From assembly GCA_965220745.1 (NCBI GenBank), contig CBDCQT010000012.1, positions 224,001-288,000 on the forward strand: a stretch of DNA of 64,000 nucleotides. The letters run 5' to 3'. Source of the DNA: Alphaproteobacteria bacterium (GTDB taxonomy: Bacteria > Pseudomonadota > Alphaproteobacteria > UBA828). Below, piece after piece: positions 1 through 64,000 of this stretch (position 1 is the first letter of the stretch; the number at the start of each line of letters is the position of its first letter). The notes under the pieces are model-generated. The model was not told the DNA's origin and ran no database searches. It saw only the letters and a list, made by a program, of their open reading frames with translations. The translations under genes and the position numbers were made by a program.

Positions 1-1
1 C

Positions 2-1108
2 GCCCTGGCCGCCGCCGGGATGTTTTTCGCCGTATCGGCGAGCGCCGACTACGAGGGCGTTCCCCGCACCTTCCTGTGGAACCCCGGCAGCGTCGACATC
101 TACGACGCGGCCGAGCACAAGAAGGACGGCCCCTACGTTATCGGCTTTTCCAACGCGAGCCTGTCCAATCCCTGGCGCGTGGCCATGCTGCATGGCATCG
201 AGGCCGCCGCCGAACGCAACAAGGACAAGCTGGAGCGCTTCATCATCACCGACGCCAACGACAACCCCTCGAAGCAGGCCGCGGACATCCAGGACCTGCT
301 CGCTCAGGGCGTCGACATCCTGCTCGTCAGCCCGGCAACTGCCGAGGCGCTCGATCCCGCGCTGCGCAGAGCAAACAAGAGCGGTGTCCCGATCGTCCTA
401 GTCGACCGCGAGGTCACGTCGAAGGACAGCTACATCACCTTCGTCACCGCCTCCGACCAGGCGCTGGGGCGCATCTCCGCCCAGTGGCTGGCCGAGACGC
501 TGAACTTCGAGGGCAAGGTCGTGATGCTGGGCGGTCTGGCCGGAGCGTCGCCGGCTGAGAACCGGATCAAGGCGGCACACGAGGTCTTCAACCAGTATCC
601 CGGCATCGAGGTGCTGGAGGTCCAGTACACCTCCTGGTCGCCAGCCAACGGCAAGACGATCATGTCGGCCCTGATTCAGAAGTACGGCCAGGACATCGCC
701 GGCGTCTGGGCCGATTCCGGCCTGCAGGGCTCGGGCTCCATCGAGGCCTTCCTCGCCGCCGGCTACGAGGCCGGCACGATTCCGCCGCACACCGGCGGAG
801 ACTTCAACGCGATGTACCAGCTGAGCGTGCAGAACCAGGTGCCGATGGTGGGCATCGACTACCCACCGGCCATGGGCGCGGTGTCGTTCGAGCTGCTGTT
901 CGATGTGCTGGCAGGCAAGGGCATTCCGCGCCGGATCGAGGTAAACCAGCAGATCGTCGTCTCCGAGGGCGCGGAGACCGCGTCGGTCCAGGCGGATGTC
1001 TACGTCAAGGACTACGCCCTGATGGACAAGCCGGGCTCGGTCATCATGTCAAGCGGCGTGGGCCCCGACTACGATCCGGAGACCTTCTCGGCCGACTATC
1101 CGAGGTAA
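2..1108 (+). CDS. Sugar ABC transporter substrate-binding protein (RbsB-like), 5' end runs off the window
   Basis: Frame is open from base 2 (ALAAAGMFFAVSASA, signal-peptide-like). Type I PBP motifs IGFSNASLSNPWR, TDANDNPSKQ, GVDILLVSP. Followed by ATPase and two permeases. Confidence 0.9.
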   Translation, partial: ALAAAGMFFAVSASADYEGVPRTFLWNPGSVDIYDAAEHKKDGPYVIGFSNASLSNPWRVAMLHGIEAAAERNKDKLERFIITDANDNPSKQAADIQDLLAQGVDILLVSPATAEALDPALRRANKSGVPIVLVDREVTSKDSYITFVTASDQALGRISAQWLAETLNFEGKVVMLGGLAGASPAENRIKAAHEVFNQYPGIEVLEVQYTSWSPANGKTIMSALIQKYGQDIAGVWADSGLQGSGSIEAFLAAGYEAGTIPPHTGGDFNAMYQLSVQNQVPMVGIDYPPAMGAVSFELLFDVLAGKGIPRRIEVNQQIVVSEGAETASVQADVYVKDYALMDKPGSVIMSSGVGPDYDPETFSADYPR

Positions 1109-1126
1109 AGCGCCGACAAATGGTAG

Positions 1127-1156
1127 ACGGCCCCGCCGCACCCGCTGCGGGGCCGT
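1127..1156 (+). other. Intercistronic GC-rich hairpin (possible mRNA stabiliser or attenuator)
   Basis: ACGGCCCCGC...GCGGGGCCGT 10-bp stem between SBP and ATPase genes. Confidence 0.4.
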
Positions 1157-1198
1157 TCGCCACAGCGGCCGGATGGCGCCCCCCGGAGGAAAGGCGAC

Positions 1199-2719
1199 AT
1201 GGCTGATCCGGTGCTTGCCGCACGGGGCTTGACGAAATCCTTTGGCAGCAACGAGGTCCTCCGCAACGTCGATTTCGAGGTCATTGCCGGGCGCAACATC
1301 GCGCTCTGCGGCGAGAACGGCGCCGGCAAATCGACCCTCATCAAGCTCATGACCGGCGTCTACACGCCGTCGGCCGGGCAGGTCCTGCTGGACGGCGAAC
1401 CAGTGGCCTTCGCCGGGCCGAAGGACTCGATTGCTGCCGGCATCGCCGTCGTCCACCAGGAGTTCTCGACCATCTCGGCGCTCACGGTGGCCGAGAACGT
1501 GTTTCTGGAGAAGGAGCCGCGCAACCGGCTCGGCCTGGTCGACCGGCGCACGCTTCGCCGCGACTGCGCCGACCTGCTCCGGGAGCTGGGCATCGATCTG
1601 GACCCCGACACGACTCTCGACAGGCTCAGCGTCGCCGAGGCGCAGATGGTGGAGATCGCCAAGGCGCTGCGCTCCAGCGCCCGCGTGCTGATTCTGGATG
1701 AGCCGACGGCGGTGCTCTCGCACCGGGAGATCGATCATCTGTTCCGGATTCTGCGCGACCTGCGGGACCAGGGGATGGGGCTCGTCTACGTCTCGCACCG
1801 CTTGGACGAGATCTTCGAAATCTGCACCGACATCTGCGTCCTGAAGGACGGCGACGTCACGTCCGCGGGGCCGATCGCCGACTACGACCACGACAGGGTC
1901 GTCGCCGCGATGGTCGGCCGCAGCCTGGGCGAGCTGTTCCCGCCCAAGAGCGGGCCGGCGAGCGATGCGGCGCCAGCGCTCTCGCTGCGCGGCCTCGTCG
2001 CAGAGGGCGGCGGGCCGCCGATTGATCTGGACCTCCGCCCCGGCGAGATCGTGGGGCTGGCCGGCCTGGTCGGCTCCGGGAGAACCGAGCTCGCGCTCTC
2101 GATCTTCGGCGCGGCGCGCGGCAGCGGCGCCGTCGAGCTCTCAGGCAAGTCCTACAACAGACGCTCGCCGGGCCGCAGCCTTGCCGGCGGTCTCGCCATG
2201 CTGACGGAGGACCGCAAGGCGAATGGCCTCTTCCCCGAAGCCTCGGTCGCCTGGAACTTCGCGGCGTCGACGCTCGGCAAGGGTGCGCGGACGCTCGCGC
2301 TTTCGCCGCGGAGCGAAGAGGAGCGCTCCCGCTCCGTCGTCGAGCGCTTCAAGGTCGTCGTCGATCATGTCGGCCAGCCCATCTCGGCGCTCTCCGGCGG
2401 CAACCAGCAGAAGGTGCTGATCGGCCGCCTGCTTGAAAATACCCCGAAGGTTCTGCTTCTCGATGAGCCGACCCGAGGCGTGGATGTCGCCACCAAGGCG
2501 GAGATCTACCGCACCCTGCGCCGCCTGGCCGAAGAGGGCGTGGCCGTCCTGGTCATCTCCTCCGAGCTGATCGAGGTCGTCGGGCTGTGCGACCGCGTCC
2601 ACGTCATGCGCGACGGTGCGCTGGTCGCGGAACTGATTGGCGACGCCATCACCGAGGACGGAATCATGGCGGTGGCCGCCGCCGCGACGGGTGGCGTTGC
2701 GCCCCGACCGAATGTCTGA
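1199..2719 (+). CDS. Sugar ABC transporter ATP-binding protein (RbsA/MglA-type, two ABC domains)
   Basis: GENGAGKST Walker A, ILDEPT, LSGGNQQK, LDEPTRGVDV. Confidence 0.95.
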   Translation: MADPVLAARGLTKSFGSNEVLRNVDFEVIAGRNIALCGENGAGKSTLIKLMTGVYTPSAGQVLLDGEPVAFAGPKDSIAAGIAVVHQEFSTISALTVAENVFLEKEPRNRLGLVDRRTLRRDCADLLRELGIDLDPDTTLDRLSVAEAQMVEIAKALRSSARVLILDEPTAVLSHREIDHLFRILRDLRDQGMGLVYVSHRLDEIFEICTDICVLKDGDVTSAGPIADYDHDRVVAAMVGRSLGELFPPKSGPASDAAPALSLRGLVAEGGGPPIDLDLRPGEIVGLAGLVGSGRTELALSIFGAARGSGAVELSGKSYNRRSPGRSLAGGLAMLTEDRKANGLFPEASVAWNFAASTLGKGARTLALSPRSEEERSRSVVERFKVVVDHVGQPISALSGGNQQKVLIGRLLENTPKVLLLDEPTRGVDVATKAEIYRTLRRLAEEGVAVLVISSELIEVVGLCDRVHVMRDGALVAELIGDAITEDGIMAVAAAATGGVAPRPNV

Positions 2720-3659
2720 CCTCGCGCGCGCGGTCCGCTTTCAGAACGTCCATCTCGCGATCGTCGGGCTGATCGCGGCGGTCTTCATCGTCGGCGTGTT
2801 CTCGTCGGACCGCTTCGTCACCGTGCTCAACATCGCAAACGTGCAGGACCAGCTGGTCGCGCTGGCGCTGGTAGCGCTGGCCCAGACGGTGGTGATCCTG
2901 TCGGGCGGCATCGACCTCTCCTTCGCCGGGCTGCTCGGCCTCCTCTCGGTCTTGTTCGCCACCTTCGCCGGCTCCGATCCGGCGACCTTCTCTGCAGCCT
3001 ATATCTGCATCCTCGCGCTCGGCACGGCGATCGGTGCGCTTACCGGCGGGATCGTCGCCTTCAGCGGCATTCATCCCCTGATCGTGACGCTCGCGACATC
3101 GACCATCATGGCCGGCGCGGCGCTGCTCCATACGAAGCAACCCTCCGGCTCCGTGCCGCTCTTCTTCGAAGACATCGTCTATGCCCGGTTCTTCGGCTTC
3201 CTGCCGTGGGGAACGCTCTTCGTCATTGCGGCTTACGTGATCGTCGGCTTCGTGCTCTGGCGCACCCGCTTCGGCATCCGTGTCTACGCCATCGGCGATG
3301 ACGAGCGGGCGGCGACGATCTCCGGCGTCCCGGTCAGGTTGACCAAGGTGCTGATCTATGCGCTCTCCGGCTTCATTGTCGCTCTGGCGGCGATCTACCT
3401 GGTGGGCCGGTTCGGTGTGGGCGATCCGCGCGCGGGCATCGGCTTCGATCTGCGGTCGATCACGCCGGTGATCGTGGGCGGCACCCTGCTCGCCGGCGGC
3501 CGGGGCGGCGTGCTGGGCACGTTCCTGGCCGTCATCCTGCTCGCCCTTCTGGCGAACGTCCTGAACTTCCTGAACGTCTCGAACTTCTATCTGTGGATCG
3601 TGGAGGGCGTGATCATCGTCGTCGCCGTCTCGCTGTTCGTCGTGAGGGCGCGGTCATGA
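2712..3659 (+). CDS. Sugar ABC transporter permease (RbsC-like)
   Basis: Hydrophobic; GGIDLS, RTRFGIRVYAIG, GGRGGV motifs. ATG at 2712 overlaps the ATPase 3' end. Confidence 0.92.
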   Translation: MSDLARAVRFQNVHLAIVGLIAAVFIVGVFSSDRFVTVLNIANVQDQLVALALVALAQTVVILSGGIDLSFAGLLGLLSVLFATFAGSDPATFSAAYICILALGTAIGALTGGIVAFSGIHPLIVTLATSTIMAGAALLHTKQPSGSVPLFFEDIVYARFFGFLPWGTLFVIAAYVIVGFVLWRTRFGIRVYAIGDDERAATISGVPVRLTKVLIYALSGFIVALAAIYLVGRFGVGDPRAGIGFDLRSITPVIVGGTLLAGGRGGVLGTFLAVILLALLANVLNFLNVSNFYLWIVEGVIIVVAVSLFVVRARS

Positions 3660-4609
3660 TGGCGTGGCTCCTCGGCGGCACGGGGACGGTCAGGGGCCGG
3701 AAGACCCGTGAAATCCTGATGCTGCTGGTGTTCCTCATCCTGATCTGGGGATTCACGACGGTGCTCTCGCCGCGATTCCTGAGCATCAAGAACATCACCG
3801 ATATTCTGATCCAGGCCGCACCGCTCGGCTTCGTGGTCATCGGCCAGATGATCGTGATCGTGGTGCGCGGCCTGGACCTCTCGGTGGCCTCGATCATGGC
3901 GACCGCGGCGGTGCTCTCCATCGGCGTCTTCGACAACACCGCGACCGCGTTTGTCGCCGCCTTGCTGCTCGGCGCTCTGGTGGGCGGCGTCAACGGCTAT
4001 CTCGTGAGCTACAGGCGGGTGACTCCGTTCCTCGCAACGCTGGCGACGATGATCGTGCTGCAGGGCATCCGCTTCGCCTACACCAAGGGGGCGCCGAGCG
4101 GCTCGCTGCCGGATACCTTCCGGTACCTGGCGACGGGCGACGTCGGCGGCGTGCCCGTGGTCCTGATCGTGCTGATCGGGGTCGCGTTCGTGGCGCACCG
4201 GATGCTGGAGCGCAGCGTTCCAGGCCGGCAGCTCATGCTCTACGGCGACAATCCCGAAGCCGCCCACATGAGCGGCCTGCCGGTCAAGCGCATCGTGATC
4301 TCGGCCTACGTGATCTCCGGCGTTCTCGCCGCGATCGCCGGCCTATTTCTGGTTGGCTACGTGGGGATCGTCGACAACTGGACCGGCCAGGGCTACGAGC
4401 TCGACAGCATCGCGGCGGCTGTGATCGGCGGCGCATCCTTGCGCGGCGGCAAGGGCAGCGTGATCGGCGCCCTGCTGGCAGCGCTGATCCTGGTCTCGCT
4501 CTTCAACATCGTGGTCATCCTGGGCCTCTCCATCGAGTTCCAGATGGTGGTGAAGGGCGCTCTGATCCTGCTCGCGGCGGCCGTCTATATCCGGCGCGCC
4601 CGCGACTGA
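3656..4609 (+). CDS. Sugar ABC transporter permease (RbsC-like)
   Basis: RGLDLSV, YELDSIAAAVIGGASLRGGKG motifs. ATGA overlap with previous gene. Confidence 0.92.
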   Translation: MMAWLLGGTGTVRGRKTREILMLLVFLILIWGFTTVLSPRFLSIKNITDILIQAAPLGFVVIGQMIVIVVRGLDLSVASIMATAAVLSIGVFDNTATAFVAALLLGALVGGVNGYLVSYRRVTPFLATLATMIVLQGIRFAYTKGAPSGSLPDTFRYLATGDVGGVPVVLIVLIGVAFVAHRMLERSVPGRQLMLYGDNPEAAHMSGLPVKRIVISAYVISGVLAAIAGLFLVGYVGIVDNWTGQGYELDSIAAAVIGGASLRGGKGSVIGALLAALILVSLFNIVVILGLSIEFQMVVKGALILLAAAVYIRRARD

Positions 4610-5469
4610 CCGTCGCCGGCAGCGACCGAAATCCCTCTCTCCTCAAGAGGAATCGACACGAAGCGGGCGGCGGCGGCCTGGGCGTCGGCGATGGCCTCCC
4701 CCATCGCGGCGGACGCGGTCAGGCGGGCTGCGAGTGCGCCCACGAACGCGTCACCGGCGCCGTGCGCGGAGGCGACCGGCACCGGGCGGACCGTGTGATG
4801 CCGTGCCCTCCCGTTCCGGTCGCGATGGACCAGGCCGTCGCTTCCCAAGGTGACGATTACCTCCCCGTCGAAGCCCCCCGTCGCCCGCGTCGTCGCCTCC
4901 AACGCGTCTTTGGAGCTTTGGATTCGAACCTCGAACAGCGCTTCCGCCTCGACGCGATTGACGATGAGAAGGTCCACCAGCCGGAGCATCTCCGGCGAAA
5001 GCGGGCGCGTCGGCGCCGCGTTGAGGATCACCGTCGCCCCGCTCTTGCGGGCTTCGGCCGCGACCGCTCGATTGACCGCCTCGGGCACCTCGTTCTGCAT
5101 GACGAGGACGCGGGCGCCCTCCGGCATCACGAAGCCATCCGCAGAGAGTTGCCGGTTGGCGGACGAGACGACCACCGCGCCGTATTCCCCGTCCGCACCC
5201 ACGACCGCGACGCTGAGGCCCGACATCGCCGCTTCGTCTCGCTGGATGAGGGAGGTGTCGACGCCGGCCTCGCGGAGATTGTCGACGAGCGACGCCGCGA
5301 AAACGTCACTGCCCACCCGCCCCAGCATGGCGGTCGGCGCGCCGTGGCGGCTGGCGGCGACCGCCTGGTTGCCGCCCTTGCCGCCGCAGACGAGAGTCAC
5401 CGCCTCGCCCATGAGGGTTTCGTCCGGGGCGGGCAGACGCGGAGCGGTGACGACGACCCCGCCGGTCAT
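4585..5469 (-). CDS. rbsK: Ribokinase / PfkB family sugar kinase, possibly with an N-terminal in-frame deletion
   Basis: GGKGGNQAVA, QNEVP, LNAAP, GAGDAF motifs. The usual GSxxxD first strand is absent. Confidence 0.8.
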   Translation of the reverse strand: MTGGVVVTAPRLPAPDETLMGEAVTLVCGGKGGNQAVAASRHGAPTAMLGRVGSDVFAASLVDNLREAGVDTSLIQRDEAAMSGLSVAVVGADGEYGAVVVSSANRQLSADGFVMPEGARVLVMQNEVPEAVNRAVAAEARKSGATVILNAAPTRPLSPEMLRLVDLLIVNRVEAEALFEVRIQSSKDALEATTRATGGFDGEVIVTLGSDGLVHRDRNGRARHHTVRPVPVASAHGAGDAFVGALAARLTASAAMGEAIADAQAAAARFVSIPLEERGISVAAGDGQSRARRI

Positions 5470-6167
5470 CCGCCGGTCCCGTAGAGCGCGGAGGCGACGA
5501 TGCGCTGGCTCACCGTCGCGTCATGCCGGGCGATCGCCTGCGCCAGTCGTTCGTCCTCCGCCAGCACGGCGGCGACTTTTCGCAGTCGTTCGATGGTCTC
5601 GATGTTGGTCCCGCACTCCGCCACCGGGTCGAGCCCGCCCGTATCGGGGAAGGTGTCGAAGTAGATCGCCCGGTCGTAGCCGCAGCGGCGGAGCGCCACC
5701 AGCAGCTCGACGGTCTGGACGGGATGGATCGAGCCTGCCATCAGGCCGTCGTCGCGCTTGCCGTAGCCGTCGTTGAGCTGGACGCCGAGCAGCCGGGAAT
5801 GCCGATTCACGAGGTGGACGGTGTGCGCCGGCATCTCGCCCGCGTAGAGGACGTGCGCGAAGTCGAGCGTGACGCCGAGGTTTGCCGCCTCCACCTCGTG
5901 GATCGCGAGCAGGGTCGTGCCCACGTCCGGCATTAGGGAATAGCTCCGGGGCTCGTCCGGCTTGTATTCCAGCGCGATGTCGATCGCAGGATCGTGCCTC
6001 GCGATCTCGTCGAGGGCCGCGACGGTGTTGTCCCACATCCGCTCGTAATCGGCCTGGAAGGGGTAGTCGAAGCCGTCCTGGCCGAGCCAGAGCGTCATCA
6101 ACCTCCCGCCCATCTCAGCGAGTGCGTCGAGGCCACGGCGGGTGAGGTCGATAGCCTTCTGACGCCG
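5466..6167 (-). pseudogene. Xylose isomerase-like TIM-barrel sugar isomerase, 5'-truncated
   Basis: WLGQDGFDYPFQ, EYKPDEPR, TLDFAH, NDGYGKRDDGL, YFDTFP. Similarity stops at RRQKAIDL (~6167); upstream frame is antisense to another ORF. Confidence 0.8.
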
Positions 6168-6205
6168 CGACAGCAAGGCATGAGAGAGCCATCGCGGAGG
6201 CGGAG

Positions 6206-6754
6206 GTGGGCAACGCCAGATCCCTTGCTCGGGCGAGGCTCGAGAGCGCGCGCGCCGAAACGCTGTCGGCGCGCGATAGAGCTTTGCGCAACGCGTCCGC
6301 GGCCATGAGCAACGTACGAAACGCGGATTGTGCAGATAATAAGGAGCGCAAGAAGGCCATAGCCGCCGCGAAGGAGACGTATCGGAAAGCGCAGGCGGCC
6401 GCGCAAGAGAGATATCGCAAGGAAATAGCCGACGCGAGGGCAATCTCCGAACGGGCTGAGGCCAAAGCGAGCGTAGCTTGGCGGTCCGCGCACGACGCCG
6501 CTAGGTCGGCACGCACGGCGGCGTTAGCCGGCGCAGAAGCGTCGCGGCGTGAGGAGGTCGCCGCTGCGGAGGCAACCTTTGACAGGACTATGGCGAAGCC
6601 ACGGGCGACGTATGAGAATGCGGCAGCCGAAGCGGAGATAGGCTTCCGGGAAGCGCTCATGGCAGTTTACCCTGGCCCGACAAGCAACAATCCCACAGTC
6701 ATGGAGCGCCTGCTCGTGAAGTTCCTGCGGGAGTGCGAGGAAATGCTGCGCTAG
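6206..6754 (+). CDS. Ala/Arg/Glu-rich coiled-coil hypothetical protein, probably 5'-truncated
   Basis: Helical AAA/E/R-rich composition. Frame is open back to 6155 with the same composition and no convincing RBS/start. Confidence 0.5.
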   Translation: MGNARSLARARLESARAETLSARDRALRNASAAMSNVRNADCADNKERKKAIAAAKETYRKAQAAAQERYRKEIADARAISERAEAKASVAWRSAHDAARSARTAALAGAEASRREEVAAAEATFDRTMAKPRATYENAAAEAEIGFREALMAVYPGPTSNNPTVMERLLVKFLRECEEMLR

Positions 6755-6773
6755 GCGTCACGCCGTCGAGATC

Positions 6774-6893
6774 CATCGCCTGTGCGATCAAGCGGCCGTC
6801 CTTGTCCGCCGCCTCGACCAGGTGGGCGTAGCGTGCCGCGGTCCGGTGTTGCCGGTGCTCGAGCAGCCTGCCCGCCAGGGGCAGGTGCTCGCC
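6774..6893 (-). pseudogene. C-terminal remnant of a tyrosine recombinase (phage integrase family)
   Basis: Manual translation GEHLPLAGRLLEHRQHRTAARYAHLVEAADKDGRLIAQAM matches the LLGH...T..YAHL box II pattern. Not in the ORF track. Confidence 0.7.
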
Positions 6894-6921
6894 GGGACAT
6901 TCCGCGTCTCCTCCATAGCGC

Positions 6922-9900
6922 TCACATGCTCCACGACCGCCCCCTGTCGCGGCTCTTGGACTGGGCCTGGCGCTGCGGCGAGAGTCTGTCCATCCGCGAC
7001 ACCGAGTCGGCCACGGGTTCCACGAAGTCTTCTCCGCGCTTGAGGTGGGCGCCGTAGGTCCCGGGATCGTCGAGGATCGCCCTGCCCTCCCGGCGCAGGC
7101 GCTCGTTCCGCTCTAGCCAGTTCGCATAGGCGGGCAGGGTGGCGATGCGCACGTCGAGCGCCCTGGCGCGGTGCCTCAGCTTGTGGAAGCGCTTCCAGTG
7201 CTCGTCGGAGGCCTTGAGCCAGTTCTGAACGTGGGTGCGCGTCCGGACGTGCGCGAGGTGACCGTCGACCATAGCTTGAAGTTGCCGGCGCGGCTCGGCA
7301 GGAACCCGCTCGTTCCCGGCGAACTCGGCGATGCGCTCGATCAGCGCGGCGGCGCCGTCGAGATCGTAGGGGGAGATGCCGGCCCGTTCCGCCCGTGCGC
7401 GATGCAGGTTCCAGTTGAGGCGCAGGAGCCGGTATTCAACTCCCGAAAGCGGTGACGGCACCGTGTTGTTCGCCTGACCTGTGGCTGCGGGGCGCTTCGG
7501 CGGGTGGGCCGGGGGGCGAGCCTCCGTCTCGACCGACTTCTCCGCGGAACGTGCCTCCTGTGCTTCCTGCGAGCGCTCCGGTTGCGACCGCCGGACTTGC
7601 GCGGCCTTGCCGGCGACAGAGCGGCGGTATCTGCCCGCCCGGGCATACACGTCCCCGAGCTCATCGATCTCGCCCTGGCCGATGCCGGCGCGCTCGGCCA
7701 GCAGGCGCTCGAAGACCTGCGGCCTGGCACGGAACGTTTCTGCCTGCCTCATCAGTGCGCCGTGGCGGTCGAGGGTCTCGCGGAAAGCCGGGCTCAGCGC
7801 AACCGCATCGCCCTCGCTGCGCGTCCTCTCCCGAAGCGAATCCCACGCTGCCAGTACGTGCGTACGCTCGGCGGCGAATGCGTCCACCGCCGGGCCGTGG
7901 CGCCAGCCGGCAACCGCGTGGCGGATTTCTTCGGCAATGCGCACGATCGCGTTGTCATTCGCAGCGGCGTGGGTCTGGGTCTCGGTCGCCTCTCCACTCC
8001 CGTCGCTGGGACCGTCATGCCCTCTACCGTTCGATCGGCTACCGCCGTTGCCGACGTCCGTCCGCGCACCTTCGTGCGCATCCCGCCACGCGTCGTCCGA
8101 GACGTAGTCAAGCGCCGCTTCCTTGGGCTCGGACCGCGACCAGCGCTCCGCCAGATACGCACGCACATCTGAGTCCATCACGGGCAACTCGGCCTGATCC
8201 TCCGGTCGGCGCTCTGCGATGTCGAGGGTGATCGGCGAGCGGTTGACGTAGATGTCGATGCCCTCGCGATGCCGGGTAGCCGCCGGATAGATCGTCTCCC
8301 GTGCGGGCCGGTCGTCCACCAGCAGGAAGGCCCAGTCCACCGTCAGCCCCTGGGCGGAGGCGATGGTCATCGCATAGCCGTAGTCGAGGCGGATGTTGTC
8401 GTGCCAGTCGCGGATCTCGTCGTGGCGGAACGAGACCCTGCGCCCGTCGTCGGTCCGGGCCGTAACGTGGATGGGGGGCTCGTCCCACGAGCGCTTCGGC
8501 TCGGAACCGTCGATGTCGGCCGCCGTCTCCCGCCCGCCGGCTCGCCGGTTCCGGGCCTTGCGCGACACCGGGGTGTCTTTCGCGGGCCGCACTTCGAGGT
8601 CTTCCACCGTGACCACGGTGCCGTTGAAGAGCTGCTTCTCCCAATGAGTCGCGCCGATGCGGATGCGGTCGCCCACCGCGATCTCCAGCGGCTCCGTCAC
8701 CCGCCCGTCCAGGTCCCGGCTCACCTGGATGACCGCGCGCTTCGCGTTGGGGGTTTGCGCCAGTACCCGCTCCCGCATCAGCCAGGACAGCGCCCGCGCC
8801 TCGGCGCGCGTGCGCGCGAGCACGACGGTGGACGTCTCGGGCTCCGCACGCACATGCCGTTCCCAGTCCTCAACGAGCTTGGTCAGGGTCTTCTCTTCGT
8901 CGTGGTGGAGATGGAGCCGGTTGCGCAGATGCCAGGCCTCGATCGCCTGCTCCGCCTCCCCGTCCCTGAGCGCTTCCGAGACCGCCACCTGCCACGGCGT
9001 GAACAGGGGTTTCTTCTCCATCGCCTCGTACTCGGCGAGGATCGCGTCGCGCTCCTGCGGATTGGTCAGGCCCGCCCGGAAGCGCGCCTGCTCCGGCGTC
9101 TCCTTGTGCACGTGGACCAGCACGTCCTCGAGGTCCGCCTTCTGGCGCCTGATGCGGTCCACGCGAATGCTGCCCGCGACGTCCCGGATCAGTCGCAGTC
9201 CGGGCCCCGCCTCCACCGGCTGCTGCTGCCGGGTGTCGCCCGCGAACACCACCTTGGCGCCGTGGCGCTCGGAGAGCTGCAGGATGTGATGGGCCTGCCG
9301 CGTCGACAGCATCCCCGCCTCGTCCACCACGATCAGCGTATTGCGACCGATCTCCACCTGGCCCTTTGCGGCAAGCTTGAGGAGCTTGTCGACGCAGTAG
9401 GTGCGCGCATCACAATCATCGCCCAACGCCACCGCCGTCCGCCATGCGACGGCTGTCGGTACGATCTCGTAGCCGTGCTCCTTGTGAAGGTCCGTGATGG
9501 GTCTGAGCGTGGTGGTCTTGCCCGAGCCTGCCGCGCCCTCGATCACCGCGACACGTCCGTCCTTTATCGTGGCATGACGGATGGCCAGCGACTGCTCCTG
9601 GCTCAGCGGGTAGCCCTCCGCCAGCAGGGTGTCCACCTTCTCCTTGACCGCCTCTTCCGGCAGGCCGTGGCCGGTATCGGCGGCCATGGCTTGCGTCATG
9701 TCCTTGACCGCCTGTTCCAGTCCCAGGTTGTGGCGGGTAGAATAGACTTCCGTGTGGACCATGCCGGCCCTGGATTCGGCCGTGGGCTTCTTCGGCTCAA
9801 GCCGCTCGATCTCCGGGTTGCGGCGCAGACGCTCGATGGCCGTCCCCACCGCCTCCCGACCCATCAGCCTTGCCGCCGCGTTCGCCGCCGCCTCCACCAT

Positions 9901-10935
9901 GTCCGGGCGCCGGAATACCGCCTCTTCCCGGGCCAGATGGGCGGGAAGATCGTCGAGCCTCTCCGTCACTTCGCGGATGGCCTCCCGGCCGATCTTCACG
10001 TCATGGCCGGTGAGAGCGGCGATCAATTCCTCCCTCTCGACGAAGCCCTCGGCCTCGCTGCGCCAGCGCCGGTGCCTCACCTCCGGATCGTTGTCGTGCG
10101 ACTTCCCTTCGCGCGTGAGCTTGTTCACCCCCGCCATGCGCGATGCGTTGCCCAATGACAGGATGCCCAATTCCCCGGCCCGCGCGACGATCGCCTTTCT
10201 GCGCTTCGACCAGAACGCCTGCAAATCCTCCGGCATCCCTTCTATGCGCGTGAACTCCGCGTTGGGACCGTACTGCTGCATCCTGACGCCCAGACTCTGT
10301 TGCAGCTCCCACGCCACATAGGCGCGGAACAGGGCGCCCGCCGCCTTCTTCCAGCTGTAGACCGGGTACTGGTGATGCGCCCGCCACTTGCCGTCCTCGC
10401 GGGTGCGCGCGATGTTGAAGATCGTGCAGTGGACGTGAAGCTGCGGGTCGTTCTCACGGCTGGTGCCGTGGACGAAGGTCGCGCCCATCAGGTCCGCTTC
10501 CACCGGCCGAGCGACCCCTTTCTCGCTGACGCGGGTGTAGCTGCAATGTCTCAGCACCGTGTCTTCGAGCGCCGCCCGCGCTGAGGCCACCGCCATCGTC
10601 TCGATCCGCTCGCGCATCTCCGGCTCTGCGATGGCCCACAGCGCCGAGACGCTCTTGTCCACCGAGAACGTCATGTCGCCGCCGGGGGAGCGGTCCGGAT
10701 TGCCGGCGCGCTGCACCAGCTTGCCCGATCCGTCCGGGGCGAAGCCCGAGTAGAGGCGGTGGAAGTGGCCGGAATCTACCTTGCCGCCATCTTCAAGGCC
10801 GAACAGGTTCTTGGGGTTGAACCAGGTGCCGTCCGGCTCCTCTCCCGCCGTGTAGTACTCGTTGGGGTGCCGGAACGAGCGCTGGCTCTCCAGGTAGTAC
10901 TCGGCAGATGCCATCTGCCCGATGGTCGCTACCAT
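6922..10935 (-). CDS. MOBF (TrwC/TraI-like) relaxase-helicase, 1337 aa
   Basis: N-terminal YY...YY, DMTFS, HGTSRENDPQLHVH (HUH), helicase GAAGSGKTT, VDEAGM, GDTRQ, SAQGLTVD, ATRHRE. Confidence 0.95.
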   Translation of the reverse strand: MVATIGQMASAEYYLESQRSFRHPNEYYTAGEEPDGTWFNPKNLFGLEDGGKVDSGHFHRLYSGFAPDGSGKLVQRAGNPDRSPGGDMTFSVDKSVSALWAIAEPEMRERIETMAVASARAALEDTVLRHCSYTRVSEKGVARPVEADLMGATFVHGTSRENDPQLHVHCTIFNIARTREDGKWRAHHQYPVYSWKKAAGALFRAYVAWELQQSLGVRMQQYGPNAEFTRIEGMPEDLQAFWSKRRKAIVARAGELGILSLGNASRMAGVNKLTREGKSHDNDPEVRHRRWRSEAEGFVEREELIAALTGHDVKIGREAIREVTERLDDLPAHLAREEAVFRRPDMVEAAANAAARLMGREAVGTAIERLRRNPEIERLEPKKPTAESRAGMVHTEVYSTRHNLGLEQAVKDMTQAMAADTGHGLPEEAVKEKVDTLLAEGYPLSQEQSLAIRHATIKDGRVAVIEGAAGSGKTTTLRPITDLHKEHGYEIVPTAVAWRTAVALGDDCDARTYCVDKLLKLAAKGQVEIGRNTLIVVDEAGMLSTRQAHHILQLSERHGAKVVFAGDTRQQQPVEAGPGLRLIRDVAGSIRVDRIRRQKADLEDVLVHVHKETPEQARFRAGLTNPQERDAILAEYEAMEKKPLFTPWQVAVSEALRDGEAEQAIEAWHLRNRLHLHHDEEKTLTKLVEDWERHVRAEPETSTVVLARTRAEARALSWLMRERVLAQTPNAKRAVIQVSRDLDGRVTEPLEIAVGDRIRIGATHWEKQLFNGTVVTVEDLEVRPAKDTPVSRKARNRRAGGRETAADIDGSEPKRSWDEPPIHVTARTDDGRRVSFRHDEIRDWHDNIRLDYGYAMTIASAQGLTVDWAFLLVDDRPARETIYPAATRHREGIDIYVNRSPITLDIAERRPEDQAELPVMDSDVRAYLAERWSRSEPKEAALDYVSDDAWRDAHEGARTDVGNGGSRSNGRGHDGPSDGSGEATETQTHAAANDNAIVRIAEEIRHAVAGWRHGPAVDAFAAERTHVLAAWDSLRERTRSEGDAVALSPAFRETLDRHGALMRQAETFRARPQVFERLLAERAGIGQGEIDELGDVYARAGRYRRSVAGKAAQVRRSQPERSQEAQEARSAEKSVETEARPPAHPPKRPAATGQANNTVPSPLSGVEYRLLRLNWNLHRARAERAGISPYDLDGAAALIERIAEFAGNERVPAEPRRQLQAMVDGHLAHVRTRTHVQNWLKASDEHWKRFHKLRHRARALDVRIATLPAYANWLERNERLRREGRAILDDPGTYGAHLKRGEDFVEPVADSVSRMDRLSPQRQAQSKSRDRGRSWSM

Positions 10936-11103
10936 GGCGGGGCCGTTCCGAAGCAGTGAAGGCGGGCGATCATCGGAACGACGGGTCCGCCATGGGTATT
11001 CTGTGCTGTGGGCGTGTCGCCGCGCGGCAGTAACGCCCTGTAAACACGGGGTCGTTCGCTCGCACCGCGCGCATTTCCGTCATCCACGACCACTCTACAA
11101 GCC

Positions 11104-11135
11104 CTATACAACGGCCCTGCAAGCGTCAGCTTGCA
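11104..11135 (-). other. Candidate oriT (hairpin plus nic-like sequence) upstream of relaxase 1
   Basis: Perfect 7-bp IR TGCAAGC-N4-GCTTGCA (11118-11135), followed on the - strand by GGGCCGTTGTATAG. Layout resembles the R388 MOBF nic region. Confidence 0.35.
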
Positions 11136-11502
11136 CAGGTGTGACGGGCTGTCTTTTCTCTCATGTGCTTCGCTCACGACGAGATACATCATATAGTGGG
11201 TCGCCCGACGGGGATGGGCGACGGGGCGATGGCGGTCGTCTTGGCGAAGCCTGTACAAACCACCATGAGCGCCATCGATGTGCGGACCGGTTGCGAGAGC
11301 GCAGGTTCGAGCAACGGTCCGGGGGTGTGGTGCTGACGATTGCCGCCTGGCGACACAGTGGCGAGACGGCATGGAAGGGCGTTGGCCAAGAGGGGAGAGA
11401 GGAGCGCGGGCGATGGCTCCTCAGCCTCTTTGAGATAGAGAGAAGCGCTCAGACTAATGTGAAGTTTCGGCTGACTTATAAAGGCGAACTGCGCCCCACC
11501 GG

Positions 11503-11870
11503 ACGCCGTCAGTAGCGGCGGAAGCTGCGCTCGCTCATCCCCGGAAGCTCCACCGCCTCCAGGGAGGAAAGCCGCCGTGCTTGCCAGTGTCCCACCTCCT
11601 GAAGGCTCTGCATCCTGCGATCCTGTAGCAACGCCGTCCGGTTCATCGCCCCCCGAGAAACCAAACCGGACAATTCGTGTGCTACATAAAACCGGACACA
11701 TAATCTGCTAGGGAAGGTCTGAATAAGTGCCTCCTGCATTTCTCAGACGCGCAAGGCGGAAGCGCGCTTTCCGCTTTGCTCACATTTTCAGTGACTTACA
11801 GCCACCGAAAATGGTGGCACATCCCTGTGCCACGGGAACCCCTGATAAATCAGAGGTTCCCTAGGGGACA
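11503..11870 (-). mobile_element. Left-end remnant of an IS1202/ISNCY (IS481-related) insertion sequence, interrupted by a MITE
   Basis: Removing the MITE gives terminus TGTCCCCTAGCAGATTATGTGTCCGG with repeated TGTCCGG subterminal motifs. Degenerate transposase start MNRTALLQDRRM...GMSERSFRRY* from 11646. Confidence 0.7.
11712..11860. mobile_element. 149-bp IS5-family-derived MITE
   Basis: Ends GGAAGGTCTGAATAAG and ATAAATCAGAGGTTCC (imperfect IR, IS5-like). CTAG duplication at 11708-11711 and 11861-11864. No ORF. Confidence 0.75.
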
Positions 11871-11899
11871 CGCACACGCCTCGCGCACACGCCTCGCGC

Positions 11900-11928
11900 T
11901 TGACACCTTCTCGGGCACCAAACATCAT
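11900..11928 (+). promoter_or_regulatory. Putative sigma70 promoter for the ABC/dihydropyrimidinase operon
   Basis: TTGACA-N17-CATCAT about 130 bp upstream of 12060. Confidence 0.45.
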
Positions 11929-12059
11929 TCCTGCAGGGTGCCGGTCGGACGGCAGTTATCAAGAATAAGAACAATTTTGATGTCTTGCCGGGCAGCGGTC
12001 CGCGAAAACCTGACCCCTGACCGGCAGCCATCGACTGGTCATCCAAGGGAGGTCAAGAA

Positions 12060-13385
12060 ATGATCCGACAATCAAGGCAGACCAAACGCTCCGCTGCCGT
12101 TGCTGCAGCATTCGCCGGCGCATTCGCGCTACTTCTCACGACCGGCGCGCCATCCGCGACCGCCGCCGACGTCTACACCCCGGCGCCGCCCGAGCCCGGC
12201 ACCGACATTCCGACGGCGGAAGTGAACTTCGGCATGCGCCCCTATGCCGACAACACCTTCTACGTCATCGCAATGAAGAAGGGCTGGTTCGCAGACGCCG
12301 GCATCACGATCGGGCCGGAAGAGCTCGGCCTGAAGGTCACCGACACCAACGTCAACGCGCTGCTCCTCAACGGTCAGCTCGACATCTCGAGCCAATACTG
12401 TCCGTTGATGCTGCCGACCTACAAGAGCGCGAACACGCTGAAGTGCATCGCGTTCACCGACAACTTCCTCGGCACCGCGCTGCTCGCCAACCCCGAGCTC
12501 GGGCTGAAGAGCTTCAAGGAGTACATCGCCGAGGGCATGGGCTTCGAGGAGGCAATCACGGCCTCGTTGGCGCCGATGAACGGCAAGACCCTGGTGGGCT
12601 CGCCGGTGCTGAGCAAGCGGCCGTTCGAGGAGGCCGTCTCGGCGTTCTCAGGCGCGACCTGGGATCTCGACCTGATGGACGATGCCAAGTCGCTCGTGCT
12701 GGCCAAGGCCGGCCGTATCGACTTCGTCAATCCCGAAGGCGCGCCGATCGTCTATACCCTGATGAAGGCGGGATGGACCAACCTCATCGACGTCGGCGAC
12801 CTCTACAACTACGGGCCCGGCGGCGTGGATTCGCCCATGCAGAAGCTGGTGACCATCGTCGGCATCGCGTCGAACTCGAACTACATCAACGAGAACCAGA
12901 ACACGATCCTGCGCTTCCTCTCCGTGGCGTGGCGCACGCTCGCCGCGGTCGACGAAGACCCCTCTCTCTATGAGCTCCAGGCGCCCTATCTGAACAGCGT
13001 CGCGGGAACCGACCTGGATGCCAAGGGAGTGGAAGAGACGGTCGCCATCCTGCATCCCTACTCGTCGTTCGAGTACAACGAGAAGTACTACCGCGACGAG
13101 TCGAGCCTGCTCTACTACCTGAACGCCTGGCCCGCGATCATCGCGGACTGGGCCGAGAAGGGCCTGCTGCCTGCGGATGCGGTCACGGCCGAGCAGTTCG
13201 TCTGGGGCGCGGCGATCTGGGAGCAGATGAAGGACTACCAGGCGAAGTCGGCGGCGATGATCGCCGATCTCGAAGGCCAGTCCCTTGATGCCGACAAGCA
13301 GGCGCTGCTGGACCAGGCCAAGCAGTACTTCGAGTGGTTCAACTTCCTGGATGCCTACCGTCTGGCAACTGCTGCGTCGTCGTAG
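12060..13385 (+). CDS. ABC transporter substrate-binding protein (NitT/TauT/SsuA-like)
   Basis: Signal peptide; KKGWFADAGITI and LLNGQLDI motifs; RBS GGGAGG; precedes permeases and ATPase. Confidence 0.85.
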   Translation: MIRQSRQTKRSAAVAAAFAGAFALLLTTGAPSATAADVYTPAPPEPGTDIPTAEVNFGMRPYADNTFYVIAMKKGWFADAGITIGPEELGLKVTDTNVNALLLNGQLDISSQYCPLMLPTYKSANTLKCIAFTDNFLGTALLANPELGLKSFKEYIAEGMGFEEAITASLAPMNGKTLVGSPVLSKRPFEEAVSAFSGATWDLDLMDDAKSLVLAKAGRIDFVNPEGAPIVYTLMKAGWTNLIDVGDLYNYGPGGVDSPMQKLVTIVGIASNSNYINENQNTILRFLSVAWRTLAAVDEDPSLYELQAPYLNSVAGTDLDAKGVEETVAILHPYSSFEYNEKYYRDESSLLYYLNAWPAIIADWAEKGLLPADAVTAEQFVWGAAIWEQMKDYQAKSAAMIADLEGQSLDADKQALLDQAKQYFEWFNFLDAYRLATAASS

Positions 13386-13543
13386 GCACGGGCGTTTGAC
13401 CCTCGCCTGACGAGAGGCGCAAGGGATCAATTCAAGGCCGGCCGGCGCGCAGCGTCAGTTACGACCAGCGCGCCGGCCGTGCCGTCCCCGCCGGGGGGCG
13501 GTGCAACGGTCTGGATGGCCCACGGTGAAGCCGGCATAGTTCG

Positions 13544-14344
13544 GTGATGGCGCAGCGGTTTGACGTTCTCGGCCTGATCGGTCTCGTGCTCCTGGTGGCC
13601 GTCTGGCAGCTGCTGACGTTCGCCATCCCGCTGATCGCGCTGCCGCATCCGGCCCACGTGGCCGAGCGCATCGGCGAGGACTTTATCGTCGCGGACTACC
13701 TGCTGTTCTACGGATTGCCCGAGACGGGCCTCCTCGACAGCATGATCTACACGACCCAGAACGTCCTGATCGCGGTGGCCCTCGGGGCCACCGTCGGCAC
13801 CGTGTGTGGCCTGGTGACGGCACGCTTCGATCTGATCCGAGCGGTCATCGATCCGGTGCTCTTGGTGCTGGGGACAATCCCCATCCTCGTCCTGGCGCCG
13901 TTCTTCCTGATCTGGTTCGGCACTGGCAGGACCAGCGCCGTGCTGCTGGTGGCCATCTACGTTGCCGTCATCCTCTATATCTACGCCCAGCGCGCCGCGA
14001 GCACGCTGAATCCGGTCTACGAAGACGCCGCCTACACGCTGGGCGCGAGCCGCCGGCGTGTCGTCTGGGACGTGCTCATCAAGGGCACGGTGCCGCAGAT
14101 CCTCGGCGGCATCCGGATCGCGTTGGCGGGCGCCTGGGGCCTGGAGGCCATCGCCGAGCTGCTCGGCGCGCAGCAGGGCATCGGCAAGATCGTCCAGGTC
14201 CTCGCCGGCTCCACGGACATGGAGGGCATCTTCGCCGCTCTCCTCGTGCTCGGTATCCTGGCGGTTGTGTTCGATGCCTTCACCGCCCGATTCTTCTCCT
14301 ACGTCTCGGCGTGGAGCGTCGAGGCCCGCACCGGCGGAGGGTGA
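13544..14344 (+). CDS. NitT/TauT family ABC permease
   Basis: TIPILVLAPFFLIWFG and EAA loop DAAYTLGAS. Confidence 0.92.
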   Translation: MMAQRFDVLGLIGLVLLVAVWQLLTFAIPLIALPHPAHVAERIGEDFIVADYLLFYGLPETGLLDSMIYTTQNVLIAVALGATVGTVCGLVTARFDLIRAVIDPVLLVLGTIPILVLAPFFLIWFGTGRTSAVLLVAIYVAVILYIYAQRAASTLNPVYEDAAYTLGASRRRVVWDVLIKGTVPQILGGIRIALAGAWGLEAIAELLGAQQGIGKIVQVLAGSTDMEGIFAALLVLGILAVVFDAFTARFFSYVSAWSVEARTGGG

Positions 14345-14348
14345 TCCA

Positions 14349-15185
14349 GTGGCAAGGGCGGCAGACGGCAGAGACGTCATCGTGGCCAGCAATCTGTCGC
14401 GAACCTTCCGGCGCGCGGACCGGCAGATGGTGACGGCGCTCGACGACGTGACCTTCGGGATCGACCGGGGCCAGTTCGTCTGCCTGGTCGGGCCGTCCGG
14501 TTGCGGCAAGTCGACGCTGCTCAAGCTCATCGCCGGGCTCATGCTGCCGTCCTCCGGCGCCCTCGAGGTGGAGGGCGAGAGCGTCACCCAGCCCGGCCCC
14601 GAGCGCGGCATGGTGTTCCAGCAGGACAGCGTCTTCCCCTGGCTGCGCGTGATCGACAACGTCGAGTACGGGTTGAAGTGCAGGGGCGTCGGCAGGGCCG
14701 AGCGGCGCAAGAGCGCCGAGTTCTACCTGGAGCGCGTGGGCCTCTCGCATGTCGCCAGGGCGTGGCCGCGCGAGCTCTCCGGCGGGATGCTGAAGCGGGT
14801 CGCCGTGGCCACGGTCTTCGCCAACGGCGCGAACGTGCTGCTGCTCGACGAGCCCTTCGGCGCGGTCGACTACGTCACCAAGCGCAACCTCCACGACGTT
14901 CTGTTGGCGCTGTGGACCGAGGCGGGCTCGACCGAACGCCGTACCGTGGTTTTCGTGACCCACGACGTGGACGAAGCGCTGATCCTGGCGGACCGCATTC
15001 TGGTCATGCACAGCGGCCGCATCGTCGACGATCTCGCGGTCACGGCACCCAGGCCGCGCACGACCGACGGGCTCATGGAGCCCACCATGGTGCGGCACAA
15101 GCATGTTCTGCTCGCGCACCTCGGCCTCGAGAGCCGGCAGGGCGCCGCCGAGGCGCCGGCGGGCGGGGAGGGGACTGCGCCATGA
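14349..15185 (+). CDS. NitT/TauT family ABC ATP-binding protein
   Basis: GPSGCGKST, LSGGM, LLDEPFGA, VTHDVDEA. GTG start at 14349 after GGAGG. Confidence 0.93.
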   Translation: MARAADGRDVIVASNLSRTFRRADRQMVTALDDVTFGIDRGQFVCLVGPSGCGKSTLLKLIAGLMLPSSGALEVEGESVTQPGPERGMVFQQDSVFPWLRVIDNVEYGLKCRGVGRAERRKSAEFYLERVGLSHVARAWPRELSGGMLKRVAVATVFANGANVLLLDEPFGAVDYVTKRNLHDVLLALWTEAGSTERRTVVFVTHDVDEALILADRILVMHSGRIVDDLAVTAPRPRTTDGLMEPTMVRHKHVLLAHLGLESRQGAAEAPAGGEGTAP

Positions 15186-16054
15186 AGTGGCTGATCGCCC
15201 AGTTCCGCCGCCGCCTCGTCTCGATCCTGGTGCTGCTCGCGATGGCCGGAATCTGGCAGATCCTGTCGACGATCTACACTGCGGAAGCGGTTCCGGGCGA
15301 GCCCATGGTGCCGGGCTGGCAGATCGTGTTCAGCCGCACCCTGCTCTCGCTCTCGGATTATTGGCAGGGAGGCCTTGGCGTCCCATCGGTCGCCGAGGGC
15401 GCACCGCAGAGCTACCTCGCCGCGCTGCTCTCCATCCTGGACCACTCGGTCGACACCATCGTGCGGCTCTACGTCGGCCTCCTGATCGGCGGCATCGTCG
15501 GCTCGCTGCTCGGCATGGCGGTGTCGTGGTCGCCGTGGACTCGCCGGATCGTCGACCTGCCGGTCCAGCTCCTGCGGACCCTGCCGCTGCTCGCCATGGT
15601 GCCGATGTTCCAGCTCTGGTTCGGCATCGACTTCGTCGGCAAGATCGCCTTCGTCGGCTACGGCGTTGGCGTCATCTTCTTCGCCGGCGTGGTGAACGCG
15701 GTGAAGAACGTCCCGCAGATTTATATCGACAACGCGCGGACCCTCGGCGCCTCGCGCCTGCAGATCTACCGCACCGTCGTTCTGCCGGCGATCTTTCCCG
15801 AGATGCGGGGGACCATCCTGCTCAGCCTCGGTATCGGCTGGGCGGCGGTGCTCGGCGCGGAGTACCTGGGCGCCCAGTCCGGGCTCGGCTACGTGATCAT
15901 CTACTCCGAGCAGTTCGCGTATCTGGACAGGATGTTCGTGGTGGCGCTGATCTTCGTGTTCTACGCCTCGATCAGCTACGCCATCTTCGACCGGCTATCG
16001 AGACGGCTGCTGCAGTGGACGCCGCAGGCGGGGCGCGTGGTTGCCCACGGCTGA
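15182..16054 (+). CDS. NitT/TauT family ABC permease
   Basis: RTLPLLAMVPMFQLWFG, NARTLGAS, AEYLGAQSGLG. ATGA overlap. Confidence 0.92.
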   Translation: MKWLIAQFRRRLVSILVLLAMAGIWQILSTIYTAEAVPGEPMVPGWQIVFSRTLLSLSDYWQGGLGVPSVAEGAPQSYLAALLSILDHSVDTIVRLYVGLLIGGIVGSLLGMAVSWSPWTRRIVDLPVQLLRTLPLLAMVPMFQLWFGIDFVGKIAFVGYGVGVIFFAGVVNAVKNVPQIYIDNARTLGASRLQIYRTVVLPAIFPEMRGTILLSLGIGWAAVLGAEYLGAQSGLGYVIIYSEQFAYLDRMFVVALIFVFYASISYAIFDRLSRRLLQWTPQAGRVVAHG

Positions 16055-16111
16055 GGCCGTCGCGGTGCGCGCCTATCCATCAGCGGCGACATCGAAGGGA
16101 GTGAAGGCATC

Positions 16112-17554
16112 GTGAGCGAATTCGATCTGGTGATCCGCAACGGCAGGATCGCGACGGCGGCGGACGTCTTCACCGGCGACATCGGCATCGTGGACGGCAG
16201 AATCGAGGCCATGGCGTCCACCCTCGGCCAGGGGCGCGAGGAGATCGACGCTGCGGGTCGAACCATCACCCCCGGCGGCATCGACGGGCACATCCACCTG
16301 GAGCAACGCCTGCCCGACGGCGCCGAGATCGCCGACAACTTCTATACCGGCTCGCGCTCGGCCGCGTGCGGGGGCACGACGACCATCATCCCCTTCGCCT
16401 TTCAGGACCACGGCGCATCGCTGAGCCAGGTGCTCGCCGATTACCGCGAGAGCGCCGAGGGACGCTGCTTCATCGACTACGCCTTCCACGCCATCATCAC
16501 CGACCCCACCGCGCAGGTGCTGAACCAGGAGCTGCCCTCGCTCGTGCGCGAGGGCTACACCTCCTACAAGCTCTACATGACCTACGAGGGCCTGCAGCTC
16601 ACCGATCGCCAGGTGCTCGACGTGCTGACCGCGATGCGCCGCGAGCAGGCGATCAGCATGGTGCACGCGGAGAACACGGAGTTCATCGAGTGGTTGACCG
16701 AGCGACTGGTGGACAAGGGCCTGACCGCGCCCAAGTACCATACGAAGGCGCACCCCGTGATCGGCGAACGCGAGGCCACGCACCGCGCCATGTCCATGTC
16801 CGAGCTCGTGGGCGTGCCCATCGTGCTCGTGCACGTCTCCGCGCGCGAGGTGGTAGAGCAGATCGACTGGGCCCGTGCCAGGGGCCTCGCGATCCATGCC
16901 GAGACCTGCCCCCAGTATCTGCTGCTGACCGAGGATGCCTACGACGTGGAGGGCTTCGAGGGGGCGAAGTTCATCTGCACGCCGCCGCCCCGCACCGCCG
17001 ACGATCAGGAGGCGATCTGGGCCGCGCTCGCCCGCGATGTCTTCGACATCGTCTCCTCGGACCACTCACCGTTTCGCTACGCCGACCCCAAGGGCAAGCA
17101 GATCGCCGGGACAAGCGCCGGCTTTCACAAGGTGCCGAACGGCGTCCCCGGCGTGGAGACGCGGATGCCACTGCTCTACTCAGAAGGCGTGCTCAAGGGA
17201 CGGATCGACGTCAACCAGTTCGTCAGGATGACGTCCACCAACGTCGCCAAGCTCTACGGCCTCTATCCGCGCAAGGGGGCGATCGCGCTCGGCGCCGACG
17301 CCGACCTGGTGATCTGGGATGAGGACACGCCGGTCACCGTCACCAACGACCGGCTGCACCATGACTGCGACTACACCCCTTACGAGGGGATGACCCTCGG
17401 GGCGTGGCCCGCCGTCACGCTGTCGCGGGGGCGCCCGGTGTGGCGCGATGGCGCGCTCTGCGTGGACGCCGGACACGGAGAGTTCCAGGCCTGCGAACGT
17501 CCCGCCGTCGCGCGCGCGCCGCGCCCGACCCGGATCCCTGAACTCATTCAGTAG
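16112..17554 (+). CDS. hydA: Dihydropyrimidinase / D-hydantoinase
   Basis: PGGIDGHIH, GGTTT, SYKLYMTY (carbamylated Lys), HAEN, HVS, ETCPQYL, SSDHSP, PNGVPGVE. Confidence 0.93.
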   Translation: MSEFDLVIRNGRIATAADVFTGDIGIVDGRIEAMASTLGQGREEIDAAGRTITPGGIDGHIHLEQRLPDGAEIADNFYTGSRSAACGGTTTIIPFAFQDHGASLSQVLADYRESAEGRCFIDYAFHAIITDPTAQVLNQELPSLVREGYTSYKLYMTYEGLQLTDRQVLDVLTAMRREQAISMVHAENTEFIEWLTERLVDKGLTAPKYHTKAHPVIGEREATHRAMSMSELVGVPIVLVHVSAREVVEQIDWARARGLAIHAETCPQYLLLTEDAYDVEGFEGAKFICTPPPRTADDQEAIWAALARDVFDIVSSDHSPFRYADPKGKQIAGTSAGFHKVPNGVPGVETRMPLLYSEGVLKGRIDVNQFVRMTSTNVAKLYGLYPRKGAIALGADADLVIWDEDTPVTVTNDRLHHDCDYTPYEGMTLGAWPAVTLSRGRPVWRDGALCVDAGHGEFQACERPAVARAPRPTRIPELIQ

Positions 17555-17696
17555 GCAGCCTTCAGCAGGGCCAGGCGACTCTGCGAGCATCACTCGCCCG
17601 CCCAGAATCGTCCGGTCGGAATTCGCGTATCTCAAGGCAGTTCGCATCAGCCGCCCGGTGCTAAGGGAAAGGGCAGGAATGAACGCGTACGGGTGA

Positions 17697-17933
17697 GCCA
17701 GGCAACACGGCGGCTCTGCGGACGCGTTCGCCGCCGGTGCACGCCGGCATCTCGCTCGCAACGGCCGCTACTCCCACGACTACAAATTCACCGAGGCTGC
17801 CCTGGAGAACTACAGGGAAATGGCGCCTACCGCATGGCGGGACCGGAATTTCGCCGCTTCGATGGCATACTTCACAGGGTCTGCAACGGCGCCGAGCCCC
17901 GTTGCTCAAGAGGCGCTGCAGTTGCTTGGGTAA
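17697..17933 (+). pseudogene. Orphan C-terminal fragment of an unidentified gene
   Basis: Start-less frame with protein-like sequence ...RNGRYSHDYKFTEAALENYREMAPTAWRDRNFAAS...EALQLLG*. Confidence 0.4.
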
Positions 17934-18082
17934 GGAGAACCGACACTGAAGGGCGGCTGCGCCTGCGAAGCCTGAGGCGAAGACCTGCGGCGCCGGCCGC
18001 TAGACGGGCAAGGTCCAGAGGCGGCGCCGCAGCCAACCCGTGCGATAGTGTCGCGAGCTCACCCGCCGGAGGACCACCGCGC

Positions 18083-18637
18083 ATGTCCAGAGTACCCCTC
18101 GCCGATCCGCAAGACCTGCCGCCCTTCCTCAAGACCATGCACGACGGTGCTGGTGCGGAGGACTGGTCGACCCGCCATTGCGCCCGCGCCTTCGCGGCGC
18201 ACCCGGACATCCTGGAGCGCTATCTCGCCTTCTACTATCCCTTCCACGCGAGCGAGCCGGGAAGCCTGTTGGACTGCCGCACAAAAGAGCTGGTGAGACT
18301 GCGCATCGCCACCCTCAACGGCTGTAAGACCTGCAAGGCCGCTCGGCTCGCGCCCAGCGAGGTGAGCGAGCAGGAGGCGGCGGTCGGAGTCGACGACCTG
18401 GCCGAAGCAGAGTTCTCCTCGAGGGAACGCGCCGCGCTCACCCTCGCTGAGCAGATGGCACTCGACCACCATAGCTTCGACGACGGGGCGATGCGCGCGT
18501 TACGTCAGCACTTCTCGCGGGCCGAGACCCTCGAACTCATGATGATGATCGGCCAGTACATCGGCTTCGGCCGGATGCTGGCGATGCTCCAGCTCGAAGA
18601 GATACGCTGCTCCATCGGCCCAGTGGACGATACTTAG
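18083..18637 (+). CDS. Carboxymuconolactone decarboxylase / AhpD-like protein
   Basis: KELVRLRIATLNGCKTC (CxxC), RERAAL, LRQHFS. ATG at 18083 after GGAGG. Confidence 0.85.
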   Translation: MSRVPLADPQDLPPFLKTMHDGAGAEDWSTRHCARAFAAHPDILERYLAFYYPFHASEPGSLLDCRTKELVRLRIATLNGCKTCKAARLAPSEVSEQEAAVGVDDLAEAEFSSRERAALTLAEQMALDHHSFDDGAMRALRQHFSRAETLELMMMIGQYIGFGRMLAMLQLEEIRCSIGPVDDT

Positions 18638-18663
18638 AGCGCGTCCGTCTTTGACGGACGCGC
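18634..18663. repeat. TAGAGC-initiated palindromic hairpin at the 3' end of the AhpD-like gene
   Basis: GCGCGTCCGTC-TTT-GACGGACGCGC 11-bp stem directly after the TAG stop. Confidence 0.6.
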
Positions 18664-18748
18664 GACAGGCCGCGACCGCGGCCCGCCGCTTATGCGGCGC
18701 CCTCGCGGAGGCGCCGGCCGTGGGCCGGCTGCCGTGAGCGACGAATCG

Positions 18749-18783
18749 CTAGAGCGTTTCCGTGTGAAGCGGAAACGCTCTAG
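18749..18783. repeat. CTAGAGC...GCTCTAG palindromic element (REP-like, possible terminator)
   Basis: Perfect 14-bp stem CTAGAGCGTTTCCG-N7-CGGAAACGCTCTAG that contains the stop codon of the convergent gene. Confidence 0.7.
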
Positions 18784-19568
18784 CCCCAGACCGCCGGGTC
18801 CTTGAGGTAGTCGTGCACCACGCGGCCGAAGTTCAGGTCGAAGTCGACGACGGCGAAGAAGCCGCCCAGGATGCGCACGGGCGCCAGCTGATGCCATGAA
18901 TCGGCGGCGGTGCTCGCGAGCGTGAGCGCGGCACGGCCCGCGTAGAGCTCGGGGCTGCCGTCTCCGCTCTTGCGCAGCGCGCCCGTCACGTCGAGCCGCA
19001 CCAGCTCCGAGACGCTCGGTCGCTCCGCCGTCTCCGCGCTCGGGATGTGGCGGTAGGAAAGCACCGGCGATTCGGCAAGCTCGTCGGGCGAGGCCTTGCG
19101 GTCGCACACCATCGAGGCAGTCATCAGGCGCTGCCCGCGCGGCCGTTCCACCGTAAGCAACAGTTGCTCCATATAGGGCCTGACGTCGCCGCCCCAGTTG
19201 TGCTCGATCACGGCGACCTTCTTGGCGTAGCCCCAGATCTCGCGGCCGGCGCCGAGAGGGATATCGTTATCGACCAGGATCGCCGGCTGATACATGTAGC
19301 GCGTACCGTGCAGCGTCACGTCGACCATGACGAAGGCCTCGTGATAGGGGCCGAAGGCCGAGAACGGGACCCAGCGCGCCCACGAGGTGCAGATTACCGG
19401 ATCGTCTGCCGGCTCCACGTGGGGCGGCAGCAGCTCCACCACTGCGGTGCTGTCAGCCTCGTAGCGGATCATCAGGTCCTGCACGCCGCGGAAGGGATAG
19501 GGTGGGGCCTCATACATCGGGCCGCCCAGCGGCATGCTGAAGTGGCGCTTGAAGGTGGCGATGTCCAT
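18780..19568 (-). CDS. Acetoacetate decarboxylase family protein
   Basis: SMPL...PPYPF, FGPYHE, GREIWGYAKK (Schiff-base Lys motif), VVHDYL C-terminus. Confidence 0.9.
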   Translation of the reverse strand: MDIATFKRHFSMPLGGPMYEAPPYPFRGVQDLMIRYEADSTAVVELLPPHVEPADDPVICTSWARWVPFSAFGPYHEAFVMVDVTLHGTRYMYQPAILVDNDIPLGAGREIWGYAKKVAVIEHNWGGDVRPYMEQLLLTVERPRGQRLMTASMVCDRKASPDELAESPVLSYRHIPSAETAERPSVSELVRLDVTGALRKSGDGSPELYAGRAALTLASTAADSWHQLAPVRILGGFFAVVDFDLNFGRVVHDYLKDPAVWG

Positions 19569-19592
19569 GGCGGGTTTCCCTGGCGCGCGGGC

Positions 19593-20366
19593 CTAGCCGT
19601 TTTCCGTGTCGAGCGCGGACCAGTCGTCGAGCCTGCCGTAGAGGTAGGGCACAAATTCATCGGCCGGCAGGCGGGCCAACGGACGGCAGGTGGAAAGCAG
19701 GTCGCCCTCGATGTAGGAGGCGCCGCGCACCTCGCAGACCTCGATGTCGGCCAGCGGATCGTGCGCCGTCGAGCGCAGCGCGAGCGTGCCGGTCCCCTCG
19801 CGTCGCACCGTCAGATGATTGTCGAACTCGGCGAGCGTCAGCACGGGATCGTCCTCAAGGCCTGTACCGGTGCAGGACGGCAACGCCTTGATGTTGAAGT
19901 TGGCGCCCGTCTCGCGGCCAGCCTCACGCTCATGCGGCAGCGTCGCCTCGATCTCGATCACGCGTGTACCGAGCCGCTCGATATAGCCGTGCATGGCATT
20001 GCCGCGGCGCTGTAGGCGCGTCGTGGCCTGCTTCTTCGGCTCGCCGAAGAGGTCGCGCCCGAAGATGATCGCGTGGTCCTGATCCATAAACATCGCGAGC
20101 ACGTAGGGCGCCTCGATCTCCCCGTGCCGGGCCATGACGTAGATCGCGCCACCAGTGAAGTCAGCAACACAGTTGGAGCGCCAGCGGCCCACCATCGCGA
20201 TCACCAGCGGCTCCGCCACGGGCTCCAGCCCCGGCGGCAGGACCTCGGCCACGATCTCAGTCCGCGTGAGGAAATCGATCATCAGCATCTCGGCACCGAC
20301 GAAGCGCGGCCGCTTCATCACTGCCTCGATGCGCTTTACCTCCTCGGGCGTTTTCACGAAGCCCAT
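19593..20366 (-). CDS. Acetoacetate decarboxylase family protein
   Basis: LPPGLEP, GRDLFGEPKK, HDPLADIEV. Confidence 0.88.
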   Translation of the reverse strand: MGFVKTPEEVKRIEAVMKRPRFVGAEMLMIDFLTRTEIVAEVLPPGLEPVAEPLVIAMVGRWRSNCVADFTGGAIYVMARHGEIEAPYVLAMFMDQDHAIIFGRDLFGEPKKQATTRLQRRGNAMHGYIERLGTRVIEIEATLPHEREAGRETGANFNIKALPSCTGTGLEDDPVLTLAEFDNHLTVRREGTGTLALRSTAHDPLADIEVCEVRGASYIEGDLLSTCRPLARLPADEFVPYLYGRLDDWSALDTENG

Positions 20367-20401
20367 GGCGCGATCCTCCTGTTTCGGCCGGCGAGCGTCC
20401 C

Positions 20402-21109
20402 TCAGGCGCCCAGATAGGCGCGGCGCAGCCGCTCCGAATCCCTGAGCGCGTCGACGGTGCCGCTGAAGCTGACCTCACCGCCGGAGATGACGGTCCCGTT
20501 GTCGGCGACCCGGAGCGCGAAGTCCGCGTTCTGTTCGGCGACGACGATGGTGAGGCCCAGAGATTTGAGCGCGCGGAAGGTGTCGACGAGCGTGTTGATG
20601 ATGGCGGGCGCGAGGCCCAGCGTCGGCTCGTCCACCATGAGTAGCCTGGGCTGCGCCATCAAGCCGCGCGCAATGGTGAGTTGCTGCTGCTCTCCGCCCG
20701 AGAGCGTGCCGCCTGCTTGCCGGGCGCGCTCCTTGAGGATGGGGAACATCGCGTAGTTGCGCTCGATCAGCTCGCGCGTCTTCGCCCGTTCGCGGATGTG
20801 CACCGTGGCGCCCACCAGCAGATTGTCGAGTACGCTCATCTCCGGGAAGATGCGCCGCCCCTCGGGCACGTGGGCGATCCCGTCCAGCACGATCCGGTCC
20901 GGCGATCGCCGGAGAAGCGACTTCCCTTCGAAGTCGATCTGCCCCGCAAGCGGGCGCATGAGGCCGCTGATCGCCCGCAGGATCGACGTCTTGCCCGCGC
21001 CGTTGGGGCCGAGCAATGCGCAGACTTCCCCCTGATCCACCGACAGGTTGAAACCGCGCACCACGCGGTTCACACCGTAGACGAGCGTCAGGTTGTCGAT
21101 CGCCAACAT
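20402..21109 (-). CDS. livF: Branched-chain amino acid-type ABC ATP-binding protein (LivF-like)
   Basis: GPNGAGKT, HVPEGRRIF, LSGGEQQ, DEPTLGLAP, EQNA. Confidence 0.92.
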   Translation of the reverse strand: MLAIDNLTLVYGVNRVVRGFNLSVDQGEVCALLGPNGAGKTSILRAISGLMRPLAGQIDFEGKSLLRRSPDRIVLDGIAHVPEGRRIFPEMSVLDNLLVGATVHIRERAKTRELIERNYAMFPILKERARQAGGTLSGGEQQQLTIARGLMAQPRLLMVDEPTLGLAPAIINTLVDTFRALKSLGLTIVVAEQNADFALRVADNGTVISGGEVSFSGTVDALRDSERLRRAYLGA

Positions 21110-21110
21110 C

Positions 21111-21860
21111 TCAGTGCTCGCCGCCGAGATAGATGCTGACCACCTGCTCGTTTGAGCGGATTTCGTCAGGTGTGCCCGAGACCAGCAGCGCGCCGTGATG
21201 CATGACGAACAGGTACTCGCACACGTCCATGACTACTTCCATGTTGTGGTCGATCAAGAGCGTGGTAAGCCCGCCCCGCTGGCATTCGCGCAGGTGCTCG
21301 ATCAGGTCGAAGGACTCCTCCCGGCTGAAGCCGGCGAAGGGCTCGTCCAGCAGGAGCACCTTGGGGCCGAGCGCAAGCGCCTGCGCAATCTCGGCGCGCC
21401 GGCGCAGCAGGTGGCTGAGATCGGTTGGCAGGTCGCCGCGGACGGCCTCCAGTTCGAAGAACTCGAGCAGCGCGTCGCAGCGCACGTCCTCGTCGCCGGT
21501 GCAGCCGGGGTAGCTCAAGTCGCGGCCTCCGTGCCGGCCGCCCCAGATCATCGCTGTCCTGATGTTTTCCTCCACCGACTCTTCGGTGAAGAGGCGGTTC
21601 TTCTGGTAGGTGCGGCTGAGGCCGCTGCGCGCGACCTTGTAAGACGGCAGACGGTGGATCGGCTTCGAGTCCAGCGTCACCGTGCCCGCATCGGGCGCCG
21701 CATGCTTGGTGACGAGGTTGACGAAGGTGGTCTTGCCGGCGCCGTTGGGCCCGATCAGGCCGACCAGCGCGCCGCGCGGCACGTCGAAGCTCACGTCGCG
21801 CACGGCTTCGACGCCGCCGAAGCGCTTGCTCAGGTTGCGGACCTCGAGGATCGCGTCCAT
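21111..21860 (-). CDS. livG: Branched-chain amino acid-type ABC ATP-binding protein (LivG-like)
   Basis: GLIGPNGAGKTT, LLLDEPFAG, IDHNM, GTPDEIRSNEQVVSIYLG. Confidence 0.92.
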   Translation of the reverse strand: MDAILEVRNLSKRFGGVEAVRDVSFDVPRGALVGLIGPNGAGKTTFVNLVTKHAAPDAGTVTLDSKPIHRLPSYKVARSGLSRTYQKNRLFTEESVEENIRTAMIWGGRHGGRDLSYPGCTGDEDVRCDALLEFFELEAVRGDLPTDLSHLLRRRAEIAQALALGPKVLLLDEPFAGFSREESFDLIEHLRECQRGGLTTLLIDHNMEVVMDVCEYLFVMHHGALLVSGTPDEIRSNEQVVSIYLGGEH

Positions 21861-21866
21861 CGGCCG

Positions 21867-22904
21867 CTACTGTCCCCTCGCGCCGCCGCCGAGCGCCTCG
21901 GCCACTCTCTGCCTGATGCCGGCGGACTCGAGGGCGAAGCGCCAGAGCAGATTGGCGCCGCCCCAGAGTCCACCGCGGAAGAACAACACCGTGACCACGA
22001 TCAGGCCACCGAGGACGATTTGGTTCCACTTGCCGAAATCCTGGATGAACTGATCGAGAACCACCAGGAAGACGACTCCGATGGCGGGTCCCAACAGCGT
22101 GCCGGAGCCGCCAATGATGACGTAGATCACGTACTGGAAAGAGCTCCAGATGGTGAACGAGCTCGGGTCGATGGCGATCTGCATGGAGGCATAGAGTGCA
22201 CCGGAGAGGCCTGCGAAGCCGGCGGCGAAGACGAAGACAAGCTGCTTGTAGCGGAAGACGTCGAGGCCGCGCGCAGCCGCAAGGTCCTCGTCCTGGCGGA
22301 TCGCGCTCAAGGCGCGCCCCACGTGGCCGCGCGCGAGCCACCACGAGGAGAACGCCGCGATCACGAGGAAGAAAAGCACCACGATAAGGAAGCGCGCATT
22401 GGTGACGAAGGCGTAGTCGCCGAGCGCGGGCCGTGCGATGCCGGCGGTGCCGTGCGGACCGCCGGTGAACCACTCCCAGCTGTCGAACATGATGTAGAGA
22501 AGCTGGCCGACGGCGAGGGTGCCGATGGCGAAGTGGTAGCCACGCAGCCGGAACAGCGGATAGCTCAGCAGATAAGCGAGCGCGCAGGTAATGATGATGG
22601 CGCAGGGCAGCGCGGCCCAGAAGTCGAACTCGAACTGTTGCACCGTGAGCACGCCCACCACGTAGGCGCCGACACCGACAAAGCCGCCCTGACCCATGGC
22701 GAGGTAGCCCATGTGGCCCATGAGCAGCCCGAAGGGGATGACCGCGATCATCGCCGTGCCCGCCCCCACCAGCAGGCGCAGGTGATAGTTGTTGTCGACA
22801 GTCGCCCAGAGGATGCCGAGGAAGGCGAGCAGGACGAGCCAGCCGATCACGGCCCGCGTGCTGCGGTCTCGAAGCGATATCTGTGGGGCTCGCAAGATCG
22901 TCAT
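21867..22904 (-). CDS. livM: LIV-type ABC permease (LivM-like)
   Basis: RLRGYHFAIGTLA, AIRQDEDLAAARG, IIGGSG. Confidence 0.9.
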   Translation of the reverse strand: MTILRAPQISLRDRSTRAVIGWLVLLAFLGILWATVDNNYHLRLLVGAGTAMIAVIPFGLLMGHMGYLAMGQGGFVGVGAYVVGVLTVQQFEFDFWAALPCAIIITCALAYLLSYPLFRLRGYHFAIGTLAVGQLLYIMFDSWEWFTGGPHGTAGIARPALGDYAFVTNARFLIVVLFFLVIAAFSSWWLARGHVGRALSAIRQDEDLAAARGLDVFRYKQLVFVFAAGFAGLSGALYASMQIAIDPSSFTIWSSFQYVIYVIIGGSGTLLGPAIGVVFLVVLDQFIQDFGKWNQIVLGGLIVVTVLFFRGGLWGGANLLWRFALESAGIRQRVAEALGGGARGQ

Positions 22905-23776
22905 GCGTTGCGATCCGGCAGACCGAAGAGCCCCTGCGGGCGGATCATGAGAATCGCCAGAAGCACCAGGAAGGGCACTAGATCGCCGAGCTTGGAGCCG
23001 ACGTAGAAGACCGTGAGGTTGTAGAGAATGCCGAGGATGAGGCCGGCGACGATTGAGCCCGCGATGCTGCCCATCCCGCCGAATATGATGATGACCAGCG
23101 CCATGAGCAGCGGCTGAAAGCCCATGTCCGGCCGCACGTTGAACAGCGCGCCGAGCATGGCACCGGCAGCACCGCCGAGCGCGCCGCCGAGGAAGAACAC
23201 GATCGCCGCCACGCGGCGCTTCTTGATGCCCATCAGGGCGGCGGTCTCCTCGCCCTGGGCAGTGGCGCGCATGGTGCGCCCGAGGTGAGTGCGGTAGACG
23301 ACGAAATAGAGTAACGCGAACAGGACGAGCGTAATGGCGATGGTGACCAGTCGCGCGCCGTCGATACGAATGTCGCCTGCCGTCAGCGCCCAGTCCTCCC
23401 CCGGCATGGCGATCGGTCGCGCCTCGAAGTCGCCCCAGATGCGAAGCGCCGTGGTACCGAGAACCATGTAGAGGCCGAGCGACGCCAGCAGCTGGTCGGT
23501 CAAGGGCCGCCGTTGAAGGAAGCGGAAGACCGCGTTCTCCAGCACGATGCTGAGCAGCCCCATGACGATCATGGCGGCGAAGAAGCCGACGAAGAAATGG
23601 GTACCGAGCTGCGTCGCGACCACGTAGGCCACGAAGCCGCCCAGCATGATGAGCTGGCCGTGGGCGAGGTTGATGACCCTGTAGACGCCGAAGATGAGGG
23701 CGAGGCCCGCCGCCGCGACGGCAAGGTTCATGCCATAGGAGGCGCCGTAGATCAGCTGCTGGGCGAACGCGGTCAC
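22901..23776 (-). CDS. livH: LIV-type ABC permease (LivH-like)
   Basis: GLALIFGVYRVINLAHG, LGRTMRA, FGGMGS. Confidence 0.9.
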   Translation of the reverse strand: MTAFAQQLIYGASYGMNLAVAAAGLALIFGVYRVINLAHGQLIMLGGFVAYVVATQLGTHFFVGFFAAMIVMGLLSIVLENAVFRFLQRRPLTDQLLASLGLYMVLGTTALRIWGDFEARPIAMPGEDWALTAGDIRIDGARLVTIAITLVLFALLYFVVYRTHLGRTMRATAQGEETAALMGIKKRRVAAIVFFLGGALGGAAGAMLGALFNVRPDMGFQPLLMALVIIIFGGMGSIAGSIVAGLILGILYNLTVFYVGSKLGDLVPFLVLLAILMIRPQGLFGLPDRNA

Positions 23777-23914
23777 AGCCGAAGCCGCTCCGGCTGCGCG
23801 TCAGCGCCCAGCGATTGAGGGCAAAAGAGAGGCGGCGCGCACCCTCCCGGGCAGGCGCCGCCCCAGCGTCTGCTCAACCTGCGGAATCCGGCCTAAACCG
23901 TCCCCGCGGCGGAG

Positions 23915-25294
23915 TTATTTCGGCAACTTGTCGCCGTACACGTACGGCCCGTAGAAGAGCTCGTCCCGGTAACTGATGCCGGTGTACCAGACCTTCTCGT
24001 CTGCGACGCCAATGATGTACTCGGTCGCGAAGAGCTGGCCGGTTTTCTCGCCGGTATCGGGCCGGGTGAAGAACTCGTTTGTCGGCCCGCGCAGGCCGTT
24101 GATCTTCAGGTTGCGCCAGGCTTCCACGATCTTGTCGTTGTCGGTGTGGTCGCCCGAGGCCTGCACGCCGTAGAGGAACCAGATGGCGGCGTCGTAGGCG
24201 CCGCGATCGAACGGGCTCGAGTTCCCGACTTCAGTCTCGCCGTACTTCGCGTTGTAGATCGGCACGTATTTCTCGACGCGCGCCAGCGTGGCTTCGTCCT
24301 GCGCCGGGTTGTGCTCTTGCCAGCCCCAGACGTAACCCGACGACATGTTGATGCCTTGATCCTTGGCCACGTCGACGAAGATCTGGAGCATCAGCACGTC
24401 GTTGCCCAGCAGGATGATCTCGCCGGTCTCGTAGTTGAGCCCCTGCTTCTTCATCTCATTCATGATCGCCAGCATGTCGGGGAAGATGTAGGCGTCCATC
24501 AGGACGATGTCGGGGTCCTGTTCCGCGAGCTTGGCGACGTGGGGCGCGAAGTCCGTGGTGCCGAAGGGATAGAGCACCGCCCAGTCGTGCTGGTACTCGT
24601 ACCGGCCGCCGCCCTTCTCTACCGCTTCCTGCCAGCCGATAGAGCCGTGCACGGTGTAGAGCTCGTTGCGGCCGATGAAGCCGAGCTTCTTGCGCCCATC
24701 GAAGAGGGCGGGATCGATGCCGTGCTCCGCCAGCCTCTCGGGCGTCTCATGGATGAACTCGCCCATGGCGTGCTTCTCGATCACGCCGGTGTCGGTGATG
24801 TCGTGGCCATACTCGCGGCCCACGGTCATCGCCGGGCTCGAGCAGATCGCGCAGATGCTGATGATTCCCTGCGGATCGAGGATCGACGCGGCAGACAGCA
24901 GCGCCGAATTCATCCGGGGGCCCCAGATCGCGCGGGCTTCGTCCTGCTCGACCAGGCGGATGACGGCGTCGATCGACTTCTTGTCTTCGGAGACGTCGTC
25001 ATAGGCCGTCCACTCAATGGGGATGACCTTGTCGCCGATCTTGAGGCCGCCGCCCTCGCACGGTTGCGGTGGTACGGCTTCGACAATGCAATCGCCTTTC
25101 ATGAACTGCTCGACGGCGAGCCTCACGGCCGCTTCCTCGAAGAGCCCCAGGAACGAAGCCGGACCCGACAGCGTGAAGACGCCGCCAAACTTGAAGGTGT
25201 CTTCCGCCTTGGCCAGTTGCGGGCCGGCCACGAGCCCCGCACAGAGCGCCGCACCCAGCAGCCCTGCCCGAATTACGCCAAAGGATGATGCCAT
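23915..25294 (-). CDS. LIV-type ABC substrate-binding protein (divergent, with insertions)
   Basis: Signal peptide, LSGPASFLG, GTTDFAPHVAKL, AYDAA. Heads the liv-like operon. Confidence 0.85.
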   Translation of the reverse strand: MASSFGVIRAGLLGAALCAGLVAGPQLAKAEDTFKFGGVFTLSGPASFLGLFEEAAVRLAVEQFMKGDCIVEAVPPQPCEGGGLKIGDKVIPIEWTAYDDVSEDKKSIDAVIRLVEQDEARAIWGPRMNSALLSAASILDPQGIISICAICSSPAMTVGREYGHDITDTGVIEKHAMGEFIHETPERLAEHGIDPALFDGRKKLGFIGRNELYTVHGSIGWQEAVEKGGGRYEYQHDWAVLYPFGTTDFAPHVAKLAEQDPDIVLMDAYIFPDMLAIMNEMKKQGLNYETGEIILLGNDVLMLQIFVDVAKDQGINMSSGYVWGWQEHNPAQDEATLARVEKYVPIYNAKYGETEVGNSSPFDRGAYDAAIWFLYGVQASGDHTDNDKIVEAWRNLKINGLRGPTNEFFTRPDTGEKTGQLFATEYIIGVADEKVWYTGISYRDELFYGPYVYGDKLPK

Positions 25295-25396
25295 CTCCCT
25301 CTCCCTAAGTTCCGCGCTGTGCGCGCTACGATAAACCGCTCAAATTCGGTTCCGGAGTATGGTGAGCGCCCCAAATGGTGTCAAACGACGCTCCGG

Positions 25397-26185
25397 TCAC
25401 GAGCCGAACGCCTCGATCAGGGGACCGCGCCACCCGTGATTGGTCATGTCCAGCTGGATCGGCGTGACCGAGATCGCGTTTTCGTGGATCGCGTGGAGAT
25501 CGGTCCCGGGGTGTTTGCCGCCGTCCTTGTAGCTGATCTCGACCCAGAAATAGGGCACGTGGCGCGTGTCGATGCGCCCGTCGATGGTGAAGGAGCCCGG
25601 CGGACGCTGCCCCTGCGTCGTGATATGGACACCGCTCACCGCTTCCGGCGGCGCATCCGGGAAGTTGACGTTGACCAGCGTGCCCGACGGCCAGTCGGGC
25701 AGGCGCATGAGGGTCTCGATCACGTCAGGTGCGAAGGCTTCCGCCGTGGCCCAGAGCGCTTCGTCCCCCATGGTGAACACTTGGCTGAGCGCGATCGAGG
25801 GGATGCCGAGCAGGGTTCCTTCCATCGCCGCAGCGATGGTGCCCGAATAGGTCATGTCCTCCGCGAGGTTCGCGCCGCGATTGATGCCGGAGAGCAGGAC
25901 CGTGGGCGGGCTCTCGGTCATCAGCTCGTGGATCGCCATCAGCGCGCAGTCGGTGGGCGTACCGTCCACTGCGTAGCGCTTCTCGCCCATCTGGCGCAGG
26001 CGGATCGGTGTGTGCATCGAGATGGAATGGCCGGCGCCGCTCCGCTCGTGATCCGGCGCGACGACCCAGACGTCGTCCGTCAGGCTTCGCGCGGTCGCCT
26101 CAAGTATCTTGAGCCCCCTGGCGTGGATGCCGTCGTCGTTGGTGACCAGGATGCGGTGGTGGGAGAGATCGCTCTCCGCTGGCAT
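25397..26185 (-). CDS. surE: 5'/3'-nucleotidase SurE
   Basis: RILVTNDDGIHARG, VVAP, SGAGHS, GTPTDC, SGINRGAN, YSGT, NVNFP. Start at 26185 (MPAESD). Confidence 0.93.
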   Translation of the reverse strand: MPAESDLSHHRILVTNDDGIHARGLKILEATARSLTDDVWVVAPDHERSGAGHSISMHTPIRLRQMGEKRYAVDGTPTDCALMAIHELMTESPPTVLLSGINRGANLAEDMTYSGTIAAAMEGTLLGIPSIALSQVFTMGDEALWATAEAFAPDVIETLMRLPDWPSGTLVNVNFPDAPPEAVSGVHITTQGQRPPGSFTIDGRIDTRHVPYFWVEISYKDGGKHPGTDLHAIHENAISVTPIQLDMTNHGWRGPLIEAFGS

Positions 26186-26304
26186 GGCGGGGATCCTTTC
26201 GGGCACGCGCGGCGGGGGCGGCAGTCTCTTCGCCGTGCCAACAGAGCGCAAGGACGCTTCCGAGTAACGCTGAAATGCGGGGCCGGCGATGCGGTGTGCC
26301 GGCA

Positions 26305-26333
26305 TTGACAGCCCAAAGGGCGATCCGCATGTT
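26305..26333 (+). promoter_or_regulatory. Putative sigma70 promoter of the dikinase-like/carboxylase operon
   Basis: TTGACA-N17-CATGTT about 40 bp upstream of GTG 26372. Confidence 0.5.
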
Positions 26334-26371
26334 GGCGCCTCCGTTCCGGCGAGCCTGCCCTGGGGGAGAGA

Positions 26372-27124
26372 GTGGCCAAGCTTTACGTGGACACGGACAA
26401 GTACGGCGACCAGGCACACTCGCCCACCGTCGAGGCCTTCCACAGCGCGATAAAAGACCTAGTAAGGCGCCGCCTCGACGAGAGCGGGGTCGACTGGAAC
26501 AGCTTCGTCTTCGACAAGTCCTACGATCTCATCACCGCGGCCGACTTCGAGGAGATCGAGAGGAAGCTGCTCGACGCCGGGCACCGCTACGACTTCTCCG
26601 CCGTAATCTCGGTGAACGAACGGCCCGAGGCCTACAAGCCGGCCGAAGGCATCCTGGGCGACGACCCTGACTGGACCATGGAGCATCCGGACGCGCCCTC
26701 CGCCGAAGCCGATGCGGAGGGCCGCGCCCTCTGCGGCGTCGGCGACAACGTGATGCGCGTCTCCGAGAATACCGTGGGCACCGCGCGCTACGTCCGTTCC
26801 AGCAGCCAGGTCATGCACTACCTCGGAGACGGCGTACCGCCGGAGACCATCGCCATCATCGATGACTCTGGTGGCACACTGACGGCGCCAATCCTGGAGC
26901 AATTCACCGGCATCATCTGCATGGGCGGCACGGTGCGCTCCCACCTCGGCATTCTATCGCGGGAATACGGTATTCCCTGCTTCATGAATGCCAAGATTAC
27001 TGGGATCAAGGAAGGCCAGCGGGTGGAGATGGAAACGGCCGCGGCGGCCAAGACGGCTGAAGCCTACCAGAAGGGCGAGGAGATGACCGCCAACATCTGG
27101 AAGCTGGCACAGGAGGCTTCGTGA
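26372..27124 (+). CDS. Stand-alone PEP-utilizer mobile (phospho-His swivel) domain protein with an unknown N-terminal domain
   Basis: C-terminal half has LTAPILEQFTGIICMGGTVRSHLGILSREYGIPC and IKEGQRVEM. No ATP-grasp or TIM barrel. Confidence 0.85.
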   Translation: MAKLYVDTDKYGDQAHSPTVEAFHSAIKDLVRRRLDESGVDWNSFVFDKSYDLITAADFEEIERKLLDAGHRYDFSAVISVNERPEAYKPAEGILGDDPDWTMEHPDAPSAEADAEGRALCGVGDNVMRVSENTVGTARYVRSSSQVMHYLGDGVPPETIAIIDDSGGTLTAPILEQFTGIICMGGTVRSHLGILSREYGIPCFMNAKITGIKEGQRVEMETAAAAKTAEAYQKGEEMTANIWKLAQEAS

Positions 27125-28677
27125 TGGTCGGCGCACCTCGCCTCTCCTACGCCCAGCTGCTGGAAACCAACAACCTTCTGCAGACCTTCACCGACGAGAC
27201 CTACTGGCTCTGCGTCACGCGCACCGTGCAGGAATCGAAGCTCTTCCCGGTGCCGCCCTACATGCTGCTCTCCTACCTCAACGCCTTCTATCGCTATCCC
27301 TCGCTCTTGCGGAAGGTGGAGAGCGTGATGACGGCGGAAGAGATCGGCGACCGCGCCCGAGCAGGGCGCCCGCCCGGCAAGAGCGCCATGGGCTGGGGGA
27401 TGCCGGGCTTCTACTTGCTCGGCCGCGAGTGGCTCATCAACATGGGTCTGCTGCGGCCGCAGGACGCTGCCGAGGATGTTGTCTACCTGATGGACTTCTG
27501 GAAGCGCCTGCAGCTCTCCTGGCACCGCAACGACGGGCACATCACCAACAAGGAATTCGGCCACCGCTGTCAGATCCTGCCCGAGCGGCGGCTTCAGGTC
27601 TTCGAGTCCGACGCCTACGGCTGCGAGGCCGGCGATCCGCTGCACAGCGCGGCGACGCAGTTCATGGCTTCTGCGGCGCAATACGGATTTCTCGTGAGCT
27701 GCGAGAGCCGCATCAGCCTGCTCAATACCGGGCCCTACAAGCTGGCCGACGGCAACGAGATGATCGTCCGCGAATTCATGGACCTCGGCGAAGGCGACTT
27801 TCCCTGGCTCGACGACGTGGCGGCCGATATCCCCTACAACAATCTCACCGTCCCGATGCTGGTGAAGGACTGCCACTTCTACTTGGTCGACGACTGGGGA
27901 AGCTTCGAATCCGAGCCCGAGTTCCGGGCCGAAAACATCGTCGGCGTCGGCCTCTACACCTCCGACCCGCTCACCGACGGGCACATTCCGGTGGGAATGG
28001 AGAGTCGTGAGACCCTGACCGAGACCTTCCGCACGCTGGACGGGCTCTTCAAGGAGGCGACGGCGCGGCTCTGGAAGCGCATCGCGGGCTGGAGCCGCGA
28101 CCAGATGCTCGACGCGGGCGCGCTCACCTATTTCGGCATCTGCAAGGACCTCGCCCACGTCGCGGGCGTCTACGCCCAAGAGGACTGGATGCTGATCGAC
28201 GAACGGGCCGAGCGCTTCCGCCCCCTGCTCAACGACGAGTTTAGCCGCGATTGCCTGGGCGAATTGGTCGGGCTGCTGACGCTGCCGAGCCATCGCCTCT
28301 CCTCCTACAGCATGATGCAGCACGGCAACGGCCCGACCGGCATGTACACACCGATCCCCTACGCGGTCCTGGACGGCGAGGATTACGTGCCCACCTGCGG
28401 CCCGGTCTATCCTGGCGCCACCACGTTGCCGGCCAAGGCCGACCGCTACCGCACCAGCCAGGGCGTGCTGACGTTGGAGGACTATAACCATCGGGTCCGT
28501 GACTTCACGCCGCAGTCCGACCGGTATCGTTTCCTGGACGAGACCTGGCTCAAGTACAACCACGACACAGCGCGTGCCGACGAGATGTACCGGCACGAGC
28601 AGGTACGGGCGCGCAAGATCCAAGGTCGCGGGGCGTCGCTCGGCGCTGCGGAGCTGGCGGCGCTCCCCCGCGACTAG
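27121..28677 (+). CDS. Hypothetical protein, 518 aa, translationally coupled to the phospho-His protein
   Basis: Long ORF with strong GC3 bias, globular composition, GTGA overlap. No family recognised. Confidence 0.85.
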   Translation: MMVGAPRLSYAQLLETNNLLQTFTDETYWLCVTRTVQESKLFPVPPYMLLSYLNAFYRYPSLLRKVESVMTAEEIGDRARAGRPPGKSAMGWGMPGFYLLGREWLINMGLLRPQDAAEDVVYLMDFWKRLQLSWHRNDGHITNKEFGHRCQILPERRLQVFESDAYGCEAGDPLHSAATQFMASAAQYGFLVSCESRISLLNTGPYKLADGNEMIVREFMDLGEGDFPWLDDVAADIPYNNLTVPMLVKDCHFYLVDDWGSFESEPEFRAENIVGVGLYTSDPLTDGHIPVGMESRETLTETFRTLDGLFKEATARLWKRIAGWSRDQMLDAGALTYFGICKDLAHVAGVYAQEDWMLIDERAERFRPLLNDEFSRDCLGELVGLLTLPSHRLSSYSMMQHGNGPTGMYTPIPYAVLDGEDYVPTCGPVYPGATTLPAKADRYRTSQGVLTLEDYNHRVRDFTPQSDRYRFLDETWLKYNHDTARADEMYRHEQVRARKIQGRGASLGAAELAALPRD

Positions 28678-28718
28678 GCGCGCGCGCCTCTCCCTTCGCA
28701 TCCGAGCGGCCTGACCTC

Positions 28719-30212
28719 ATGCAGATCGGTGAGTACATCCGGCGCGCTGGCGCCATGTACGGCGAGGCGCTGGCGCTGACCGAAGGCGCACGCACGCTGA
28801 GCTTCCGCGAGTTCGATGCGGCGACGGATCGGCTCGGCAACGCGCTGCTGGCGCAGGGCTTCGAGCCGGGCGACCGCGTCGGCGTGCTGCTGCCCAACGG
28901 GATCGATTGTCTGATCGCTTACTACGCGCTCGCCAAGTGCGGCCTCGTGCGGGTCTCGCTCAACGTCCGCGAGACAGCGTCGGACCACCGCTACAAGCTC
29001 GGCGACAGCGGCGCGCGCGGCCTCATCCACGACGATGTCGACGATGCCGAGGGCTTCGGCGCGCCGATGGTCTATGGCCGCGAGGCGCTGCGCCGCCTCA
29101 TCGACGACGGAGCGTCCGGCGCCTGCCGAGTGGACCGCGACCTTGAGGCCCCCTTTCGCCTGGGCTTTACCGGCGGAACCACCGGCGCGCCCAAGGCGGT
29201 CACGCTGACCACGCTGGGCGAGACCGCGGAACTCGCGGCCTTTCTCATGGACCTGGTGCCTGATCTCGCACCGGGCGACCGCTTCCTCCACGCCGCTCCC
29301 ATCGCGCACGCGTCAGGCGCTTTCTTCCTGCCCTCCCTGGTGCGGGGTGTGCACCAGCTGATCATGCCGCACTTCGACGCCGCCGGCCTCATCACGATGG
29401 CGGCGAAGGCGCGCGCGACCCACACGTTTCTGGTGCCGACCATGCTGGCCATGATCATGGAGGAGCCCGCGCTGGAGACCGCCGACCTCGGCTTCAAGCG
29501 CATCTGCTACGGCGCCTCGCCGATCGCGCCGAGCCTCTTGGAGCGTGCCATGGCCCGCTTCGGCCCGGTCTTCGCACAGACCTACGGTCAGGCGGAATCC
29601 CCCATGGTGATCACCTTCCTCCGGCCGGAAGACCACGACCGCGTGGGCTCGTGCGGGCGGCCCTATACCACCGTCGACGTGGCAATCTTCGACGATGACG
29701 ACAGGCCGGTGCCCGCCGGCGAGCAGGGCGAGATCGTCTGCCGCGGCACCCAGCTCATGGCCCGTTACTGGAACCGCCCGGAAGAGACCGCCAAGGCTTT
29801 CCACAACGGTTGGCTCCATACCGGCGACATCGGTCGCATGGACGAGGACGGCTTCGTCTACATTCTCGACCGCAAGAACGACATGCTCATCAGCGGCGGC
29901 TACAATGTCTATCCCCGCGAGATCGAGGATGTGCTGCTGGCCCACGAAGGCGTCGTCGAGGCTGCGGTCGTGGGCTTGCCGGACGAAAAATGGGGCGACC
30001 GCGTCCACGCCGTGGTCGCTGGACGGCCCGGCCTGGACCCGGAGACGGTGCGGCAGTTCTGCCGCGAGAGACTCGCCGGCTACAAGTGCCCGAAGAGCGT
30101 CGAGATCTGGGACGCGCTGCCCAAGAGCGGGGCCGGCAAGCTCCTGCGCCGCGCGGTGCGCGACCGCGTTATCGCCTCCGCCGACGCAACGCCTGAGCGG
30201 CAGAGTGCCTGA
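28719..30212 (+). CDS. AMP-forming acyl-CoA synthetase
   Basis: FTGGTTGAPK, YGQAE, WLHTGD, DRKNDMLISGG, PKSGAGK. Confidence 0.93.
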   Translation: MQIGEYIRRAGAMYGEALALTEGARTLSFREFDAATDRLGNALLAQGFEPGDRVGVLLPNGIDCLIAYYALAKCGLVRVSLNVRETASDHRYKLGDSGARGLIHDDVDDAEGFGAPMVYGREALRRLIDDGASGACRVDRDLEAPFRLGFTGGTTGAPKAVTLTTLGETAELAAFLMDLVPDLAPGDRFLHAAPIAHASGAFFLPSLVRGVHQLIMPHFDAAGLITMAAKARATHTFLVPTMLAMIMEEPALETADLGFKRICYGASPIAPSLLERAMARFGPVFAQTYGQAESPMVITFLRPEDHDRVGSCGRPYTTVDVAIFDDDDRPVPAGEQGEIVCRGTQLMARYWNRPEETAKAFHNGWLHTGDIGRMDEDGFVYILDRKNDMLISGGYNVYPREIEDVLLAHEGVVEAAVVGLPDEKWGDRVHAVVAGRPGLDPETVRQFCRERLAGYKCPKSVEIWDALPKSGAGKLLRRAVRDRVIASADATPERQSA

Positions 30213-30215
30213 GCA

Positions 30216-30818
30216 ATGACCGACGCCTATCTCGTCCTGCACGGCCTCGCGATCAAGAAGCACGCGGATGCTGGTGCGGTCGCCGCCGCGCTTGGACTCG
30301 CCGAAGACGAGGTGCGCGCCATGCTGGAGGATGCAGTGACGAAGGGCCGTGCAGCGTGCGCAGGCGGGGCATATTCGCTCACACCCGTCGCCCGTGTGGC
30401 GCTCGACGGGGCCTATTCCAGGCTGTTCGCCGCGCAACGGACCAATGCAGCCTTCGCCGCTGCCCACGAGCGCTTCGAGGCGATCAATCGAGAGCTCAAG
30501 GCACTGATGACCGCGTGGCAGACCATCGAAATCGATGGCGAGAGCGTGCTAAACGATCACAGCAACAAGGACTACGACGACCGCCTGATCGACCGCCTCG
30601 GGGCCCTGCACGAGCGGGCCGAGGCGATCCTCCGGCAGCTCGCCGCCGGCCTGCCGCGCCTCGCGATCTACGCGCGCAAGCTGGAAGCCGCGCTGGAAAA
30701 GGCCGAGGACGGTGCCATCGAGTGGGTCAGCGGCGCGAAGATCGAGTCCTATCACACAGTGTGGTTCGAGCTTCACGAGGACCTGCTGCGGATCCTCGGC
30801 CGCACGCGGCAGGAATAG
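30216..30818 (+). CDS. Hypothetical protein with wHTH-like N-terminus (resembles mycobacterial Rv1126c-type partner of short PPDK)
   Basis: C-terminal SYHTVWFELHEDLL motif; stop 2 bp before the PPDK-like start. Confidence 0.75.
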   Translation: MTDAYLVLHGLAIKKHADAGAVAAALGLAEDEVRAMLEDAVTKGRAACAGGAYSLTPVARVALDGAYSRLFAAQRTNAAFAAAHERFEAINRELKALMTAWQTIEIDGESVLNDHSNKDYDDRLIDRLGALHERAEAILRQLAAGLPRLAIYARKLEAALEKAEDGAIEWVSGAKIESYHTVWFELHEDLLRILGRTRQE

Positions 30819-30820
30819 GC

Positions 30821-32581
30821 ATGGGTGCGTTTGACTGCTGGGTCCTCCCCCTCGATCGCGCCGCGCTGCCCGACCGCGCGCTCATCGGCGGCAAGGCATG
30901 GGGCATCGCCGTCATGCGCCACGCGGGCCTGCCGGTGCCGCCCGCCTTCGTCGTGACGACAGAGGCCTGCCGCGCCTATCTCGCGGAAGGCGCGCTGCCG
31001 GAGGGTCTCCTCGACGAGCTGCACGCCGGCATCACCATGCTTGAGACCGAGACCGGGCGTCGCTTCGGCGTGCCCGAGCGCCCGCTGCTGCTGGCCGTTC
31101 GCTCCGGCGCCGCCGTCAGCATGCCGGGCATGCTGGACACGGTGCTCAACCTGGGAATGAGCGAAGAGATCGAGGCGGCTCTAGCGCGGGAAAGCGGCGA
31201 CGCCGCCTTTGCCCGTGACACGCATCGGCGCTTCCACGAGATGTACGAGCGCACCGTGCTCAAGGCGGGGATCGACGGGCTCGCGCCCGAAGGATCCGTC
31301 GAAAATTGGCGCGCCGCCGTGGCGGCGGCTGGGGCCACGGGCAACGTGCCAACGGACCCGCGCGATCAGCTTTTAGGCGCGGTCAGCGCCGTCTTCGACT
31401 CCTGGAACGGCCGGCGCGCGCGGCGCTATCGCAAGCATCACGGGCTGTCCGACGACGCGGGCACTGCCGTCACAGTTCAGGCCATGGTGTTCGGCAACCT
31501 CGGCGAGAACAGCGGGACCGGCGTCCTCTTCAGCCGCAATCCACTCAGCGGGGCGCCCGAGCCATACGGCGAATACCTTGCCCGTGCCCAGGGCGAGGAC
31601 GTGGTCTCCGGCCAGCGGACGCCACAGGGACTGGATGCGCTGGCGTCGTCCCTGCCAGACGCGCACGCCGCCCTGATCGACGCCGCGCGCAAGCTCGAAA
31701 CCCTGAACCGGGATGTGCAGGACATCGAATTCTCGGTACAAGATGGCACGCTCTACCTGCTACAGACTCGCACCGCCGCGCGGGCCCCCGCCGCGGCCGT
31801 CCGCATCGCGGTCGATCTGGTGAACGAGGGAACCATTTCCACCGACGAGGCTCTCGCCCGCGTTAGTGCGAACCAGGTCCGCGCGCTGCTCATGCCGCGC
31901 CTTGCTGATGGCGCCGCCGAGACCGCCCCTCTTCTCGCGGAGGGAGAGGGCGCGAGCCCCGGCGTCGGCATTGGCGCGGCCGTGCTGGACGCCGATGCGG
32001 CCGAAGCCCGTGGTGCGGCTGGCGAGGACGTGGTGCTGGTGCGCCCGACCACCAGCCCGGAGGACGTGCACGGCATGGTCGCCGCCCGCGCCGTCGTGAC
32101 GGCGACCGGTGGTGCGACCTCTCACGCCGCCGTGGTCAGTCGCTCCCTCGGCGTCCCCTGCGTCGTCGGCTGCGGCGAAGGCGTGGGCGCAGCGCTCGCG
32201 GGCAGGGAAGTGACGGTGGACGGCAAGGCGGGACGGGTGTTCGACGGCGCATTGCCAGTGAGCGCACCCGCGGAGACGGACGATCCGCTCCTGTGCCGGA
32301 TCGCGGACTGGGCTCGCGCGGCCACGCCGCTCGCGGTCTACCGTGCAGATGAGGCAGCGCCCAGCGACGCGCTCGAACTCGACCGCCTGCCGGGCGGCGA
32401 AGACCCCGAGAGGTTGCCGGGACTGTTGCGGGGGGTATCGGCTGCCAGCGGCGGCGCACTCGCCAGCGATGCGGGCGTCGCGGCCGCCGTCGCCGCCGGC
32501 CTCGACTTCATCGTCGTCCGCCACGCCCTGCCGGCACTGCTCGCGGCCTGTGGCGCTGCGCGCGCGGAGCCGCCCGCATGA
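30821..32581 (+). CDS. Short pyruvate phosphate dikinase-like protein (ATP-grasp plus phospho-His domains, no pyruvate-binding barrel), 586 aa
   Basis: GGKA, RSGAAVSMPGMLDTVLNLG, VQAMVFGN, SGTGVLFSRNP, QGEDVVSG, QDIEF, LLQTR, TSPEDVHGM, GGATSHAAVVSR. Only about 120 aa follow the His domain. Confidence 0.9.
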   Translation: MGAFDCWVLPLDRAALPDRALIGGKAWGIAVMRHAGLPVPPAFVVTTEACRAYLAEGALPEGLLDELHAGITMLETETGRRFGVPERPLLLAVRSGAAVSMPGMLDTVLNLGMSEEIEAALARESGDAAFARDTHRRFHEMYERTVLKAGIDGLAPEGSVENWRAAVAAAGATGNVPTDPRDQLLGAVSAVFDSWNGRRARRYRKHHGLSDDAGTAVTVQAMVFGNLGENSGTGVLFSRNPLSGAPEPYGEYLARAQGEDVVSGQRTPQGLDALASSLPDAHAALIDAARKLETLNRDVQDIEFSVQDGTLYLLQTRTAARAPAAAVRIAVDLVNEGTISTDEALARVSANQVRALLMPRLADGAAETAPLLAEGEGASPGVGIGAAVLDADAAEARGAAGEDVVLVRPTTSPEDVHGMVAARAVVTATGGATSHAAVVSRSLGVPCVVGCGEGVGAALAGREVTVDGKAGRVFDGALPVSAPAETDDPLLCRIADWARAATPLAVYRADEAAPSDALELDRLPGGEDPERLPGLLRGVSAASGGALASDAGVAAAVAAGLDFIVVRHALPALLAACGAARAEPPA

Positions 32582-33069
32582 GCATCGACCGCAAGGAGGT
32601 CGAGGCGCTGATCCGCCTCTTCGAGCGCTCGGACTGGCACGAGCTCCGGCTCGAGACCGACGGCTTGAAGCTGGTGCTGTCGAAGGACGCTGATGCGGCC
32701 CCGATCGACTTGGCGGCGGAGGCTGCAGGAGCTTCGGCGGAGCAAGCCCAGCCGGACCCGGGACTCGACGCAACGACCGACGGGTACGACCCAATGCCGG
32801 CCGACGGGCTGGTGCCGATCACCGCGCCTAATCTCGGCACCTTCTATCGCGCACCCAAGCCGGGAGTCGCGCCCTACGTGGAGGTCGGCCAGCAGATCGG
32901 CGAAGCGACCGAAGTGTGCCTGATCGAGGTGATGAAGCTGTTCACGCCGGTGCGGGCCGGGATCAGCGGCCGCATCGCCAAAGCCTGCGTCGAGGACGGT
33001 GAGATGGTGGAGTTCGGCGTGCCGCTGTTTCTGGTCGAGCCGGAGGCAGAGACGGCCGAGCCTGCGTGA
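32578..33069 (+). CDS. Biotin carboxyl carrier protein
   Basis: APNLGTFYRAP, IEVMKLF (biotinylated Lys), VEFGVPLF. Confidence 0.92.
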   Translation: MSIDRKEVEALIRLFERSDWHELRLETDGLKLVLSKDADAAPIDLAAEAAGASAEQAQPDPGLDATTDGYDPMPADGLVPITAPNLGTFYRAPKPGVAPYVEVGQQIGEATEVCLIEVMKLFTPVRAGISGRIAKACVEDGEMVEFGVPLFLVEPEAETAEPA

Positions 33070-34427
33070 TGGCCCTCTCGCGGGTCTTCGTCGCCAACAG
33101 GGGCGAGATCGCCGTGCGCATCGTTCGCGCCTGCCGCGCGCTCGGGCTTGAGAGCGTCGTCGGCGTCTCCGACGCGGACCGCGAGAGCCTGGCGGCGGAG
33201 CTCGCGGACCGAGCGGTCGTGCTGGGTCCGGCGCCGGCGCGGGACAGCTATCTCAATGCCAATTTGGTGGTGCACGCGGCGAAGGCGACCGGGTGCGACG
33301 CATTGCATCCGGGCTACGGCTTCCTCTCCGAATCGGCGGCGCTTGCCGGGCTGAGCGAGCGGGAGGAGATCGCGTTCGTCGGACCGCGGGCCGAGACCAT
33401 CGAGCGGCTCGGCGACAAGCTCGCCGCCCGCGCTATCGCGGCCGAGGCGGGCGTTCCCATCGTCCCCGGTTCGGGTGAAATCCGCTCGGCGGCAGACGCC
33501 AGCAGGTTCGCCGCCTCCGCAGGCTATCCGGTGCTGTTGAAGGCGAGTGCCGGCGGCGGCGGGCGGGGCATGTTCGTTGCGCGAACGGACGCAGACATCA
33601 ACGACGGCTTCGAGCGCGCATCTGCGGAGGCCGAGGCTGCCTTCGGCGATGGGGCGCTCTTCGTCGAGCGCTTCGTCGAGGACGCGCGCCATGTCGAGGT
33701 GCAGATCATGGGGGACGGCGCCGGCGCAGTCGTCCACTTCGGCGAGCGCGACTGCTCGGTGCAGCGCCGCTTTCAGAAAATGGTGGAGGAAGCGCCGGCG
33801 GCGGCGCTGCCGGCCGAGGCGCGCGCGCAGATTCACGATGCGGCCTGCCGTCTCGCGCGGCACCTCGATTACCGAAGCGCGGGCACGGTGGAGTTCCTCT
33901 ACGATGTCGCGCGAGAGGAGGCCTATTTCATCGAGGCCAATGTCCGTATTCAGGTGGAGCATCCGGTGACAGAGGAAGTCACCGGCATCGACCTGATCGA
34001 GGAGCAGCTGCGCATCGCAAGCGGCGGCGGGCTCAGCGTCGCGCAAGAGGACATCGCGCTGAGCGGCCACGCCATCGAATGCCGAATCAACGCCGAGGCG
34101 CCGGAGCGGGACTTTGCGCCATCGCCCGGCCTGATCGACGCCTGGTGCCCGCCGAAGGGCCAGGGCATCCGCATCGACAGCCATTGCCGCGCGGGCGCCT
34201 TCGTGCCCCCCTTCTACGACAGCATGATCGCCAAGCTGATCGTGCGCGCCGACGATCGCGCCGAGGCGGTGATCCGCATGGGCGGTGCGTTGGAGAAGTT
34301 TCGGATCGACGGGATCGACACGAACCTTGCCTTCCAGGCGCGCCTGGTGCGGCACCCCGACTTCACGGCCAACAGACTCAACACACGCTGGCTGGAGGAT
34401 GTCTTCATGCCCTCGCTGGCGTCCTGA
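33066..34427 (+). CDS. Biotin carboxylase subunit
   Basis: ANRGEIAVR, HPGYGFLSE, GGGGRGM, RDCSVQRR, RIQVEHPVTE, YDSMIAK. Confidence 0.95.
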   Translation: MMALSRVFVANRGEIAVRIVRACRALGLESVVGVSDADRESLAAELADRAVVLGPAPARDSYLNANLVVHAAKATGCDALHPGYGFLSESAALAGLSEREEIAFVGPRAETIERLGDKLAARAIAAEAGVPIVPGSGEIRSAADASRFAASAGYPVLLKASAGGGGRGMFVARTDADINDGFERASAEAEAAFGDGALFVERFVEDARHVEVQIMGDGAGAVVHFGERDCSVQRRFQKMVEEAPAAALPAEARAQIHDAACRLARHLDYRSAGTVEFLYDVAREEAYFIEANVRIQVEHPVTEEVTGIDLIEEQLRIASGGGLSVAQEDIALSGHAIECRINAEAPERDFAPSPGLIDAWCPPKGQGIRIDSHCRAGAFVPPFYDSMIAKLIVRADDRAEAVIRMGGALEKFRIDGIDTNLAFQARLVRHPDFTANRLNTRWLEDVFMPSLAS

Positions 34428-34438
34428 GGGGAGCAACG

Positions 34439-35899
34439 ATGGCGCACATCGAGTTCCTCGACGAGACCATGCGCGACGGGCAGCAGAGCCTGTGGGGCAT
34501 GCGCATGCAGGCCGGCATGGCGCTCCCCATTGCCCCGGTGATCGACCGCGTGGGCTACCGCGTAGTGGACCTCACCGGATCGAGCCTCTTCGAGGTGCTG
34601 ATCCGCCACTGCCGCGAGAACCCGTGGGAGGGGCTCGACCTCTTGGTCGACGCCATGCCCAACAGCACGATCCGGGGCGGCATGCGCAGCAACGCGAGCG
34701 TCACCTTCGGCGTCACGCCCGATGCGTTGATGGACGTCTGGATGCGGCAGCTCTGCGTGCACGGCTGCCGCAGCTTCTGGATTTACGACGTGCTCTTCAA
34801 CATCGACAAGACGCACCGCCTCGCCAGTGTGGCCAAGGAGTTCGGCGCGGAGGTGACAGGCGCCATCATGTTCACGCTGAGCCCTGTGCATACCGACGAC
34901 TACTACGCCGATAAGGTAGACAAGCTCTCGGCCTCGCCGGATATCGACACCATCCTGCTTTACGACACTGGCGGCGTGCTGGAGCCTGACCGCATGCGCA
35001 CGCTGGTGCCGGCGATCATGGCGAAGGCGCGCGGCAAGCCCATCGAGTTCCACTCGAATAACCTCCTGGGTGCCTCCGGCCGCGCCTACGTGGAGGCGAT
35101 CGAGCTCGGCATCCGCATCCTGCACACCGCGTGCGGGCCGATGGCGAACGGGCCCTCGGTGCCCTCGGTCGAGGTGATGACGCGGAACGTCGAGCATCTC
35201 GGCCACACCCACAACATCGACCGCGCGCTGCTGCCCGAGATCGCCGAGCACTTCGAGCGCGTTGCCGCGGCGGCCGGCTTCCCGGTCGGCGTGCCGCAGG
35301 AATACGACCTTTTTTCGGTGCGACATCAGGTGCCGGGCGGGATGATGGGCACGCTCAAGGCGCAGCTCGTCCAGCACGAGATGGCGGACCGGCTCGACGA
35401 CGTGCTGGAGGAGACCGGCCGCGTGCGCCGCGAGCTCGGCTACCCCGGTATGGCGACGCCCTTCTCCCAGCTCGTCGGCACCCTCGCTGTGCTCAACATC
35501 GTCAGCGGCGAGCGCTACGCCGTGATTCCCGACGAGGTGATCCAGTATGCCGGCGGGCACTACGGCGAGCCGGTAGCGCCCATCGACGAAGACGTGCTGG
35601 ACCGGATCATGGCCGCTCCGCGGGCGCGCGAGGTGCTGGCCGAGCCGCCGGAGCAGCCCACGCTCGCCGAGCTGCGCAAGCGCCACGGCACCGACGATGA
35701 CGACGAGCTGATCCTGCGCGCCTTGGTCCCGGCGGCGGATCTGGAGAGGATGCGGGCCGCTGGCCCGGTGAAGCGGGACTTCCCGATTCTGTCCACGCCG
35801 GAGCTCGAGCACGTGCGCAAACTCATGGCGCTGTCGACCTCGAAGTATGTCGAGGTGCAGACCGCGAAGCTCTCGGTCTCGCTGCGACGGGCGGGCTGA
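34439..35899 (+). CDS. Pyruvate carboxylase subunit B / oxaloacetate decarboxylase alpha-like carboxyltransferase (divergent)
   Basis: DETMRDGQQSLW, HQVPGGMMGTL, GYPGMATPFSQLVG. KDxxG replaced by YDTGG and HxH by HSN. Confidence 0.88.
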   Translation: MAHIEFLDETMRDGQQSLWGMRMQAGMALPIAPVIDRVGYRVVDLTGSSLFEVLIRHCRENPWEGLDLLVDAMPNSTIRGGMRSNASVTFGVTPDALMDVWMRQLCVHGCRSFWIYDVLFNIDKTHRLASVAKEFGAEVTGAIMFTLSPVHTDDYYADKVDKLSASPDIDTILLYDTGGVLEPDRMRTLVPAIMAKARGKPIEFHSNNLLGASGRAYVEAIELGIRILHTACGPMANGPSVPSVEVMTRNVEHLGHTHNIDRALLPEIAEHFERVAAAAGFPVGVPQEYDLFSVRHQVPGGMMGTLKAQLVQHEMADRLDDVLEETGRVRRELGYPGMATPFSQLVGTLAVLNIVSGERYAVIPDEVIQYAGGHYGEPVAPIDEDVLDRIMAAPRAREVLAEPPEQPTLAELRKRHGTDDDDELILRALVPAADLERMRAAGPVKRDFPILSTPELEHVRKLMALSTSKYVEVQTAKLSVSLRRAG

Positions 35900-35900
35900 C

Positions 35901-37070
35901 GTGCGCCGCGCCCTTGTCGTCGATGTCGTCCGCACCCCCTTCGCCAAGGGGCGCGAAGGGGGCGCGCTGAGCGCGGTTCACCCGGTGGACCTGCTCGCGA
36001 AGACGCTTGAGGGCCTGGTGACGCGCACGGGCATCGACCCCGGCGCGGTCGACGACGTGATTGCGGGTTGCGTCATTCAGGTCGGCGAGCAGGCCGCCAA
36101 CGTCGGCCGCCAGGCCTGGCTCGCCGCGGGCTTCCCCGAGGGTGTTCCCGCCGTCACCATCGACCGGAAGTGCGGCTCGGCCCAGCAGGCCATGGACTTT
36201 GCGGCCCAGGGCGTGATAGCGGGCGCCTACGATCTCGCCGTTGCCTGCGGGGTCGAGATGATGAGTCGCGTGCCGATGGGCAGCAACCGGCGGGGCAAGG
36301 ATCATCTGGGGCCGATGCTGCGCCGGCGCTACGCCGACGGCCTGGTGCACCAGGGCATCTCCGCCGAGCTGATTGCTGCCCACTGGGAACTCGCGCGGAA
36401 GGACCTCGATGCCTACGCGCTCCGCTCGCACCGGCACGCGGCGGCGGCCGAGGATCGCGGGCTGTTCGCCCGCGATATCGTGCCCATCGACGGGACCTCG
36501 ACGGACGAGGGCATCCGCCGCAACACGAGCGCCGAGAGGCTTGCCGCGCTGGAGCCCGCGTTCACAGACGTCAGCACGGGTGTGCGCTTTCCTGAGATCG
36601 GCTGGGTGGTGACGGCGGGGAATTCGAGCCAGGTCTCCGACGGCGCATCGGCGATGTTGATCGCATCGGAAGCGGCGACTGAGCGGCTGGACCTGACGCC
36701 GCGCGCGGCCATCACCCACTTCGCGGTCTGCGGCGACGACCCCGTGCTCATGCTGACCGGGATCATCCCGGCGACGGAAAAGCTGCTGGCGCGGAGCGGC
36801 CGGACCCTCGACGATATCGACTGCTTCGAGGTCAACGAGGCCTTCGCCTCCGTCGTCCTGGCCTGGGCAGAGGCGTTGGGGGCGGACCTCGACCGCGTTA
36901 ACGTCAATGGCGGCGCCATCGCCCTCGGTCATCCCGTCGGCGCCTCCGGCGGCCGGCTCACGGCGAACCTGATCGGCAGCTTGGAGGAAAGCGGCGGCCG
37001 GCTCGGCCTTCAGACCATGTGCGAGAGCGGCGGCATGGCAAACGCGACGCTGATCGAGCGGCTGGGCTGA
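35901..37070 (+). CDS. Thiolase (acetyl-CoA C-acyltransferase)
   Basis: DRKCGSAQQA, NEAFA, GHPVGASG, TMCESGG. GTG start at 35901. Confidence 0.94.
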   Translation: MRRALVVDVVRTPFAKGREGGALSAVHPVDLLAKTLEGLVTRTGIDPGAVDDVIAGCVIQVGEQAANVGRQAWLAAGFPEGVPAVTIDRKCGSAQQAMDFAAQGVIAGAYDLAVACGVEMMSRVPMGSNRRGKDHLGPMLRRRYADGLVHQGISAELIAAHWELARKDLDAYALRSHRHAAAAEDRGLFARDIVPIDGTSTDEGIRRNTSAERLAALEPAFTDVSTGVRFPEIGWVVTAGNSSQVSDGASAMLIASEAATERLDLTPRAAITHFAVCGDDPVLMLTGIIPATEKLLARSGRTLDDIDCFEVNEAFASVVLAWAEALGADLDRVNVNGGAIALGHPVGASGGRLTANLIGSLEESGGRLGLQTMCESGGMANATLIERLG

Positions 37071-37076
37071 AGGCGC

Positions 37077-37817
37077 CTACGCCGCTAGGTAGTGACCGCC
37101 GTTGACGAAGATGGTCTGTCCCTGGACGAACGCGGCCTCCGGGCGCGCGAGGAAGCGAATCACGCTGGTGTAGTCCTCGTCCTGCACGCCGCGCCCGCTC
37201 GGGTTGGTCTCGGCGGCGTGCTTCACGATCTCGTCCGCCCGATCGCCGAACAGCGCCCGCACCGCATCGGTATGGACCACGCCCGGCGCGACGCAGTTGA
37301 TGCGGATGCCGCGCGGCGCGAGCTCGCTTGCGAGATAGCGCACCAGCGATTCCGCGAGTGCTTTGGCGACGCCGATGGCGGCGTAGTTGGGCACCACGGT
37401 GCGTCCGCCCCGGCTTGTGAGGAAGAAAACGGTGCTGCCGCGCACGAGCAGCGGATCGGCCGCCTGCACGAGGTAGAGCAGCGCCGTGCCGTTGAGGTTG
37501 ACGGCGGCGGTGAAGTCGTCCGCGTCGCAGTCGAGCGCGGGCTTGGGAATGGCCCGGACGGCGCAGTGCACGAGCTGATCCAGTCGCTCGACTCGTTCCG
37601 CGACGTGCGCCAGCACGCTCCGCGCGCCCTCCGGCGTCCCGACATCCTGCTTGATCAGATGACAGCGCGCGCCCGCCGATTCGACCAGGGACCGGGCCTC
37701 GCCCGCCGCATCGTCGTCGCCCGCATAGTTGAGAAACACGTCCACGCCCGGTTCGGCGAAGGCGAGCGCAATGGCGCGCCCGATGCCCTTGGTCCCGCCG
37801 GTAATCAGGATCGACAT
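37077..37817 (-). CDS. SDR oxidoreductase, enoyl-thioester reductase (FabL-like) type
   Basis: TGGTKGIG and YAAIGVAK (YxxxxxxK). Start MSILIT at 37817. Confidence 0.85.
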   Translation of the reverse strand: MSILITGGTKGIGRAIALAFAEPGVDVFLNYAGDDDAAGEARSLVESAGARCHLIKQDVGTPEGARSVLAHVAERVERLDQLVHCAVRAIPKPALDCDADDFTAAVNLNGTALLYLVQAADPLLVRGSTVFFLTSRGGRTVVPNYAAIGVAKALAESLVRYLASELAPRGIRINCVAPGVVHTDAVRALFGDRADEIVKHAAETNPSGRGVQDEDYTSVIRFLARPEAAFVQGQTIFVNGGHYLAA

Positions 37818-38033
37818 GACGCCCTCGCTCCACGCTGCACCTTCGGACAAGCCGTCCATAAGTGCTTGATGCTACCACGCAATAGTATCGACTGCGCTGC
37901 TTGACGGAGGCCCTTCCGTCGATAGACTTCCGCCCTCTCGGCGAGTCGCTCAAGACCATCCCGCTGGTGGCGCCCGGCACACTGATCGGGCGCGGCGTGC
38001 GCTGGCGCTGGACCGCGTGAGGGGATTCGACAC

Positions 38034-38894
38034 ATGACCGTGAACACCATCGGCGTGGTCGGCGCCGGCATGATGGGCTCGGAGATCGCGCTGGTTATGG
38101 CGCTTGCAGGCAAGACAGTGCTGTTGAATGACCGCGACCGGGCGCTCCTCGACAAAGCCGTGGCCAAGCTCGATGGCGTGCTCGACAAGGGCATCGCCCG
38201 CGGCTTCTACAGCGAAGACGACAAGGCCAGGGCACAGGACAACATGCGCACGGCCCTCGACCTCGGCGACTTCGCACCTTGCGACATGGTGATCGAGGCG
38301 GTGTTCGAGGACGAGGAGGTGAAGGCTGGCGTCTATCGGGTGCTCGGCGAGATTCTGGCCCCCGACTGCCCGATCGCGAGCAACACGTCGAGCATCTCGA
38401 TCAGCGTGCTCGCCTCCTACCTGGAGGAGGCGCGGCGGCCCTTCTTCCTCGGCACCCATTTCTTCTCGCCGGTCTCGCGCATGAAGCTGGTCGAGGTGAT
38501 TCCGGGGCTGGAGACGGCGGACGAGACCGTTGCCGCCGTGATTGCCGTCTGCGAGGAGGCGGGCAAGACGCCGGTGCCGATCAAGGATGTCGTCGGCTTC
38601 GCGGTCAATCGGCTGATCCACATCTTCTGGATCGAGGCGATTCGCTTGGTGGAGGAAGGGGTGGCGACGCCGGAAGATATCGATACCGCCTGCAAGCTCG
38701 GCATGGGGCTCCCGGTCGGACCCTTTCGGCTTATGGATGCAGTGACCAACAACCTCAGCCTCGACGTGCAGGAGATCCTGCACGAGGCCTACGGGCCGCG
38801 CTTCATGCCCCGCCCCCTGCTGAAGCAAATGGTAAAGGCGGGCTACAATGGGCGGAGCGCGGGCAAGGGCTGGTATCGCTACGACGAGAGCTGA
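38034..38894 (+). CDS. 3-hydroxyacyl-CoA (3-hydroxybutyryl-CoA-type) dehydrogenase
   Basis: VVGAGMMG, IEAVFE, ASNTSSI, GTHFFSP, GFAVNR, PVGPF. Confidence 0.93.
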   Translation: MTVNTIGVVGAGMMGSEIALVMALAGKTVLLNDRDRALLDKAVAKLDGVLDKGIARGFYSEDDKARAQDNMRTALDLGDFAPCDMVIEAVFEDEEVKAGVYRVLGEILAPDCPIASNTSSISISVLASYLEEARRPFFLGTHFFSPVSRMKLVEVIPGLETADETVAAVIAVCEEAGKTPVPIKDVVGFAVNRLIHIFWIEAIRLVEEGVATPEDIDTACKLGMGLPVGPFRLMDAVTNNLSLDVQEILHEAYGPRFMPRPLLKQMVKAGYNGRSAGKGWYRYDES

Positions 38895-38938
38895 GCCGGG
38901 GCAGCGTGCGCGCTCGACCGGATCGAGGAGGGAGAGGC

Positions 38939-39970
38939 ATGGAAGCAGCGGTGTTCAAGGGCGTCGGCAATCCGCTATCGATCGAGCAGGTGGATGAGCC
39001 GTCCGTCCGCCCCGGCGACCTCCTGATCAAGGTCGAGTTCTGCGGCATCTGCGGCTCCGACCTGCACGCGACCGAGGCGGGCGCGCTGGTGGTGCCGGAC
39101 GGCCAAATCCTGGGCCATGAGTTTACCGGAACCGTCGTGGAGACGGGTGCAGAAGTGGGCGGGGACTGGAAGGTCGGCGACCACGTGACAGCCGTGCCGG
39201 TCAACGCCTGTGCGGAGTGCGGGCGCCAGTGCAAGCTCGGCATGGGCATCCACTGCCCCAACAACATCATCACCGGCTTCGGTGCGCCGGGGGCTTATGC
39301 CGAGTACATCCGCGTCGATGCCGGCAACGCGCTCAGGCTGCCGCAGGGCCTCGGCTTCCGCGAGGGTGCGACGGCGGAGCCGCTCTCGGTCGGCCATCAC
39401 GTGATCGACAAGGCAGGCATGCGGCCCGGCACCAACGTACTGGTGATCGGCGCGGGGCCTATCGGGCTCTCGTGCACGACCTTCGCGCGCTTTTCCGGCG
39501 CCCGCCACGTCGTGGTGAGCGAGTTCGCCGCGCACCGCCGCGAGCGCGCGCTCGCGATGGGCGCGACCGCGGTCATCGATCCCAACGCGGGCGATGTGGC
39601 CGAGCAGTATGCGGCAATCGCCGGCGGTCCGCCCGACCTGGTAATCGAATGCGTCGGCGTTCCCGGCATGCTCGGGCTCTGCATCGACCTGGTGAAACAC
39701 CAGGGCAAGGTCATGGTCTGCGGCGTCTGCACCAACGAGGAGAGCTTCATCCCGCTCGCCGCGCTGGCGAAGGAGGTGTGCCTACAGTGGGCGCTCGGCT
39801 ACAAGCCGCGGGATTTCGAGGTGGTGCTCGATCTGCTCGCGAACGGGCGGATCGACCCGGCGCCGCTTATTACCCACGTGATCGGCTTCGACGATCTCGC
39901 CGCGCGCTTCGAGAAGCTCAGGACGCCGACCGACGAGTGCAAGGTGCTTCTGCGCCCCCAGCGGGACTGA
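38939..39970 (+). CDS. Zn-dependent alcohol dehydrogenase (MDR family)
   Basis: GICGSDLH, GHEF, Cys cluster CAECGRQC...C, GAGPIG. ATG at 38939 after a GGAG-rich RBS. Confidence 0.92.
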   Translation: MEAAVFKGVGNPLSIEQVDEPSVRPGDLLIKVEFCGICGSDLHATEAGALVVPDGQILGHEFTGTVVETGAEVGGDWKVGDHVTAVPVNACAECGRQCKLGMGIHCPNNIITGFGAPGAYAEYIRVDAGNALRLPQGLGFREGATAEPLSVGHHVIDKAGMRPGTNVLVIGAGPIGLSCTTFARFSGARHVVVSEFAAHRRERALAMGATAVIDPNAGDVAEQYAAIAGGPPDLVIECVGVPGMLGLCIDLVKHQGKVMVCGVCTNEESFIPLAALAKEVCLQWALGYKPRDFEVVLDLLANGRIDPAPLITHVIGFDDLAARFEKLRTPTDECKVLLRPQRD

Positions 39971-39983
39971 TGGGAGGAATTCG

Positions 39984-40769
39984 ATGACCGGACGGGTTGA
40001 CGGCAAGATCGCGCTGATCTCGGGCGCCGGCACGGGCGTCGGGCGCGCCTGCATGATTCTGTTCGCCTGCGAGGGCGCCAGGGTCGTCGGCTGCTCGCGC
40101 ACCCAGGCGAACCTGGACGAGACGCTGCGGCTCACGAAGGAAGCGGGCGGCGACGGCTTCGTGGTCGCGCACGATCTGGCGCAACCCGAAGGCGCCGAAG
40201 CGCTGATCCAGGCCTCCATGGATATATACGGGCGCATCGACATCCTCGTGAACTGCGCGAGCGTCGGCTACAGCTGGCTGGAGAAGAGCCCGGACTCCAT
40301 GGGCGACGTGGTCAACACCACGCCCGAGAAGTGGCAGGAGGTGATGGGGATCAACCTCGATTCCTACTTCTATCTCTGCCGCGGCGTGATCCCCATCATG
40401 CAGAAGCAGGGCGGGGGCGCGATCGTCAACGTGGCCAGCATCTCGGGCTTCCAGGGCCTCCCCGTCGCGCACACCTACACGGCGGCGAAAGGGGCGGCGA
40501 TCAACCTGACGCGCTCGCTCTGCGTGACCTATGCCAAGGACAATATCCGCGCGAACTGCGTCGCACCGGGCTTCACCGACACGCCGATGGTGGCGCCCGT
40601 CCTCAATCTCTTCGACGATCCGGATATGGCGGACCGCCTCACGCCGATGCTGCGCCCCGGCACGCCTGAGGAGATGGCCTACGGCTGCCTCTATCTCGGC
40701 TCCGACGAAGCGACCTACTGCAACGGCACCGTGCTTACCATAGACGGCGGCACCACGGCACGACAATAG
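39984..40769 (+). CDS. SDR family NAD(P)-dependent oxidoreductase
   Basis: SGAGTGVG, VNVASI, YTAAK, VAPGFTDT. Confidence 0.92.
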   Translation: MTGRVDGKIALISGAGTGVGRACMILFACEGARVVGCSRTQANLDETLRLTKEAGGDGFVVAHDLAQPEGAEALIQASMDIYGRIDILVNCASVGYSWLEKSPDSMGDVVNTTPEKWQEVMGINLDSYFYLCRGVIPIMQKQGGGAIVNVASISGFQGLPVAHTYTAAKGAAINLTRSLCVTYAKDNIRANCVAPGFTDTPMVAPVLNLFDDPDMADRLTPMLRPGTPEEMAYGCLYLGSDEATYCNGTVLTIDGGTTARQ

Positions 40770-41477
40770 GCGCTGGGGCCCATCCTTCGGCCACGGGTAA
40801 CCAGCCGCCGGCCTTGCGGACTCGGCGCTCTGGTCGATTCGATTCCACCCAACTGCCCGTCAACTGGGGCCCCACGCCACACCTCGGGGAAATCCGGCCA
40901 GGACGGGCAAGAGTCCGGACTACGAAGAGTCTCGACGGCCTTGAACTGCGCTTCCCTCGCCATTTCAACGTATTGACGTGAAGGTATCATCGCCGACCGC
41001 GCTGAGCCGGGCGGACGCGCGTCATCCAATCGTCAAGATTCAAGATACGGTCATGCCACCGCAAGTCGTTCCTCCCACAATGCCGCGCAACAGCGCGGGC
41101 GGCGGTCCCCGGCAGAAGTTGTTGTCCGCGACCTGACGAAGACATTCGGCTAGGACCGGACGGCGCTTGCGCGGGCCGACATCGCCCGGCGTGCGAGCCA
41201 GCGGGCGGCTGCTCTTCCACCTGATGAGAGACATCTGGCTTCGACCACTCCGAAAAGATTGGTAGCGAGCTCTCAACCGATGACATCATGCCTGTCCATC
41301 ACGGCGTGACCGAACAGATTCCTCCAGCCTGTGCTCTCCAATGGTCTGGAGTTTCCTTTTTTGTGCTTACTTGGTGTGTATTTTCCTCAATCCGGTGTCT
41401 CTGTCACGCTCGTGCGGTCTTCCAAGCTATTGAGTTGCAATGCATATTCGCGTCGGCGCAGCAGACCGTGCTAGTGG

Positions 41478-41494
41478 TGAGAAATGCGGGTTAG
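41478..41494 (+). mobile_element. Isolated IS1380-family-like right end
   Basis: TGAGAAATGCGGG-TTAG reading VRNAG*, the style of terminus I recall for IS1380-family elements. No transposase nearby. Confidence 0.4.
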
Positions 41495-42489
41495 TACCGC
41501 AGGTGCGCCGCTCGGTGTGCCTCTTCTTCGAGGGCCGTTGGCAAACGAGGGTCGAGGATGATCGTTTCTTGCTCGAGCCACAGTCCCGAGTTCTTGAGTT
41601 CGTGAACGAGCTCAGGCGCGTCGGTGAGGTCCAGATCGCTGGACCACGGTCGCTTCAGCGCCCGTTTGGGCACGCATTCCTTCCAGAACTCCGGCACCAC
41701 CCATCGCAGTCGCGAGTAGTGCTTCTTGAGGTGGTTCACGATCCCGGCGCCCTGCGGGTCGAGGTCGCCGAAGTGGAGGAGAGGGATGTCTTCGAGCTGA
41801 TCCAGGACAAGCCTTGCGGTGGCGGTGTTCCACCCCGGGACGTGCATCACGATCCAGTCTTCGGGCACGCGCACGTCGATGTAGGAGCCGAGATTCTCGA
41901 CGAGTAGCGCGACGCTCGGTCGCCTCGCCGTGAGCCGCGTGCCGTCGCGTAGTGCTCTCTCGGTCAGTACCATCTCACCCGCGATGTCGACGAAGACGGA
42001 GGCATCGATGCACCGATCGGAGCCCTCCAGCATCAGCCCCTTGTTAGGGCGAAGCCGCGCAATCCCGTCGCGTGTGAGTTCGATTCCGGCGAGAGCCGTT
42101 CTACGCCCGTCGGTGAGGCCTGCCTTCGAATGCGGACCGACATATGCCGCCGCCGTCTTTTCGTTGAGCCTCTTGGGCAGGGCCTCCACCCGGCCTGCAC
42201 GTTCGGCGTCTTGAAACGCTTTCCAGCCCTCGCATGTCACCGGTAGGCCGGCTTCGACAAGTCGCGCTTGCGCATCGCGCCACTCCGGCCATCGCCGGTC
42301 GAGCATCTCCTCGACTTCGCTTTGCATGCCTGCTGCGAGTGCGAATTCACCGCGCCTACCTGTTGCCTTCGTCCATCGAAGCTGCTCAAGCCATTCCCAC
42401 GCTTTACGTTGGCTTTCTCTGCGAGTGAGCCTTCCTTCATGGACCAGCTCCAGGACCGCGAACCTGTTCGCGTCGCTGTCCCACATCAT
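41491..42489 (-). CDS. jetD: Wadjet JetD/MksG-like Toprim nuclease (DUF2220-type), 332 aa
   Basis: LLVEN, HFGDLDPQG (DxD), WLEQE. ATGA-coupled to the upstream MukB-like fragment. Confidence 0.8.
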   Translation of the reverse strand: MMWDSDANRFAVLELVHEGRLTRRESQRKAWEWLEQLRWTKATGRRGEFALAAGMQSEVEEMLDRRWPEWRDAQARLVEAGLPVTCEGWKAFQDAERAGRVEALPKRLNEKTAAAYVGPHSKAGLTDGRRTALAGIELTRDGIARLRPNKGLMLEGSDRCIDASVFVDIAGEMVLTERALRDGTRLTARRPSVALLVENLGSYIDVRVPEDWIVMHVPGWNTATARLVLDQLEDIPLLHFGDLDPQGAGIVNHLKKHYSRLRWVVPEFWKECVPKRALKRPWSSDLDLTDAPELVHELKNSGLWLEQETIILDPRLPTALEEEAHRAAHLRY

Positions 42490-43053
42490 GCGGTTGCCTC
42501 CGCGACCACCCGTCTCCCGGTCACGCGGACCTCTTCTTCTCCGTCGCCATCCGACACCCGCACGAGGCGATACGTCGTGTTGCCCTCGGCCTGTGCCACT
42601 TCGGGTGCTGCGACCATGAGCTGAAGTTGGAGGTTTCGGCAGAGATCGAAGAGCACCGCGAGGTTCTCGCGGTCGAGCCGGTTCGCTTCGTCGAGGAGGA
42701 GGAGCCTGAGCGTCCCCTGCGCGCTCTGCGCCCGCAACAGGCTTGCGCCCCGCTCCCATGCGGTGAGCACCACCATCATGAGTGCGGCGCCGATCCCAAT
42801 GCTCTCGCCGGTCGAGATCCGAATCGAATTCGCCGTCTCCCATCCCGTCCCGGCCTTCCTTCTCACTTCGACGCGCGGATCGACATACTCGCGGTAGTCG
42901 AGGAGTCGATGTCCCTGTGCCCGTCGGCCGGCAAACTTCCGGAACAGTTCGTTGAGCGCCTCTTCGAGGGGGAGGTCGGGGGTGAAGAGCCTGCCCTGTC
43001 CGTCTCCTGTTCGGAGCGCCTCGAGGACGTTCTCCATCTCAGGCACGCGGCCC
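42486..43053 (-). pseudogene. mukB: C-terminal ATPase-head fragment of a MukB-like SMC protein
   Basis: LLDYREY, ISTGESIGIG, RLLLLDEANRLD, LFDLCRNLQLQLMVAAPE, TTYRLVR closely parallel the E. coli MukB C-terminus as recalled. Confidence 0.85.
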
Positions 43054-43087
43054 TGACCTGCCCCCGTCGACTGGTCCAGGTCGAATG

Positions 43088-43906
43088 TTAGTGCATCGCG
43101 GGTTCCTCGGCCAAGCTGGGTGGCCGGCGGAGCGTAGCGGAGCCGGGCGGCCAGCTTGGCATGATGATCGTCTCCGGGGCCGGCGGCCGGTATCCCAGGC
43201 TGCCGTGTGGGCGGATCGCGTTGTAATGGCACCGCCACGATTCGATGAGAACCTGGGCTTCCTTCAGGGTGTAGAAGATCTCCCCGTTCAGGAGCTCGTC
43301 GCGCAGCCGCGCATTGAAGCTCTCGATGTAGCCGTTCTCCCAGGGTGAGCCCGGCTCGATGAAGGCGGTGCGGGCGCTGACCGCAGCGATCCACCGCCTG
43401 ACGGCCTCGGCGACGAACTCCGGACCGTTGTCGGAACGGATCCAGGTCGGAATGCCGCGCAGGATGAACAGGTCGGTCAGCACATCGATGACGTCGATCG
43501 AGGAAAGCCTCCTGCGCACCCGGATGACCAGGCTCTCGCGGGTGAACTCGTCCAGGACGTTGAGCATGCGGAAGGCCCTGCCGTCATACGTCCGGTGATG
43601 GACGAAGTCGTAGGACCAGACGTGATCCGCCCTCTCGGCGCGCAGCCGGATGCAGGAGCCGTCATTGAGCCAAAGCCGGCCCCGCTTCGGTTGCTTGCCG
43701 GGCACCTTCAGCCCCTCGCGCCGCCACAAGCGCTCGATCCGCTTGTCGTTGACCTGCCAGCCGGCATCGCGAAGCAGGGCCGCGATGCGGCGATAGCCGT
43801 AACGGCCGTACTGGCGGGCCAGCTCGATCATGTACGCGACCAGGCGGTCCTCGTCGTCGCGGCCGCGCGGGATGCGGCGCTGGGTCGAGCGGTGCTGCCC
43901 CAGCAC
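43088..43906 (-). CDS. IS3 transposase OrfB (DDE integrase core), likely expressed by frameshift from orfA
   Basis: YGYRRI, WSYDF, RSDNGPEF, PGSPWENGYIESFN. Confidence 0.93.
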   Translation of the reverse strand: MLGQHRSTQRRIPRGRDDEDRLVAYMIELARQYGRYGYRRIAALLRDAGWQVNDKRIERLWRREGLKVPGKQPKRGRLWLNDGSCIRLRAERADHVWSYDFVHHRTYDGRAFRMLNVLDEFTRESLVIRVRRRLSSIDVIDVLTDLFILRGIPTWIRSDNGPEFVAEAVRRWIAAVSARTAFIEPGSPWENGYIESFNARLRDELLNGEIFYTLKEAQVLIESWRCHYNAIRPHGSLGYRPPAPETIIMPSWPPGSATLRRPPSLAEEPAMH

Positions 43907-43980
43907 CCGGCAAGCGCGGCGTTCCGAGACCCCGAGCCGGTCACAGACATGATCGATGCACTGGCGCCGGCGCGAGGGGC

Positions 43981-44259
43981 TTAGAAGTTTCCCCCTGCGG
44001 CCTCTTTGAGAATCTGCTTGTCCAGCGTCAGATCGGAGACCGCACGGCGCAGCCGCTCGTTCTCCTTCTCGAGCTCCTTCAAACGGCGGAGCTGATCGCC
44101 GCTCATCCCGGCATACTCCTTGCGCCAGCGGTAGAAGGTAACCTCGCTGATCCCAAGCTCGCGGATCGCGTCCGCCATCGACATGCCCTGGCCGTTCAGA
44201 ACCTCAGCCCGCCGCAGCAGGCTCACGATCTCCTCGGGCTTGTAACGCTTCCTTGCCAT
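43981..44259 (-). CDS. IS3 transposase OrfA (HTH)
   Basis: MARKRYKPEEIV, GISEVTFYRWRKEY, LKELEKENERLRR. GGGAAAC slippery motif at its end. Confidence 0.92.
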   Translation of the reverse strand: MARKRYKPEEIVSLLRRAEVLNGQGMSMADAIRELGISEVTFYRWRKEYAGMSGDQLRRLKELEKENERLRRAVSDLTLDKQILKEAAGGNF

Positions 44260-44651
44260 CGTCGGTCCTCCTCTTTCCATAACCTAAGGGTGGACCAACT
44301 CGATGGGGGAGGATCAGCCCAGTCGCGCGCCCATTTGGATGTTATCGGGTTAAGATGACCATTTGAGCGGATCACTTTCATCTGGAACGTGAGAATGAAG
44401 GTGATGTCAAGCTCAAGATCCCTCCGGCCTGGTAAAGGGTTTTCTCCAAGGGAATCGGCATGCCCAATGAGGGAGCTTGCCGACGGCATGACAGCGCATT
44501 ACAGCACGAAACAGGCTCGCTTGCGTTCCATCCGGGCTGCCCAAAAGACCCCAGTAGACAGCCCCCACGGTAACACCGTGGAGGCAACCACTGCCGGCAA
44601 CAGTTGCGGAAGAGACAGTGTGCCGAACAGGCCGCGAACCCGACATCGCCG

Positions 44652-44861
44652 CTATGCGTCAGAATGACAACCCTCTTCGTCAGTACACAACTCGAACATC
44701 TCTTTCTTGAGTGCATCCTCAAGGGGCTTCTTTTCGGGATCGCATATGGGAGGTCGCTCCGTGCATGAGCGGTCTCCCTGCAAGGTGACGGCATGGGACG
44801 TCGAAATCGACGCAACCATGATGGCTGCCGCAAAAGGCAGCAGAGCGAGGGGGGCTTTCAT
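44652..44861 (-). CDS. Small putative secreted Cys-containing protein (possibly frameshifted)
   Basis: MKAPLALLPFAAAIMVASISTSHA signal-peptide-like start; four Cys in the mature part. Confidence 0.35.
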   Translation of the reverse strand: MKAPLALLPFAAAIMVASISTSHAVTLQGDRSCTERPPICDPEKKPLEDALKKEMFELCTDEEGCHSDA

Positions 44862-45213
44862 CGGACAATTCTCCCGCCAGCTTTTGGATCGAGTCTTGAG
44901 GCAAGTATGACAGTAACCGATTTCAACCCGAGGCGTGTGCGCTGTAGAGCAATCATCTTCAGAATTCGATTGCAGTGATGTGCATCGACCCGCGAAGCGA
45001 GCACGGTGGCTCGGGACCCTCAAACTCCGCCCCTGCGGGACCGGCCGCCCGCCCCGGCTCGGCGTTTCGGTGCACGGCGTTGCGGGCGTCGACGGTCCCG
45101 GCCCTTCGGCGGGCGGCGGGACCGTGGCGCCCCCGCAGCGCGGGAGTCGGACGGGAAGCGCGCGGATTCGACAACAATTGCCGACGCCATGGCACCGATC
45201 TTCAGCAGCTTGA

Positions 45214-45618
45214 GGCGTCGAGATCGGGGGAATGACCTTTTGGGGCTCGCCCTGGCAACCATAGTTCTTTGACATGGCCTTCAATCATGAGCGCGGCGCA
45301 GAGCTTCGCGAGAAGTGGGACCCGATACCGGCGCACGTCGATGTCCTGATCACCCACGGCCCGCTCCATGGCGTGTTCGACCGGACCGAGACGGGCGAGA
45401 ATGTCGGTTGCGGGGAGCTTCGTGACGCAACTCAGCGCACGTGCCCGCGGCTTCACGTCTTCGGACACATTGTCCATGGCCGCGGCTGGCGGCGCCTTGG
45501 GAGCACGCTTCATGTCAACGCACCGAGTTGCGCCGGCCGCCATGAGCCCCTCAACCCGGTGCCGGTTGTCGACCTTCCGGCTGGCGGCGATGCCATTATC
45601 GCAACCCAGGTGTTGTAG
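45214..45618 (+). pseudogene. Metallophosphoesterase (MPPED/239FB-like) remnant, 5'-truncated with an internal stop
   Basis: GVEIGGMTFWGSPWQP*FFDMAFN...DVLITHGP...VGC...HVFGHI. TAG at 45262. Confidence 0.75.
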
Positions 45619-45847
45619 CGGAGAGCCGAAACCGGCCACCTTGCGGAACTCTGCGCGGAGAGCGAAGGCGGCATCGCGTGCCCGCAAGCTCGGTTCCAGG
45701 AAGTAGGGCGCCAAGTGGTTCGAACCGGGTATGTCCAAAGGCGCTCCGAGGGAGCGGTGAGCCGCCGGCCCTTGTCAGTCGGCCTGCCCGCGCCGATATG
45801 CATTACAAAACGAGCTACGAACGATTGGTCCTTTGCGGGAGGCGATC

Positions 45848-46852
45848 ATGGGGCCGGAGGACAGGCGCGGCGGCCGGGGGTCGGCTGACGACGAATTGGA
45901 GGGGCGCGACCTGCTGGTCGGCCGGCCGCAAGGGGCGGAGATCAGGCCGGGCGCCGGGACCGAACAATCGCCGGCGGCTGCAACGTCTTCGCAACCAGGT
46001 GCGCACGCCGAGAACATCCGGGAGATCCTCGAGACGGTGCGGGCGACGGCAGCCAAGATTGACGCACTTGAGGCCGCGTCAGGATCGGACCCGGAGAACG
46101 AGAAGGGCGACGCGCTGGCTCGCGAAACGGCGGCGCTGGCCAACGAGAGAACGGCGCTGGCTCGCGAGACGGCGGCGCTGACCGGCGCGAGAATGGCGCT
46201 GGCCGACGAGAGAGCGGCGCTGGCCGGCGAGAGAGCGGCGTTGTCTCAGGCGCTAAAAGCAGCCCGCGGCTCGCTCGCGAAGGCGGAGGCGCTCGCCGCG
46301 CGGTGGGAGGAGAAGGCGTCGTCCGAAGCCAGCGTGCTGTCCCAGGATATCGCCGCGCTGAAGAAGGAGAATGCAGCGCTCGGCACGTACGTCGGGGAAG
46401 CGCACAAGCTGGCAAATAAGGTGAGTGAGCAAATGCATACGGCGATGTCGGAGAGGAAGGCCGTCTACGACAGCAAGATCGACTTTCAGGAAACGGCGAA
46501 GGGGATGGCCGACACTCTTCGCGTTCACGCCGAGAGTCTTGGCGTTCACGCCGAGAACATGCTCCGCATCAATCGGAATCATCGGTTGCGCCCCTTGCGG
46601 ATAGGCGTGGCCTTTGGGGCCGCGTCGCTCGTGTTCTTCCTGCTGGGCACGGTGCTGCAGGCGGAGGTCGACGTGCTGTCGTTGGGCGATGAGTACCGCG
46701 AGTGGAACGACCATGTCCTGGAGCACTACGGTCCGACACTCGCCCTTTGCGCGATGCGCGCGACTTCGGCCGAAACGACCGGCAGGTGCCCGATCGACAT
46801 CGAGCCGGTGCCGGAGATTACGATTCCTTTCTCCTATCCCGAGTTGCGGTAG
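45848..46852 (+). CDS. Coiled-coil protein with a C-terminal transmembrane segment, upstream of relaxase 2
   Basis: Heptad repeats and hydrophobic IGVAFGAASLVFFLLGTVL. ATG at 45848 after GGGAGG. Confidence 0.7.
   Translation: MGPEDRRGGRGSADDELEGRDLLVGRPQGAEIRPGAGTEQSPAAATSSQPGAHAENIREILETVRATAAKIDALEAASGSDPENEKGDALARETAALANERTALARETAALTGARMALADERAALAGERAALSQALKAARGSLAKAEALAARWEEKASSEASVLSQDIAALKKENAALGTYVGEAHKLANKVSEQMHTAMSERKAVYDSKIDFQETAKGMADTLRVHAESLGVHAENMLRINRNHRLRPLRIGVAFGAASLVFFLLGTVLQAEVDVLSLGDEYREWNDHVLEHYGPTLALCAMRATSAETTGRCPIDIEPVPEITIPFSYPELR
46112..46258 (+). repeat. Intragenic 21-bp tandem repeat (about 7 units, heptads ALARETA/ALANERT/ALADERA...)
   Basis: GCGCTG recurs every 21 bp from 46112. 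Confidence 0.85.
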
Positions 46853-47131
46853 CCGTGAAACAGTTTCGGTCGCGGCACGCGGGGAGGCTGTCCAGCCCCA
46901 TGGGCATGGAGTTGGCCGAGATCGCCAGCGGCGGCGCGGCGGAGACGAACGATGGACTTCCCCGATATGGCCAGAAGCTGTCTCTCGCGGCCGACTGGAG
47001 TGCGGCAGGGCCGTTCGGGCGGCCTTGAGTTCAGCGTCCACGCCACCGAGGTGCGTTGCGCTTGACCGTTCGGATTGACCACGGTGCCGCTTGAGGAGGA
47101 TGCTGACCCCACAACGGAGCCGTAGGCGCCC

Positions 47132-50100
47132 ATGGTCTCGACCGTCACACCCCTGAAGCCCGCCGCTGCGACGGTGCACTACTTCGAGGTGGACGGGTAC
47201 TACGCGAAGAACGACCCGGAGCACCGCAAGGCGAGCCGCTGGCACGGCGAGGCTGCGGCGTTGCTGGGCCTGCACGGGCGGGTCAACCCGAAGCGCTTCG
47301 AGGCGATCCTCGCCGGCTACGTGCCAGGCACCGAGCTTCGCCTGGGGCGGCTGCGCGACGGCGAGCACCAGCACAGGCCCGGCGTGGACGTGACCCTCTC
47401 GGCGCCCAAGTCGGTCTCGCTGGAGGCGCTGGTCTATGCGCCGCCGAAGACGGGGGCACGTGTGTTGCGTGCGCACGACGAGGCGGTGCGCGCCACGCTG
47501 GGCTTCATCGAGGCGGAGCTGCTCCAGACCCGGAGCTACGACCGGCAGACGGGTCGGCGGCCTCGGGTGCAGGCCGACGGCATGGTCGCGGCGACCTTCC
47601 GCCACCTGGCGAGCCGCAACCTCGACCCGCAGCTGCACACGCATGCGGTGATCGCCAACATTACGCGCGGCCGGGACGGGGACTGGCGCAGCGCCGAGTT
47701 CACCGCGGTGCAACGCTCGAAGCTCTTGATCGGCGCCTACTACCGCAACGAGCTTCGGACCCGGCTCGAAAAGATCGGATACGCGACAGTGCCGACCCTG
47801 GTGGGCCGGATGCCGGGGTTCGAGATCGCGGGCTACCAGCGGCCGATGCTGGACGCGTTCTCGACCCGGCGCCGTGAGCTTCTGGACTACATGCAGGAAC
47901 AGGGCTGGGAGAACAACCCCGCCAGGGCCCAGCAGGCGGCGCTCTACACGCGGCGGCGCAAGGCGGAGCCGGAGCGGCAGATCCTGCTTGGGACGTGGCA
48001 GGAGCGGGCCCGGGAGCTCGGCCCGGCACGGGACCGGGACATCGCAAGGGGCCGCAACGGGGTCAGCGCATCGGCACTTTCCCGGAGCGAGGCGCGAGCG
48101 CCTCCGTCGGCGCTGTCGGTGGTGAGGCGGGCCGTCGAGCATCTTGAGGAACGGCGCACAGTGTTCTCCGCCAACGACCTGCGCGCCTGGGCGCTGGCGC
48201 ACGGGGGCGGCCGGCACTCGCTCGAAGCGCTGGATGCCGGTATCGCGCAGTTGCGGCGTGACGGGCACCTGATCGAGGCGAAGGCGAGGCGAGCAGACCT
48301 GGCCTTCGTCACCGACCGGGCGCGCAATGCCGAGCGCGACATCCTCGCCGGCATGCGCGCGGGCCTGGGCGGGGGTCGAAAGCTGGCGCCGAAGGCTGCG
48401 GTCGAGGCCCGGCTGGAGGAGGCCGGACTCAACGAGGGCCAACGCGATGCAGCCAGCACGATCCTGCTCTCGCCCCACCGCACGGTGGGGGTGCAGGGCC
48501 ACGCGGGATCGGGCAAGACCACCATGCTGCGCGCGGTGGCGGCGCTGGCGGAGGAGCGGAAAATCATTGGCCTCGCCCCGTCGGCGAGCGCAGCCCATGT
48601 GCTGGCCGGAGAGGCCGACATTCCGGCCCGCACCCTGCAGGGGTTCCTCGCGCGCTACCGCGACGTGGGCGACGGCATCGCCCCGTCCGAGAAGATGGAA
48701 GAAGCGCGCAAGGCCCTGGGCGGTGCCGTGCTGATCCTCGACGAGGCCTCGATGGTGGGCACGGTGCAGATGCGGGCATTGACGCGGATCGCAGAGCAGA
48801 CCGGCGTGGCACGGCTGGCGCTGGTCGGCGACCGCCGGCAGTTGCGCTCAGTGGAGGCCGGCCAGCCCTTCGGCCTGTTGCAGGACGCGGGCATGCCGAC
48901 GGCGAAGATGAACGAGGTGATGCGCCAGCGCGACGCGGACCTGAAAGCTGCCGTGCTGCACATGGTGGCGGACAAGCCACGGCTGGCGGTGGAGGAGCTG
49001 GGCAACGGGGTCCTGGAGATGGAGAGCGACGAGCTCGGCCGCACGGCGGCCCAACTCTGGCTGGACCTCCATCCGTCCTTACGCGCCGGAACGGCGATCC
49101 TGGCGCCCACGCACGAGCTTAGGGCCGAGATCAACGAAGCCGTTCGCCACGGCCTGGAAGACGAAGGGTTGCTGCACGGCCCCGAACTGGAGATCGAGCG
49201 CTACGTCAACCTGCAGCTGACACGCCCGCAGAAGGGCGATGTCGCGAACTACCGGCCAGGCGACGTCGCGGTCTTCCATCACGACGTCTACGGCGTCAAG
49301 GCCAGGGCCGGCGATGCCTGCCGCGTTCTCGAGGCACAGGATGACGGGCGTGTGCTGCTGGCGCATCCCGACGGCAGGGAGCGGCGGATCGACCCGGCCG
49401 GCTACATCCGCTACCGGCTCGACCTCTATGAGACACAGCCGATTGTGCTCAGGGCCGGGGACCAGGTGCGCTGGACCCGCAACGATGCGTTGCGCGGCCT
49501 GATCAACGGCGAACACGCCGAGATCCTCGCTATCGGCCCGGCAAACGTGCACATGCGAACCCAGGACGGGCGCGAGATCGCCATGCGGCGCGACGACCCG
49601 CAGCTGCACCATCTGGACCACGCGTACTCCTCCACCGTGCACGCGGCCCAGGGCCTCACCTGCGACCGGGTGATCGCGGTGCTCGACACGGACCGGGGCG
49701 CGCCGGTCGACCAGGCGATGTTCTACGTGGAGCTCACCCGCGCCAGGGACAACGTGGTGCTGCTGACGGACGACCGCGAGGCGCTGATCGAGGCGCTGGA
49801 GACGGCGCCGGCGGAGGAGCTGTCGGCGCTGAAGGCGATCGGCGAGCAGTTCGAGGCGCCGGAGGAGACCGTTCAACGGCACCCGCTGCATCAGCGGCCT
49901 GCCGTTGTTGACGGTGCAACGAGGGAGCGGCGCAGGGCAGCGGAGCGCCTCGTCGATCAAACCCTGTCGGCGGGCGCGGCCTTGATCCGGGAGCGTGACG
50001 AGCACGCCCGCGAAGCCCATTCGCGTGACGCTCACGTCACCCTTGCGCCCGGCTATGACGAATGGCGGAAAGGCGCCGTGCAGACGCTGGCCGATTGCAA

Positions 50101-50506
50101 CAAGATCCTTGAAGACCGCGAGACGTTCGAGATCCACCTCGACCGCCGCCCCGGCGCGGAAGACGAATTGCGGGGGCTTTCCGCGCAGGTCGAGAGCGAC
50201 CTCGAAGAGGACGACACCGAGATCCAACGCCGCCGCCAGCAGCAGGAACGCCTGCAGAGACAGGAACAGCAGAAGCAGGAGCAACAAGAACAGGCGAAGC
50301 GAGAGCAGGAGAGGCGAGAACAGGAGAGGCGAGAGCAGAAGAGGCGAGAACAGGAGAGGCGAGAGCAGGAGACGCGAGAGCGGGAGACGCGAGAACAGGA
50401 GAGGCGAGAGCAAGAGAGGCGAGAGCAAGAGAGGCGAGAGCAAGAGACGCAAGAACAGTCGCACCGGAAAGGGATGACGCGCGGTCGGGGCGGCATCTCG
50501 ATGTGA
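47132..50506 (+). CDS. MOBF (TrwC-like) relaxase-helicase, 1124 aa
   Basis: HYFEVDGYY, DVTLSAPKSVS, HLASRNLDPQLHTH, FSTRR, GHAGSGKTT, LDEASM, HAAQGLT, LTRAR. Confidence 0.95.
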   Translation: MVSTVTPLKPAAATVHYFEVDGYYAKNDPEHRKASRWHGEAAALLGLHGRVNPKRFEAILAGYVPGTELRLGRLRDGEHQHRPGVDVTLSAPKSVSLEALVYAPPKTGARVLRAHDEAVRATLGFIEAELLQTRSYDRQTGRRPRVQADGMVAATFRHLASRNLDPQLHTHAVIANITRGRDGDWRSAEFTAVQRSKLLIGAYYRNELRTRLEKIGYATVPTLVGRMPGFEIAGYQRPMLDAFSTRRRELLDYMQEQGWENNPARAQQAALYTRRRKAEPERQILLGTWQERARELGPARDRDIARGRNGVSASALSRSEARAPPSALSVVRRAVEHLEERRTVFSANDLRAWALAHGGGRHSLEALDAGIAQLRRDGHLIEAKARRADLAFVTDRARNAERDILAGMRAGLGGGRKLAPKAAVEARLEEAGLNEGQRDAASTILLSPHRTVGVQGHAGSGKTTMLRAVAALAEERKIIGLAPSASAAHVLAGEADIPARTLQGFLARYRDVGDGIAPSEKMEEARKALGGAVLILDEASMVGTVQMRALTRIAEQTGVARLALVGDRRQLRSVEAGQPFGLLQDAGMPTAKMNEVMRQRDADLKAAVLHMVADKPRLAVEELGNGVLEMESDELGRTAAQLWLDLHPSLRAGTAILAPTHELRAEINEAVRHGLEDEGLLHGPELEIERYVNLQLTRPQKGDVANYRPGDVAVFHHDVYGVKARAGDACRVLEAQDDGRVLLAHPDGRERRIDPAGYIRYRLDLYETQPIVLRAGDQVRWTRNDALRGLINGEHAEILAIGPANVHMRTQDGREIAMRRDDPQLHHLDHAYSSTVHAAQGLTCDRVIAVLDTDRGAPVDQAMFYVELTRARDNVVLLTDDREALIEALETAPAEELSALKAIGEQFEAPEETVQRHPLHQRPAVVDGATRERRRAAERLVDQTLSAGAALIRERDEHAREAHSRDAHVTLAPGYDEWRKGAVQTLADCNKILEDRETFEIHLDRRPGAEDELRGLSAQVESDLEEDDTEIQRRRQQQERLQRQEQQKQEQQEQAKREQERREQERREQKRREQERREQETRERETREQERREQERREQERREQETQEQSHRKGMTRGRGGISM
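50296..50460 (+). repeat. Intragenic 15-bp tandem repeat (about 11 units, RREQE)
   Basis: Consensus GAGGCGAGA(A/G)CA(G/A)GA, contiguous with no spacers. Confidence 0.92.
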
Positions 50507-50700
50507 CCCGGCTCACGGGGCGCCCATTCGGTCACCCCAGGCTCGCCCGCCGCGGCAAACGATTGAGGCTCGACCAGCTCGTGACCTGCCTCACCGGCAA
50601 CATCCTGCAGTCTCGAGTCTGCCCTGGCCCGTCGCCACTGCCGCGCCCGGAGGCGACCCGGAACGCGCTGCAACGCGACAGGAAACACCCCTGCGGACGG

Positions 50701-51085
50701 TCAGATGCCACCCTCCACCCCGGCCAGAACCACGACATAGCCGTCCGGGTCCCGCAGCCAGCACTCTCGGTGGCGGGCATTGGGGTTTACATGCGGCTCC
50801 TCGAGAAACTCGACGCCCAGCCCGCGCGCCCGTTCGACCGCGGCGTCGAACGCGTCGGTCCGGAACCAGAGCAGCACGCCGTTGCCGTATGGCCGGGACT
50901 CGGGGTCGCCCATATGCGGATGGTCGTCCGCGTCCCAACGGTGAAGCTGGAGGATAATGCGGTCGCCGGACACGAGCCGCTCATAGTCCGGCCCCCCCGC
51001 GCCCGCTCTCGCAACCGAGAAGCTCCCGGCACCAGAGGCTGCCCGCCCCCACATCCCGGACGGCAACGAGCGGTTGCGGCTCCAT
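50701..51085 (-). pseudogene. VOC/glyoxalase family protein with a frameshift in a G7 run
   Basis: MEPQPLVAVRDV...LLGCESGRGG in one frame; GPDYERLV...RECWLRDPDGYVV in another. Switch at the C7 run 50992-50998. Confidence 0.8.
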
Positions 51086-51265
51086 GCGCCGGCTTCCTCC
51101 GATCATGTCCCAGCGGCTGGCGTAAGAACCTTGTGCTCTGCGCGGCGTCCGGCGGCGTATGTCATTTTCCACCAGACCCCGCATGAAAGTCTGTCCGGTG
51201 GCTGCGAATCCGTTGCCCTTCCGACTCCTCTGAACCCTGTCTGCCGAGCCGGCCTTCCGCCATGA

Positions 51266-51706
51266 TCAATCCAGCCCGTCCGCGGCCATGCGCGTGTGGA
51301 GACGCTCGACTGTGGCCGCTGCTGCCCGCTCCCCGAACAGATCGGTGAGAAGCGACTTCAACTCGTACTCACGCGCGTCGCGCACCATCTCCCGCATCCT
51401 CGCCTCCACCAGAAAGTTGAGGGCGTTACGGATGCGCGTCATCACAGCTTCCTCCGATTCCGTCTCCGCCGTGCGATTCGCGATCTTCACCACACTGTCG
51501 TGAAGGCGTCGCTGTTCCGCCTCGTCCAGCACCAGGCGAGGTGGCTTTGGCGCCTCCGTCGTCGGGTCCACGTTGAGCCCGCACTCCACGAGATAGCGCG
51601 AGATGGACATCTCCCGACGGTCGGCCAGCACGCGCGCACGCTCCCACTCGGCGTCGGTGCAGGATATCGAATGAACCTTCGACTGTGACCGGCGCTTGCG
51701 CCTCAT
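51266..51706 (-). CDS. Ribbon-helix-helix (MobC/TrwA-like) protein
   Basis: HSISCTDAEWERARVLADRREMSISRYLV pattern; coupled to neighbours. Confidence 0.75.
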   Translation of the reverse strand: MRRKRRSQSKVHSISCTDAEWERARVLADRREMSISRYLVECGLNVDPTTEAPKPPRLVLDEAEQRRLHDSVVKIANRTAETESEEAVMTRIRNALNFLVEARMREMVRDAREYELKSLLTDLFGERAAAATVERLHTRMAADGLD

Positions 51707-52065
51707 CCTCGACCCTCGCCGCTGTCATCGGCACGGCTCTGTGCCTCCCTCACCAGGAAGGCGAGCGCCCCGAGCGCCGACATCTCCGTTCCTTGCAACC
51801 GCGTCAGCAACGCCTCGTTGCAGCGGTCCAGGAGCGCTATCCGCTCGTAAAGAATCCGCTGTTCGTCCTCGCTCAGCACCAGGCTCGGATCCTCCGACTC
51901 GTCCTCCTCGTCCCTGCCATGCAGCGCGCAGGCGATCATGAAACGCGAGAAGTTCATCCCCGCTTCCTCGGCGCGCCGTGCAATCAGCGCTCGGTCCGCC
52001 GCCGAGCAATAGATGCTGTGCTGCCGTACCCTGTCTCGCTTGCCGCTCTCCCCGTCCGCCGTCAT
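51703..52065 (-). CDS. Ribbon-helix-helix (MobC-like) protein
   Basis: HSIYCSAADRALIARRAEEAGMNFSRFMIACAL. Confidence 0.75.
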   Translation of the reverse strand: MTADGESGKRDRVRQHSIYCSAADRALIARRAEEAGMNFSRFMIACALHGRDEEDESEDPSLVLSEDEQRILYERIALLDRCNEALLTRLQGTEMSALGALAFLVREAQSRADDSGEGRG

Positions 52066-52385
52066 CCGAGTGCCTCCTCGGCATCGACACGCGCCCCGGC
52101 ACGGCGGACAAGAGCCTCCCAGGTCTCCGCCCCCGCGCTGTCTTCGACGCGTTGTTTCTCGACCTCGTAGAGGACCCGCACCGCCCGTTCGATCCGCGCT
52201 ACGGCTCCGGCAAGCTCACGTGTCGCTACGCTGTCTTCCTGCACCGGAGACGGCGCGGTCAGGCGTTCGACGACGTAGCGCGAGACGTCCATGCCTGCTG
52301 CGTCTGCCCGCTCCTGCACCGTCTGCCAGTCGCTGTCCGTCGCCATCACGGCGCGCTGTCGCTTGCGTGCCTTTGCCCCGCTCAT
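52062..52385 (-). CDS. Ribbon-helix-helix (MobC-like) protein
   Basis: RAVMATDSDWQTVQERADAAGMDVSRYVV. Start MSGAK at 52385. Confidence 0.75.
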   Translation of the reverse strand: MSGAKARKRQRAVMATDSDWQTVQERADAAGMDVSRYVVERLTAPSPVQEDSVATRELAGAVARIERAVRVLYEVEKQRVEDSAGAETWEALVRRAGARVDAEEALG

Positions 52386-52897
52386 GCCTTCCCCCTTGCG
52401 TCGTTGCGGTCGAACCGCGATCATCCGATCAATTATACAGATTTAGAAGCTTGTTGAGAGGACTGCGCCCCGTGTCGAACCGATTCGACCTACGGTTTAC
52501 CCATGTGCACTATAGCGGTAGCCGTATATCTTGTATATATTATATAGTCTCTATACTCCACGCAAAATGCCCCACTCACGTGACCGCCATCGACCGCCAC
52601 CACCTGCATCACACGTCAGAAACACTTCCCCCGATGCAATAGCCCAAACTTGCGATGTCTCAGTTTATAGTATCTGAAATCGCTACGAATTTCGTTGACA
52701 CTCAGCACAACCAACTGTAAAAGCGTCATTATCAGGAGGTCCAAGCAACTCTACCTAGGTTTACCCATATAGTCTATTTTTCTGTCTTGTTGTCACACCC
52801 GACGAATGCCAAAACTACTTCGCTGCTGCAGGATATGACCGCGTATGATCGGAACCTGCTCTAGCCACGCGCCTGCGAAGCCTGGCGCGCGTCTGGG

Positions 52898-53710
52898 CTA
52901 GGTGTTCGACGTATCTTCGGCGGTCCCGATGACGTATTGGTCGTAGTCGACGATCGCGCCGGTCATGATCCCGGAGTCATCGGCGCTCAAGAAAGCGACG
53001 GCCTGCGCCACCTCCTCCGGCTGGATGAGCCGGCCGAAAGGCTGGAGCGCGTTCGCCTCGTCGATCCAGTTTTCGTCGAGGCCGTGGTAGCCCGTCCGTT
53101 GTACATGCTCGCCGGGCGTATCGGTCCAGCCGTTGTTGAGGCCGTTCACGCGAATGCGGTGGCGCGCGAGAGAACAGGCCACGTTCTTCGTGAGCGTTAC
53201 CATCGCGCCTTTCGACCCGCTGTACGCCGATATGTAAGGGAGGCCGCCGTAGCTCGCCGTGCTGAGAATATTGACGATCGCGCCTTCGATCTTTTCGCGG
53301 ATCATGATTTTCGCGGCATCCTGCATCAGCAGGAAGGGCGCGCGGACGTTGAGTGCAAAAATTCGGTCGAATAGTTCGGCCGACGTGTCGAGAAGCGTGC
53401 CGCGATCCGACGTTGCGGCCACGTTGACCAGGACATCGACCTTGCCGAACGCCTCATCGGCTGCCGCGACGACCGCACGACAATCCGCCACGCGGGTCAG
53501 ATCGGCCGGAACGAAACGTGTCTCGCAGCCGCTATCGCTCAACGAGCGTGCAACCGTGCTTCCACGATCGGCACTGCGGCCGCAAATCACCTGGCCCGCC
53601 ATCCCGCGTTCGGCGAAGAGACGCGCCGTCGCTTCGCCGATACCCATGGTGCCGCCGGTTACGACTGCGTGCTTGCCTGTGAACTGACCTGCGTAGTCGA
53701 CCTGCGCCAT
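52898..53710 (-). CDS. SDR family oxidoreductase
   Basis: TGGTMGIG, VNILS, YSGSK, PFGRL. Confidence 0.92.
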   Translation of the reverse strand: MAQVDYAGQFTGKHAVVTGGTMGIGEATARLFAERGMAGQVICGRSADRGSTVARSLSDSGCETRFVPADLTRVADCRAVVAAADEAFGKVDVLVNVAATSDRGTLLDTSAELFDRIFALNVRAPFLLMQDAAKIMIREKIEGAIVNILSTASYGGLPYISAYSGSKGAMVTLTKNVACSLARHRIRVNGLNNGWTDTPGEHVQRTGYHGLDENWIDEANALQPFGRLIQPEEVAQAVAFLSADDSGIMTGAIVDYDQYVIGTAEDTSNT

Positions 53711-53739
53711 CCGTCAGCGTCTCCCGACTGGACCAGCGA

Positions 53740-54585
53740 TCACGACGCGAAGTCGGAACGCCGATGCTCGCCAATACTGATATCGGCGTCCGGATCCATG
53801 AATACCCGGTCATCGCCTGCAAGCGTCAGGCCGCTCTCCTTGATTGCCGTGTCGGGGAGCATCTCCAGCGGCGTGTATTGCGGATGGTGGTGCTGCTTGA
53901 AGGGATTGTTCGATACGCGATTGTAGCAACAGATCAGAATGTCCCGCGCCGTGTCGGACAGATTCGGATCCGAGCTATGAAGCATGTTGCTATGGAAGAA
54001 GAAGGCATCGCCCGGCTGTGTTTCCACATAGACGTGCTCTAGCTGTTTCATCGCTTGCGTGACGCGCTCCATGTCTGCGCCATTCTGGCCACCATGAATC
54101 ACGTGTTCGATCCGGCCCATCTTGTGACTGCCCTTGAGGACCTGAAGGCAGCCGTTCTCACGGGTCGCCGGGTTGACCGAGATCGCAACGCTCAACAGGT
54201 CGGGAAACAAGCAGCCGTTCTTGTACCAATAGCCGTAATCTTGATGCCAATCCCAGGTGCCGCCGCCACCGGGACGCTTGAGCGTCACCTTCGAATGGTA
54301 GTGGTAAACCTCGCCGCCGAGGAGGCGCGCCGCGCCCTCGACCATGCGCCGACACCGTGCAACGGCGCCGAATAAATCGTCCCCTGGATGATTCCAGACC
54401 GCGACGTCCGTCGCGCCGCCTTTGCTGTCCTCCAGCGCATAGGCGCGTTGCCGGATCGCCGGATCTTCCGCGATGCCCCGCCGGAGCAGCGCCATCTCCT
54501 CATCGTCGAAGAAGGCGCGCTTGAACACGTAACCGTCGTCTTGAAATGCTCTGACGTCCTGTTCCGTTATCGATGGAATCCCCAT
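53740..54585 (-). CDS. Fe(II)/2-oxoglutarate dioxygenase, PhyH family
   Basis: YHYHSK, WHQDYGYW (HxD), NGCLQVLKGSH, HSNMLHSS, distal Arg. Start MGIPS at 54585. Confidence 0.92.
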   Translation of the reverse strand: MGIPSITEQDVRAFQDDGYVFKRAFFDDEEMALLRRGIAEDPAIRQRAYALEDSKGGATDVAVWNHPGDDLFGAVARCRRMVEGAARLLGGEVYHYHSKVTLKRPGGGGTWDWHQDYGYWYKNGCLFPDLLSVAISVNPATRENGCLQVLKGSHKMGRIEHVIHGGQNGADMERVTQAMKQLEHVYVETQPGDAFFFHSNMLHSSDPNLSDTARDILICCYNRVSNNPFKQHHHPQYTPLEMLPDTAIKESGLTLAGDDRVFMDPDADISIGEHRRSDFAS

Positions 54586-54637
54586 GATGTCGCCCCTGTC
54601 GTGTCCGGCCGCTTCGTTTGCGGCGCGGCACCCGGCG

Positions 54638-55423
54638 TCAATAAGAAACGATAATTCTTGTAACTTCTTCGAGCGTCGTGTCCTCGCGCTTGACGTTCGT
54701 AATGACCTCACCGTGCGCCATTACGACGAAACGATCGCAGACCTGAAACGCGTGATAGAGGTTGTGCGTGACGAAAACACAGGACACGCCGTCAGCCCGT
54801 AGTTGGGTGACGTACGTGAGAACCTTCTCCGTTTCGCGGACGGAGAGAGCGCTGGTGGGCTCATCGAGCAGGAGCATCTTGTTCTTGAAATATACCGCAC
54901 GCGCGATTGCAACCGCCTGCTGTTGGCCTCCGGAAAGGCCTTCGACTGCCTGATCGGGTGATGTGATCCCGGCGATCTCGACAGTGTGCTCGAGAACGTC
55001 CATCGCGATCCTGCGCATCTCGCGCAGGCGCAAGCCGCCGAACCTGTCGGTAATTTCCCGGCCGCAGAAGATATTGCGCATCACGGACATGGAACCGACG
55101 AGGGCTATGTCCTGGTAGATTGTCTCGATTCCCAGCTTCTCAGAGTCGCGGCGCGAGCGGAGCGGGACCTGCTTGCCGTCGTAAAAGAACTCGCCACGAT
55201 CCGGCTGCACCACCCCCGACATGATCTTGATTAACGTCGACTTGCCGGCTCCATTGTCGCCGACCAAGCCCACGACCTCGTTGCGGTTCAACGAAAAATC
55301 GACGCCCTTGAGCGCGTCGACATGGCCATAGGATTTCACCACACTGCGGCAGGCAAAAAGAGCCTGACCATCGTCGTCGTGGGTGGCAGGGGGTGTGTCG
55401 TGCCTCTCTTCAGTCGCCGCCAT
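54638..55423 (-). CDS. Sugar ABC transporter ATP-binding protein (single domain)
   Basis: GDNGAGKST, LSGGQQQ, LDEPTSAL, VTHN. Confidence 0.93.
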   Translation of the reverse strand: MAATEERHDTPPATHDDDGQALFACRSVVKSYGHVDALKGVDFSLNRNEVVGLVGDNGAGKSTLIKIMSGVVQPDRGEFFYDGKQVPLRSRRDSEKLGIETIYQDIALVGSMSVMRNIFCGREITDRFGGLRLREMRRIAMDVLEHTVEIAGITSPDQAVEGLSGGQQQAVAIARAVYFKNKMLLLDEPTSALSVRETEKVLTYVTQLRADGVSCVFVTHNLYHAFQVCDRFVVMAHGEVITNVKREDTTLEEVTRIIVSY

Positions 55424-55426
55424 TTC

Positions 55427-56389
55427 TCAGTCTCGTTTGGCCACCACTTGGTTCATCAGCACCGCGATGATGATGATCGCACCCACGAAGGTCTCGTGGT
55501 AATAGCCCGGCGCGCGGGATAGCAGGAGGATGTCTTCGACCAGATGGATCAGGGCCGCTCCCAGCATGATGCCGATTAAAGTGCCGCGGCCGCCCATAAG
55601 GAACAATGCGCCGATAACGCACGCCGCAATTGCTTCAAGCTCGAGTCCCGTTCCCTGAGTGACGACCGCCGAATTGACGCGTGTCGCGCCGATGATGCCG
55701 GCAAATCCCGCTAGCAACCCCGAAATCGTGAACGCAATCATCTTGGTCCGGTTGACGTTGATTCCGGTCGCCGTGGCGGCTTGCCGGTTGCCGCCGACGG
55801 CGTACAGGTGATTGCCGTACCGATGAAGGTGCAGGAAATAGAAGGCGACCGCACCGATAAACAAGAACCAGAGAAACTGAGATTTCATCAGGCCTAACGA
55901 TCCAGTCAGCACCGCCTCAAATGTCTCTCCCGGATAAAAGGATACCGGTCGACTGTCATTAAGCGCCCGAATTAGTCCGCGCACGACCAACATGCTGCCG
56001 AGCGTCGCGATGAACGATGGAATCGCCGTTCGCGTGACGATGAGGCCGTTGACAAAGCCGATGGTCCCACCGGCGGCAAGGCCGATGATGATGGCCAGCC
56101 AGAGCGGCCACTCCTCGCGAAAGAGCATGGCCGCCACTAGCGCGCTGAAACCGAACACCGAGCCGACGGAGAGGTCGAACTCGCCTGTGATCATCAGCAA
56201 GCCGACACCGATGGCGAGGATCCCGAGGAGCGGGATCGTGCGCAGCAGGATGGCGACGTTCGCGCTGTGCAGAAAACGGAAATCGTCGGGGATGATGAGG
56301 CCGGCAATAATGCAGCCGGCCAACACCACCGTGAAAACCACGGCGATGTTGCCGGCTGGATGGCGTCGAATGCGTTCTATCGCATTCAC
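55427..56389 (-). CDS. Sugar ABC transporter permease
   Basis: GEFDLSVGS, IPSFIATLG, ELEAIAACVIG, GGRG. Confidence 0.92.
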   Translation of the reverse strand: MNAIERIRRHPAGNIAVVFTVVLAGCIIAGLIIPDDFRFLHSANVAILLRTIPLLGILAIGVGLLMITGEFDLSVGSVFGFSALVAAMLFREEWPLWLAIIIGLAAGGTIGFVNGLIVTRTAIPSFIATLGSMLVVRGLIRALNDSRPVSFYPGETFEAVLTGSLGLMKSQFLWFLFIGAVAFYFLHLHRYGNHLYAVGGNRQAATATGINVNRTKMIAFTISGLLAGFAGIIGATRVNSAVVTQGTGLELEAIAACVIGALFLMGGRGTLIGIMLGAALIHLVEDILLLSRAPGYYHETFVGAIIIIAVLMNQVVAKRD

Positions 56390-56486
56390 GTTGTTGCTGC
56401 CCCTTCTCTCAGGCTCCGCGCAAGTTCACACCGCACGCCCGCGATAGTGGCAGGTCTTTATATCAGGAAACCGGGGCAACCGCCGA

Positions 56487-57461
56487 CTAGCGGTATTCGC
56501 CGGACCACTCTTCCGCGTATTGAACGTTGTCCTGAGTGACGATCGCGTTGCCCGCGTAGTAGGTGCTGGGCTGGATACCATAGAGCTTCCACAGGTGCGC
56601 CCACAGCACCGGCATGAAGCCCTGGATGTAGAACTGCTGATCCACGGTGCCGAAGGTCTTGCCCTCCTTGATCGCTCTGAGCACCCGCGTGTTGATATCG
56701 AACGTTCCGTTAGGAATGTTCTCAAGCCCCGCCTCTTCGATGGCCTGGGCGGCGATGCCACCGGGTGTTCCGCCGAGCGAGATGACGAAGTCGGTCTCCG
56801 GGTGGCCGATCAAGTACTGTGTCACCACCGGCAACGCGTTCTCGAACGAGGCCGTCGTTCCCAGGCGCTCAGTCGTCACTTCGAGGCCGGCTTCCGCGAC
56901 GGCGCGCAGCACGCCGTCATGCCGCAGCTGGGCATAAGCCGCCTCCGGATATTCGACCGGCATGAAGATGTGATCGCCGTTCTCCATGCCGTACTTCTTG
57001 ATCATGGCTTTACCCATGAGATAGCCGGCAAGCTCAAGGTCTTGGCCGACAAACGTCGGATGCATCGCTTCCGCGTTGGCCACCGGATCATTGATATTGT
57101 TGTTGATGAAGAGAATCCCGGCCTCGGTCATTTGACGGATGCTGTCGATGAACGCGTCCGAAACGAAAAGCGAGCCCGTAACGGCATCAACTTCGTTCGC
57201 GACCGCCGTCTGCATGATGCTGTTCTGCTTTTCGGGATCCGCGTCACCATACTGAATATCGACGTCGGCGCAGGTGTACTCAGCGGCTTCTTCGACTCCC
57301 TTGATCATCGGCGCCCATGCCGCGTTGGACGATTCCGTCCAAATGATATGGGTTACTCTGACTGGATCTTCGGGACAGTCTTTGGCGTCGGCGTAGGACG
57401 GAATTGCCGCGACAATCGCGAGCGCGATCCCTGCCCCCAACATGGTCTTGAAGATGTTCAT
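56487..57461 (-). CDS. Sugar ABC transporter substrate-binding protein
   Basis: Signal peptide MNIFKTMLGAGIALAIVAA, FVGQD, GTFD, TVDQQFYIQG. Confidence 0.9.
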   Translation of the reverse strand: MNIFKTMLGAGIALAIVAAIPSYADAKDCPEDPVRVTHIIWTESSNAAWAPMIKGVEEAAEYTCADVDIQYGDADPEKQNSIMQTAVANEVDAVTGSLFVSDAFIDSIRQMTEAGILFINNNINDPVANAEAMHPTFVGQDLELAGYLMGKAMIKKYGMENGDHIFMPVEYPEAAYAQLRHDGVLRAVAEAGLEVTTERLGTTASFENALPVVTQYLIGHPETDFVISLGGTPGGIAAQAIEEAGLENIPNGTFDINTRVLRAIKEGKTFGTVDQQFYIQGFMPVLWAHLWKLYGIQPSTYYAGNAIVTQDNVQYAEEWSGEYR

Positions 57462-57543
57462 TGCTTCCTCCCCTGTGCGCAGACCCAACTCGCGCTCCCA
57501 TTATTGTCGTTGGGCTCCGCGAGACGGCTGTCAATTCTGTGTT

Positions 57544-57558
57544 GCGCGCATATCGCAC
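57544..57558. promoter_or_regulatory. Putative IclR (PcaR/PobR-type) operator upstream of the transporter operon
   Basis: GCGCGCATATCGCAC matches the core of the 58592-58620 palindrome at 13/15 positions. Confidence 0.55.
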
Positions 57559-57677
57559 ATTCGAAGACATGCCGCACAATGCTACTGGCCAAGTCGAAGC
57601 GGTGTCAAGCACAGCAGGCCATGAGCGCGTGAGTCGCTTTCGCGTTCTGGCTACCCAAACACGCGGCGGCTAACGCA

Positions 57678-58481
57678 TTAGCGGCGCCGCAGGCCGCCGC
57701 TCGATTCAAGCATGCTGACTGTTTCGTCGATCCGCTCGGCCGCCCGCCGCAGCTTGGGAAGCATGCGCGACACGAGTTCGTCCAACGACATCCTGGATGT
57801 GTGGGAGGACAGGTTGATCGCGGCGATCACCTCGCCGGTCGAAACGTGTATCGGGACAGCGATCGAAATCAGGCCATCCTCCATTTCTTCGTCGGCGATC
57901 GCGTAGTCCTTGCTTCGCACCTGGCTCAGGGCCCGGCGCAACGCCTGTTTCGACGTGATGGTTTTCTTCGTTCGGCGAGGGAGAGTTTCTATCTCGAAGT
58001 AGCGCTCGAGCTCCGGTTCCGGCAACGCGGCCAGAAGAACCTTCCCCAACGATGCGGCGTAAGCCGGCAGCCGCTCTCCCGGCGAAACGTGGGTCGAAAT
58101 GATCCGGCGCGTCGAATCCCGTATGACATAGAGAATGTCGGTGCCGTCGAGCACGGCGACGGCGCAGGGTTCGTTGACCTCCTGGGCAAGCGCACGCACG
58201 TCGTCCGCGATCACGGACCAAATCGATTGGGACGAGAAGAACGCGAAACCCAGCCTCAGGACCTTTGGCGTGAGGCGCCAATAGTGGGTCGTCACCTCCT
58301 CCACATAGCCCAGTTCCCGGAGCGTCAGGAGGATACGTCGCGCCGCAGCCCGGCTGATCCCCGCAATCTCTGCGACCTGTGTGGTGGTGGCGTGCGGCCG
58401 CTCGACGTTGAAGGCTTGCAGGACCTCCAGGCCGCGGGCAAGGGTTTGGGCGAAATCGCGTTTCTGAATACTCGTGCTCAC
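57678..58481 (-). CDS. IclR family transcriptional regulator (PcaR/PobR-like)
   Basis: FAQTLARGLEVLQAF, SRAAARRILLTL, GERLPAYAASLGKVLLA, SIAVPI. GTG start near 58481. Confidence 0.92.
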   Translation of the reverse strand: MSTSIQKRDFAQTLARGLEVLQAFNVERPHATTTQVAEIAGISRAAARRILLTLRELGYVEEVTTHYWRLTPKVLRLGFAFFSSQSIWSVIADDVRALAQEVNEPCAVAVLDGTDILYVIRDSTRRIISTHVSPGERLPAYAASLGKVLLAALPEPELERYFEIETLPRRTKKTITSKQALRRALSQVRSKDYAIADEEMEDGLISIAVPIHVSTGEVIAAINLSSHTSRMSLDELVSRMLPKLRRAAERIDETVSMLESSGGLRRR

Positions 58482-58577
58482 AGCAGCACCGTATCGCCTG
58501 TGCGTCTGCGCGGGCTCGCGCCGCTCGGCGCCGTTGGGCGGGGTCGGGTTGACGTGTTGCGCACCGTAAGCCAGACT

Positions 58578-58620
58578 GCGTGCGATATAACTCCAAGCGT
58601 GCGAATATCGCACGCTTGGA
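58578..58620. promoter_or_regulatory. IclR operator: perfect palindrome plus an extra half-site
   Basis: TCCAAGCGTGCGA-ATA-TCGCACGCTTGGA (58592-58620) and GCGTGCGA direct repeat at 58578, in the divergent promoter region. Confidence 0.75.
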
Positions 58621-58734
58621 GGGCCCCGATCAAGTCCCAGTGCGTGAACTGCAGGCGTCCCGCTGCTCGACTAAATACGCGGGACGCGGCCCGTTACACC
58701 GCTTGGGCCCAGGCTCGACATAGGAACGAGCGAC

Positions 58735-59808
58735 ATGCCGGTCGTCATTGCAGCCGCCTGCTTGCAAACGTTTCTCGAGCGTGTGTTCGAGCGAGCGGGC
58801 TGTAGTACGAATGAAGCGACGACGGTCGCGCGGCACTTCGTCCTATCCGACATGAGCGGACATTCATCCCACGGCACCATCCGGCTTCGGGTTTACCTGG
58901 AAAGACTGCGCGACCGCGAGATTATCCCCGGCAACCGGGGCGAGCCTGTGATCGACACCGAGACCCTGCTCGTCCTCGATGGGCACCTGGGATTCGGCCA
59001 GGTCGTCGCCGAACACGGGATCGCGCGGGGGGTCGAGAAGGCACGGCAGTGTGGGGTGGCGCTGATCGCAATGCGCAACATGTCGCATTGCGGGCGACTG
59101 GGACACTACGCCGAGCTCGCGGCGGACGCTGGTCAGGCATCGATCCATTTCGTCAATACCGGCGGGTATGGACTATGGGTCGCGCCATTCGGCGGTACGG
59201 ATCGGAGGCTCTCGACCAACCCGGTTTGCATCGGCATACCGCGCGAGAACGCACCGCCTGTCATATGGGATGCTGCGACATCGGTCATCGCGGTTGGCAA
59301 GATTTGGGTCGCCGCCAACAAGGGCGTTGATCTCCCGCCCGGCTGTCTGCTCGACAGGGATGGCGCACCGACCACCGATCCCAATGCGCTGCTGGCGGGC
59401 GGTGCGGTGGTGCCTTTCGGCGGCTACAAGGGCTACGGTCTGGCGATCGTTACGGATCTCCTAGCGGGCGCCCTCATCGGTGGCGCGTGCTCCAAGCCGG
59501 GCGTCGACGTGTTGGTGAACAATCAGCTGAGCATCCTAATGGATCCGGAATCGATCGGCGATGCCGGTGCCGTCGAGGCGGAGGCGCGGCGCTTCATTGA
59601 TTGGGTCAAGGCTTCGCCACCGGTGGAGAGCGACGAGGTCCTGGTGCCCGGCGAGGTGGAAGCTCGAAGCCGGCGGCAAGCCTCTGAGGCCGGGCTCTCC
59701 TTCGACGATACGACCTGGGCCCAGTGCATCGACGCCGCCAAGAGTGTTGGCATGAGCGCGGTCGAGATCGAGGCGCTCACGGCCACTCCGGCTGCGACGG
59801 GCGGATGA
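58735..59808 (+). CDS. Malate/L-lactate/ureidoglycolate dehydrogenase (Ldh_2 family, YbiC/HcxB-like)
   Basis: GHSSHG, DGHLGFGQ, SHCGRLG, LSTNP, FGGYKGYGL, VLVPGE. Confidence 0.9.
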   Translation: MPVVIAAACLQTFLERVFERAGCSTNEATTVARHFVLSDMSGHSSHGTIRLRVYLERLRDREIIPGNRGEPVIDTETLLVLDGHLGFGQVVAEHGIARGVEKARQCGVALIAMRNMSHCGRLGHYAELAADAGQASIHFVNTGGYGLWVAPFGGTDRRLSTNPVCIGIPRENAPPVIWDAATSVIAVGKIWVAANKGVDLPPGCLLDRDGAPTTDPNALLAGGAVVPFGGYKGYGLAIVTDLLAGALIGGACSKPGVDVLVNNQLSILMDPESIGDAGAVEAEARRFIDWVKASPPVESDEVLVPGEVEARSRRQASEAGLSFDDTTWAQCIDAAKSVGMSAVEIEALTATPAATGG

Positions 59809-60716
59809 GCGGGACTGCCTGGCCGGTCGGTGCGGTACGCGCGATCGTCGGCGAGAGCCCAGTCTGGTCCGAGGCCGATCGCTGCATCTATTGGGTCGAC
59901 ATATTTGGCGGCCTTGTCCACCGCTACGAGACGGACTCAGGCTCCAATCGCCATTGGCGGATGCCCGAGCAGGTCGGCAACCTCGTGCTCGTCGATGGCG
60001 GTGGTTTGCTTGTCGCGCTGGAAGGAGGGCTGCATCACTTCGTGCCCGAGACAGGCGCGCTGAGTACCCTCTGCGACATCAAGGCGGACATCGTGGGCCA
60101 GCGCTTCAATGACGGTACCTGCGATCCGCGCGGCCGGCTGTGGATCGGTTCGATGGCGATGGAGGAGCCGGTTCGGGACGCGGTGGGGGCCCTGTTCCGC
60201 TTCTCCGCAGACGGCACGATCGCCCGCGTGCTGGATGGACTTCTCGTTCCGAACGGAATGGCCTTCTGCCCCGATGGAGGGACGTTCTACGTCTCGGACT
60301 CCCACCCGTCCGTGCAAACGATCTGGGCCTTCGACTACGATCTGGACGATGGCGCACTATCGAATCGGCGGGTCTTCGCGACCACTCACGATCTCCCCGG
60401 GCGCCCCGACGGCGGCACGGTGGACGCGGACGGATTCTACTGGTCGGCCAATGTGGGCGGGGGCTGCCTCGTGCGCTTCGACCCCGAGGGGCAAATCGAT
60501 CGGACAATCGAGGTCCCGACGGAAAAGCCCTCAAAGGTCGCATTCGGCGGGCCATCGCTGGACGTGATGTACATGACGTCGATCAATCACAGGCTTCAGA
60601 ACCGCGATGAGCGGGGGTTGGCTGGCAGCCTCTTTCGCCTCGACAAAGGAATCAGGGGCTTGCCGCCCAACCGTTTCGGCCCGCTCGAACAATCATCAAT
60701 CGGTCAAGGAACATGA
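59805..60716 (+). CDS. SMP-30/gluconolactonase family lactonase
   Basis: GESPVW, RFNDG, PNGMAF, GRPDG, AFGG. ATGA overlap at 59805. Confidence 0.92.
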   Translation: MSGTAWPVGAVRAIVGESPVWSEADRCIYWVDIFGGLVHRYETDSGSNRHWRMPEQVGNLVLVDGGGLLVALEGGLHHFVPETGALSTLCDIKADIVGQRFNDGTCDPRGRLWIGSMAMEEPVRDAVGALFRFSADGTIARVLDGLLVPNGMAFCPDGGTFYVSDSHPSVQTIWAFDYDLDDGALSNRRVFATTHDLPGRPDGGTVDADGFYWSANVGGGCLVRFDPEGQIDRTIEVPTEKPSKVAFGGPSLDVMYMTSINHRLQNRDERGLAGSLFRLDKGIRGLPPNRFGPLEQSSIGQGT

Positions 60717-61483
60717 GAACAAATCGCCTCAAGACACTGTGGAGAGAGGGTCGGCCGGCCGTGAGTGGCTGGCTCTCCATCTCTGCGCCGTTTTCGGCAG
60801 AGATCATGGCGCACCAGGGGTGGGATGCGCTCACCGTCGATCTTCAACACGGCCTGATCGACTATCAGACCGCCGTCGACATGCTGACAGCGATTTCGAC
60901 CACCGAGACCGTGCCGCTCGCCCGCGTCCCGTGGCTGGAGTTCGGCCTGATCATGAAGCTGCTCGACGCCGGCGCCTACGGCATCATCTGCCCGATGGTG
61001 AACACCCGGGAAGACGCGGAGAACCTGGTCCGCGCGGGGCGCTATCCGCCGGCCGGCACAAGGAGCTTCGGGCCGATCAGGGCCGCGATCTACGGCGGCG
61101 CCGACTATGTCGAGAACGCCAACGACGAGATCGTCCTGATGGCCATGATTGAGACCGAGGAGGCGCTCGACAATGTTAAGGAGATCGCGGCCGTTCCCGG
61201 TCTCGACGGTCTCTTCATCGGCCCGAACGACCTTGCAAAGTCGCTCGGCCGAACGCCGCGCCTCGACACAGACGACCCGGTGGTCGCGCCGGCGATTGCG
61301 CACATCATCGAGACTGCGAGAGCGGCCGACATCGCGTGCGGCATTTTCACGGGCATGCCGGACTATGCCGCGCAAATTGTTCGGCAAGGGGCCCGCTTCG
61401 TCGCGATTTCATCCGACGCACGGTTGCTCGCCGCCTCGGCGGCTGATGCGGTGGCACGCTTTCGTGAAGTGAGCGGTACGTAG
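60713..61483 (+). CDS. HpcH/HpaI-family class II aldolase
   Basis: VDLQHG, LDAGAYG, RSFGP, MIET, FIGPNDL. Confidence 0.92.
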   Translation: MRTNRLKTLWREGRPAVSGWLSISAPFSAEIMAHQGWDALTVDLQHGLIDYQTAVDMLTAISTTETVPLARVPWLEFGLIMKLLDAGAYGIICPMVNTREDAENLVRAGRYPPAGTRSFGPIRAAIYGGADYVENANDEIVLMAMIETEEALDNVKEIAAVPGLDGLFIGPNDLAKSLGRTPRLDTDDPVVAPAIAHIIETARAADIACGIFTGMPDYAAQIVRQGARFVAISSDARLLAASAADAVARFREVSGT

Positions 61484-61588
61484 GCGGCTTGTCCGGCCCC
61501 TTCGCGGTGCCCGCCACCGCCGCCGGCGTGACACGGCAGGCGTTCCATATAGACTTCGCCGCGCAACGACGCAGCGGGAAGGACGGCG

Positions 61589-61863
61589 ATGAAGGCAGTC
61601 TATTTCGAGCAGCATGGCGGACCCGAGGTCATCCGCTACGGCGACCTGCCGGACCCGGAGGCCGGGCCGGGCGAGATCGTCGTCGACGTCCACGCCGCCA
61701 GCGTCAACGGCGCGGACTGCAAGGTGCTGTCAGGTCGCTACAGCCGGATCACCGACTTCCCCTATGTGCTCGGGCGCGACTTTTCGGGCGTGGTCGCATC
61801 GCTCGGAGGCGGCGTCGACGAGTTCGCGCCCGGCGATCCGGTATTCGGCGTCCGCGAAGTGGG
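61589..61863 (+). pseudogene. NADPH:quinone oxidoreductase (MDR) N-terminal fragment, cut at a MITE
   Basis: HGGPEVI, AASVN, LGRDFSGVV, GDPVFG, then similarity is lost at the MITE IR. Confidence 0.85.
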
Positions 61864-62034
61864 CTGGAGCAATATCCGACCTGAGTGAATCTTATTAGTT
61901 TCCAAAGACTTAATGCCCCACGGTCAGATGAACGCGGTTTGTGCCGAAAGCTTGGTTAATGCGCCTGTAATGATTGTCAAGCTGCTTCGCCTTCAAAGTA
62001 GGCTGTGATCCAGGCAGATCGGATATTGCTCTAG
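61864..62034. mobile_element. 171-bp MITE-like element with 20-bp terminal inverted repeats
   Basis: CTGGAGCAATATCCGACCTG versus reverse complement CTAGAGCAATATCCGATCTG (18/20). AT-richer interior. Confidence 0.7.
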
Positions 62035-62601
62035 CTGTTTATCGCGCCTGCAGATGGTCTGGAACGGTCTCTAAGTTTCTTTCTTGAAGCACCTATAAGG
62101 TACCTGCTGATGGGCACCGCGTGGTGGTGTCCTCAGATGTTGTGCAATCGGCCGCCGCGGGAAGGGGCAGTGGTGCGAGCGCCGCCGCCCGTTTCACTCC
62201 GCTCTCATTTGATCGCAGCGGCTGCCCATCGGGCGTGCGCCGACCATATCATACCCGATACGGATATTCGCAGTTTGGCGCGTCACGGGCCGGACATCGC
62301 ATCTGCAGGCTTGCACGTCCCAAGTCGCATGCCTTTCGTGGTGTTCGCTGAGCGAGTTAAAGTAAAGAGAATCCGAATTCCAGGATTCAAGACAGAATAG
62401 TCGTAGGAGTCTTCGGGTCATCGGTCTTCATCGGGAAGAATTTGACGTCTTTCATTGTATCATTGTATGAGTTCATAACGTATTGGACAATTGAACGCGG
62501 AAGATGGGCCAAAATTCATTGCCGATTGTTGCGACGATACAACTATTCATCCAGCTGGTACACATGGCTACTGTATGCTCTAACTTGCAATTCATAACAT
62601 T

Positions 62602-63495
62602 GCCATCACGCCGGCGTCGAGCCACCGTGCGCGGGCGTCCCTGTCGGAGTGGCTGGAGTTGCGCGGGATGACGGGTATCGCCGGCGTCGACACGCGTGAG
62701 ATCACCCGTCTTCTGCGCGAGAAGGGAGCGCAGAACTGCGTGGTCGCCTACGACAGCAGCGGTGTCTTCGATATGGATGCCCTGCTCGCTGCTGCTGCCC
62801 GTGAGACCGGCCCTCTCGGGCAGGACATGGCCTGCGGCGCGACGGTCACGGAGAGTTTCGACATACCGGGCGCCGGAACCGGCGACACGGCACCGAACCC
62901 GCGCGTGGTCGTGGTGGACTACGGGGTCAAGGGCAACATCGTCGCCAGCCTTGTTCGCAGGGGGATCGACGTCACGGTCGTGCCGGCGGACTCCTCCTCA
63001 AAGGATATTCTGGCGCACGATCCCGACGGTATTCTGCTGTCCAACGGTCCCGGCGATCCGATGGCCGTGGCGCCCTATACCGTTCCCATGATCGAGACCC
63101 TGCTCGAGCGGAAGCTGCCGTTCTTCGGCATCTGCCTGGGGCATCAGCTCCTGGCCCTGGCGCTCGGCGGAAGGGTGACCAAGATGCATTTCGGCCATCA
63201 CGGCGCCAATCACCCTGTTCTGGAGACCGCCAGCGGCCGCGTGGCGATCACCAGCCAGAATCACGGTTTCGTCGTTGATCGCGAGAGCTTGCCGGAGAAG
63301 GCGTGGGTCACGCACGTGTCGCTGTTCGACGGATCGCTGGCGGGTTTCGAAACCGTCGATCGGCAGATTATGTCCGTGCAGTACCATCCCGAGGCGTCGC
63401 CGGGCCCCCATGACGCGGAGCCGCTCTTCGATCGCTTCGCCGCTCGTGTGAAGAACCACCGCGCCGCCGCGCGACGGGCTCCACTTGCCGCTTGA
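62602..63495 (+). pseudogene. carA: Carbamoyl-phosphate synthase small subunit, 5'-truncated
   Basis: GIAGVDTR, DYGVK, SNGPGDP, GICLGHQ, GHHGANHPV, TSQNHGF, QYHPE. In-frame TAA at 62581 and the usual N-terminal region is missing. Confidence 0.85.
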
Positions 63496-63644
63496 TCGCG
63501 TGCCAGATTCTATCCGTCAAGATCGCACATGCCGAACAACGGACAGGCGACTAAAGGCAGCCATGCATCGAATTCGCCACGCGAGATTTGGAACGGCGGT
63601 CCCGACTCTCCTTGTGCTGGTGGGCGATGACGGGGGAGGCAGCC

Positions 63645-64000
63645 GTGGATAACCTGGAAAGACTCGATTCTCTTCTTCGAGAATTCGACGAGTTGAGCCG
63701 GCATTCCGTTGGCTATCCCTGCAATCTGGATTTCGACTACGCGGCGCTGCTGCCCTTTATGCAGTACGCTCTCAACAACGTCGGCGACCCCTTCCACGAC
63801 AGCAACTTCCAGAGCAACACACACGAGATCGAGCGCGAGGTCATCGGCATCTTCGCTGATTTGATGCACATTTCGCGCGAACAGGTGTGGGGCTATGTCA
63901 CCTCGGGCGGCACCGAGGGCAACATGTACGGCCTCTATCTCGGGCGGGAACTCCATCCCGACGGCGTGGTCTATTTCTCCCAGGATACCCACTACAGCGT
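63645..64000 (+). CDS. hdc: PLP-dependent group II decarboxylase, histidine decarboxylase-like (3' end runs off the window)
   Basis: Manual translation from GTG 63645 (RBS GGAGG): VGYPCNLDFDY, NNVGDP, WGYVTSGGTEGNMYGLYLGRE, DTHYS. Not in the ORF track. Confidence 0.85.
   Translation, partial: MDNLERLDSLLREFDELSRHSVGYPCNLDFDYAALLPFMQYALNNVGDPFHDSNFQSNTHEIEREVIGIFADLMHISREQVWGYVTSGGTEGNMYGLYLGRELHPDGVVYFSQDTHYS

Follow-up and report, generated by a model that had tools for sequence, protein, structure and literature searches.

A widely conserved gene cluster that probably degrades a ketone by phosphorylation followed by carboxylation

An ABC importer, parts of a dikinase, a biotin carboxylase, a CoA ligase and a thiolase are encoded side by side in the window (the whole stretch of 64,000 nucleotides analysed here, from an alphaproteobacterial contig), which raises the question of what these genes do together. 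We conclude that the cluster probably degrades a ketone, to which phosphate is attached first and CO2 is added next. A sequence-only reading had named the gene classes of this region, and Pfam and NCBIfam searches found every one of them at about 18.8-40.8 kb. The SurE gene was among them, but its position had to be corrected to the head of the minus-strand transporter/ADC unit. The cluster had also been placed amid decayed DNA, a description that finds no support, as the flanks carry intact-looking ORFs for an ABC transporter, an amidohydrolase, TrwC relaxases (1337 aa and 1124 aa), an IS3 transposase and JetD_C-like proteins. The genes located between positions 18780 and 40769 are the following.

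18780-19568, minus strand: ADC-family protein 1, 262 aa (PF06314, E 3.4e-46)
19593-20366, minus strand: ADC-family protein 2, 257 aa (PF06314, E 5.5e-42)
20402-23776, minus strand: LivF/LivG/LivM/LivH-type ABC ATPases and permeases (ABC_tran, BCA_ABC_TP_C, BPD_transp_2), with ORFs at 20402-21109, 21111-21860, 21867-22904 and 22901-23776
23915-25294, minus strand: periplasmic binding protein, 459 aa (Peripla_BP_6, PF13458, E 1.8e-30)
25397-26188, minus strand: SurE-family phosphatase paralogue (NF001490, 331.5 bits, cut-off 233)
26372-27124, plus strand: p250, an unknown N-terminal domain and a C-terminal PEP-utilizers swivel domain (PF00391, E 8.2e-7)
27121-28677, plus strand: p518, without Pfam or NCBIfam family
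28719-30212, plus strand: AMP-forming acyl-CoA ligase of the FadD/MenE class, 497 aa (AMP-binding, AMP-binding_C; NCBIfam matches all under cut-offs)
30216-30818, plus strand: p200, without family at E <= 1e-5
30821-32581, plus strand: short PPDK (NF004531, 712.7 bits, cut-off 456)
32578-33069, plus strand: BCCP (Biotin_lipoyl; TIGR00531, 105.3 bits, under the cut-off of 115.2)
33066-34427, plus strand: BC (Biotin_carb_N, CPSase_L_D2, Biotin_carb_C; NF006367, 611.9 bits, cut-off 597)
34439-35899, plus strand: CT, divergent PycB/OadA-like (PYC_OADA and a weak HMGL-like match)
35847-37070, plus strand: thiolase (Thiolase_N, Thiolase_C; TIGR01930, 426.9 bits, cut-off 240.55), start uncertain, domain from about 35913
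37077-37859, minus strand: FabL-like SDR (adh_short_C2; NF005975, 200.6 bits, under the cut-off of 328)
38034-38894, plus strand: 3-hydroxyacyl-CoA dehydrogenase, HADH (3HCDH_N, 3HCDH)
38939-39970, plus strand: Zn-dependent alcohol dehydrogenase, Zn-ADH (ADH_N, ADH_zinc_N)
39984-40769, plus strand: SDR, secondary-alcohol/butanediol-dehydrogenase-like (adh_short_C2; NCBIfam matches all under cut-offs)

The gene cluster is real and widely conserved, in an order far beyond chance. Its core consists of p250, p518, the CoA ligase, p200, short PPDK, BCCP, BC and CT, usually followed by the thiolase. A search with p518 gave 14 loci, 13 of which could be judged (L002, on a 3-kb contig, was left out); their hosts are Rhodospirillales, Roseiarcus, Gemmobacter, Acetobacteraceae and one gammaproteobacterium, and p518 identity among related loci is 64-98%. 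All 13 share the order p250-p518-(p200)-short PPDK-BCCP-BC. p518 and p200 flank the CoA ligase in 12 of them (the exception is L009), CT was seen in 12 (the L012 contig stops upstream of its position), and a thiolase is found 3' of CT in 11 (the exceptions are L009 and the cut contig of L012). The core order is also kept on Rhodococcus plasmids, and a Novosphingobium plasmid carries the same module genes in a rearranged order. The module therefore co-occurs elsewhere, which the sequence-only reading had made its own test, with a range covering several alphaproteobacterial orders, one gammaproteobacterium and Actinomycetota.

The top-scoring curated models (PPDK, PycB/OadA and AccC) would fit housekeeping C3/C4 metabolism, with a two-subunit pyruvate carboxylase and a PPDK merely adjoining fatty-acid genes, but we consider this very improbable. 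p518 was found in none of 400 other genomes sampled from the phylum, which argues that it is not a housekeeping gene. A pyruvate carboxylase of full length (1717 bits) is encoded elsewhere in the genome, which also has an 898-aa ORF with PEP-utilizers_C, the domain missing from short PPDK, so that the module genes are additional copies. Moreover, CT scores under the cut-off of the PycB model (NF006761, 311 versus 402 bits) and has lost two residues that serve as metal ligands; a pyruvate-binding domain is missing from short PPDK; and p518, p200 and the CoA ligase are interspersed among these genes in an order conserved across phyla.

The "split dikinase" of the sequence-only reading is present as a module, but with four ORFs instead of two. 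Short PPDK, p250, p518 and p200 are proposed to be parts of one enzyme because of natural fusions and complex prediction, and this kinase would be an undescribed four-part enzyme built on a truncated true PPDK. Short PPDK contains only the PPDK_N and PEP-utilizers swivel domains, carries a GGATSHAA histidine motif, matches solved PPDKs over their N-terminal and central parts (E about 1e-115) and falls in the true PPDK clade. In its ATP-grasp and phospho-histidine domains it is a close relative of PPDK and of the short NF004531/PRK05878 form, but the TIM-barrel PEP/pyruvate domain of PPDK is missing, and p250, p518 and p200 are encoded alongside instead. In p250, His191 is invariant in 8/8 orthologues, suggesting a second phospho-histidine carrier of the kinase beside short PPDK. 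His191 is located in the interface of the predicted p518-p250 complex, modelled with an ipSAE of 0.86 versus 0.00 for the best control, a mark that 58 of 80 solved complexes attained, as did 2 of 110 mismatched pairs; at least 81% of the contacts were common to three runs, and partner pLDDT was at least 85.

We presume that p518 is the substrate-binding/catalytic subunit. Its sole sequence match in the PDB had an E value of 0.52, and its AlphaFold2 model (pLDDT 73, pTM 0.79) gave nothing in Foldseek at E <= 1e-3 and a best VIA Z of 5.7. All 988 relatives of p518 are unnamed or "hypothetical". p200 shows a weak winged-helix signal (FeoC-like at E 0.0017) and a conserved C-terminal helix region; it is joined to the p518 C-terminus in P0063, P0104, L009 and P0121/P0123-length forms, consistent with a kinase subunit. 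Fusions of a swivel domain with a p518-like domain occur in R. opacus B4, P0178, P0217 and P0261, and a swivel domain stands at the start of all three N-extended p518 relatives scanned. The R. opacus B4 protein (793 aa) combines swivel, p518-like and p200-like parts in one chain.

The Cre pathway of Corynebacterium glutamicum comprises the CreHI kinase, the P450 system CreJEF and the phosphatase CreD, and its phosphate ester persists through several oxidation steps. The R. opacus B4 fused kinase paralogue belongs to a Cre-like cluster: it adjoins a short PPDK, a Y_phosphatase3, a P450 and a ferredoxin, with an FAD oxidoreductase, an ADH and an ALDH also nearby. This likeness supports the view that the products of p518-family kinases are stable phosphate esters. 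The cluster lacks a carboxylase, and where Cre has CreHI, which initiates 4-cresol catabolism by phosphorylation (PMC9618137), it has a kinase of the p518/PPDK type.

Regarding the carboxylase, the BCCP translation shows an EVMKL biotinylation motif. The module CTs form one clade, sister to the Hpe/MarK-type CTs (tree support 98/94), and share 39-41% identity with Hpe-type CTs. When aligned to 2nx9, CT has Tyr179 at Lys178 and Asn211 at His209, which we take to be the carbamyl-lysine site and the second His. CT thus lacks two of the four canonical metal ligands that Hpe/MarK-type CTs retain in the alignment, and keeps an Arg column missing from them, so that its substrate or chemistry may differ from that of Hpe. 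R16, Q20 and R87 are also retained.

According to the sequence-only reading, no described pathway joined these parts, but two earlier reports do describe such pathways. In Hpe/Acv (2022) and its MarK variant (2025), hydroxyphenyl methyl ketones are phosphorylated and then carboxylated by a three-part biotin enzyme, with dephosphorylation and CoA ester formation as later steps (PMC9618137, PMC12624787). According to the first report, Hpe of Rhodococcus rhodochrous GD02 combines a dikinase, a phosphatase and a CoA synthetase with a three-part biotin carboxylase that is a homologue of XccABC; HpeCBA accepts the phosphorylated ketone only; acvABCDEF of Sphingobium SYK-6 is homologous and syntenic to the Hpe genes; and hpeHI homologues adjoin xccBCA, itself homologous to hpeCBA (PMC9618137). 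From the second come MarK, a second kinase type added in 2025, and the acetovanillone clusters of Novosphingobium aromaticivorans, where the kinase is swapped and the carboxylase and phosphatase are kept (PMC12624787). We found plasmid-borne MarK-type clusters in P. putida YC-AE1 and Sphingomonas bisphenolicum AO1. MarK consists of one UPF0261 protein, and none of the kinase parts of the module is similar to a MarK-like protein.

Like the module, Hpe (hpeHICBADEF)/Acv clusters a dikinase, a biotin carboxylase with PycB-like CT, a phosphatase and a CoA-activating enzyme. The module is nevertheless not an orthologue of this pathway, as judged by sequence comparison. The Hpe kinase consists of the RPH/PpsAB-type HpeI and HpeH, whereas that of the module combines a true-PPDK ATP-grasp/swivel protein with p250, p518 and p200, the two being homologous only in the ATP-grasp (24% identity) and swivel domains. 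Hpe uses the HAD-type phosphatase HpeD, an AcsA-like synthetase and the HpeF hydrolase where the module has SurE or Y_phosphatase3, a FadD-like ligase and a thiolase, and the Hpe CT has the carbamyl-lysine position and second His that the module CT lacks. In its described enzymes, the XccABC/AcsA/TioL p-ethylphenol pathway of Aromatoleum aromaticum EbN1 resembles the module: a CoA ligase and a thiolase come after its biotin carboxylase, and alcohol dehydrogenases stand upstream. The Xcc-linked kinase is HpeHI-like (PMC9618137), in contrast to the PPDK/p518 type of the module.

The best reading remains that of the sequence-only account, namely phospho-activation, biotin-dependent carboxylation of a ketone, CoA ester formation and thiolysis. 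We give about an even chance to an Hpe-like route that phosphorylates, carboxylates and dephosphorylates a candidate hydroxy-ketone with largely non-orthologous parts, by analogy with Hpe and from the gene content. In the window lineage, the LIV-type ABC system would import the substrate, and an alcohol would be oxidized to the ketone by Zn-ADH or the SDRs. The four-component dikinase would then phosphorylate the substrate hydroxyl group, phosphate passing from ATP to the short PPDK histidine, to His191 of p250 (on p518/p200) and to the substrate held by p518. BC, BCCP and CT would use ATP and bicarbonate to carboxylate the carbon adjoining the phospho-ketone carbonyl. The dedicated SurE paralogue, replaced by Y_phosphatase3 in other lineages, would dephosphorylate the resulting beta-keto acid, the CoA ligase would form the beta-ketoacyl-CoA, and the thiolase would release acetyl-CoA and an acyl-CoA. 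Candidate substrates are a phenolic methyl ketone or a small alpha- or beta-hydroxy ketone. A 4-hydroxyphenyl substrate is disfavoured, since no PobA scored above cut-off in the genome and no ring-cleavage genes lie beside any module locus.

This Hpe-like route is favoured by the sister position of the module CT clade to the Hpe/MarK-type CTs, and by the phosphatases, which 7 of 10 distinct lineages carry next to the module: SurE in the window lineage and L019, SurE and Y_phosphatase3 together in L010, L013 and L014, and Y_phosphatase3 within the operon in L017 and L031. The window SurE shares 57-61% identity with the module-linked SurEs of L010, L013, L014 and L019, versus 46% with the other SurE of the genome, which sits between serS and an M23/LysM peptidase gene; it thus appears to be an extra paralogue dedicated to the module, as the Y_phosphatase3 protein would be in other lineages. 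No HAD homologue occurs in any module locus compared. Since the module is accompanied by dedicated phosphatases, there is better support for phosphorylation of a hydroxyl distinct from the ketone than for the enol-phosphate/enamine chemistry on the ketone itself that the sequence-only reading had put forward.

Several points count against the Hpe-like route. Short PPDK belongs to a clade whose known chemistry is phosphorylation of an enol, not of a hydroxyl, and a comparison of p518 with the substrate-binding part of an HpeH-like protein revealed no similarity. Neither SurE nor Y_phosphatase3 was found in the stretch examined in L009, L011 and L012 (a truncated contig), i.e., 3 of 10 lineages. 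Neighbouring genes are of the aliphatic beta-oxidation type (HADH here; ACAD, ECH and NMO in L019), and the ADC-family proteins have no role in the route as proposed. In the latter, AKK of protein 1 aligns to FPKK of the acetoacetate decarboxylase 3bgt and PKK of protein 2 to PKK of 3c8w; L010, L011, L013 and L014 likewise have ADC-family genes in the vicinity of the module.

The main rival, which we consider unlikely, is an enol-phosphate route close to the idea of the sequence-only reading. In the manner of PPDK acting on pyruvate, the PPDK-derived kinase would phosphorylate a plain ketone in its enol form (for example acetone, butanone, a longer methyl ketone or a cyclic ketone), and the biotin CT would move CO2 onto the enol phosphate, phosphate being lost to give the beta-keto acid directly, with the phosphatases as accessories. 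The close relationship of short PPDK to true PPDK, a p518 without known fold standing in for the missing PEP/pyruvate domain, the FadD-like CoA ligase, the HADH, ADHs and beta-oxidation-type genes in the vicinity, and the three lineages with no phosphatase nearby agree with it, as do the Tyr/Asn replacements in CT with R16, Q20 and R87 kept, which would suit an anionic group near the reacting carbon. Its cost would be three ATP equivalents, which speaks against it; acetone carboxylase requires two. Furthermore, the route needs no phosphatase, yet 7 of 10 lineages have a dedicated one, 2 of them within the operon, the Cre-like cluster of the paralogous fused kinase has a phosphatase of the same family, and substrates of the sister CT clade bear phosphate as a stable ester (PMC9618137).

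Less probable still, the same parts could act in another order or role, with the kinase working on a later intermediate (the hydroxyl of the carboxylated product, or a CoA ester), or with phosphorylation making a leaving group or trapping the compound in the cell. The CoA ligase gene within the kinase gene set in 12/13 loci would fit, as would the second CoA ligase and SCPx-type thiolase that accompany the module (thiolase in 8 of 10 lineages) and the pairs of APH-type phosphotransferase and ACAD by the module in L017 and L019. However, in the only characterised analogue, phosphorylation comes first and the carboxylase depends on it (PMC9618137).

The remaining accessory genes vary between lineages. 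The LIV-type transporter is syntenic only in 8 close relatives, other transporters being found in other lineages, and the periplasmic binding protein gave only weak PDB matches (4evs, E 4e-5, and 8tg1). FabL-like SDR orthologues with 60-63% identity occupy an equivalent position in L010, L011 and L014, and a 68%-identical orthologue of the SDR at 39984-40769 directly follows the module thiolase in Gemmobacter (L013). Among the loci compared, HADH is confined to the lineage of the window and Zn-ADH to the window itself, the loci of close relatives stopping upstream of its position.

Phosphorylation before carboxylation has been a known strategy since 2022 for lignin-derived ketones, and it is the four-part kinase that is undescribed here. 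If the less favoured enol-phosphate route were true, the module would represent a biotin-dependent equivalent of acetone carboxylase or PEP carboxylase.

The cluster consists of two divergently oriented units with about 180 bp between them (26188-26372), in a window of ~67% G+C. Gene calls were based on Pfam and NCBIfam scans of the window's long ORFs. These scans agreed with the gene inventory of the sequence-only reading, in that all the gene classes it had named are there. However, it had placed two genes on the wrong strand, and its "split dikinase" corresponds to four kinase ORFs, namely p250, p518, p200 and a 586-aa protein related to pyruvate phosphate dikinase (short PPDK).

Gene content of the cluster and its flanks
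Minus-strand unit, in order: SurE; Peripla_BP_6 binding protein; LivH; LivM; LivG; LivF; two genes of the acetoacetate-decarboxylase (ADC) family
Plus-strand unit, first part: p250, whose C-terminal part is a PEP-utilizers swivel domain; p518; AMP-forming CoA ligase; p200, which like p518 matched no family; short PPDK
Plus-strand unit, second part: the three-part biotin carboxylase, made of BCCP, BC and a PycB/OadA-like CT; thiolase; later HADH, Zn-ADH and SDR
Opposite strand to the plus-strand unit, between thiolase and HADH: FabL-like SDR
6922-10935, minus strand: TrwC-type relaxase/helicase ORF, 1337 aa
41491-42843, minus strand: JetD_C-like ORF
43088-44280, minus strand: IS3-type transposase pair
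47132-50506, plus strand: TrwC-type relaxase/helicase ORF, 1124 aa
51703-52065, minus strand: NikA-like ORF

The cluster had been described as lying amid decayed DNA, but no general decay is apparent when the flanks are judged from the family matches of their ORFs. They contain ABC-transporter genes as well as the two TrwC relaxase genes, the IS3 transposase and the NikA-like and JetD_C-like ORFs. Bracketed by the two TrwC ORFs, the cluster may be located inside or next to the remnants of an integrated conjugative element.

A scan for p518 in one genome per species gave 14 loci. In eight of them, from close relatives whose MAGs are labelled Rhodospirillales or Alphaproteobacteria, identity is 94-98%; the other six are distant (64-70% identity), belonging to alphaproteobacterial, Roseiarcus, gammaproteobacterial, Gemmobacter and Acetobacteraceae MAGs and to Roseiarcus fermentans DSM 24875. 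The window proteins were mapped onto these loci, 13 of which were judged, the remaining one (L002) being too short. The genes for p250, p518, p200, short PPDK, BCCP and BC were found in identical order in all 13 loci. The CT gene was present in 12, the contig of L012 stopping before its position; the CoA ligase gene was located between p518 and p200 in 12 and the thiolase gene 3' of CT in 11. The same operon, annotated only generically, is carried by plasmids of Rhodococcus oxybenzonivorans S2-17 and R. pyridinivorans P23, and the module is present in rearranged form on plasmid pSA1 of Novosphingobium resinovorum SA1. Co-occurrence of these modules elsewhere, which the sequence-only reading had proposed as its own test, was thus observed. 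A random sample of 400 other genomes of the phylum contained no p518. A word-index search retrieved 988 p518 relatives at E <= 0.001 among 8000 candidates scored, all the named ones being annotated "hypothetical protein", and a profile search of 1.84 billion representative proteins gave 502 relatives at E <= 0.001 and 99 at 1e-30. The module is rare among the sampled genomes, yet widespread in metagenomes. In one close relative, a complete-chromosome MAG, the p250 orthologue (L007, ~9249-9995) translates with an internal stop codon, which may be a sequencing error or reflect a broken gene. On pSA1 (L019), p518 is immediately preceded by a BioB-like radical-SAM gene (12806-13903), and short PPDK is followed by an extra small biotinyl-domain ORF (25950-26345).

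The domains of short PPDK (PPDK_N and PEP-utilizers) are the ATP-grasp and phospho-histidine swivel domains of PPDK (EC 2.7.9.1), and it carries its own canonical His motif, GGATSHAA. It matches solved PPDKs at E ~1e-115 over the nucleotide-binding and central domains, and RPH-type enzymes in the swivel domain only (E ~1e-9). By these comparisons, short PPDK is a true relative of PPDK. Pfam detected no PEP-utilizers_C in it, i.e., no C-terminal PEP/pyruvate-binding TIM-barrel, and its alignments to solved PPDKs stop near query residue 521, at target residue 549 of ~874 aa.

Protein fusions and a complex prediction support the view that p250, p518, p200 and short PPDK are parts of one enzyme. 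p518 and p200 are fused in two p518-related proteins of ~720 aa (P0063 and P0104) and in a 717-aa protein of the distant locus L009. A 793-aa "PEP-utilizing enzyme" encoded by plasmid pROB02 of R. opacus B4 combines a swivel domain sharing 34% identity with the p250 one, a p518-like domain (26% identical over 345 residues) and a p200-like tail. All three N-extended p518 relatives scanned (516, 575 and 777 aa) start with a swivel domain. The predicted p518-p250 complex reached an ipSAE of 0.86 against 0.00 for the best control, a level attained by 58 of 80 solved complexes and by 2 of 110 mismatched pairs; at least 81% of contacts were common to the runs, with a partner pLDDT of at least 85. 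The predicted interface takes in invariant p518 patches and R189-S190-H191 of p250, whose His191 is invariant in all eight orthologues. This model supports, rather than demonstrates, binding of p518 to p250.

p518 itself had no usable match in Pfam or NCBIfam, and a PDB profile search gave a single match at E 0.52. With its predicted structure, Foldseek returned no PDB hit at E <= 1e-3, the best match of a wide VIA-align search had a Z of 5.7 over 80 residues, and ESM Atlas gave no usable match. These null searches are compatible with a new fold and with a known one. Two further p518-like gene sets were observed on plasmids. Just upstream of the module on R. oxybenzonivorans pRB98 (L017, 7902-12272), a second, paralogous set without its own ATP-grasp gene encodes a 125-aa swivel protein, a 398-aa p518-like core, a 542-aa swivel plus p518-like protein and a 381-aa hypothetical protein. 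On a Methylibium petroleiphilum PM1 plasmid (L032, 9890-12106), a distant p518-like protein (~25% identity) is encoded together with a 149-aa swivel protein, and a few kb separate these genes from a cluster encoding a B12-dependent mutase, MeaB and a CoA ligase.

The sequence-only reading knew of no described pathway that joins these parts. The Hpe pathway does: it joins a dikinase, a three-part biotin carboxylase, a phosphatase and a CoA-ester step (PMC9618137). According to the text of that paper, the gene cluster is hpeHICBADEF; HpeHI acts on 4-hydroxyacetophenone and acetovanillone, phosphorylating their phenolic hydroxyl, and the phosphorylated ketone is the only carboxylation substrate of HpeCBA, a homologue of XccBCA. 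HpeD, of the HAD type, then takes off the phosphate, and the CoA ester is formed by HpeE and cleaved by HpeF. The acvABCDEF genes of Sphingobium SYK-6 are homologous to and syntenic with hpe, and xccBCA of EbN1 is clustered with hpeHI homologues (PMC9618137). A second type of kinase, MarK, belongs to UPF0261 (PMC12624787).

We compared the module with stand-ins for these systems: for Hpe, a syntenic HpeHI-type cluster on a Rhizobium leguminosarum plasmid; for MarK, plasmid clusters of Pseudomonas putida YC-AE1 and Sphingomonas bisphenolicum AO1. The Hpe kinase is of the RPH/PpsAB type, HpeH carrying substrate-binding and swivel domains and HpeI the ATP-grasp domain, whereas p518 and p200 do not resemble the R. 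leguminosarum HpeH-like and HpeI-like proteins (best E 0.065), and short PPDK, 24% identical to the HpeI-like protein, belongs to the PPDK clade instead. Where Hpe has a NagD-like HAD phosphatase (HpeD), the module has SurE or Y_phosphatase3; in place of the AcsA-like acetoacetyl-CoA synthetase HpeE, it has a 497-aa ligase of the FadD/MenE class, and in place of the beta-ketoacyl-CoA hydrolase HpeF, a thiolase after CT. Unlike in MarK systems, no cluster ORF belongs to UPF0261 (Tm-1-like) by Pfam, and the kinase ORFs do not resemble the MarK-like protein of P. putida YC-AE1. The two MarK-type clusters (L020 and L021) comprise the UPF0261 kinase, BCCP, BC, CT and a HAD phosphatase, and are located on mobile plasmids with adjoining transposase genes. 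Pfam and NCBIfam detected no Hydantoinase_A/B-type subunit, as in acetone and acetophenone carboxylases, in any ORF of the cluster.

The text consulted in PMC9618137 and PMC12624787 mentions neither a PPDK-type kinase nor p518, SurE or Y_phosphatase3, although SI Fig. S5 of the former and Datasets S2/S3 of the latter may list such clusters. A literature search for PPDK-type kinases with biotin carboxylases gave nothing beyond the MarK paper (PMC12624787), and among the listed papers mentioning R. oxybenzonivorans no title or abstract opening concerns the module cluster. The logic of the pathway is already known, while the present implementation appears undescribed. Its distinctive parts appear to be a four-part PPDK-derived kinase including a subunit without a recognised fold, the SurE or Y_phosphatase3 partner, and a CT with altered metal ligands.

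The CT of the window was aligned to Vibrio cholerae OadA (2nx9) and to 11 other CTs. We take the metal site of OadA to be Asp17, carbamyl-Lys178, His207 and His209, and an Arg/Gln/Arg set presumably binds the carboxylate and carbonyl of pyruvate. In the window CT, D17 and H207 are kept, while K178 is replaced by Tyr179 and H209 by Asn211. Both replacements are common to all five other alphaproteobacterial module CTs; the Rhodococcus module CT has Glu at the Lys position and keeps His-x-His, and the three Hpe/MarK-type CTs keep both the Lys and His-x-His. Arg at OadA position 87 is kept in module CTs, whereas Hpe/MarK-type CTs have Thr there and an Arg three columns on. If these residue roles are right, the CT would combine a rebuilt metal site with a continued preference for an anionic group near the reacting carbon. 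An alpha-phosphorylated hydroxy-ketone or an enol phosphate would then be a better fit than an aryl ketone phosphorylated in the para position. In a small, midpoint-rooted tree of 12 CTs, with plasmid-cluster proteins standing in for the Hpe/MarK type, the seven module CTs form one clade (100/98). Its sister group is formed by the three Hpe/MarK-type CTs (98/94 together), with which the window CT shares 39-41% identity, and it lies apart from a Burkholderia "PycB" and an OadA. A Burkholderia sp. THE68 plasmid (L023) carries a kinase-less CT-BCCP-BC trio whose metal-ligand residues are canonical; it is accompanied by an ADC-family gene and by genes for an acetate symporter, carbonic anhydrase and a BioA-like protein. 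This trio may represent a further uncharacterised carboxylase of ketones or keto acids.

Could the carboxylase and dikinase simply serve housekeeping metabolism? The window CT falls below the curated cut-offs for PycB (NF006761, 311 vs 402 bits) and for TIGR01108 (271 vs 756.5), and elsewhere the genome encodes both a pyruvate carboxylase of the ordinary kind (1717 bits) and a PEP-utilizers_C ORF of 898 aa. A housekeeping role is therefore very improbable.

The phosphatases bear on which phosphorylated compound would be carboxylated. The window's genome has two SurE genes, one in the usual housekeeping setting between serS and an M23/LysM peptidase gene. The cluster SurE is 46% identical to this housekeeping copy and 57-61% identical to the module-adjacent SurEs of Roseiarcus, Gemmobacter, an Acetobacteraceae MAG and N. 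resinovorum. SurE and/or Y_phosphatase3 occur in the fetched stretch of seven of ten distinct lineages, the two Rhodococcus plasmids having Y_phosphatase3 within the operon; neither was found in the stretches fetched for L009, L011 and L012, the last ending early. With the R. leguminosarum HAD protein as query, tblastn gave no match in the window or in the ten module loci searched. On R. opacus B4 pROB02 (L018, 305-12575), the fused kinase is accompanied by short PPDK, Y_phosphatase3, P450, ferredoxin, FAD oxidoreductase, ALDH and Zn-ADH, resembling the Cre pathway for 4-cresol. In the Cre pathway, the phosphate ester persists over several steps.

Mainly because of these phosphatase and Cre-like associations, we favour a stable phosphate ester at a hydroxyl rather than an enol phosphate, and give an Hpe-like route on a hydroxy-ketone about an even chance of being right. 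An enol-phosphate route, in which a PPDK whose pyruvate domain is replaced by a new-fold p518 (with p250 and p200) would phosphorylate the enol of a non-phenolic ketone and the Tyr/Asn-rebuilt CT would then couple carboxybiotin with release of phosphate, draws on the kept Arg/Gln/Arg set and altered metal site, which would suit an anionic group near the reacting carbon. Phosphatases beside the module in most lineages and the Cre-like R. opacus B4 cluster argue against it, and we consider it rather unlikely. That the same parts act in another order seems decidedly improbable.

Clues to the substrate of the preferred Hpe-like route are mixed. PDB matches of the Peripla_BP_6 binding protein (23915-25294) are too weak for ligand assignment, and transporters vary: where the window has a LIV type, Roseiarcus and Gemmobacter carry a sugar-type Peripla_BP_4 system and N. 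resinovorum an MFS gene. Among the genes around the module in other lineages are those for P450s, a luciferase-like monooxygenase, ECH and NMO, pairs of ACAD and APH, and a mutase-like gene. ADC-family genes are found near the module in five of ten lineages, and eight have an SCPx-type thiolase accompanied by a second CoA ligase or by CoA-transferases. The Lys-Lys motif found in acetoacetate decarboxylases is retained in both window ADC proteins. A 4-hydroxyphenyl methyl ketone is hinted at by the aryl-phosphatase-like Y_phosphatase3 partners; the aliphatic-type neighbours and the lack of any PobA above cut-off in the genome hint otherwise. 4-Hydroxyacetophenone was not adopted as the substrate in view of the PobA result, though intradiol and LigB-type dioxygenase genes are present. 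Conversion of levulinate to 3-oxoadipate was dropped because it would leave the kinase and phosphatase without a role.

It was not until 2022 that phosphorylation ahead of carboxylation was recognised, for lignin methyl ketones, and two kinase types are described in the text of the two reports (PMC9618137, PMC12624787). The module would add a third, mechanistically distinct kinase, in which a truncated PPDK would hand phosphate over to a distinct histidine carrier that is bound to a protein with an unrecognised fold. It would also add new phosphatase partners, including the first proposed catabolic role for a SurE paralogue, and a carboxyltransferase with an altered metal site. The enol-phosphate reading, if true, would make the module a third way of carboxylating ketones, unrelated to the acetone/acetophenone carboxylases and to the Hpe-type enzymes. 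The p518 family, with its 502 representatives, now stands without any annotation. Since the module is carried by cultured Roseiarcus fermentans DSM 24875, R. oxybenzonivorans S2-17, R. pyridinivorans P23 and N. resinovorum SA1 and by many uncultured Alphaproteobacteria, it would point to an unrecognised carbon source or route in their habitats, and it offers potential parts for engineering ketone assimilation.

Follow-up and report, generated by a model that had tools for sequence, protein, structure and literature searches.

Four proteins encoded at positions 26372–32581 of the window, i.e., the whole stretch of 64,000 nucleotides of alphaproteobacterial DNA analyzed here, probably constitute a multi-subunit kinase of the dikinase type, which serves the ketone pathway of the carboxylase encoded in the same operon. 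The proteins are referred to as A, B, D, and E (Table 1), and the reading is based on the evidence that they form one unit, the invariant histidine motifs, the PPDK motifs in E, the operon context, and the relatives of E and D.

Table 1. Genes of the operon and the adjacent phosphatase gene (positions in the window).
Gene product	Positions	Strand	Basis of assignment
SurE-family phosphatase	25397..26152	-	PF01975, 202 bits; NF001490, 330 bits with this start
A, 250 aa, C-terminal swivel phospho-His domain	26372..27124	+	PF00391
B, 518 aa, unnamed family	27121..28677	+	Without Pfam or NCBIfam family
C, AMP-forming acyl-CoA ligase, 497 aa	28719..30212	+	PF00501, 233 bits; PF13193, 72 bits
D, 200 aa, winged helix and helical bundle	30216..30818	+	Structure model
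E, truncated PPDK, 586 aa	30821..32581	+	PF01326, PF00391, NF004531
F, biotin carboxyl carrier protein (BCCP), 163 aa	32578..33069	+	PF00364, 52.6 bits
G, biotin carboxylase, 453 aa	33066..34427	+	NF006367, 612 bits (cut-off 597)
H, carboxyltransferase, pyruvate-carboxylase/oxaloacetate-decarboxylase type, 486 aa	34439..35899	+	PF02436, 96.7 bits
I, thiolase	35901..37070	+	PF00108, 208 bits; PF02803, 136 bits

Gene Organization

The genes A, B, D, and E form the head of one tightly coupled operon, which continues with F, G, H, and I and contains the ligase gene C between B and D. The stop codon of A overlaps the start codon of B (GTGATG), the stop codon of D lies 2 nt before the ATG of E, and the end of E overlaps the start codon of F in the sequence ATGA. 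An earlier note on this DNA, prepared from the sequence alone, had described tight coupling within each of the pairs A–B and D–E, as is indeed found; the four genes it listed are real and lie within the interval it gave, although it did not mention the CoA ligase and the operon extends beyond 32581. F scores 105 bits against TIGR00531, under the cut-off of 115, and H scores 312 bits against NF006761 (pyruvate carboxylase subunit B), under the cut-off of 402. The open reading frame of thiolase I was listed from 35847, and its likely start is the GTG at 35901, directly past the stop codon of H. The SurE gene is divergent from A and is the second copy of the genome, the other being located on contig C13; its frame as listed runs to 26443, and the Pfam domain begins at residue 98 of that frame.

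Structure and Motifs of E

E matches PF01326 (PPDK_N) with 147 bits and PF00391 with 82 bits at residues 402–471, and was aligned to the solved PPDK chain 1kbl_A (residues 3–548). The letters of PPDK are matched in E at GGK, VRSGA..SMPGM.DT, DIEF, LLQTR, and GGATSHAAVV (His435), which we take to be the catalytic motifs of PPDK; the last aligns with GGMTSHAAVV of PPDK, and GGxTSHAAVV is invariant in all 16 relatives. The intact ATP-grasp and histidine motifs reported in the earlier note are therefore confirmed, as is the early end of the protein, which was placed about 120 aa past the histidine region and is located 151 aa past His435 and 115 aa past the Pfam His domain; the conserved portion of E stops near residue 520.

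No match to PF02896, the PEP/pyruvate TIM barrel, was found in E, and in the whole genome this domain is confined to two contigs other than the present one, C7 (open frame of 898 aa) and C11 (open frame of 634 aa), in agreement with the proposed absence of a pyruvate-binding domain. The overlap between the stop codon of E and the beginning of F leaves no room for a frameshifted barrel. Assignment of E as a canonical PPDK was rejected, as the ATP-grasp and TSH swivel domains are present but the C-terminal barrel is absent; the score against TIGR01828 is 502 bits, with a cut-off of 843. E scores 713 bits against NF004531 (cut-off 456), although full-length PPDKs also pass at 507–545 bits, so that this cut-off does not separate truncated from full-length proteins; E-type proteins are set apart on this model by scores of at least 689 bits.

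Structure and Motifs of A, B, and D

A second swivel-His domain is present in the separate 250-aa protein A, as had been suggested: PF00391 is matched weakly at residues 158–220 (29 bits, cut-off 23.1), the motif is GGTVRSHLGIL with the histidine at position 191, a pattern strictly conserved as GG(T/S)xRSHLGIL in all 15 orthologs. The N-terminal part of A, comprising about 120 aa, matched no family.

For B, searches of Pfam and NCBIfam gave no family at E ≤ 0.01, and none of its homologs, numbering at least 988, is named. Its structure model (pLDDT 84.8, pTM 0.87) has no fold match in the PDB, the best Foldseek E-value being 0.089 and the best VIA Z-score 4.0; no known phosphotransfer motif was matched in B, and neither profile nor fold comparisons revealed a relation to the PEP/pyruvate barrel. 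Residues G101, R102, R197, Y206, P266, and G349 are invariant across the family. Domain order and conservation point to B as the most plausible substrate-binding part, a role that the earlier note had proposed for the 518-aa protein and that is consistent with distant relatives (P0296, P0313, and P0390), in which an A-like swivel-His domain is fused ahead of the B core.

No family was found above threshold for D, the only match being to the FeoC winged helix (18.9 bits, cut-off 21). In the structure model of D (pLDDT 89.1), residues 1–71 appear similar to MarR-type winged helices (5h3r_A; Z 11.3, rmsd 1.8 Å, 71 residues aligned), and residues 78–197 are modeled as a helical bundle of generic type (Z 11.7, rmsd 2.8 Å, 113 residues aligned). 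A mycobacterial 201-aa protein is 36% identical over the full length of D (E-value 2e-29).

Conservation of the Four Proteins as One Unit

Gene fusions, synteny, and joint occurrence in genomes show that A, B, D, and E form one conserved unit, which agrees with the earlier claim that the four components belong to one system. Natural fusions of the types B+D, His+B, and His+B+D were found: among the 270 listed homologs of B, D is fused to the C-terminus in six and an A-like His domain to the N-terminus in four, one of the latter being P0390 (777 aa), which also carries D. In 301 genomes of the class, B is matched in six genomes and D in the identical six, contrary to an independent distribution of the two gene pairs; A is present in all five searched genomes among those with B and D. 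Four matches to NF004531 reach at least 689 bits, and they come from the four genomes that encode full-length B; the next score down is 545 bits. Furthermore, A, B, D, and E occur together in 13 of 14 related loci, the 14th being a 3-kb contig, and the ligase gene C separates B from D in 12 of these 13, being absent in L011. The gene order is kept in Alphaproteobacteria, Gammaproteobacteria, and Rhodococcus, with the same operon on the plasmid pRB98 of Rhodococcus oxybenzonivorans; the operon is rearranged in Novosphingobium pSA1 and in the genome G048, but A–B and D–E are still adjacent pairs in both.

Carboxylase and Phosphatase Context

The decisive evidence for the role of the unit is the context of BCCP, biotin carboxylase, carboxyltransferase, thiolase, and SurE, which makes A, B, D, and E the probable kinase module of the carboxylase operon. 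H is 47–68% identical to the carboxyltransferases of other clusters with A, B, D, and E, and 39–41% identical to those on pBAR1 and on the Pseudomonas putida YC-AE1 plasmid, the hosts of which are presumably bisphenol degraders. On both plasmids, a homologous set of BCCP, biotin carboxylase, and carboxyltransferase is accompanied by a putative kinase of another kind, a Tm-1-like ATP-binding protein, and by a HAD phosphatase. SurE, the candidate pathway phosphatase, is matched with at least 60% coverage in 11 of 17 tabulated loci, and a Y_phosphatase3 is found in the loci L012 and L015 and is also annotated on pRB98. SurE enzymes are annotated as nucleotidases, and the SurE neighbor may be unrelated to the pathway. 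In two genomes with a distant version of the cassette (G113 and G272), no carboxyltransferase match was found anywhere in the genome, indicating that the kinase is not tied to carboxylation as such.

A comparable order of steps is described for the Hpe pathway of Rhodococcus rhodochrous GD02, which comprises the HpeHI kinase, the HpeCBA carboxylase, the HpeD phosphatase, and the HpeE ligase, and in which only the phosphorylated ketone is carboxylated (PMC9618137). HpeHI is paired with HpeCBA and HpeD in the published accounts of these hydroxyacetophenone pathways, and AcvAB with AcvCDE and AcvF (PMC9618137; bioRxiv 10.1101/2022.04.28.489975). By description, Hpe, AcvABCDEF of Sphingobium SYK-6, and XccBCA of Aromatoleum aromaticum EbN1 share the logic of phosphorylation, carboxylation, and dephosphorylation. 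The order F–G–H equals that of hpeC–B–A and acvC–D–E, with BCCP, biotin carboxylase, and a PYC_OADA-type carboxyltransferase adjacent; as in Hpe/Acv, the kinase genes precede these three, and a phosphatase and a CoA ligase are encoded in the cluster. By contrast, the kinase of Hpe/Acv consists of two subunits (71 and 41 kDa) of the phenylphosphate-synthase type, whereas four proteins are present here and the PPDK-type E has its own histidine; the phosphatase is SurE instead of HAD, and the last enzyme is a thiolase instead of a hydrolase. The location of the kinase genes in a carboxylase/ligase/thiolase operon beside a phosphatase suggests that the operon is a variant of the Hpe/Acv pathway type with a different kinase; the earlier reading of a four-component relay thus holds as regards one unit, but not as regards a free-standing system. 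Such a cluster type may already appear among the related clusters in Fig. S5 of PMC9618137.

This context also bears on another reading, in which an enol phosphate of the ketone is made as by PEP synthase from pyruvate and the carboxyltransferase carboxylates the enol with loss of phosphate. E derives from PPDK, the product of which is an enol phosphate, and carboxyltransferases of the pyruvate-carboxylase type, to which H belongs, act on a methyl group adjacent to a carbonyl. However, the recurring phosphatase genes (SurE here, Y_phosphatase3 in three clusters, and HAD in Hpe/Acv) suggest a phosphate ester that outlives carboxylation, the phosphate in the Hpe pathway is described as located on the phenolic oxygen and removed after carboxylation (PMC9618137), and B is unrelated to the PEP/pyruvate barrel. 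An enol phosphate is hence considered very unlikely.

Relatives of the Putative Kinase

VadK (Rv1127c) of mycobacteria comprises an ATP-grasp and a swivel-His domain without a PEP/pyruvate domain, autophosphorylates on its histidine with ATP and Mg, and co-purifies with the neighboring small protein Rv1126c, its operon partner, from which it had to be separated by a wash with 2 M NaCl, as presented in PMC13400623; in the main text of this article, the terms acceptor, phosphorelay, and PEP-utilizing are absent. E is likewise a truncated PPDK, probably of the VadK (PRK05878) group, ending shortly past the His domain, and groups with actinobacterial truncated forms in a 22-row tree (support 94/92). 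The partner gene of about 200 aa beside the kinase is a further likeness, as D lies immediately upstream of E; D resembles the mycobacterial 201-aa protein encoded next to such kinases, and its likeness to Rv1126c is by description. D-like genes adjoin E-like genes on plasmids of Mycobacterium avium, Diaphorobacter, and Rhodococcus, the order on the M. avium plasmid being the E-like gene followed by the D-like gene. Unlike VadK as described, E is encoded in a catabolic operon that also specifies another His carrier (A) and the putative substrate domain (B).

The authors of that study regard VadK as a regulatory kinase interacting with methylcitrate-cycle enzymes (PMC13400623), and the MarR-like winged helix predicted in D, together with the naming of D relatives as MarR-family regulators by some sources, would also fit a regulatory phospho-His system that modifies catabolic enzymes or a regulator rather than a metabolite. 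Nevertheless, the genes lie inside a catabolic operon with overlapping stops and starts, B is 64–70% identical between bacterial classes, a level usual for enzymes, another type of kinase fills the same position in homologous carboxylase clusters, and the placement of D between enzyme genes and its fusion to B are unusual for a DNA-binding regulator. A regulatory system is accordingly regarded as highly improbable.

Rifampin phosphotransferase and the PigC/RedH-type enzymes are dikinase relatives in which the TIM barrel is replaced by another substrate domain; they are single chains with one histidine, whereas separate proteins are found here, and B shows no relation to the substrate domain of these enzymes (hhalign probability ≤0.5%). 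Barrel-less modules of the RPH/PigC type, consisting of a substrate domain and a His domain without ATP-grasp, are located beside D-like and E-like genes on the M. avium and Diaphorobacter plasmids.

Phenylphosphate synthase (proteins 1, 2, and 3 of Thauera aromatica) and CreHI are likewise split dikinases, in which the ATP-binding part is separate from the part with the substrate domain and histidine, and they activate a compound before a carboxylation, as is proposed here (PMC9618137; bioRxiv 10.1101/2022.04.28.489975). They are of the PEP-synthase type, whereas E is of the PPDK type. A was rejected as a PRK08296-type alpha subunit (approximately 70 kDa with a C-terminal His domain), as its score for both NF006153 (cut-off 578) and NF006151 (cut-off 693) is 16 bits, and B does not match either model; E was rejected as an ATP-grasp-only beta subunit of approximately 40 kDa, as it comprises 586 aa with its own swivel-His domain.

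In phenylphosphate synthase, the histidine of the alpha subunit is charged by the beta subunit; similarly, the ATP-grasp domain of E might charge His191 of A directly, without a relay, His435 being regulatory or a second parallel carrier. Phenylphosphate synthase, HpeHI, and AcvAB are described as having a single His domain, located on the substrate subunit, while ATP is bound by another subunit (PMC9618137; bioRxiv 10.1101/2022.04.28.489975), and A–B is composed like such a substrate subunit, with a His domain and a substrate domain. Direct charging is nonetheless rather unlikely: the entire motif around His435 is unchanged, histidine included, in all 16 relatives, whereas a vestigial residue is expected to drift, and VadK is reported to phosphorylate the equivalent histidine (PMC13400623).

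Proposed Mechanism

In the preferred reading of a four-protein kinase for the carboxylase, E would bind ATP in its PPDK-type ATP-grasp domain and phosphorylate its own His435, by analogy with VadK. D is the proposed adaptor and would tie E to B, as suggested by the B+D fusions and the constant adjacency of E and D. His191 of A would take the phosphoryl group from E and pass it on to a small molecule bound to B; this step is proposed because of the His+B fusions, the invariant histidine, and the invariant arginines in B. The subsequent steps are proposed by analogy with the published Hpe/Acv pathways: once phosphorylated, the compound, most likely a hydroxylated ketone, would be carboxylated by F, G, and H at a methyl or methylene carbon adjacent to the carbonyl; the SurE of the cluster would take off the phosphate; ligase C would make the CoA thioester; and thiolase I would cleave the thioester to acetyl-CoA and an acyl-CoA.

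Perspective

A broader generalization, which is tentative and for the present doubtful, is that VadK-type truncated PPDKs and their 200-aa partners are general ATP-driven phospho-His donors that load a further swivel-His carrier belonging to a distinct substrate module. If true, this would be a genuine relay between two PEP-utilizer swivel domains, in which one ATP might load both histidines via its beta and gamma phosphates, and the core of B would represent a new class of phospho-acceptor domain in the dikinase superfamily. The barrel-less RPH/PigC-like modules beside D-like and E-like genes on actinobacterial and betaproteobacterial plasmids would likewise be explained, and the type of partner of the mycobacterial kinase would be hinted at.

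Composition of the A–I Operon

Genes A to I form a single tightly packed operon, in which stop and start codons overlap at the A/B, E/F, and F/G junctions and 2 nt separate D from E, and a SurE-family phosphatase gene is divergent from A. The four proteins and their features described in the earlier note are confirmed. In Pfam, E carries PPDK_N and a strong swivel-His domain, and its alignment to a solved PPDK (residues 3–548) retains the nucleotide-site motifs and GGATSHAAVV, which we take to be the catalytic motifs. The second His swivel, in A, is weak but significant (29 bits versus a cut-off of 23.1), and B and D, noted previously as partners of unknown function, match no Pfam or NCBIfam family. 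The alignment of E stops at PPDK residue 548, presumably near the start of the TIM barrel, and conservation in E extends to about residue 520, beyond which the Ala-rich tail is variable. A barrel lost from E by a frameshift, as considered in the earlier note, is rejected: none was found at E, whose stop codon overlaps the start of the biotin carboxyl carrier protein (BCCP) gene, and in this genome PF02896 occurs only on two other contigs.

Two RNA library runs hold 5–6% of the sampled words, covering 30/30 bins (X1) and 22/30 bins (X2). Their contigs are mostly 90–95% alike to the window and thus come from relatives; a single contig of 380 letters extends across the junction of A and B. None of this is counted as proof of transcription, because the libraries may contain DNA.

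Features of the window and of related loci
Feature	Locus	Coordinates	Strand	Size	Remark
Operon A–I	window	26372–37070	+		
A	window		+	250 aa	swivel-His protein, first gene of operon
B	window		+	518 aa	second gene of operon
C	window		+	497 aa	AMP-forming CoA ligase
D	window		+	200 aa	between C and E
E	window		+	586 aa	truncated PPDK
F	window		+		biotin carboxyl carrier protein
G	window		+		biotin carboxylase (BC)
H	window		+		carboxyltransferase (CT), pyruvate-carboxylase/oxaloacetate-decarboxylase type
I	window		+		thiolase, last gene of operon
TrwC-type relaxase/helicase	window	6922–10935	−	1337 aa	
ABC transporter	window	12060–15185	+		
Dihydropyrimidinase	window	16112–17554	+		
rve integrase	window	43088–43906	−		
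TrwC-type relaxase/helicase	window	47132–50506	+	1124 aa	
NikA-like	window	51703–52065	−		
A match	G048	C1:1895911–1896651			
H match	G048	C1:1906470–1907924			
Paralogous set	L018, pRB98	1–3601			upstream of operon
E-like and D-like genes near barrel-less PEP-utilizing enzyme	L019, M. avium plasmid	7968–14223			
E-like and D-like genes near barrel-less PEP-utilizing enzyme	L020, Diaphorobacter plasmid	4643–9443			
Full-length PPDK	L022, Methylibium petroleiphilum PM1 plasmid	7917–10451			
Tm-1-like, BCCP/BC/CT, HAD set	L023, Sphingomonas bisphenolicum pBAR1	3972–9357			
Tm-1-like, BCCP/BC/CT, HAD set	L024, Pseudomonas putida YC-AE1 plasmid	4883–10365			
Distant four-gene cassette	L025, G113:C1	3118–8316			

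Conservation of the Gene Set

Fusions, co-occurrence, and synteny agree that A, B, D, and E belong to one unit, as the earlier note had proposed. Among 270 B homologs inspected, from two listings of 120 and 150, a C-terminal D domain is present in six (P0063, P0070, P0071, P0104, P0241, and P0243) and an N-terminal A-like His domain in four (P0296, P0308, P0313, and P0390). P0390 (777 aa) unites His, B core, and D, in that order; P0308 is irregular-looking and is not to be relied on as a His–B fusion. Furthermore, phylogenetic profiling indicated co-distribution of B and D: in a class-level sample of 301 genomes, one of them unpublished (G240), B matches were found in 6 and D matches in the identical six. 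Four of these six hold full-length B orthologs, and exactly these four have NF004531 matches of at least 689 bits; the other NF004531 matches listed in the class sample are all canonical-length frames and score at most 545 bits. A was present in all five B/D-positive class genomes searched and the carboxyltransferase H in three of them. The His motifs are invariant in 15/15 A orthologs and 16/16 E relatives. The four-protein system is rare, because in the phylum-wide sample B occurs in one of 401 genomes, the window's own.

In species genomes, 13 of 14 B loci hold A, B, D, and E, and the 14th is a 3-kb contig. The BCCP and biotin carboxylase genes F and G lie downstream in all 13 complete loci, H in 12 (in L014 the contig breaks off ahead of it), and the ligase gene C is located between B and D in 12/13. 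The hosts are Rhodospirillales-like metagenome-assembled genomes (MAGs), Roseiarcus, Gemmobacter, an Acetobacteraceae MAG, and a gammaproteobacterial MAG. Plasmid pRB98 of Rhodococcus oxybenzonivorans carries the same operon, whose final genes there encode an OB-fold protein, a thiolase, a tyrosine-phosphatase-family protein, and an SRPBCC protein. Novosphingobium resinovorum pSA1 has the genes arranged as B, F, G, H, ligase, thiolase, SurE (opposite strand), A, D, and E, and in G048, a sampled genome, an inversion parts A-B from C-D-E-F-G-H-I. These arrangements leave A-B and D-E as the stable pairs, and the whole set stays together. The A and H matches of G048 each contain one TAG, which is either the natural end stop or internal. 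Upstream of the pRB98 operon is a second, paralogous set, comprising a B-like protein, a 542-aa protein that joins a His domain to a B core, and an Rv3169-family protein (NF053593, 400 bits).

The operon region in the window is flanked by two TrwC-type relaxase/helicase genes, and an rve integrase gene and a NikA-like gene are close by. The region may be part of a mobile element, now or formerly; counter to this reading, the operon has kept its neighborhood in close relatives.

Folds and Conserved Residues of B and D

The model of B is a confident fold (pLDDT 84.8, pTM 0.87) without a convincing relative in the PDB by structure or sequence, with the undivided 518-residue model as the structural query. 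The best Foldseek match against the PDB had an E-value of 0.089, and the best VIA-align match among 48,161 chains had a Z-score of 4.0 (rmsd 5.6 Å, 102 aligned residues). A 30-sequence B profile against PDB sequences gave a best E-value of 0.74, and the protein atlas contained no usable match. Kinship of B with the RPH/PigC-like substrate domain, with the small partner proteins of RPH/PigC-like modules, with the Rv3169-family protein, and with the DUF7064/7065 protein was rejected, the hhalign probability being ≤1% in each case. The only family-wide invariant residues are G101, R102, R197, Y206, P266, and G349, of which the two arginines would suit a phosphate site. Because the distant relatives (about 370–385 aa) span residues 15–370 of B, its last 150 residues are subfamily-specific.

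In the model of D (pLDDT 89.1), residues 1–71 form a MarR-like winged helix (Z-score 11.3, rmsd 1.8 Å, 71 aligned residues), and the C-terminal helical bundle has matches up to a Z-score of 11.7, of a generic kind. Invariant His, Asp, and Glu residues are conspicuous in D, including those of NDH at 113–115 and YHTVWFELHE at 179–188.

Truncated PPDKs and Second His Modules

In a PPDK tree of 22 rows, with the full-length rows trimmed to their first 560 residues, E clusters with truncated forms of actinobacterial and betaproteobacterial origin (19 rows, support 94/92), apart from the full-length PPDK of its own genome, the full-length Methylibium PPDK, and the long PPDK-like protein of the G113 genome. 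The Methylibium PPDK gene on the PM1 plasmid is located among bacterial-microcompartment shell genes (BMC domain, EutM, and EutN), adjoined by aldehyde dehydrogenase and HAD hydrolase genes. VadK (Rv1127c), a PPDK without the barrel, has been shown to autophosphorylate on His with ATP and Mg; it was expressed together with its "operonic partner" Rv1126c, from which it was released by washing with 2 M NaCl (PMC13400623, 2026). D is 36% identical over its full length to a 201-aa protein of several Mycobacterium species (E-value 2e-29), and a D-like gene comes after an E-like one on the M. avium plasmid.

In L019, L020, and G113, a second His-bearing module is encoded near the E-like/D-like pair. 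In the M. avium locus, a barrel-less 503-aa "PEP-utilizing enzyme" is encoded approximately 1.6 kb downstream of the pair, past an acyl-CoA dehydrogenase gene, and in the Diaphorobacter locus one of 572 aa is encoded directly upstream. These enzymes match the substrate-domain-plus-His part of the rifampin-phosphotransferase/PigC type and have no ATP-grasp domain; both loci also hold an approximately 300-aa protein without a family. The distant G113 cassette repeats the four-gene order with proteins of 136 aa (His), 502 aa (B-like), 192 aa (D-like), and 835 aa (PPDK-like). The last groups with the full-length Methylibium PPDK, and its final ~320 residues have no PF02896 match at E ≤ 0.001; the G113 genome has no carboxyltransferase match. 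The cassette is preceded by two DUF7064/DUF7065 proteins.

The earlier note had proposed a relay from ATP through two histidines to a small molecule bound by B. This interpretation is partly supported: second His-bearing modules recur close to E-like/D-like pairs, and this genomic evidence is the main support for the idea that two histidines may cooperate. Complex prediction for E with A, in two runs without controls, scored 0.00 ("no answer") and counts neither way.

Pathway Context and Predicted Role

In the published ketone pathway, 4-hydroxyacetophenone or acetovanillone is first phosphorylated by a two-subunit, phenylphosphate-synthase-type kinase. A BCCP/BC/CT carboxylase acts on the phosphorylated ketone only, an HAD phosphatase strips the phosphate, and a CoA ligase and a cleavage enzyme complete the pathway (PMC9618137; bioRxiv 10.1101/2022.04.28.489975). 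The window operon likewise has the carboxylase genes in the same order, together with the ligase, the thiolase, and an adjoining phosphatase, whereas the kinase genes are swapped for A, B, D, and E. Furthermore, plasmids of Sphingomonas bisphenolicum AO1 and Pseudomonas putida YC-AE1 carry homologous carboxylase genes after a "Tm-1-like ATP-binding" gene and before an HAD hydrolase gene, and their carboxyltransferases are 39–41% identical to H. The Tm-1-like gene may represent a third type of kinase combined with this carboxylase chassis, and the kinase slot of these clusters appears exchangeable. The SurE gene of the window is the second copy in the genome, and a SurE gene adjoins the cluster in 11 of 17 tabulated loci. 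A Y_phosphatase3 gene is added in the clusters of other hosts; none was found in the window's genome. Because of the shared carboxylase chassis, the apparently exchangeable kinase slot, and the adjoining phosphatase, A-B-D-E is predicted from operon context to be a kinase that prepares the carboxylase substrate. The system is of a known pathway kind with a new kinase architecture. The titles and abstract openings that the literature searches listed contain no mention of the four-protein kinase.

The neighboring genes, which have generic family names only (SDRs, two ADC-family proteins, a 3-hydroxyacyl-CoA dehydrogenase, and an SBP), indicate no more than an alcohol or ketone whose final form is an acyl-CoA. 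The transporters are of the LIV-type ABC kind in the window and of the sugar-type ABC kind in L012 and L015. A dihydropyrimidinase gene (NF009941, 724 bits) is located upstream of the cluster, next to an ABC transporter whose first gene encodes a 441-aa protein without a family.

Perspective

Carriers of the operon include Rhodococcus oxybenzonivorans S2-17 and Roseiarcus fermentans DSM 24875, which, judging by their strain names, we take to be cultured; the proposal is therefore directly testable. If true, it would give the dikinase superfamily a fourth architecture, after the barrel-bearing, RPH/PigC-like, and phenylphosphate-synthase split forms, consisting of four proteins with two phospho-histidines and a substrate domain without a solved relative. 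Ketone degradation by phosphorylation, biotin-dependent carboxylation, and dephosphorylation would then be modular, with one carboxylase chassis serving three unrelated kinase types and at least three phosphatase families. The proposal would also provide a testable biochemical role for the truncated-PPDK family, one member of which is required for virulence in a major pathogen.

Follow-up and report, generated by a model that had tools for sequence, protein, structure and literature searches.

To our knowledge, biotin-dependent ketone carboxylation with substrate phosphorylation first came to light in 2022, and the known cases are confined to lignin-derived hydroxyacetophenones. The nearest characterized systems to the one described here are HpeCBA of Rhodococcus rhodochrous GD02, AcvCDE of Sphingobium SYK-6, and XccABC of Aromatoleum aromaticum EbN1, which are phospho-hydroxyphenylethanone carboxylases for 4-hydroxyacetophenone or acetovanillone. 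The Hpe pathway comprises the kinase HpeHI, the carboxylase HpeCBA, and the phosphatase HpeD, and HpeCBA is described as carboxylating only 4-phospho-acetophenone or 4-phospho-acetovanillone and never the free ketone (PMC9618137); AcvABCDEF is described as similar to the Hpe system (bioRxiv 10.1101/2022.04.28.489975). For acetone and acetophenone carboxylases, it is reported that ATP is spent on phosphorylation of the ketone enol and that the β-keto acid formed is activated and thiolysed (PMC13677872). These hydantoinase-type, biotin-independent enzymes are alike in outline to the pathway proposed below, but they have no homology to the enzyme described here and carry no biotin. A further relevant protein is VadK (Rv1127c), a truncated histidine kinase derived from pyruvate phosphate dikinase (PPDK) that is reported to autophosphorylate on His, to bind methylcitrate-cycle enzymes, and to tune flux; it has been proposed to be a regulatory histidine kinase, and its operonic partner Rv1126c copurifies with it (PMC13400623).

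We analyzed a 64,000-nucleotide stretch of alphaproteobacterial DNA (referred to as the window), in which a gene for a carboxyltransferase (CT) is surrounded by the features listed below. Gene presence was counted in 48 loci with at least 8.5 kb of upstream DNA.

25397..26443, minus strand: SurE-family phosphatase, divergent from the module, given as the longest ORF; within 10 kb in 16/48 loci, with more SurE genes found in a further scan
26372..27124, plus strand: PEPut, 250 aa, with an uncharacterized N-terminal part, followed by a PEP-utilizers mobile His domain (GGTVRSH) at the C terminus; 32/48 loci
27121..28677, plus strand: hyp518, 518 aa, no known family; 34/48 loci
28719..30212, plus strand: AMP-forming acyl-CoA ligase of the FadD/medium-chain type, 497 aa; 32/48 loci
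30216..30818, plus strand: hyp200, 200 aa, no named family; 33/48 loci
30821..32581, plus strand: truncated PPDK of the VadK/PRK05878 type, 586 aa, Pfam PPDK_N and PEP-utilizers; 36/48 loci
32578..33069, plus strand: biotin carboxyl carrier protein (BCCP), 163 aa, with the biotinyl-lysine motif EVMKL; 41/48 loci
33066..34427, plus strand: biotin carboxylase (BC), 453 aa, Pfam CPSase_L_D2, Biotin_carb_N, and Biotin_carb_C, NCBIfam NF006367 at 611.9 bits against a cutoff of 597; 40/48 loci
34439..35899, plus strand: CT subunit, 486 aa, HMGL-like TIM barrel and PYC_OADA domain, metal-site positions D13, Y175, H205, and N207
35901..37070, plus strand: degradative 3-ketoacyl-CoA thiolase, 389 aa, with a GTG start 2 nt past the CT stop; 28/48 loci
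37077..37859, minus strand: second SDR, accessory; 13/48 loci
38034..38894, plus strand: 3-hydroxyacyl-CoA dehydrogenase, accessory, in the closest relatives only; 6/48 loci
38939..39970, plus strand: Zn-dependent alcohol dehydrogenase (ADH), accessory; 5/48 loci
39984..40769, plus strand: classical SDR oxidoreductase, a frequent neighbor of the module and candidate secondary-alcohol dehydrogenase; 27/48 loci

Because the SurE domain begins at residue 98 of the longest ORF, the true start of this gene is probably further downstream. All seven upstream genes were present in 23 of the 48 loci, and the counts for single genes ranged from 32 to 41. The module is carried by many Proteobacteria of marine, freshwater, and soil origin and by Rhodococcus and Novosphingobium plasmids. 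Cultured strains that have it include Pseudooceanicola atlanticus 22II-s11g, Rhodosalinus halophilus E84, Antarcticimicrobium luteum 318-1, Novosphingobium resinovorum SA1, and Rhodococcus oxybenzonivorans S2-17. The Rhodococcus module contains a tyrosine-phosphatase-family enzyme (Y_phosphatase3; PF13350) and an OB-fold/SCP-x thiolase pair. The exceptions are five loci (L062 to L066) in which no more than one of the seven upstream genes passed the thresholds used; L018, L025, L060, and L075, which have PPDK, BCCP, and BC but not PEPut, hyp518, and hyp200; and L067, L069, L071, and L083, which are devoid of any kinase gene. The genes absent from these loci may lie elsewhere in the respective genomes. 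The first-pass annotation had linked CT to dikinase-like and ADC-like genes. The former linkage is real, with a PPDK-like gene in 36 of the 48 loci, while the latter found no support: the two ADC genes of the window lie 14 to 15.6 kb away from CT behind an ABC-transporter operon, and an ADC homolog was found in only 1 of 83 related loci, which reach ±10 kb. An Rfam scan of the window gave no matches, and a full-text literature search returned no description of a PPDK-linked biotin carboxylase module or of a CT variant with Tyr and Asn at the metal site; the word "dikinase" was likewise absent from a supplement of PMC9618137.

Compared to the Hpe, Acv, and Xcc systems, the window has the same separate genes for BCCP, BC, and a PycB-like CT in identical order and in one operon, and they are likewise linked to genes for an ATP-dependent kinase, a phosphatase, a CoA ligase, and a C-C-cleaving enzyme. 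The enzymes that fill these roles differ. The kinase is HpeHI/AcvAB (phenylphosphate-synthase-like) or MarK (UPF0261) in the known systems, whereas the window has the truncated PPDK, PEPut, hyp518, and hyp200, which are unrelated to those kinases in the substrate-binding part and alike only in the His domain of PEPut. Similarly, the known phosphatase is of the HAD family (HpeD/AcvF), and HAD genes are present in the Hpe-/MarK-type loci L003, L004, and L086, whereas the window has SurE; the CoA ligase of Hpe/Acv/Xcc-type clusters is acetoacetate-CoA-ligase-like, whereas that of the window is FadD-like; and cleavage is by a hydrolase in the known systems and by a thiolase in the window. Finally, the CTs of Hpe- and MarK-type clusters keep the Lys and the second His of the metal site, while in the clade of the window CT the Lys is absent and so, usually, is the second His.

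The CT gene begins with an ATG located 11 nt past the BC stop and preceded by a GGGGAG-type ribosome-binding site, and its GC content at codon positions 1/2/3 is 0.69/0.43/0.92 in DNA of 67% GC, a pattern typical of a real gene. In the translation, RDGQQS occupies residues 12 to 17, YDTGG residues 175 to 179, and HSNN residues 205 to 208. Using phmmer against solved structures, we found that CT aligns end to end with OadA (2nx9; E = 6e-60), PycB (5ks8; E = 2e-58), and transcarboxylase 5S (1rqb; E = 2e-47), with the same fold over ~390 to 430 residues. In these three alignments, illYDtggvl of CT is opposite ialKDmagil, iaiKDmasll, and ialKDmaall, and iefHsNnllg is opposite lhlHcHstag, ihlHaHatsg, and inlHcHsttg; RDgqqs is opposite RDahqs and RDghqs. 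Thus, Asp13 and His205 are retained, while the canonical Lys is replaced by Tyr175 and the second His of the HxH motif by Asn207; in addition, CT has G-T where canonical sequences have S/T-N. The four CT positions align with the metal ligands of 5S, which we take to be Asp23, carbamylated Lys184, His215, and His217, and counting residues on the 1rqb alignment, with an 11-residue tag allowed for, agrees with these numbers. Hence, the initial description of a kept RDGQQS, of YDTGG in place of KDxxG, and of HSN in place of HxH is correct. Arg12, Asp13, Gln16, and the PGG motif are kept across all 97 aligned rows.

The best database names for CT homologs are "oxaloacetate decarboxylase alpha subunit" and "pyruvate carboxylase," and the best NCBIfam match is PRK09282 (pyruvate carboxylase subunit B). 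Together with the conserved Arg12, Asp13, Gln16, and PGG motif, and the first His, which CT shares with PC/PycB, OadA, and 5S, this could be taken to indicate that CT is an ordinary subunit of pyruvate carboxylase, oxaloacetate decarboxylase, or transcarboxylase that tolerates variant ligands. We regard this as highly improbable. CT matches PF02436 (PYC_OADA) with 96.7 bits against a cutoff of 27 bits (2e-27), and PF00682 (HMGL-like) with 24.3 bits, slightly below the 29-bit cutoff, but it misses all curated NCBIfam cutoffs widely (312.2 versus 402 bits for PRK09282, 272.1 versus 756.5 for oadA, 190.3 versus 827 for 5S, and 142.5 versus 965 for PC). Substitutions affect two of the four metal ligands, and identity to plasmid-borne oadA genes is only ~30%. 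Moreover, Pfam and NCBIfam scans identified no C-terminal Biotin_lipoyl domain in the 486-aa protein, BCCP being encoded by a separate gene, and no OadB/OadG membrane partners among the scanned neighbors; instead, the operon is of another type and includes a CoA ligase and a degradative thiolase. The missed cutoffs, the lack of a biotinyl domain, the operon, and the grouping of CT with CTs of Hpe- and MarK-type clusters (see below) give the earlier suggestion that the acceptor is not pyruvate good, if indirect, support. The annotations "oxaloacetate decarboxylase alpha," "pyruvate carboxylase," and "pyruvate, phosphate dikinase" are probably wrong for the genes of this module.

Decay would yield such a loss of canonical ligands, and an adjacent two-row clade (P0128 and P0136) also lacks Arg12, Asp13, and His205. 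A decaying or catalytically dead paralog, e.g., one retained as a scaffold, is nevertheless very hard to reconcile with the conservation data. The combination D-Y-D-H-N at positions 13/175/176/205/207 was present in 120 of 120 close database homologs and in 73 of 81 CT rows of the fetched loci; the remaining eight rows comprise three with Y and HxH, two that are N-terminally truncated, two with canonical K and HxH (L003 and L004), and one from Rhodococcus with E and HxH. Tyr175 is encoded by TAC in 53 and TAT in 24 cases and Asn207 by AAC in 60 and AAT in 14 (78 loci, one row off register). The same residues in these relatives and the use of both synonymous codons support that the altered site is conserved and not decayed. 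In addition, across 194 clade members, 137 CT positions show conservation of 98% or more, the ORF is intact (GC3 of 0.92), the module has no other CT, and neither elevated dN/dS nor frequent frameshifts in orthologs were seen. Judged from the aligned sequences, the residue pattern is under purifying selection and due to neither chance nor decay, and substitutions unique to the window copy, named at the outset as an observation that would speak against a remodeled site, are excluded.

To place CT among its relatives, we used a quick IQ-TREE analysis (LG+G4), in which loci of the same gene content stand in for the named HpeA, AcvE, and XccA, here and in the other comparisons with Hpe-type CTs. 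The window CT and the CTs of Hpe- and MarK-type ketone carboxylase clusters, which are 39 to 41% identical to it, form one 55-row clade (SH-aLRT 97). Within this clade, the window CT belongs to a distinct 32-row subclade without the Lys (SH-aLRT 99), in which E is paraphyletic and Y nested, while the Hpe- and MarK-type CTs form a six-row clade of their own (SH-aLRT 99) that does not include the window CT. The residue state follows gene context: K and HxH were found in 7/7 related CTs of MarK-type, HpeHI-type, or kinase-less clusters, and for the PPDK-type module the Lys position was E or Y in 3/3 plasmid CTs and in every locus scanned. Among loci with readable context, the CTs that have lost the Lys (to Glu and then to Tyr) all belong to the PPDK-module clade, and the related loci examined that lack the PPDK-type module always had a CT with the canonical Lys and HxH.

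The PPDK-like protein comprises an ATP-grasp domain and a phospho-His domain with a TSH motif, and the PEP/pyruvate TIM barrel is missing; it aligns to approximately residues 19 to 549 of 874-aa PPDKs (E = 1e-115) and matches NF004531 with 712.7 bits against a cutoff of 456. Thus, like VadK, it has the ATP-grasp and swiveling His domains without the barrel and passes the family cutoff, and it also has a small operonic partner; we assume that Rv1126c is ~200 aa long and that it resembles hyp200. In contrast to VadK, which is reportedly regulatory, the window gene lies within a catabolic operon for a carboxylase, which also encodes hyp518 and a second protein with a His domain. The second His-domain protein, PEPut, matches the His domain of an HpeH-like kinase subunit with an E value of 9e-6. 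For hyp200, the predicted structure has a winged-helix-like N terminus followed by long helices; there was no match to PDB sequences, and its look-alikes in the Atlas are unnamed actinobacterial proteins of ~201 aa.

hyp518 had no match in Pfam, NCBIfam, PDB sequences, or the Atlas. A near-length search identified 988 relatives, and among the 120 of these that were listed, neither a name pointing to a function nor any Pfam domain was present, and the named ones were all called "hypothetical protein"; forms longer than 908 aa were not found. The structure model of hyp518 has a pLDDT of 84.5 and a pTM of 0.86, and a Foldseek search of the PDB with this model gave no matches at E ≤ 0.001 (best E = 0.19, TM ≤ 0.14). 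In some genomes, hyp518 and hyp200 are naturally fused, and the model of one such fusion (L033; pLDDT 85.4) also had no PDB matches in Foldseek at E ≤ 0.001, only weak local winged-helix matches. We considered that hyp518 might be the split-off N-terminal part of an HpeH-like subunit and rejected this (hhalign probability of 0.2%). hyp518 is a candidate substrate-binding or phosphotransfer partner of the dikinase, a role deduced from gene position and the fusions since homology to the substrate-binding part of HpeH-like proteins is absent.

The sequences show homology, a conserved residue pattern, synteny, and the domains of the partner proteins. On this basis, we suggest that CT transfers the carboxyl group in a biotin-dependent ketone carboxylase made up of three subunits (BCCP, BC, and CT), which would belong to a new lineage related to Hpe/Acv/Xcc and act on a prephosphorylated substrate. 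We consider this assignment probable, by a modest measure; the reaction order, the class of substrate, the phosphotransfer route, and the metal status are inferred. In the proposed pathway, an SDR or the ADH would oxidize a secondary alcohol to the ketone, and the truncated PPDK would autophosphorylate on its own His from ATP and pass the phosphoryl group, possibly via the His domain of PEPut, to the substrate held by hyp518/hyp200. BC would carboxylate the biotin of BCCP, and CT would move the CO2 onto the carbon adjoining the carbonyl of the phosphorylated ketone. SurE would take off the phosphate, and the AMP-forming ligase would generate the β-ketoacyl-CoA, from which the thiolase would then split off acetyl-CoA. 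The metal site was rebuilt in this lineage from Lys via Glu to Tyr and from the second His to Asn, with Asp13, His205, Arg12, and Gln16 kept, and the substrate phosphate, perhaps with Mg2+ on Asp13/His205, might partly replace a tightly bound transition metal. The presence of two unrelated phosphatases in the module, i.e., SurE and, in Rhodococcus, Y_phosphatase3, suggests that the phosphate survives carboxylation, as in Hpe. Several observations count against this assignment. SurE is located within 10 kb in just 16 of the 48 loci, the exceptional loci named above do not fit the module, and the ATP cost of a kinase combined with a biotin carboxylase exceeds that of the known carboxylases of acetone or acetophenone. 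Also, VadK, the sole characterized relative of the truncated PPDK, has been proposed to be regulatory and not to act as a small-molecule kinase (PMC13400623).

The proposal in the first-pass annotation that the substrate arrives preactivated is plausible in light of the HpeCBA precedent (PMC9618137) and of the confinement of Lys loss to the PPDK-module clade. We put forward only tentatively the more specific idea that the PPDK-derived module makes the enol phosphate of a plain ketone, as PPDK does with pyruvate, and that the rebuilt CT carboxylates this enol phosphate, which would be a first among biotin enzymes. Here, the phosphate would be bound by Tyr175, Asn207, His205, and Arg12, together with an Mg2+ held loosely by Asp13, and this arrangement would stand in for the transition metal that polarizes the carbonyl; hyp518 would be a ketone-binding phosphotransfer domain with a new fold. 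The product would either lose the phosphate on carboxylation or leave as a 3-phospho-enoate hydrolyzed by SurE. Acetone as the substrate was set aside, the FadD-like ligase and the degradative thiolase being weakly against it.

The kinase-related genes could be understood without any phosphorylated substrate if the PPDK-like protein, PEPut, hyp518, and hyp200 formed a regulatory phosphorelay that controls the carboxylase or the pathway, as proposed for VadK, and if CT acted on an unphosphorylated ketone or keto acid, its changed site reflecting just another acceptor. VadK and the window protein belong to one NCBIfam family (NF004531), and the reported autophosphorylation of VadK on His, its binding of methylcitrate-cycle enzymes, and its copurification with Rv1126c, which recalls the hyp200-PPDK gene pair, are in line with such a relay (PMC13400623). 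So is the existence of related CT clusters without a kinase, such as that of Cnuibacter, which has CT, accB, accC, bioY, a 3-oxoacid CoA-transferase, and a thiolase; carboxylation of ketones or keto acids in this superfamily thus does not always need a kinase. Nonetheless, four cotranscribed, translationally coupled genes in a catabolic operon, each found in 32 to 36 of the 48 loci, are many for a regulator, and the recruitment of two unrelated phosphatase families fits a phosphorylated metabolite. Moreover, the loss of the Lys coincides with the PPDK-type module in the readable loci, and the dikinase-type enzyme of the Hpe pathway is reported to phosphorylate a metabolite (PMC9618137). We consider a purely regulatory relay unlikely.

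If the substrate is phosphorylated, the chemistry might alternatively be that of Hpe itself, with a third type of kinase placing the phosphate on the ring hydroxyl of a phenolic acetophenone and the change in the metal site being incidental. The two systems share a common logic (kinase, BCCP-BC-CT, phosphatase, CoA ligase, and C-C cleavage), the tyrosine-phosphatase-family enzyme of the Rhodococcus module would suit an aryl phosphate, and the OB-fold/SCP-x thiolase pair of that module points in the same direction. Dikinases that make aryl phosphates are also on record, i.e., phenylphosphate synthase, HpeHI, and AcvAB (PMC9618137; bioRxiv 10.1101/2022.04.28.489975). However, neither the window nor 63 flanking ORFs of eight loci contain genes for ring cleavage or for hydroxybenzoate or vanillate metabolism, the CoA ligase is FadD-like and not of the acetoacetate-CoA-ligase type of Hpe-type clusters, and the thiolase resembles degradative fatty acid and steroid thiolases. 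All Hpe- and MarK-type CTs examined keep the canonical metal site, and a remote phosphate alone thus does not explain the loss here. Of this alternative, we are more doubtful still than of the regulatory relay.

If CT is part of a phosphorylation-coupled ketone carboxylase as we suggest, the module would be a second, far more widespread version of this type of biotin-dependent carboxylation, with a truncated-PPDK kinase, two proteins without a known family, one of which has a confident fold model lacking a solved relative, and a CT metal site rebuilt stepwise as its distinct traits. Solving the module would give a function to ~1,000 "hypothetical" proteins and show which chemistry depends on the Lys-carbamate metal site and what is able to take its place. 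Truncated dikinases of the VadK family could gain a metabolic, nonregulatory role, and the module may reveal an oxygenase-free assimilation of common ketones or secondary alcohols; should the enol phosphate idea be true, this would be a biotin-dependent carboxylation route for aliphatic methyl ketones.

On two Rhodococcus plasmids, the module has the same gene order. We note that CT in the Rhodococcus version has Glu at the position of the Lys and keeps the HxH motif; the metal site may, thus, well persist in part of the clade.

The ORF at 34439-35899 (+) encodes a 486-residue carboxyltransferase subunit (CT), starts 11 nt past the stop of the preceding gene, and has a purine-rich ribosome-binding site ahead of it. 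Its GC content at codon positions 1/2/3 (0.69/0.43/0.92, in DNA of ~67% GC) is as expected for a real gene at this GC. Using Pfam, we identified a PYC_OADA "conserved carboxylase" domain (2e-27) and, below threshold, an HMGL-like barrel. In phmmer searches of all solved structures, CT aligned over 390-430 residues with OadA (2nx9, 6e-60) and PycB (5ks8, 2e-58); it also aligned with transcarboxylase 5S (1rqb, 2e-47). RDGQQS of CT falls on RDAHQS and RDGHQS, YDTGG on KDMAG/KDMAS/KDMAA, and HSN on HCH and HAH. CT keeps Asp13 and His205 and has Tyr175 in place of the Lys and Asn207 in place of the second His. Based on ligand identities in the literature, we take the aligned positions to be the metal ligands, with the Lys carbamylated in the solved enzymes; numbering counted on the 1rqb alignment is consistent with this. 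These residue-by-residue alignments bear out the first-pass annotation, which had read RDGQQS as kept, KDxxG as changed to YDTGG, and HxH as changed to HSN.

A word-indexed search identified 3252 CT relatives at E ≤ 1e-10 among 7999 candidates scored. The best 120 of these are each at least 71% identical to CT, and all 120 have D-Y-D-H-N at positions 13/175/176/205/207. The same pattern is present in 73 of 81 CT rows from fetched related loci. The exceptions are three Burkholderiales rows with Tyr and an intact HxH (L050, L052, and L068), two rows with canonical K and HxH (L003 and L004), and one Rhodococcus row (L002) that has Glu and HFH in ungapped alignments; two more rows lack the N-terminus. 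Across 78 loci, one row of which is off register, Tyr175 is encoded by TAC (53) or TAT (24) and Asn207 by AAC (60) or AAT (14). Among 194 clade members, conservation reaches 98% or more at 137 positions. Selection maintains the altered site. Decay of this copy, named beforehand as what would refute the proposal of a remodelled site, is excluded by the shared pattern, the use of both codons, and the 137 conserved positions, and we regard a decaying CT as extremely improbable.

To place CT in its superfamily, we used an exhaustive search of representatives, which returned 3367 proteins at E ≤ 0.001, and tabulated 81 of the best 150, i.e., those of 430-700 residues. A 97-row tree was built from 72 tabulated proteins (440-680 aa), 14 loci from a genome scan, 10 context-labelled plasmid CTs, and the window CT (quick IQ-TREE, LG+G4, SH-aLRT support only, without mixture models). 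At the Lys position, 49 rows have K, 19 have Y, 13 have E, and 3 have W. CT, a conserved protein under selection, belongs to a separate lineage without this Lys, a 32-row clade (support 99) in which no row has it. Glu-type rows with HxH are paraphyletic at its base, and a Tyr clade (16 rows, support 97) is nested among them, with a basal Burkholderiales branch having Tyr and HSH and a crown having Tyr and HxN (14 rows, support 100). With the root set on a canonical KDM-type row rather than inferred, the simplest reading would be the order K to E to Y/HxH to Y/HxN. The two-row sister of the Tyr clade (P0128 and P0136) carries Trp in place of the Lys, with Arg12, Asp13, and His205 replaced as well; these proteins therefore lack any canonical ligand and may be non-catalytic paralogues or have a quite different chemistry. 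In addition to position 175, positions 20, 25, 65, 67, 120, and 304-305 distinguish the Tyr clade from K-type rows. The last pair is G-T in the Tyr clade and S/T-N in K-type rows, and is G-T in one Hpe-type row too; we take position 304 to be that of the catalytic Thr of pyruvate carboxylase. The Lys was lost independently in a second, unrelated seven-row group (P0162, P0167, P0176, P0180, P0195, P0240, and P0256), which has C, A, L, Y, or I at this position and in which the first His of HxH is also gone. Metal-site remodelling is thus recurrent.

On the + strand, CT stands eighth in a row of closely spaced genes:

Gene row around CT (coordinates in the window)
26372-27124, +, gene 1: PEPut, 250 aa, PEP-utilizers mobile His domain at the C-terminus (GGTVRSH)
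27121-28677, +, gene 2: hyp518, 518 aa, no family
+, gene 3: AMP-CoA ligase, FadD-like
30216-30818, +, gene 4: hyp200, 200 aa, no family
30821-32581, +, gene 5: PPDK-like, 586-aa truncated pyruvate phosphate dikinase
+, gene 6: biotin carboxyl carrier protein (BCCP), EVMKL motif
+, gene 7: biotin carboxylase (BC)
34439-35899, +, gene 8: CT
+, gene 9: thiolase, start 2 nt past the CT stop
25397-26443 (longest ORF), -: SurE-family phosphatase, upstream of the row and divergent
Downstream of the row: two SDRs, 3-hydroxyacyl-CoA dehydrogenase, Zn-ADH

The BCCP-BC-CT set has no other CT and is embedded among genes for a CoA ligase, a thiolase, a phosphatase, and dikinase-derived phosphotransfer proteins. 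In the longest SurE ORF, ~97 residues precede the SurE domain, and this ORF overlaps the PEPut gene start by 72 nt; its true start is probably further downstream. The PPDK-like protein aligns with genuine PPDKs over residues ~19-549 of 874 (E 1e-115), ends before the PEP/pyruvate barrel, and exceeds the curated threshold of NCBIfam NF004531, to which M. tuberculosis Rv1127c belongs. A 2026 paper (PMC13400623) renames Rv1127c VadK and describes its ATP- and Mg-dependent autophosphorylation on His422, a tight association with the operonic partner Rv1126c, a proposed regulatory role, and homologues in Rhodococcus.

Scanning 185,579 species genomes, we found 79 loci. The best locus, in a Rhodospirillales MAG (97% identity), shares the window's gene order, starting at the periplasmic binding protein and ending at the last SDR; further loci are in Gammaproteobacteria (Nevskiales, Salinisphaerales, Cellvibrionales, and Pseudomonadales), Sphingomonadales, Rhodobacterales, Hyphomicrobiales, and Burkholderiales. 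Synteny was scored by tblastn (≥40% identity and ≥50% coverage, at which divergent genes may be missed) in those 48 loci whose sequence extends 8.5 kb or more upstream of CT; ORF calls in fetched loci were heuristic. All seven upstream genes were detected in 23 of the 48 loci, and individual genes as follows: BCCP, 41; BC, 40; PPDK-like, 36; hyp518, 34; hyp200, 33; PEPut, 32; AMP ligase, 32; thiolase, 28; the SDR at 39984, 27; and SurE, 16. The proposed linkage of CT to a dikinase-like gene is therefore upheld. At these thresholds, L062-L066 have at most one of the seven genes (the ligase alone in L062-L065 and PEPut only in L066); L067, L069, L071, and L083 have BCCP and/or BC (L083 also the ligase) and no kinase gene; and L018, L025, L060, and L075 have PPDK, BCCP, and BC and lack hyp518, hyp200, and PEPut. 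Sphingomonads have the same module genes in a rearranged order. Two Rhodococcus plasmids have the same gene row, with an OB-fold/SCP-x pair instead of the thiolase and a Y_phosphatase3-family enzyme inside the operon instead of SurE. Most of the 63 flanking ORFs of eight loci encode GntR/FCD regulators, SDRs, additional ligases or thiolases, or SurE, and no ring-cleavage gene is among the 63.

The closest precedents are the Hpe system of R. rhodochrous GD02 (PMC9618137) and the Acv system of Sphingobium SYK-6 (bioRxiv 10.1101/2022.04.28.489975); a third account deals with the MarK kinase (PMC12624787). In these accounts, 4-hydroxyacetophenone or acetovanillone is first phosphorylated by a kinase on its phenolic OH. 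A biotin carboxylase of three subunits, one of them a PycB-like CT, carboxylates the acetyl group and accepts only the phosphorylated compound, and a HAD phosphatase then takes off the phosphate; this literature treats XccABC of Aromatoleum as a homologous system. Subunit labels differ between sources: Table 1 of PMC9618137 has HpeA (57.4 kDa, XccA homologue) as the biotin carboxylase and HpeB (49.3 kDa, XccC homologue) as the carboxyltransferase, and the preprint has XccA/ApkA as CT and XccC/ApkB as BC. In the window, a BC of 453 aa precedes a CT of 486 aa, and both the sizes and the order agree with the preprint.

Searching a plasmid collection by tblastn for annotated examples of each cluster architecture, we found an HpeHI-type cluster (R. 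leguminosarum pRlBT01c), MarK-type clusters (S. yanoikuyae and P. putida plasmids), and kinase-less clusters (Cnuibacter, Caballeronia, Sulfitobacter, and Arthrobacter). All seven CTs of these clusters, of which the HpeHI- and MarK-type ones stand in by gene content for HpeA, AcvE, and XccA, have K and HxH; among the context-labelled CTs compared, Glu or Tyr occurs only in those of the PPDK-type module. In the tree, Hpe- and MarK-type CTs form their own six-row clade (support 99) and join the Lys-less clade in a 55-row clade (support 97) with unsupported branching order of its subclades. The HpeH-like subunit has a His domain related to that of PEPut (E 9e-6), but its substrate-binding part is not detectably related to hyp518 (hhalign probability 0.2%). 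The Cnuibacter cluster (L084, 8926-15610) contains CT, accB, accC, bioY, 3-oxoacid CoA-transferase A/B, and thiolase genes and no kinase gene; L087, L088, and L089 have a kinase-less PycB-like CT with accB and accC, together with carbonic anhydrase in Caballeronia. These clusters appear to be candidates for carboxylating an unphosphorylated ketone in a biotin-dependent way, a type of reaction described as not known for acetone.

Based on the Hpe precedent and the joint occurrence of Lys loss and the PPDK-type module, we somewhat favor that CT carboxylates a ketone arriving phosphorylated, and that the product would be dephosphorylated, CoA-activated, and thiolysed. The module would then be a form of kinase-coupled biotin-dependent ketone carboxylation; a full-text literature search found no published description of the module or the CT variant. 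The FadD-like ligase, the degradative-type thiolase, and the absence of aromatic genes make aliphatic or bulky methyl ketones slightly more likely substrates than acetone or hydroxyacetophenones. The main competing explanation, that the VadK-like apparatus is regulatory as proposed for VadK itself, is one we consider unlikely. An ordinary pyruvate or oxaloacetate function, in line with database names among the best 120 relatives, where named ("oxaloacetate decarboxylase alpha subunit," "pyruvate carboxylase," or "hypothetical"), is hardly credible given a site without the Lys and the second His.

A phosphorylated ketone may carry its phosphate on a remote hydroxyl, as in Hpe, or on the enol oxygen, as in the enol phosphates that the first-pass annotation had named as assay substrates; we hold the latter to be doubtful. 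PPDK ancestry and the loss of carbonyl-polarising ligands in the Lys-less clade only speak for an enol phosphate. Against one stand its energetic redundancy beside carboxybiotin and the two unrelated phosphatases recruited to the module, although the phosphatases could be reconciled with an enol phosphate if the product leaves as a 3-phospho-enoate.

hyp518 had no Pfam, NCBIfam, PDB-sequence, or Atlas match, and none of the 120 listed among its 988 relatives has a functional name or Pfam domain. AlphaFold2, given 33 orthologues, produced a confident model (pLDDT 84.5, pTM 0.86), for which Foldseek against the PDB found nothing at E ≤ 0.001 (best E 0.19, TM ≤ 0.14). Natural hyp518-hyp200 fusions of ~720 aa (L033:5100-7268, L042:5804-7972, P0336, P0343, P0344, and P0377) argue that the two work as one unit. 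The fusion model (pLDDT 85.4) had no significant match, with only weak local matches of the hyp200 part to winged-helix domains. We propose that hyp518 contacts PEPut.

The surrounding DNA contains the following features:

Features outside the gene row
6922-11079, -: TrwC-type relaxase/helicase, 1385 aa
18780-19592 and 19593-20474, -: two tandem acetoacetate-decarboxylase-family (ADC-like, PF06314) genes, beside a branched-chain-type ABC transporter operon (20402-25339)
41491-42843, -: 450-aa ORF, weak JetD_C (Wadjet) match (5.9e-07), atypically low GC3 (0.67)
43088-43906, -: IS3-family transposase, just downstream of the module
47126-50506, +: TrwC-type relaxase/helicase, 1126 aa
52898-61483: separate catabolic-looking cluster with SDR, PhyH-family dioxygenase, sugar-type ABC transporter, IclR regulator, Ldh_2 dehydrogenase, SMP-30 lactonase, and HpcH/HpaI aldolase

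A suggested linkage of CT to the ADC-like genes found no support: they lie 14-15.6 kb upstream of CT, beyond the ABC-transporter operon and outside the conserved module, and among 83 related loci a homologue was detected only in L058, right at its edge (loci reach only ±10 kb). On Caballeronia pNK84, one ADC-like gene is found 5 kb away from the kinase-less CT cluster. The bracketing TrwC-type genes and the transposase place the module in conjugative-element or plasmid-like DNA. The two TrwC-type genes flank the whole catabolic region on both sides, and such a setting is consistent with the module on Rhodococcus and Novosphingobium plasmids. The JetD_C ORF lies between the catabolic genes and the transposase, and the DNA of the cluster at 52898-61483 has a lower GC content (0.59-0.60).
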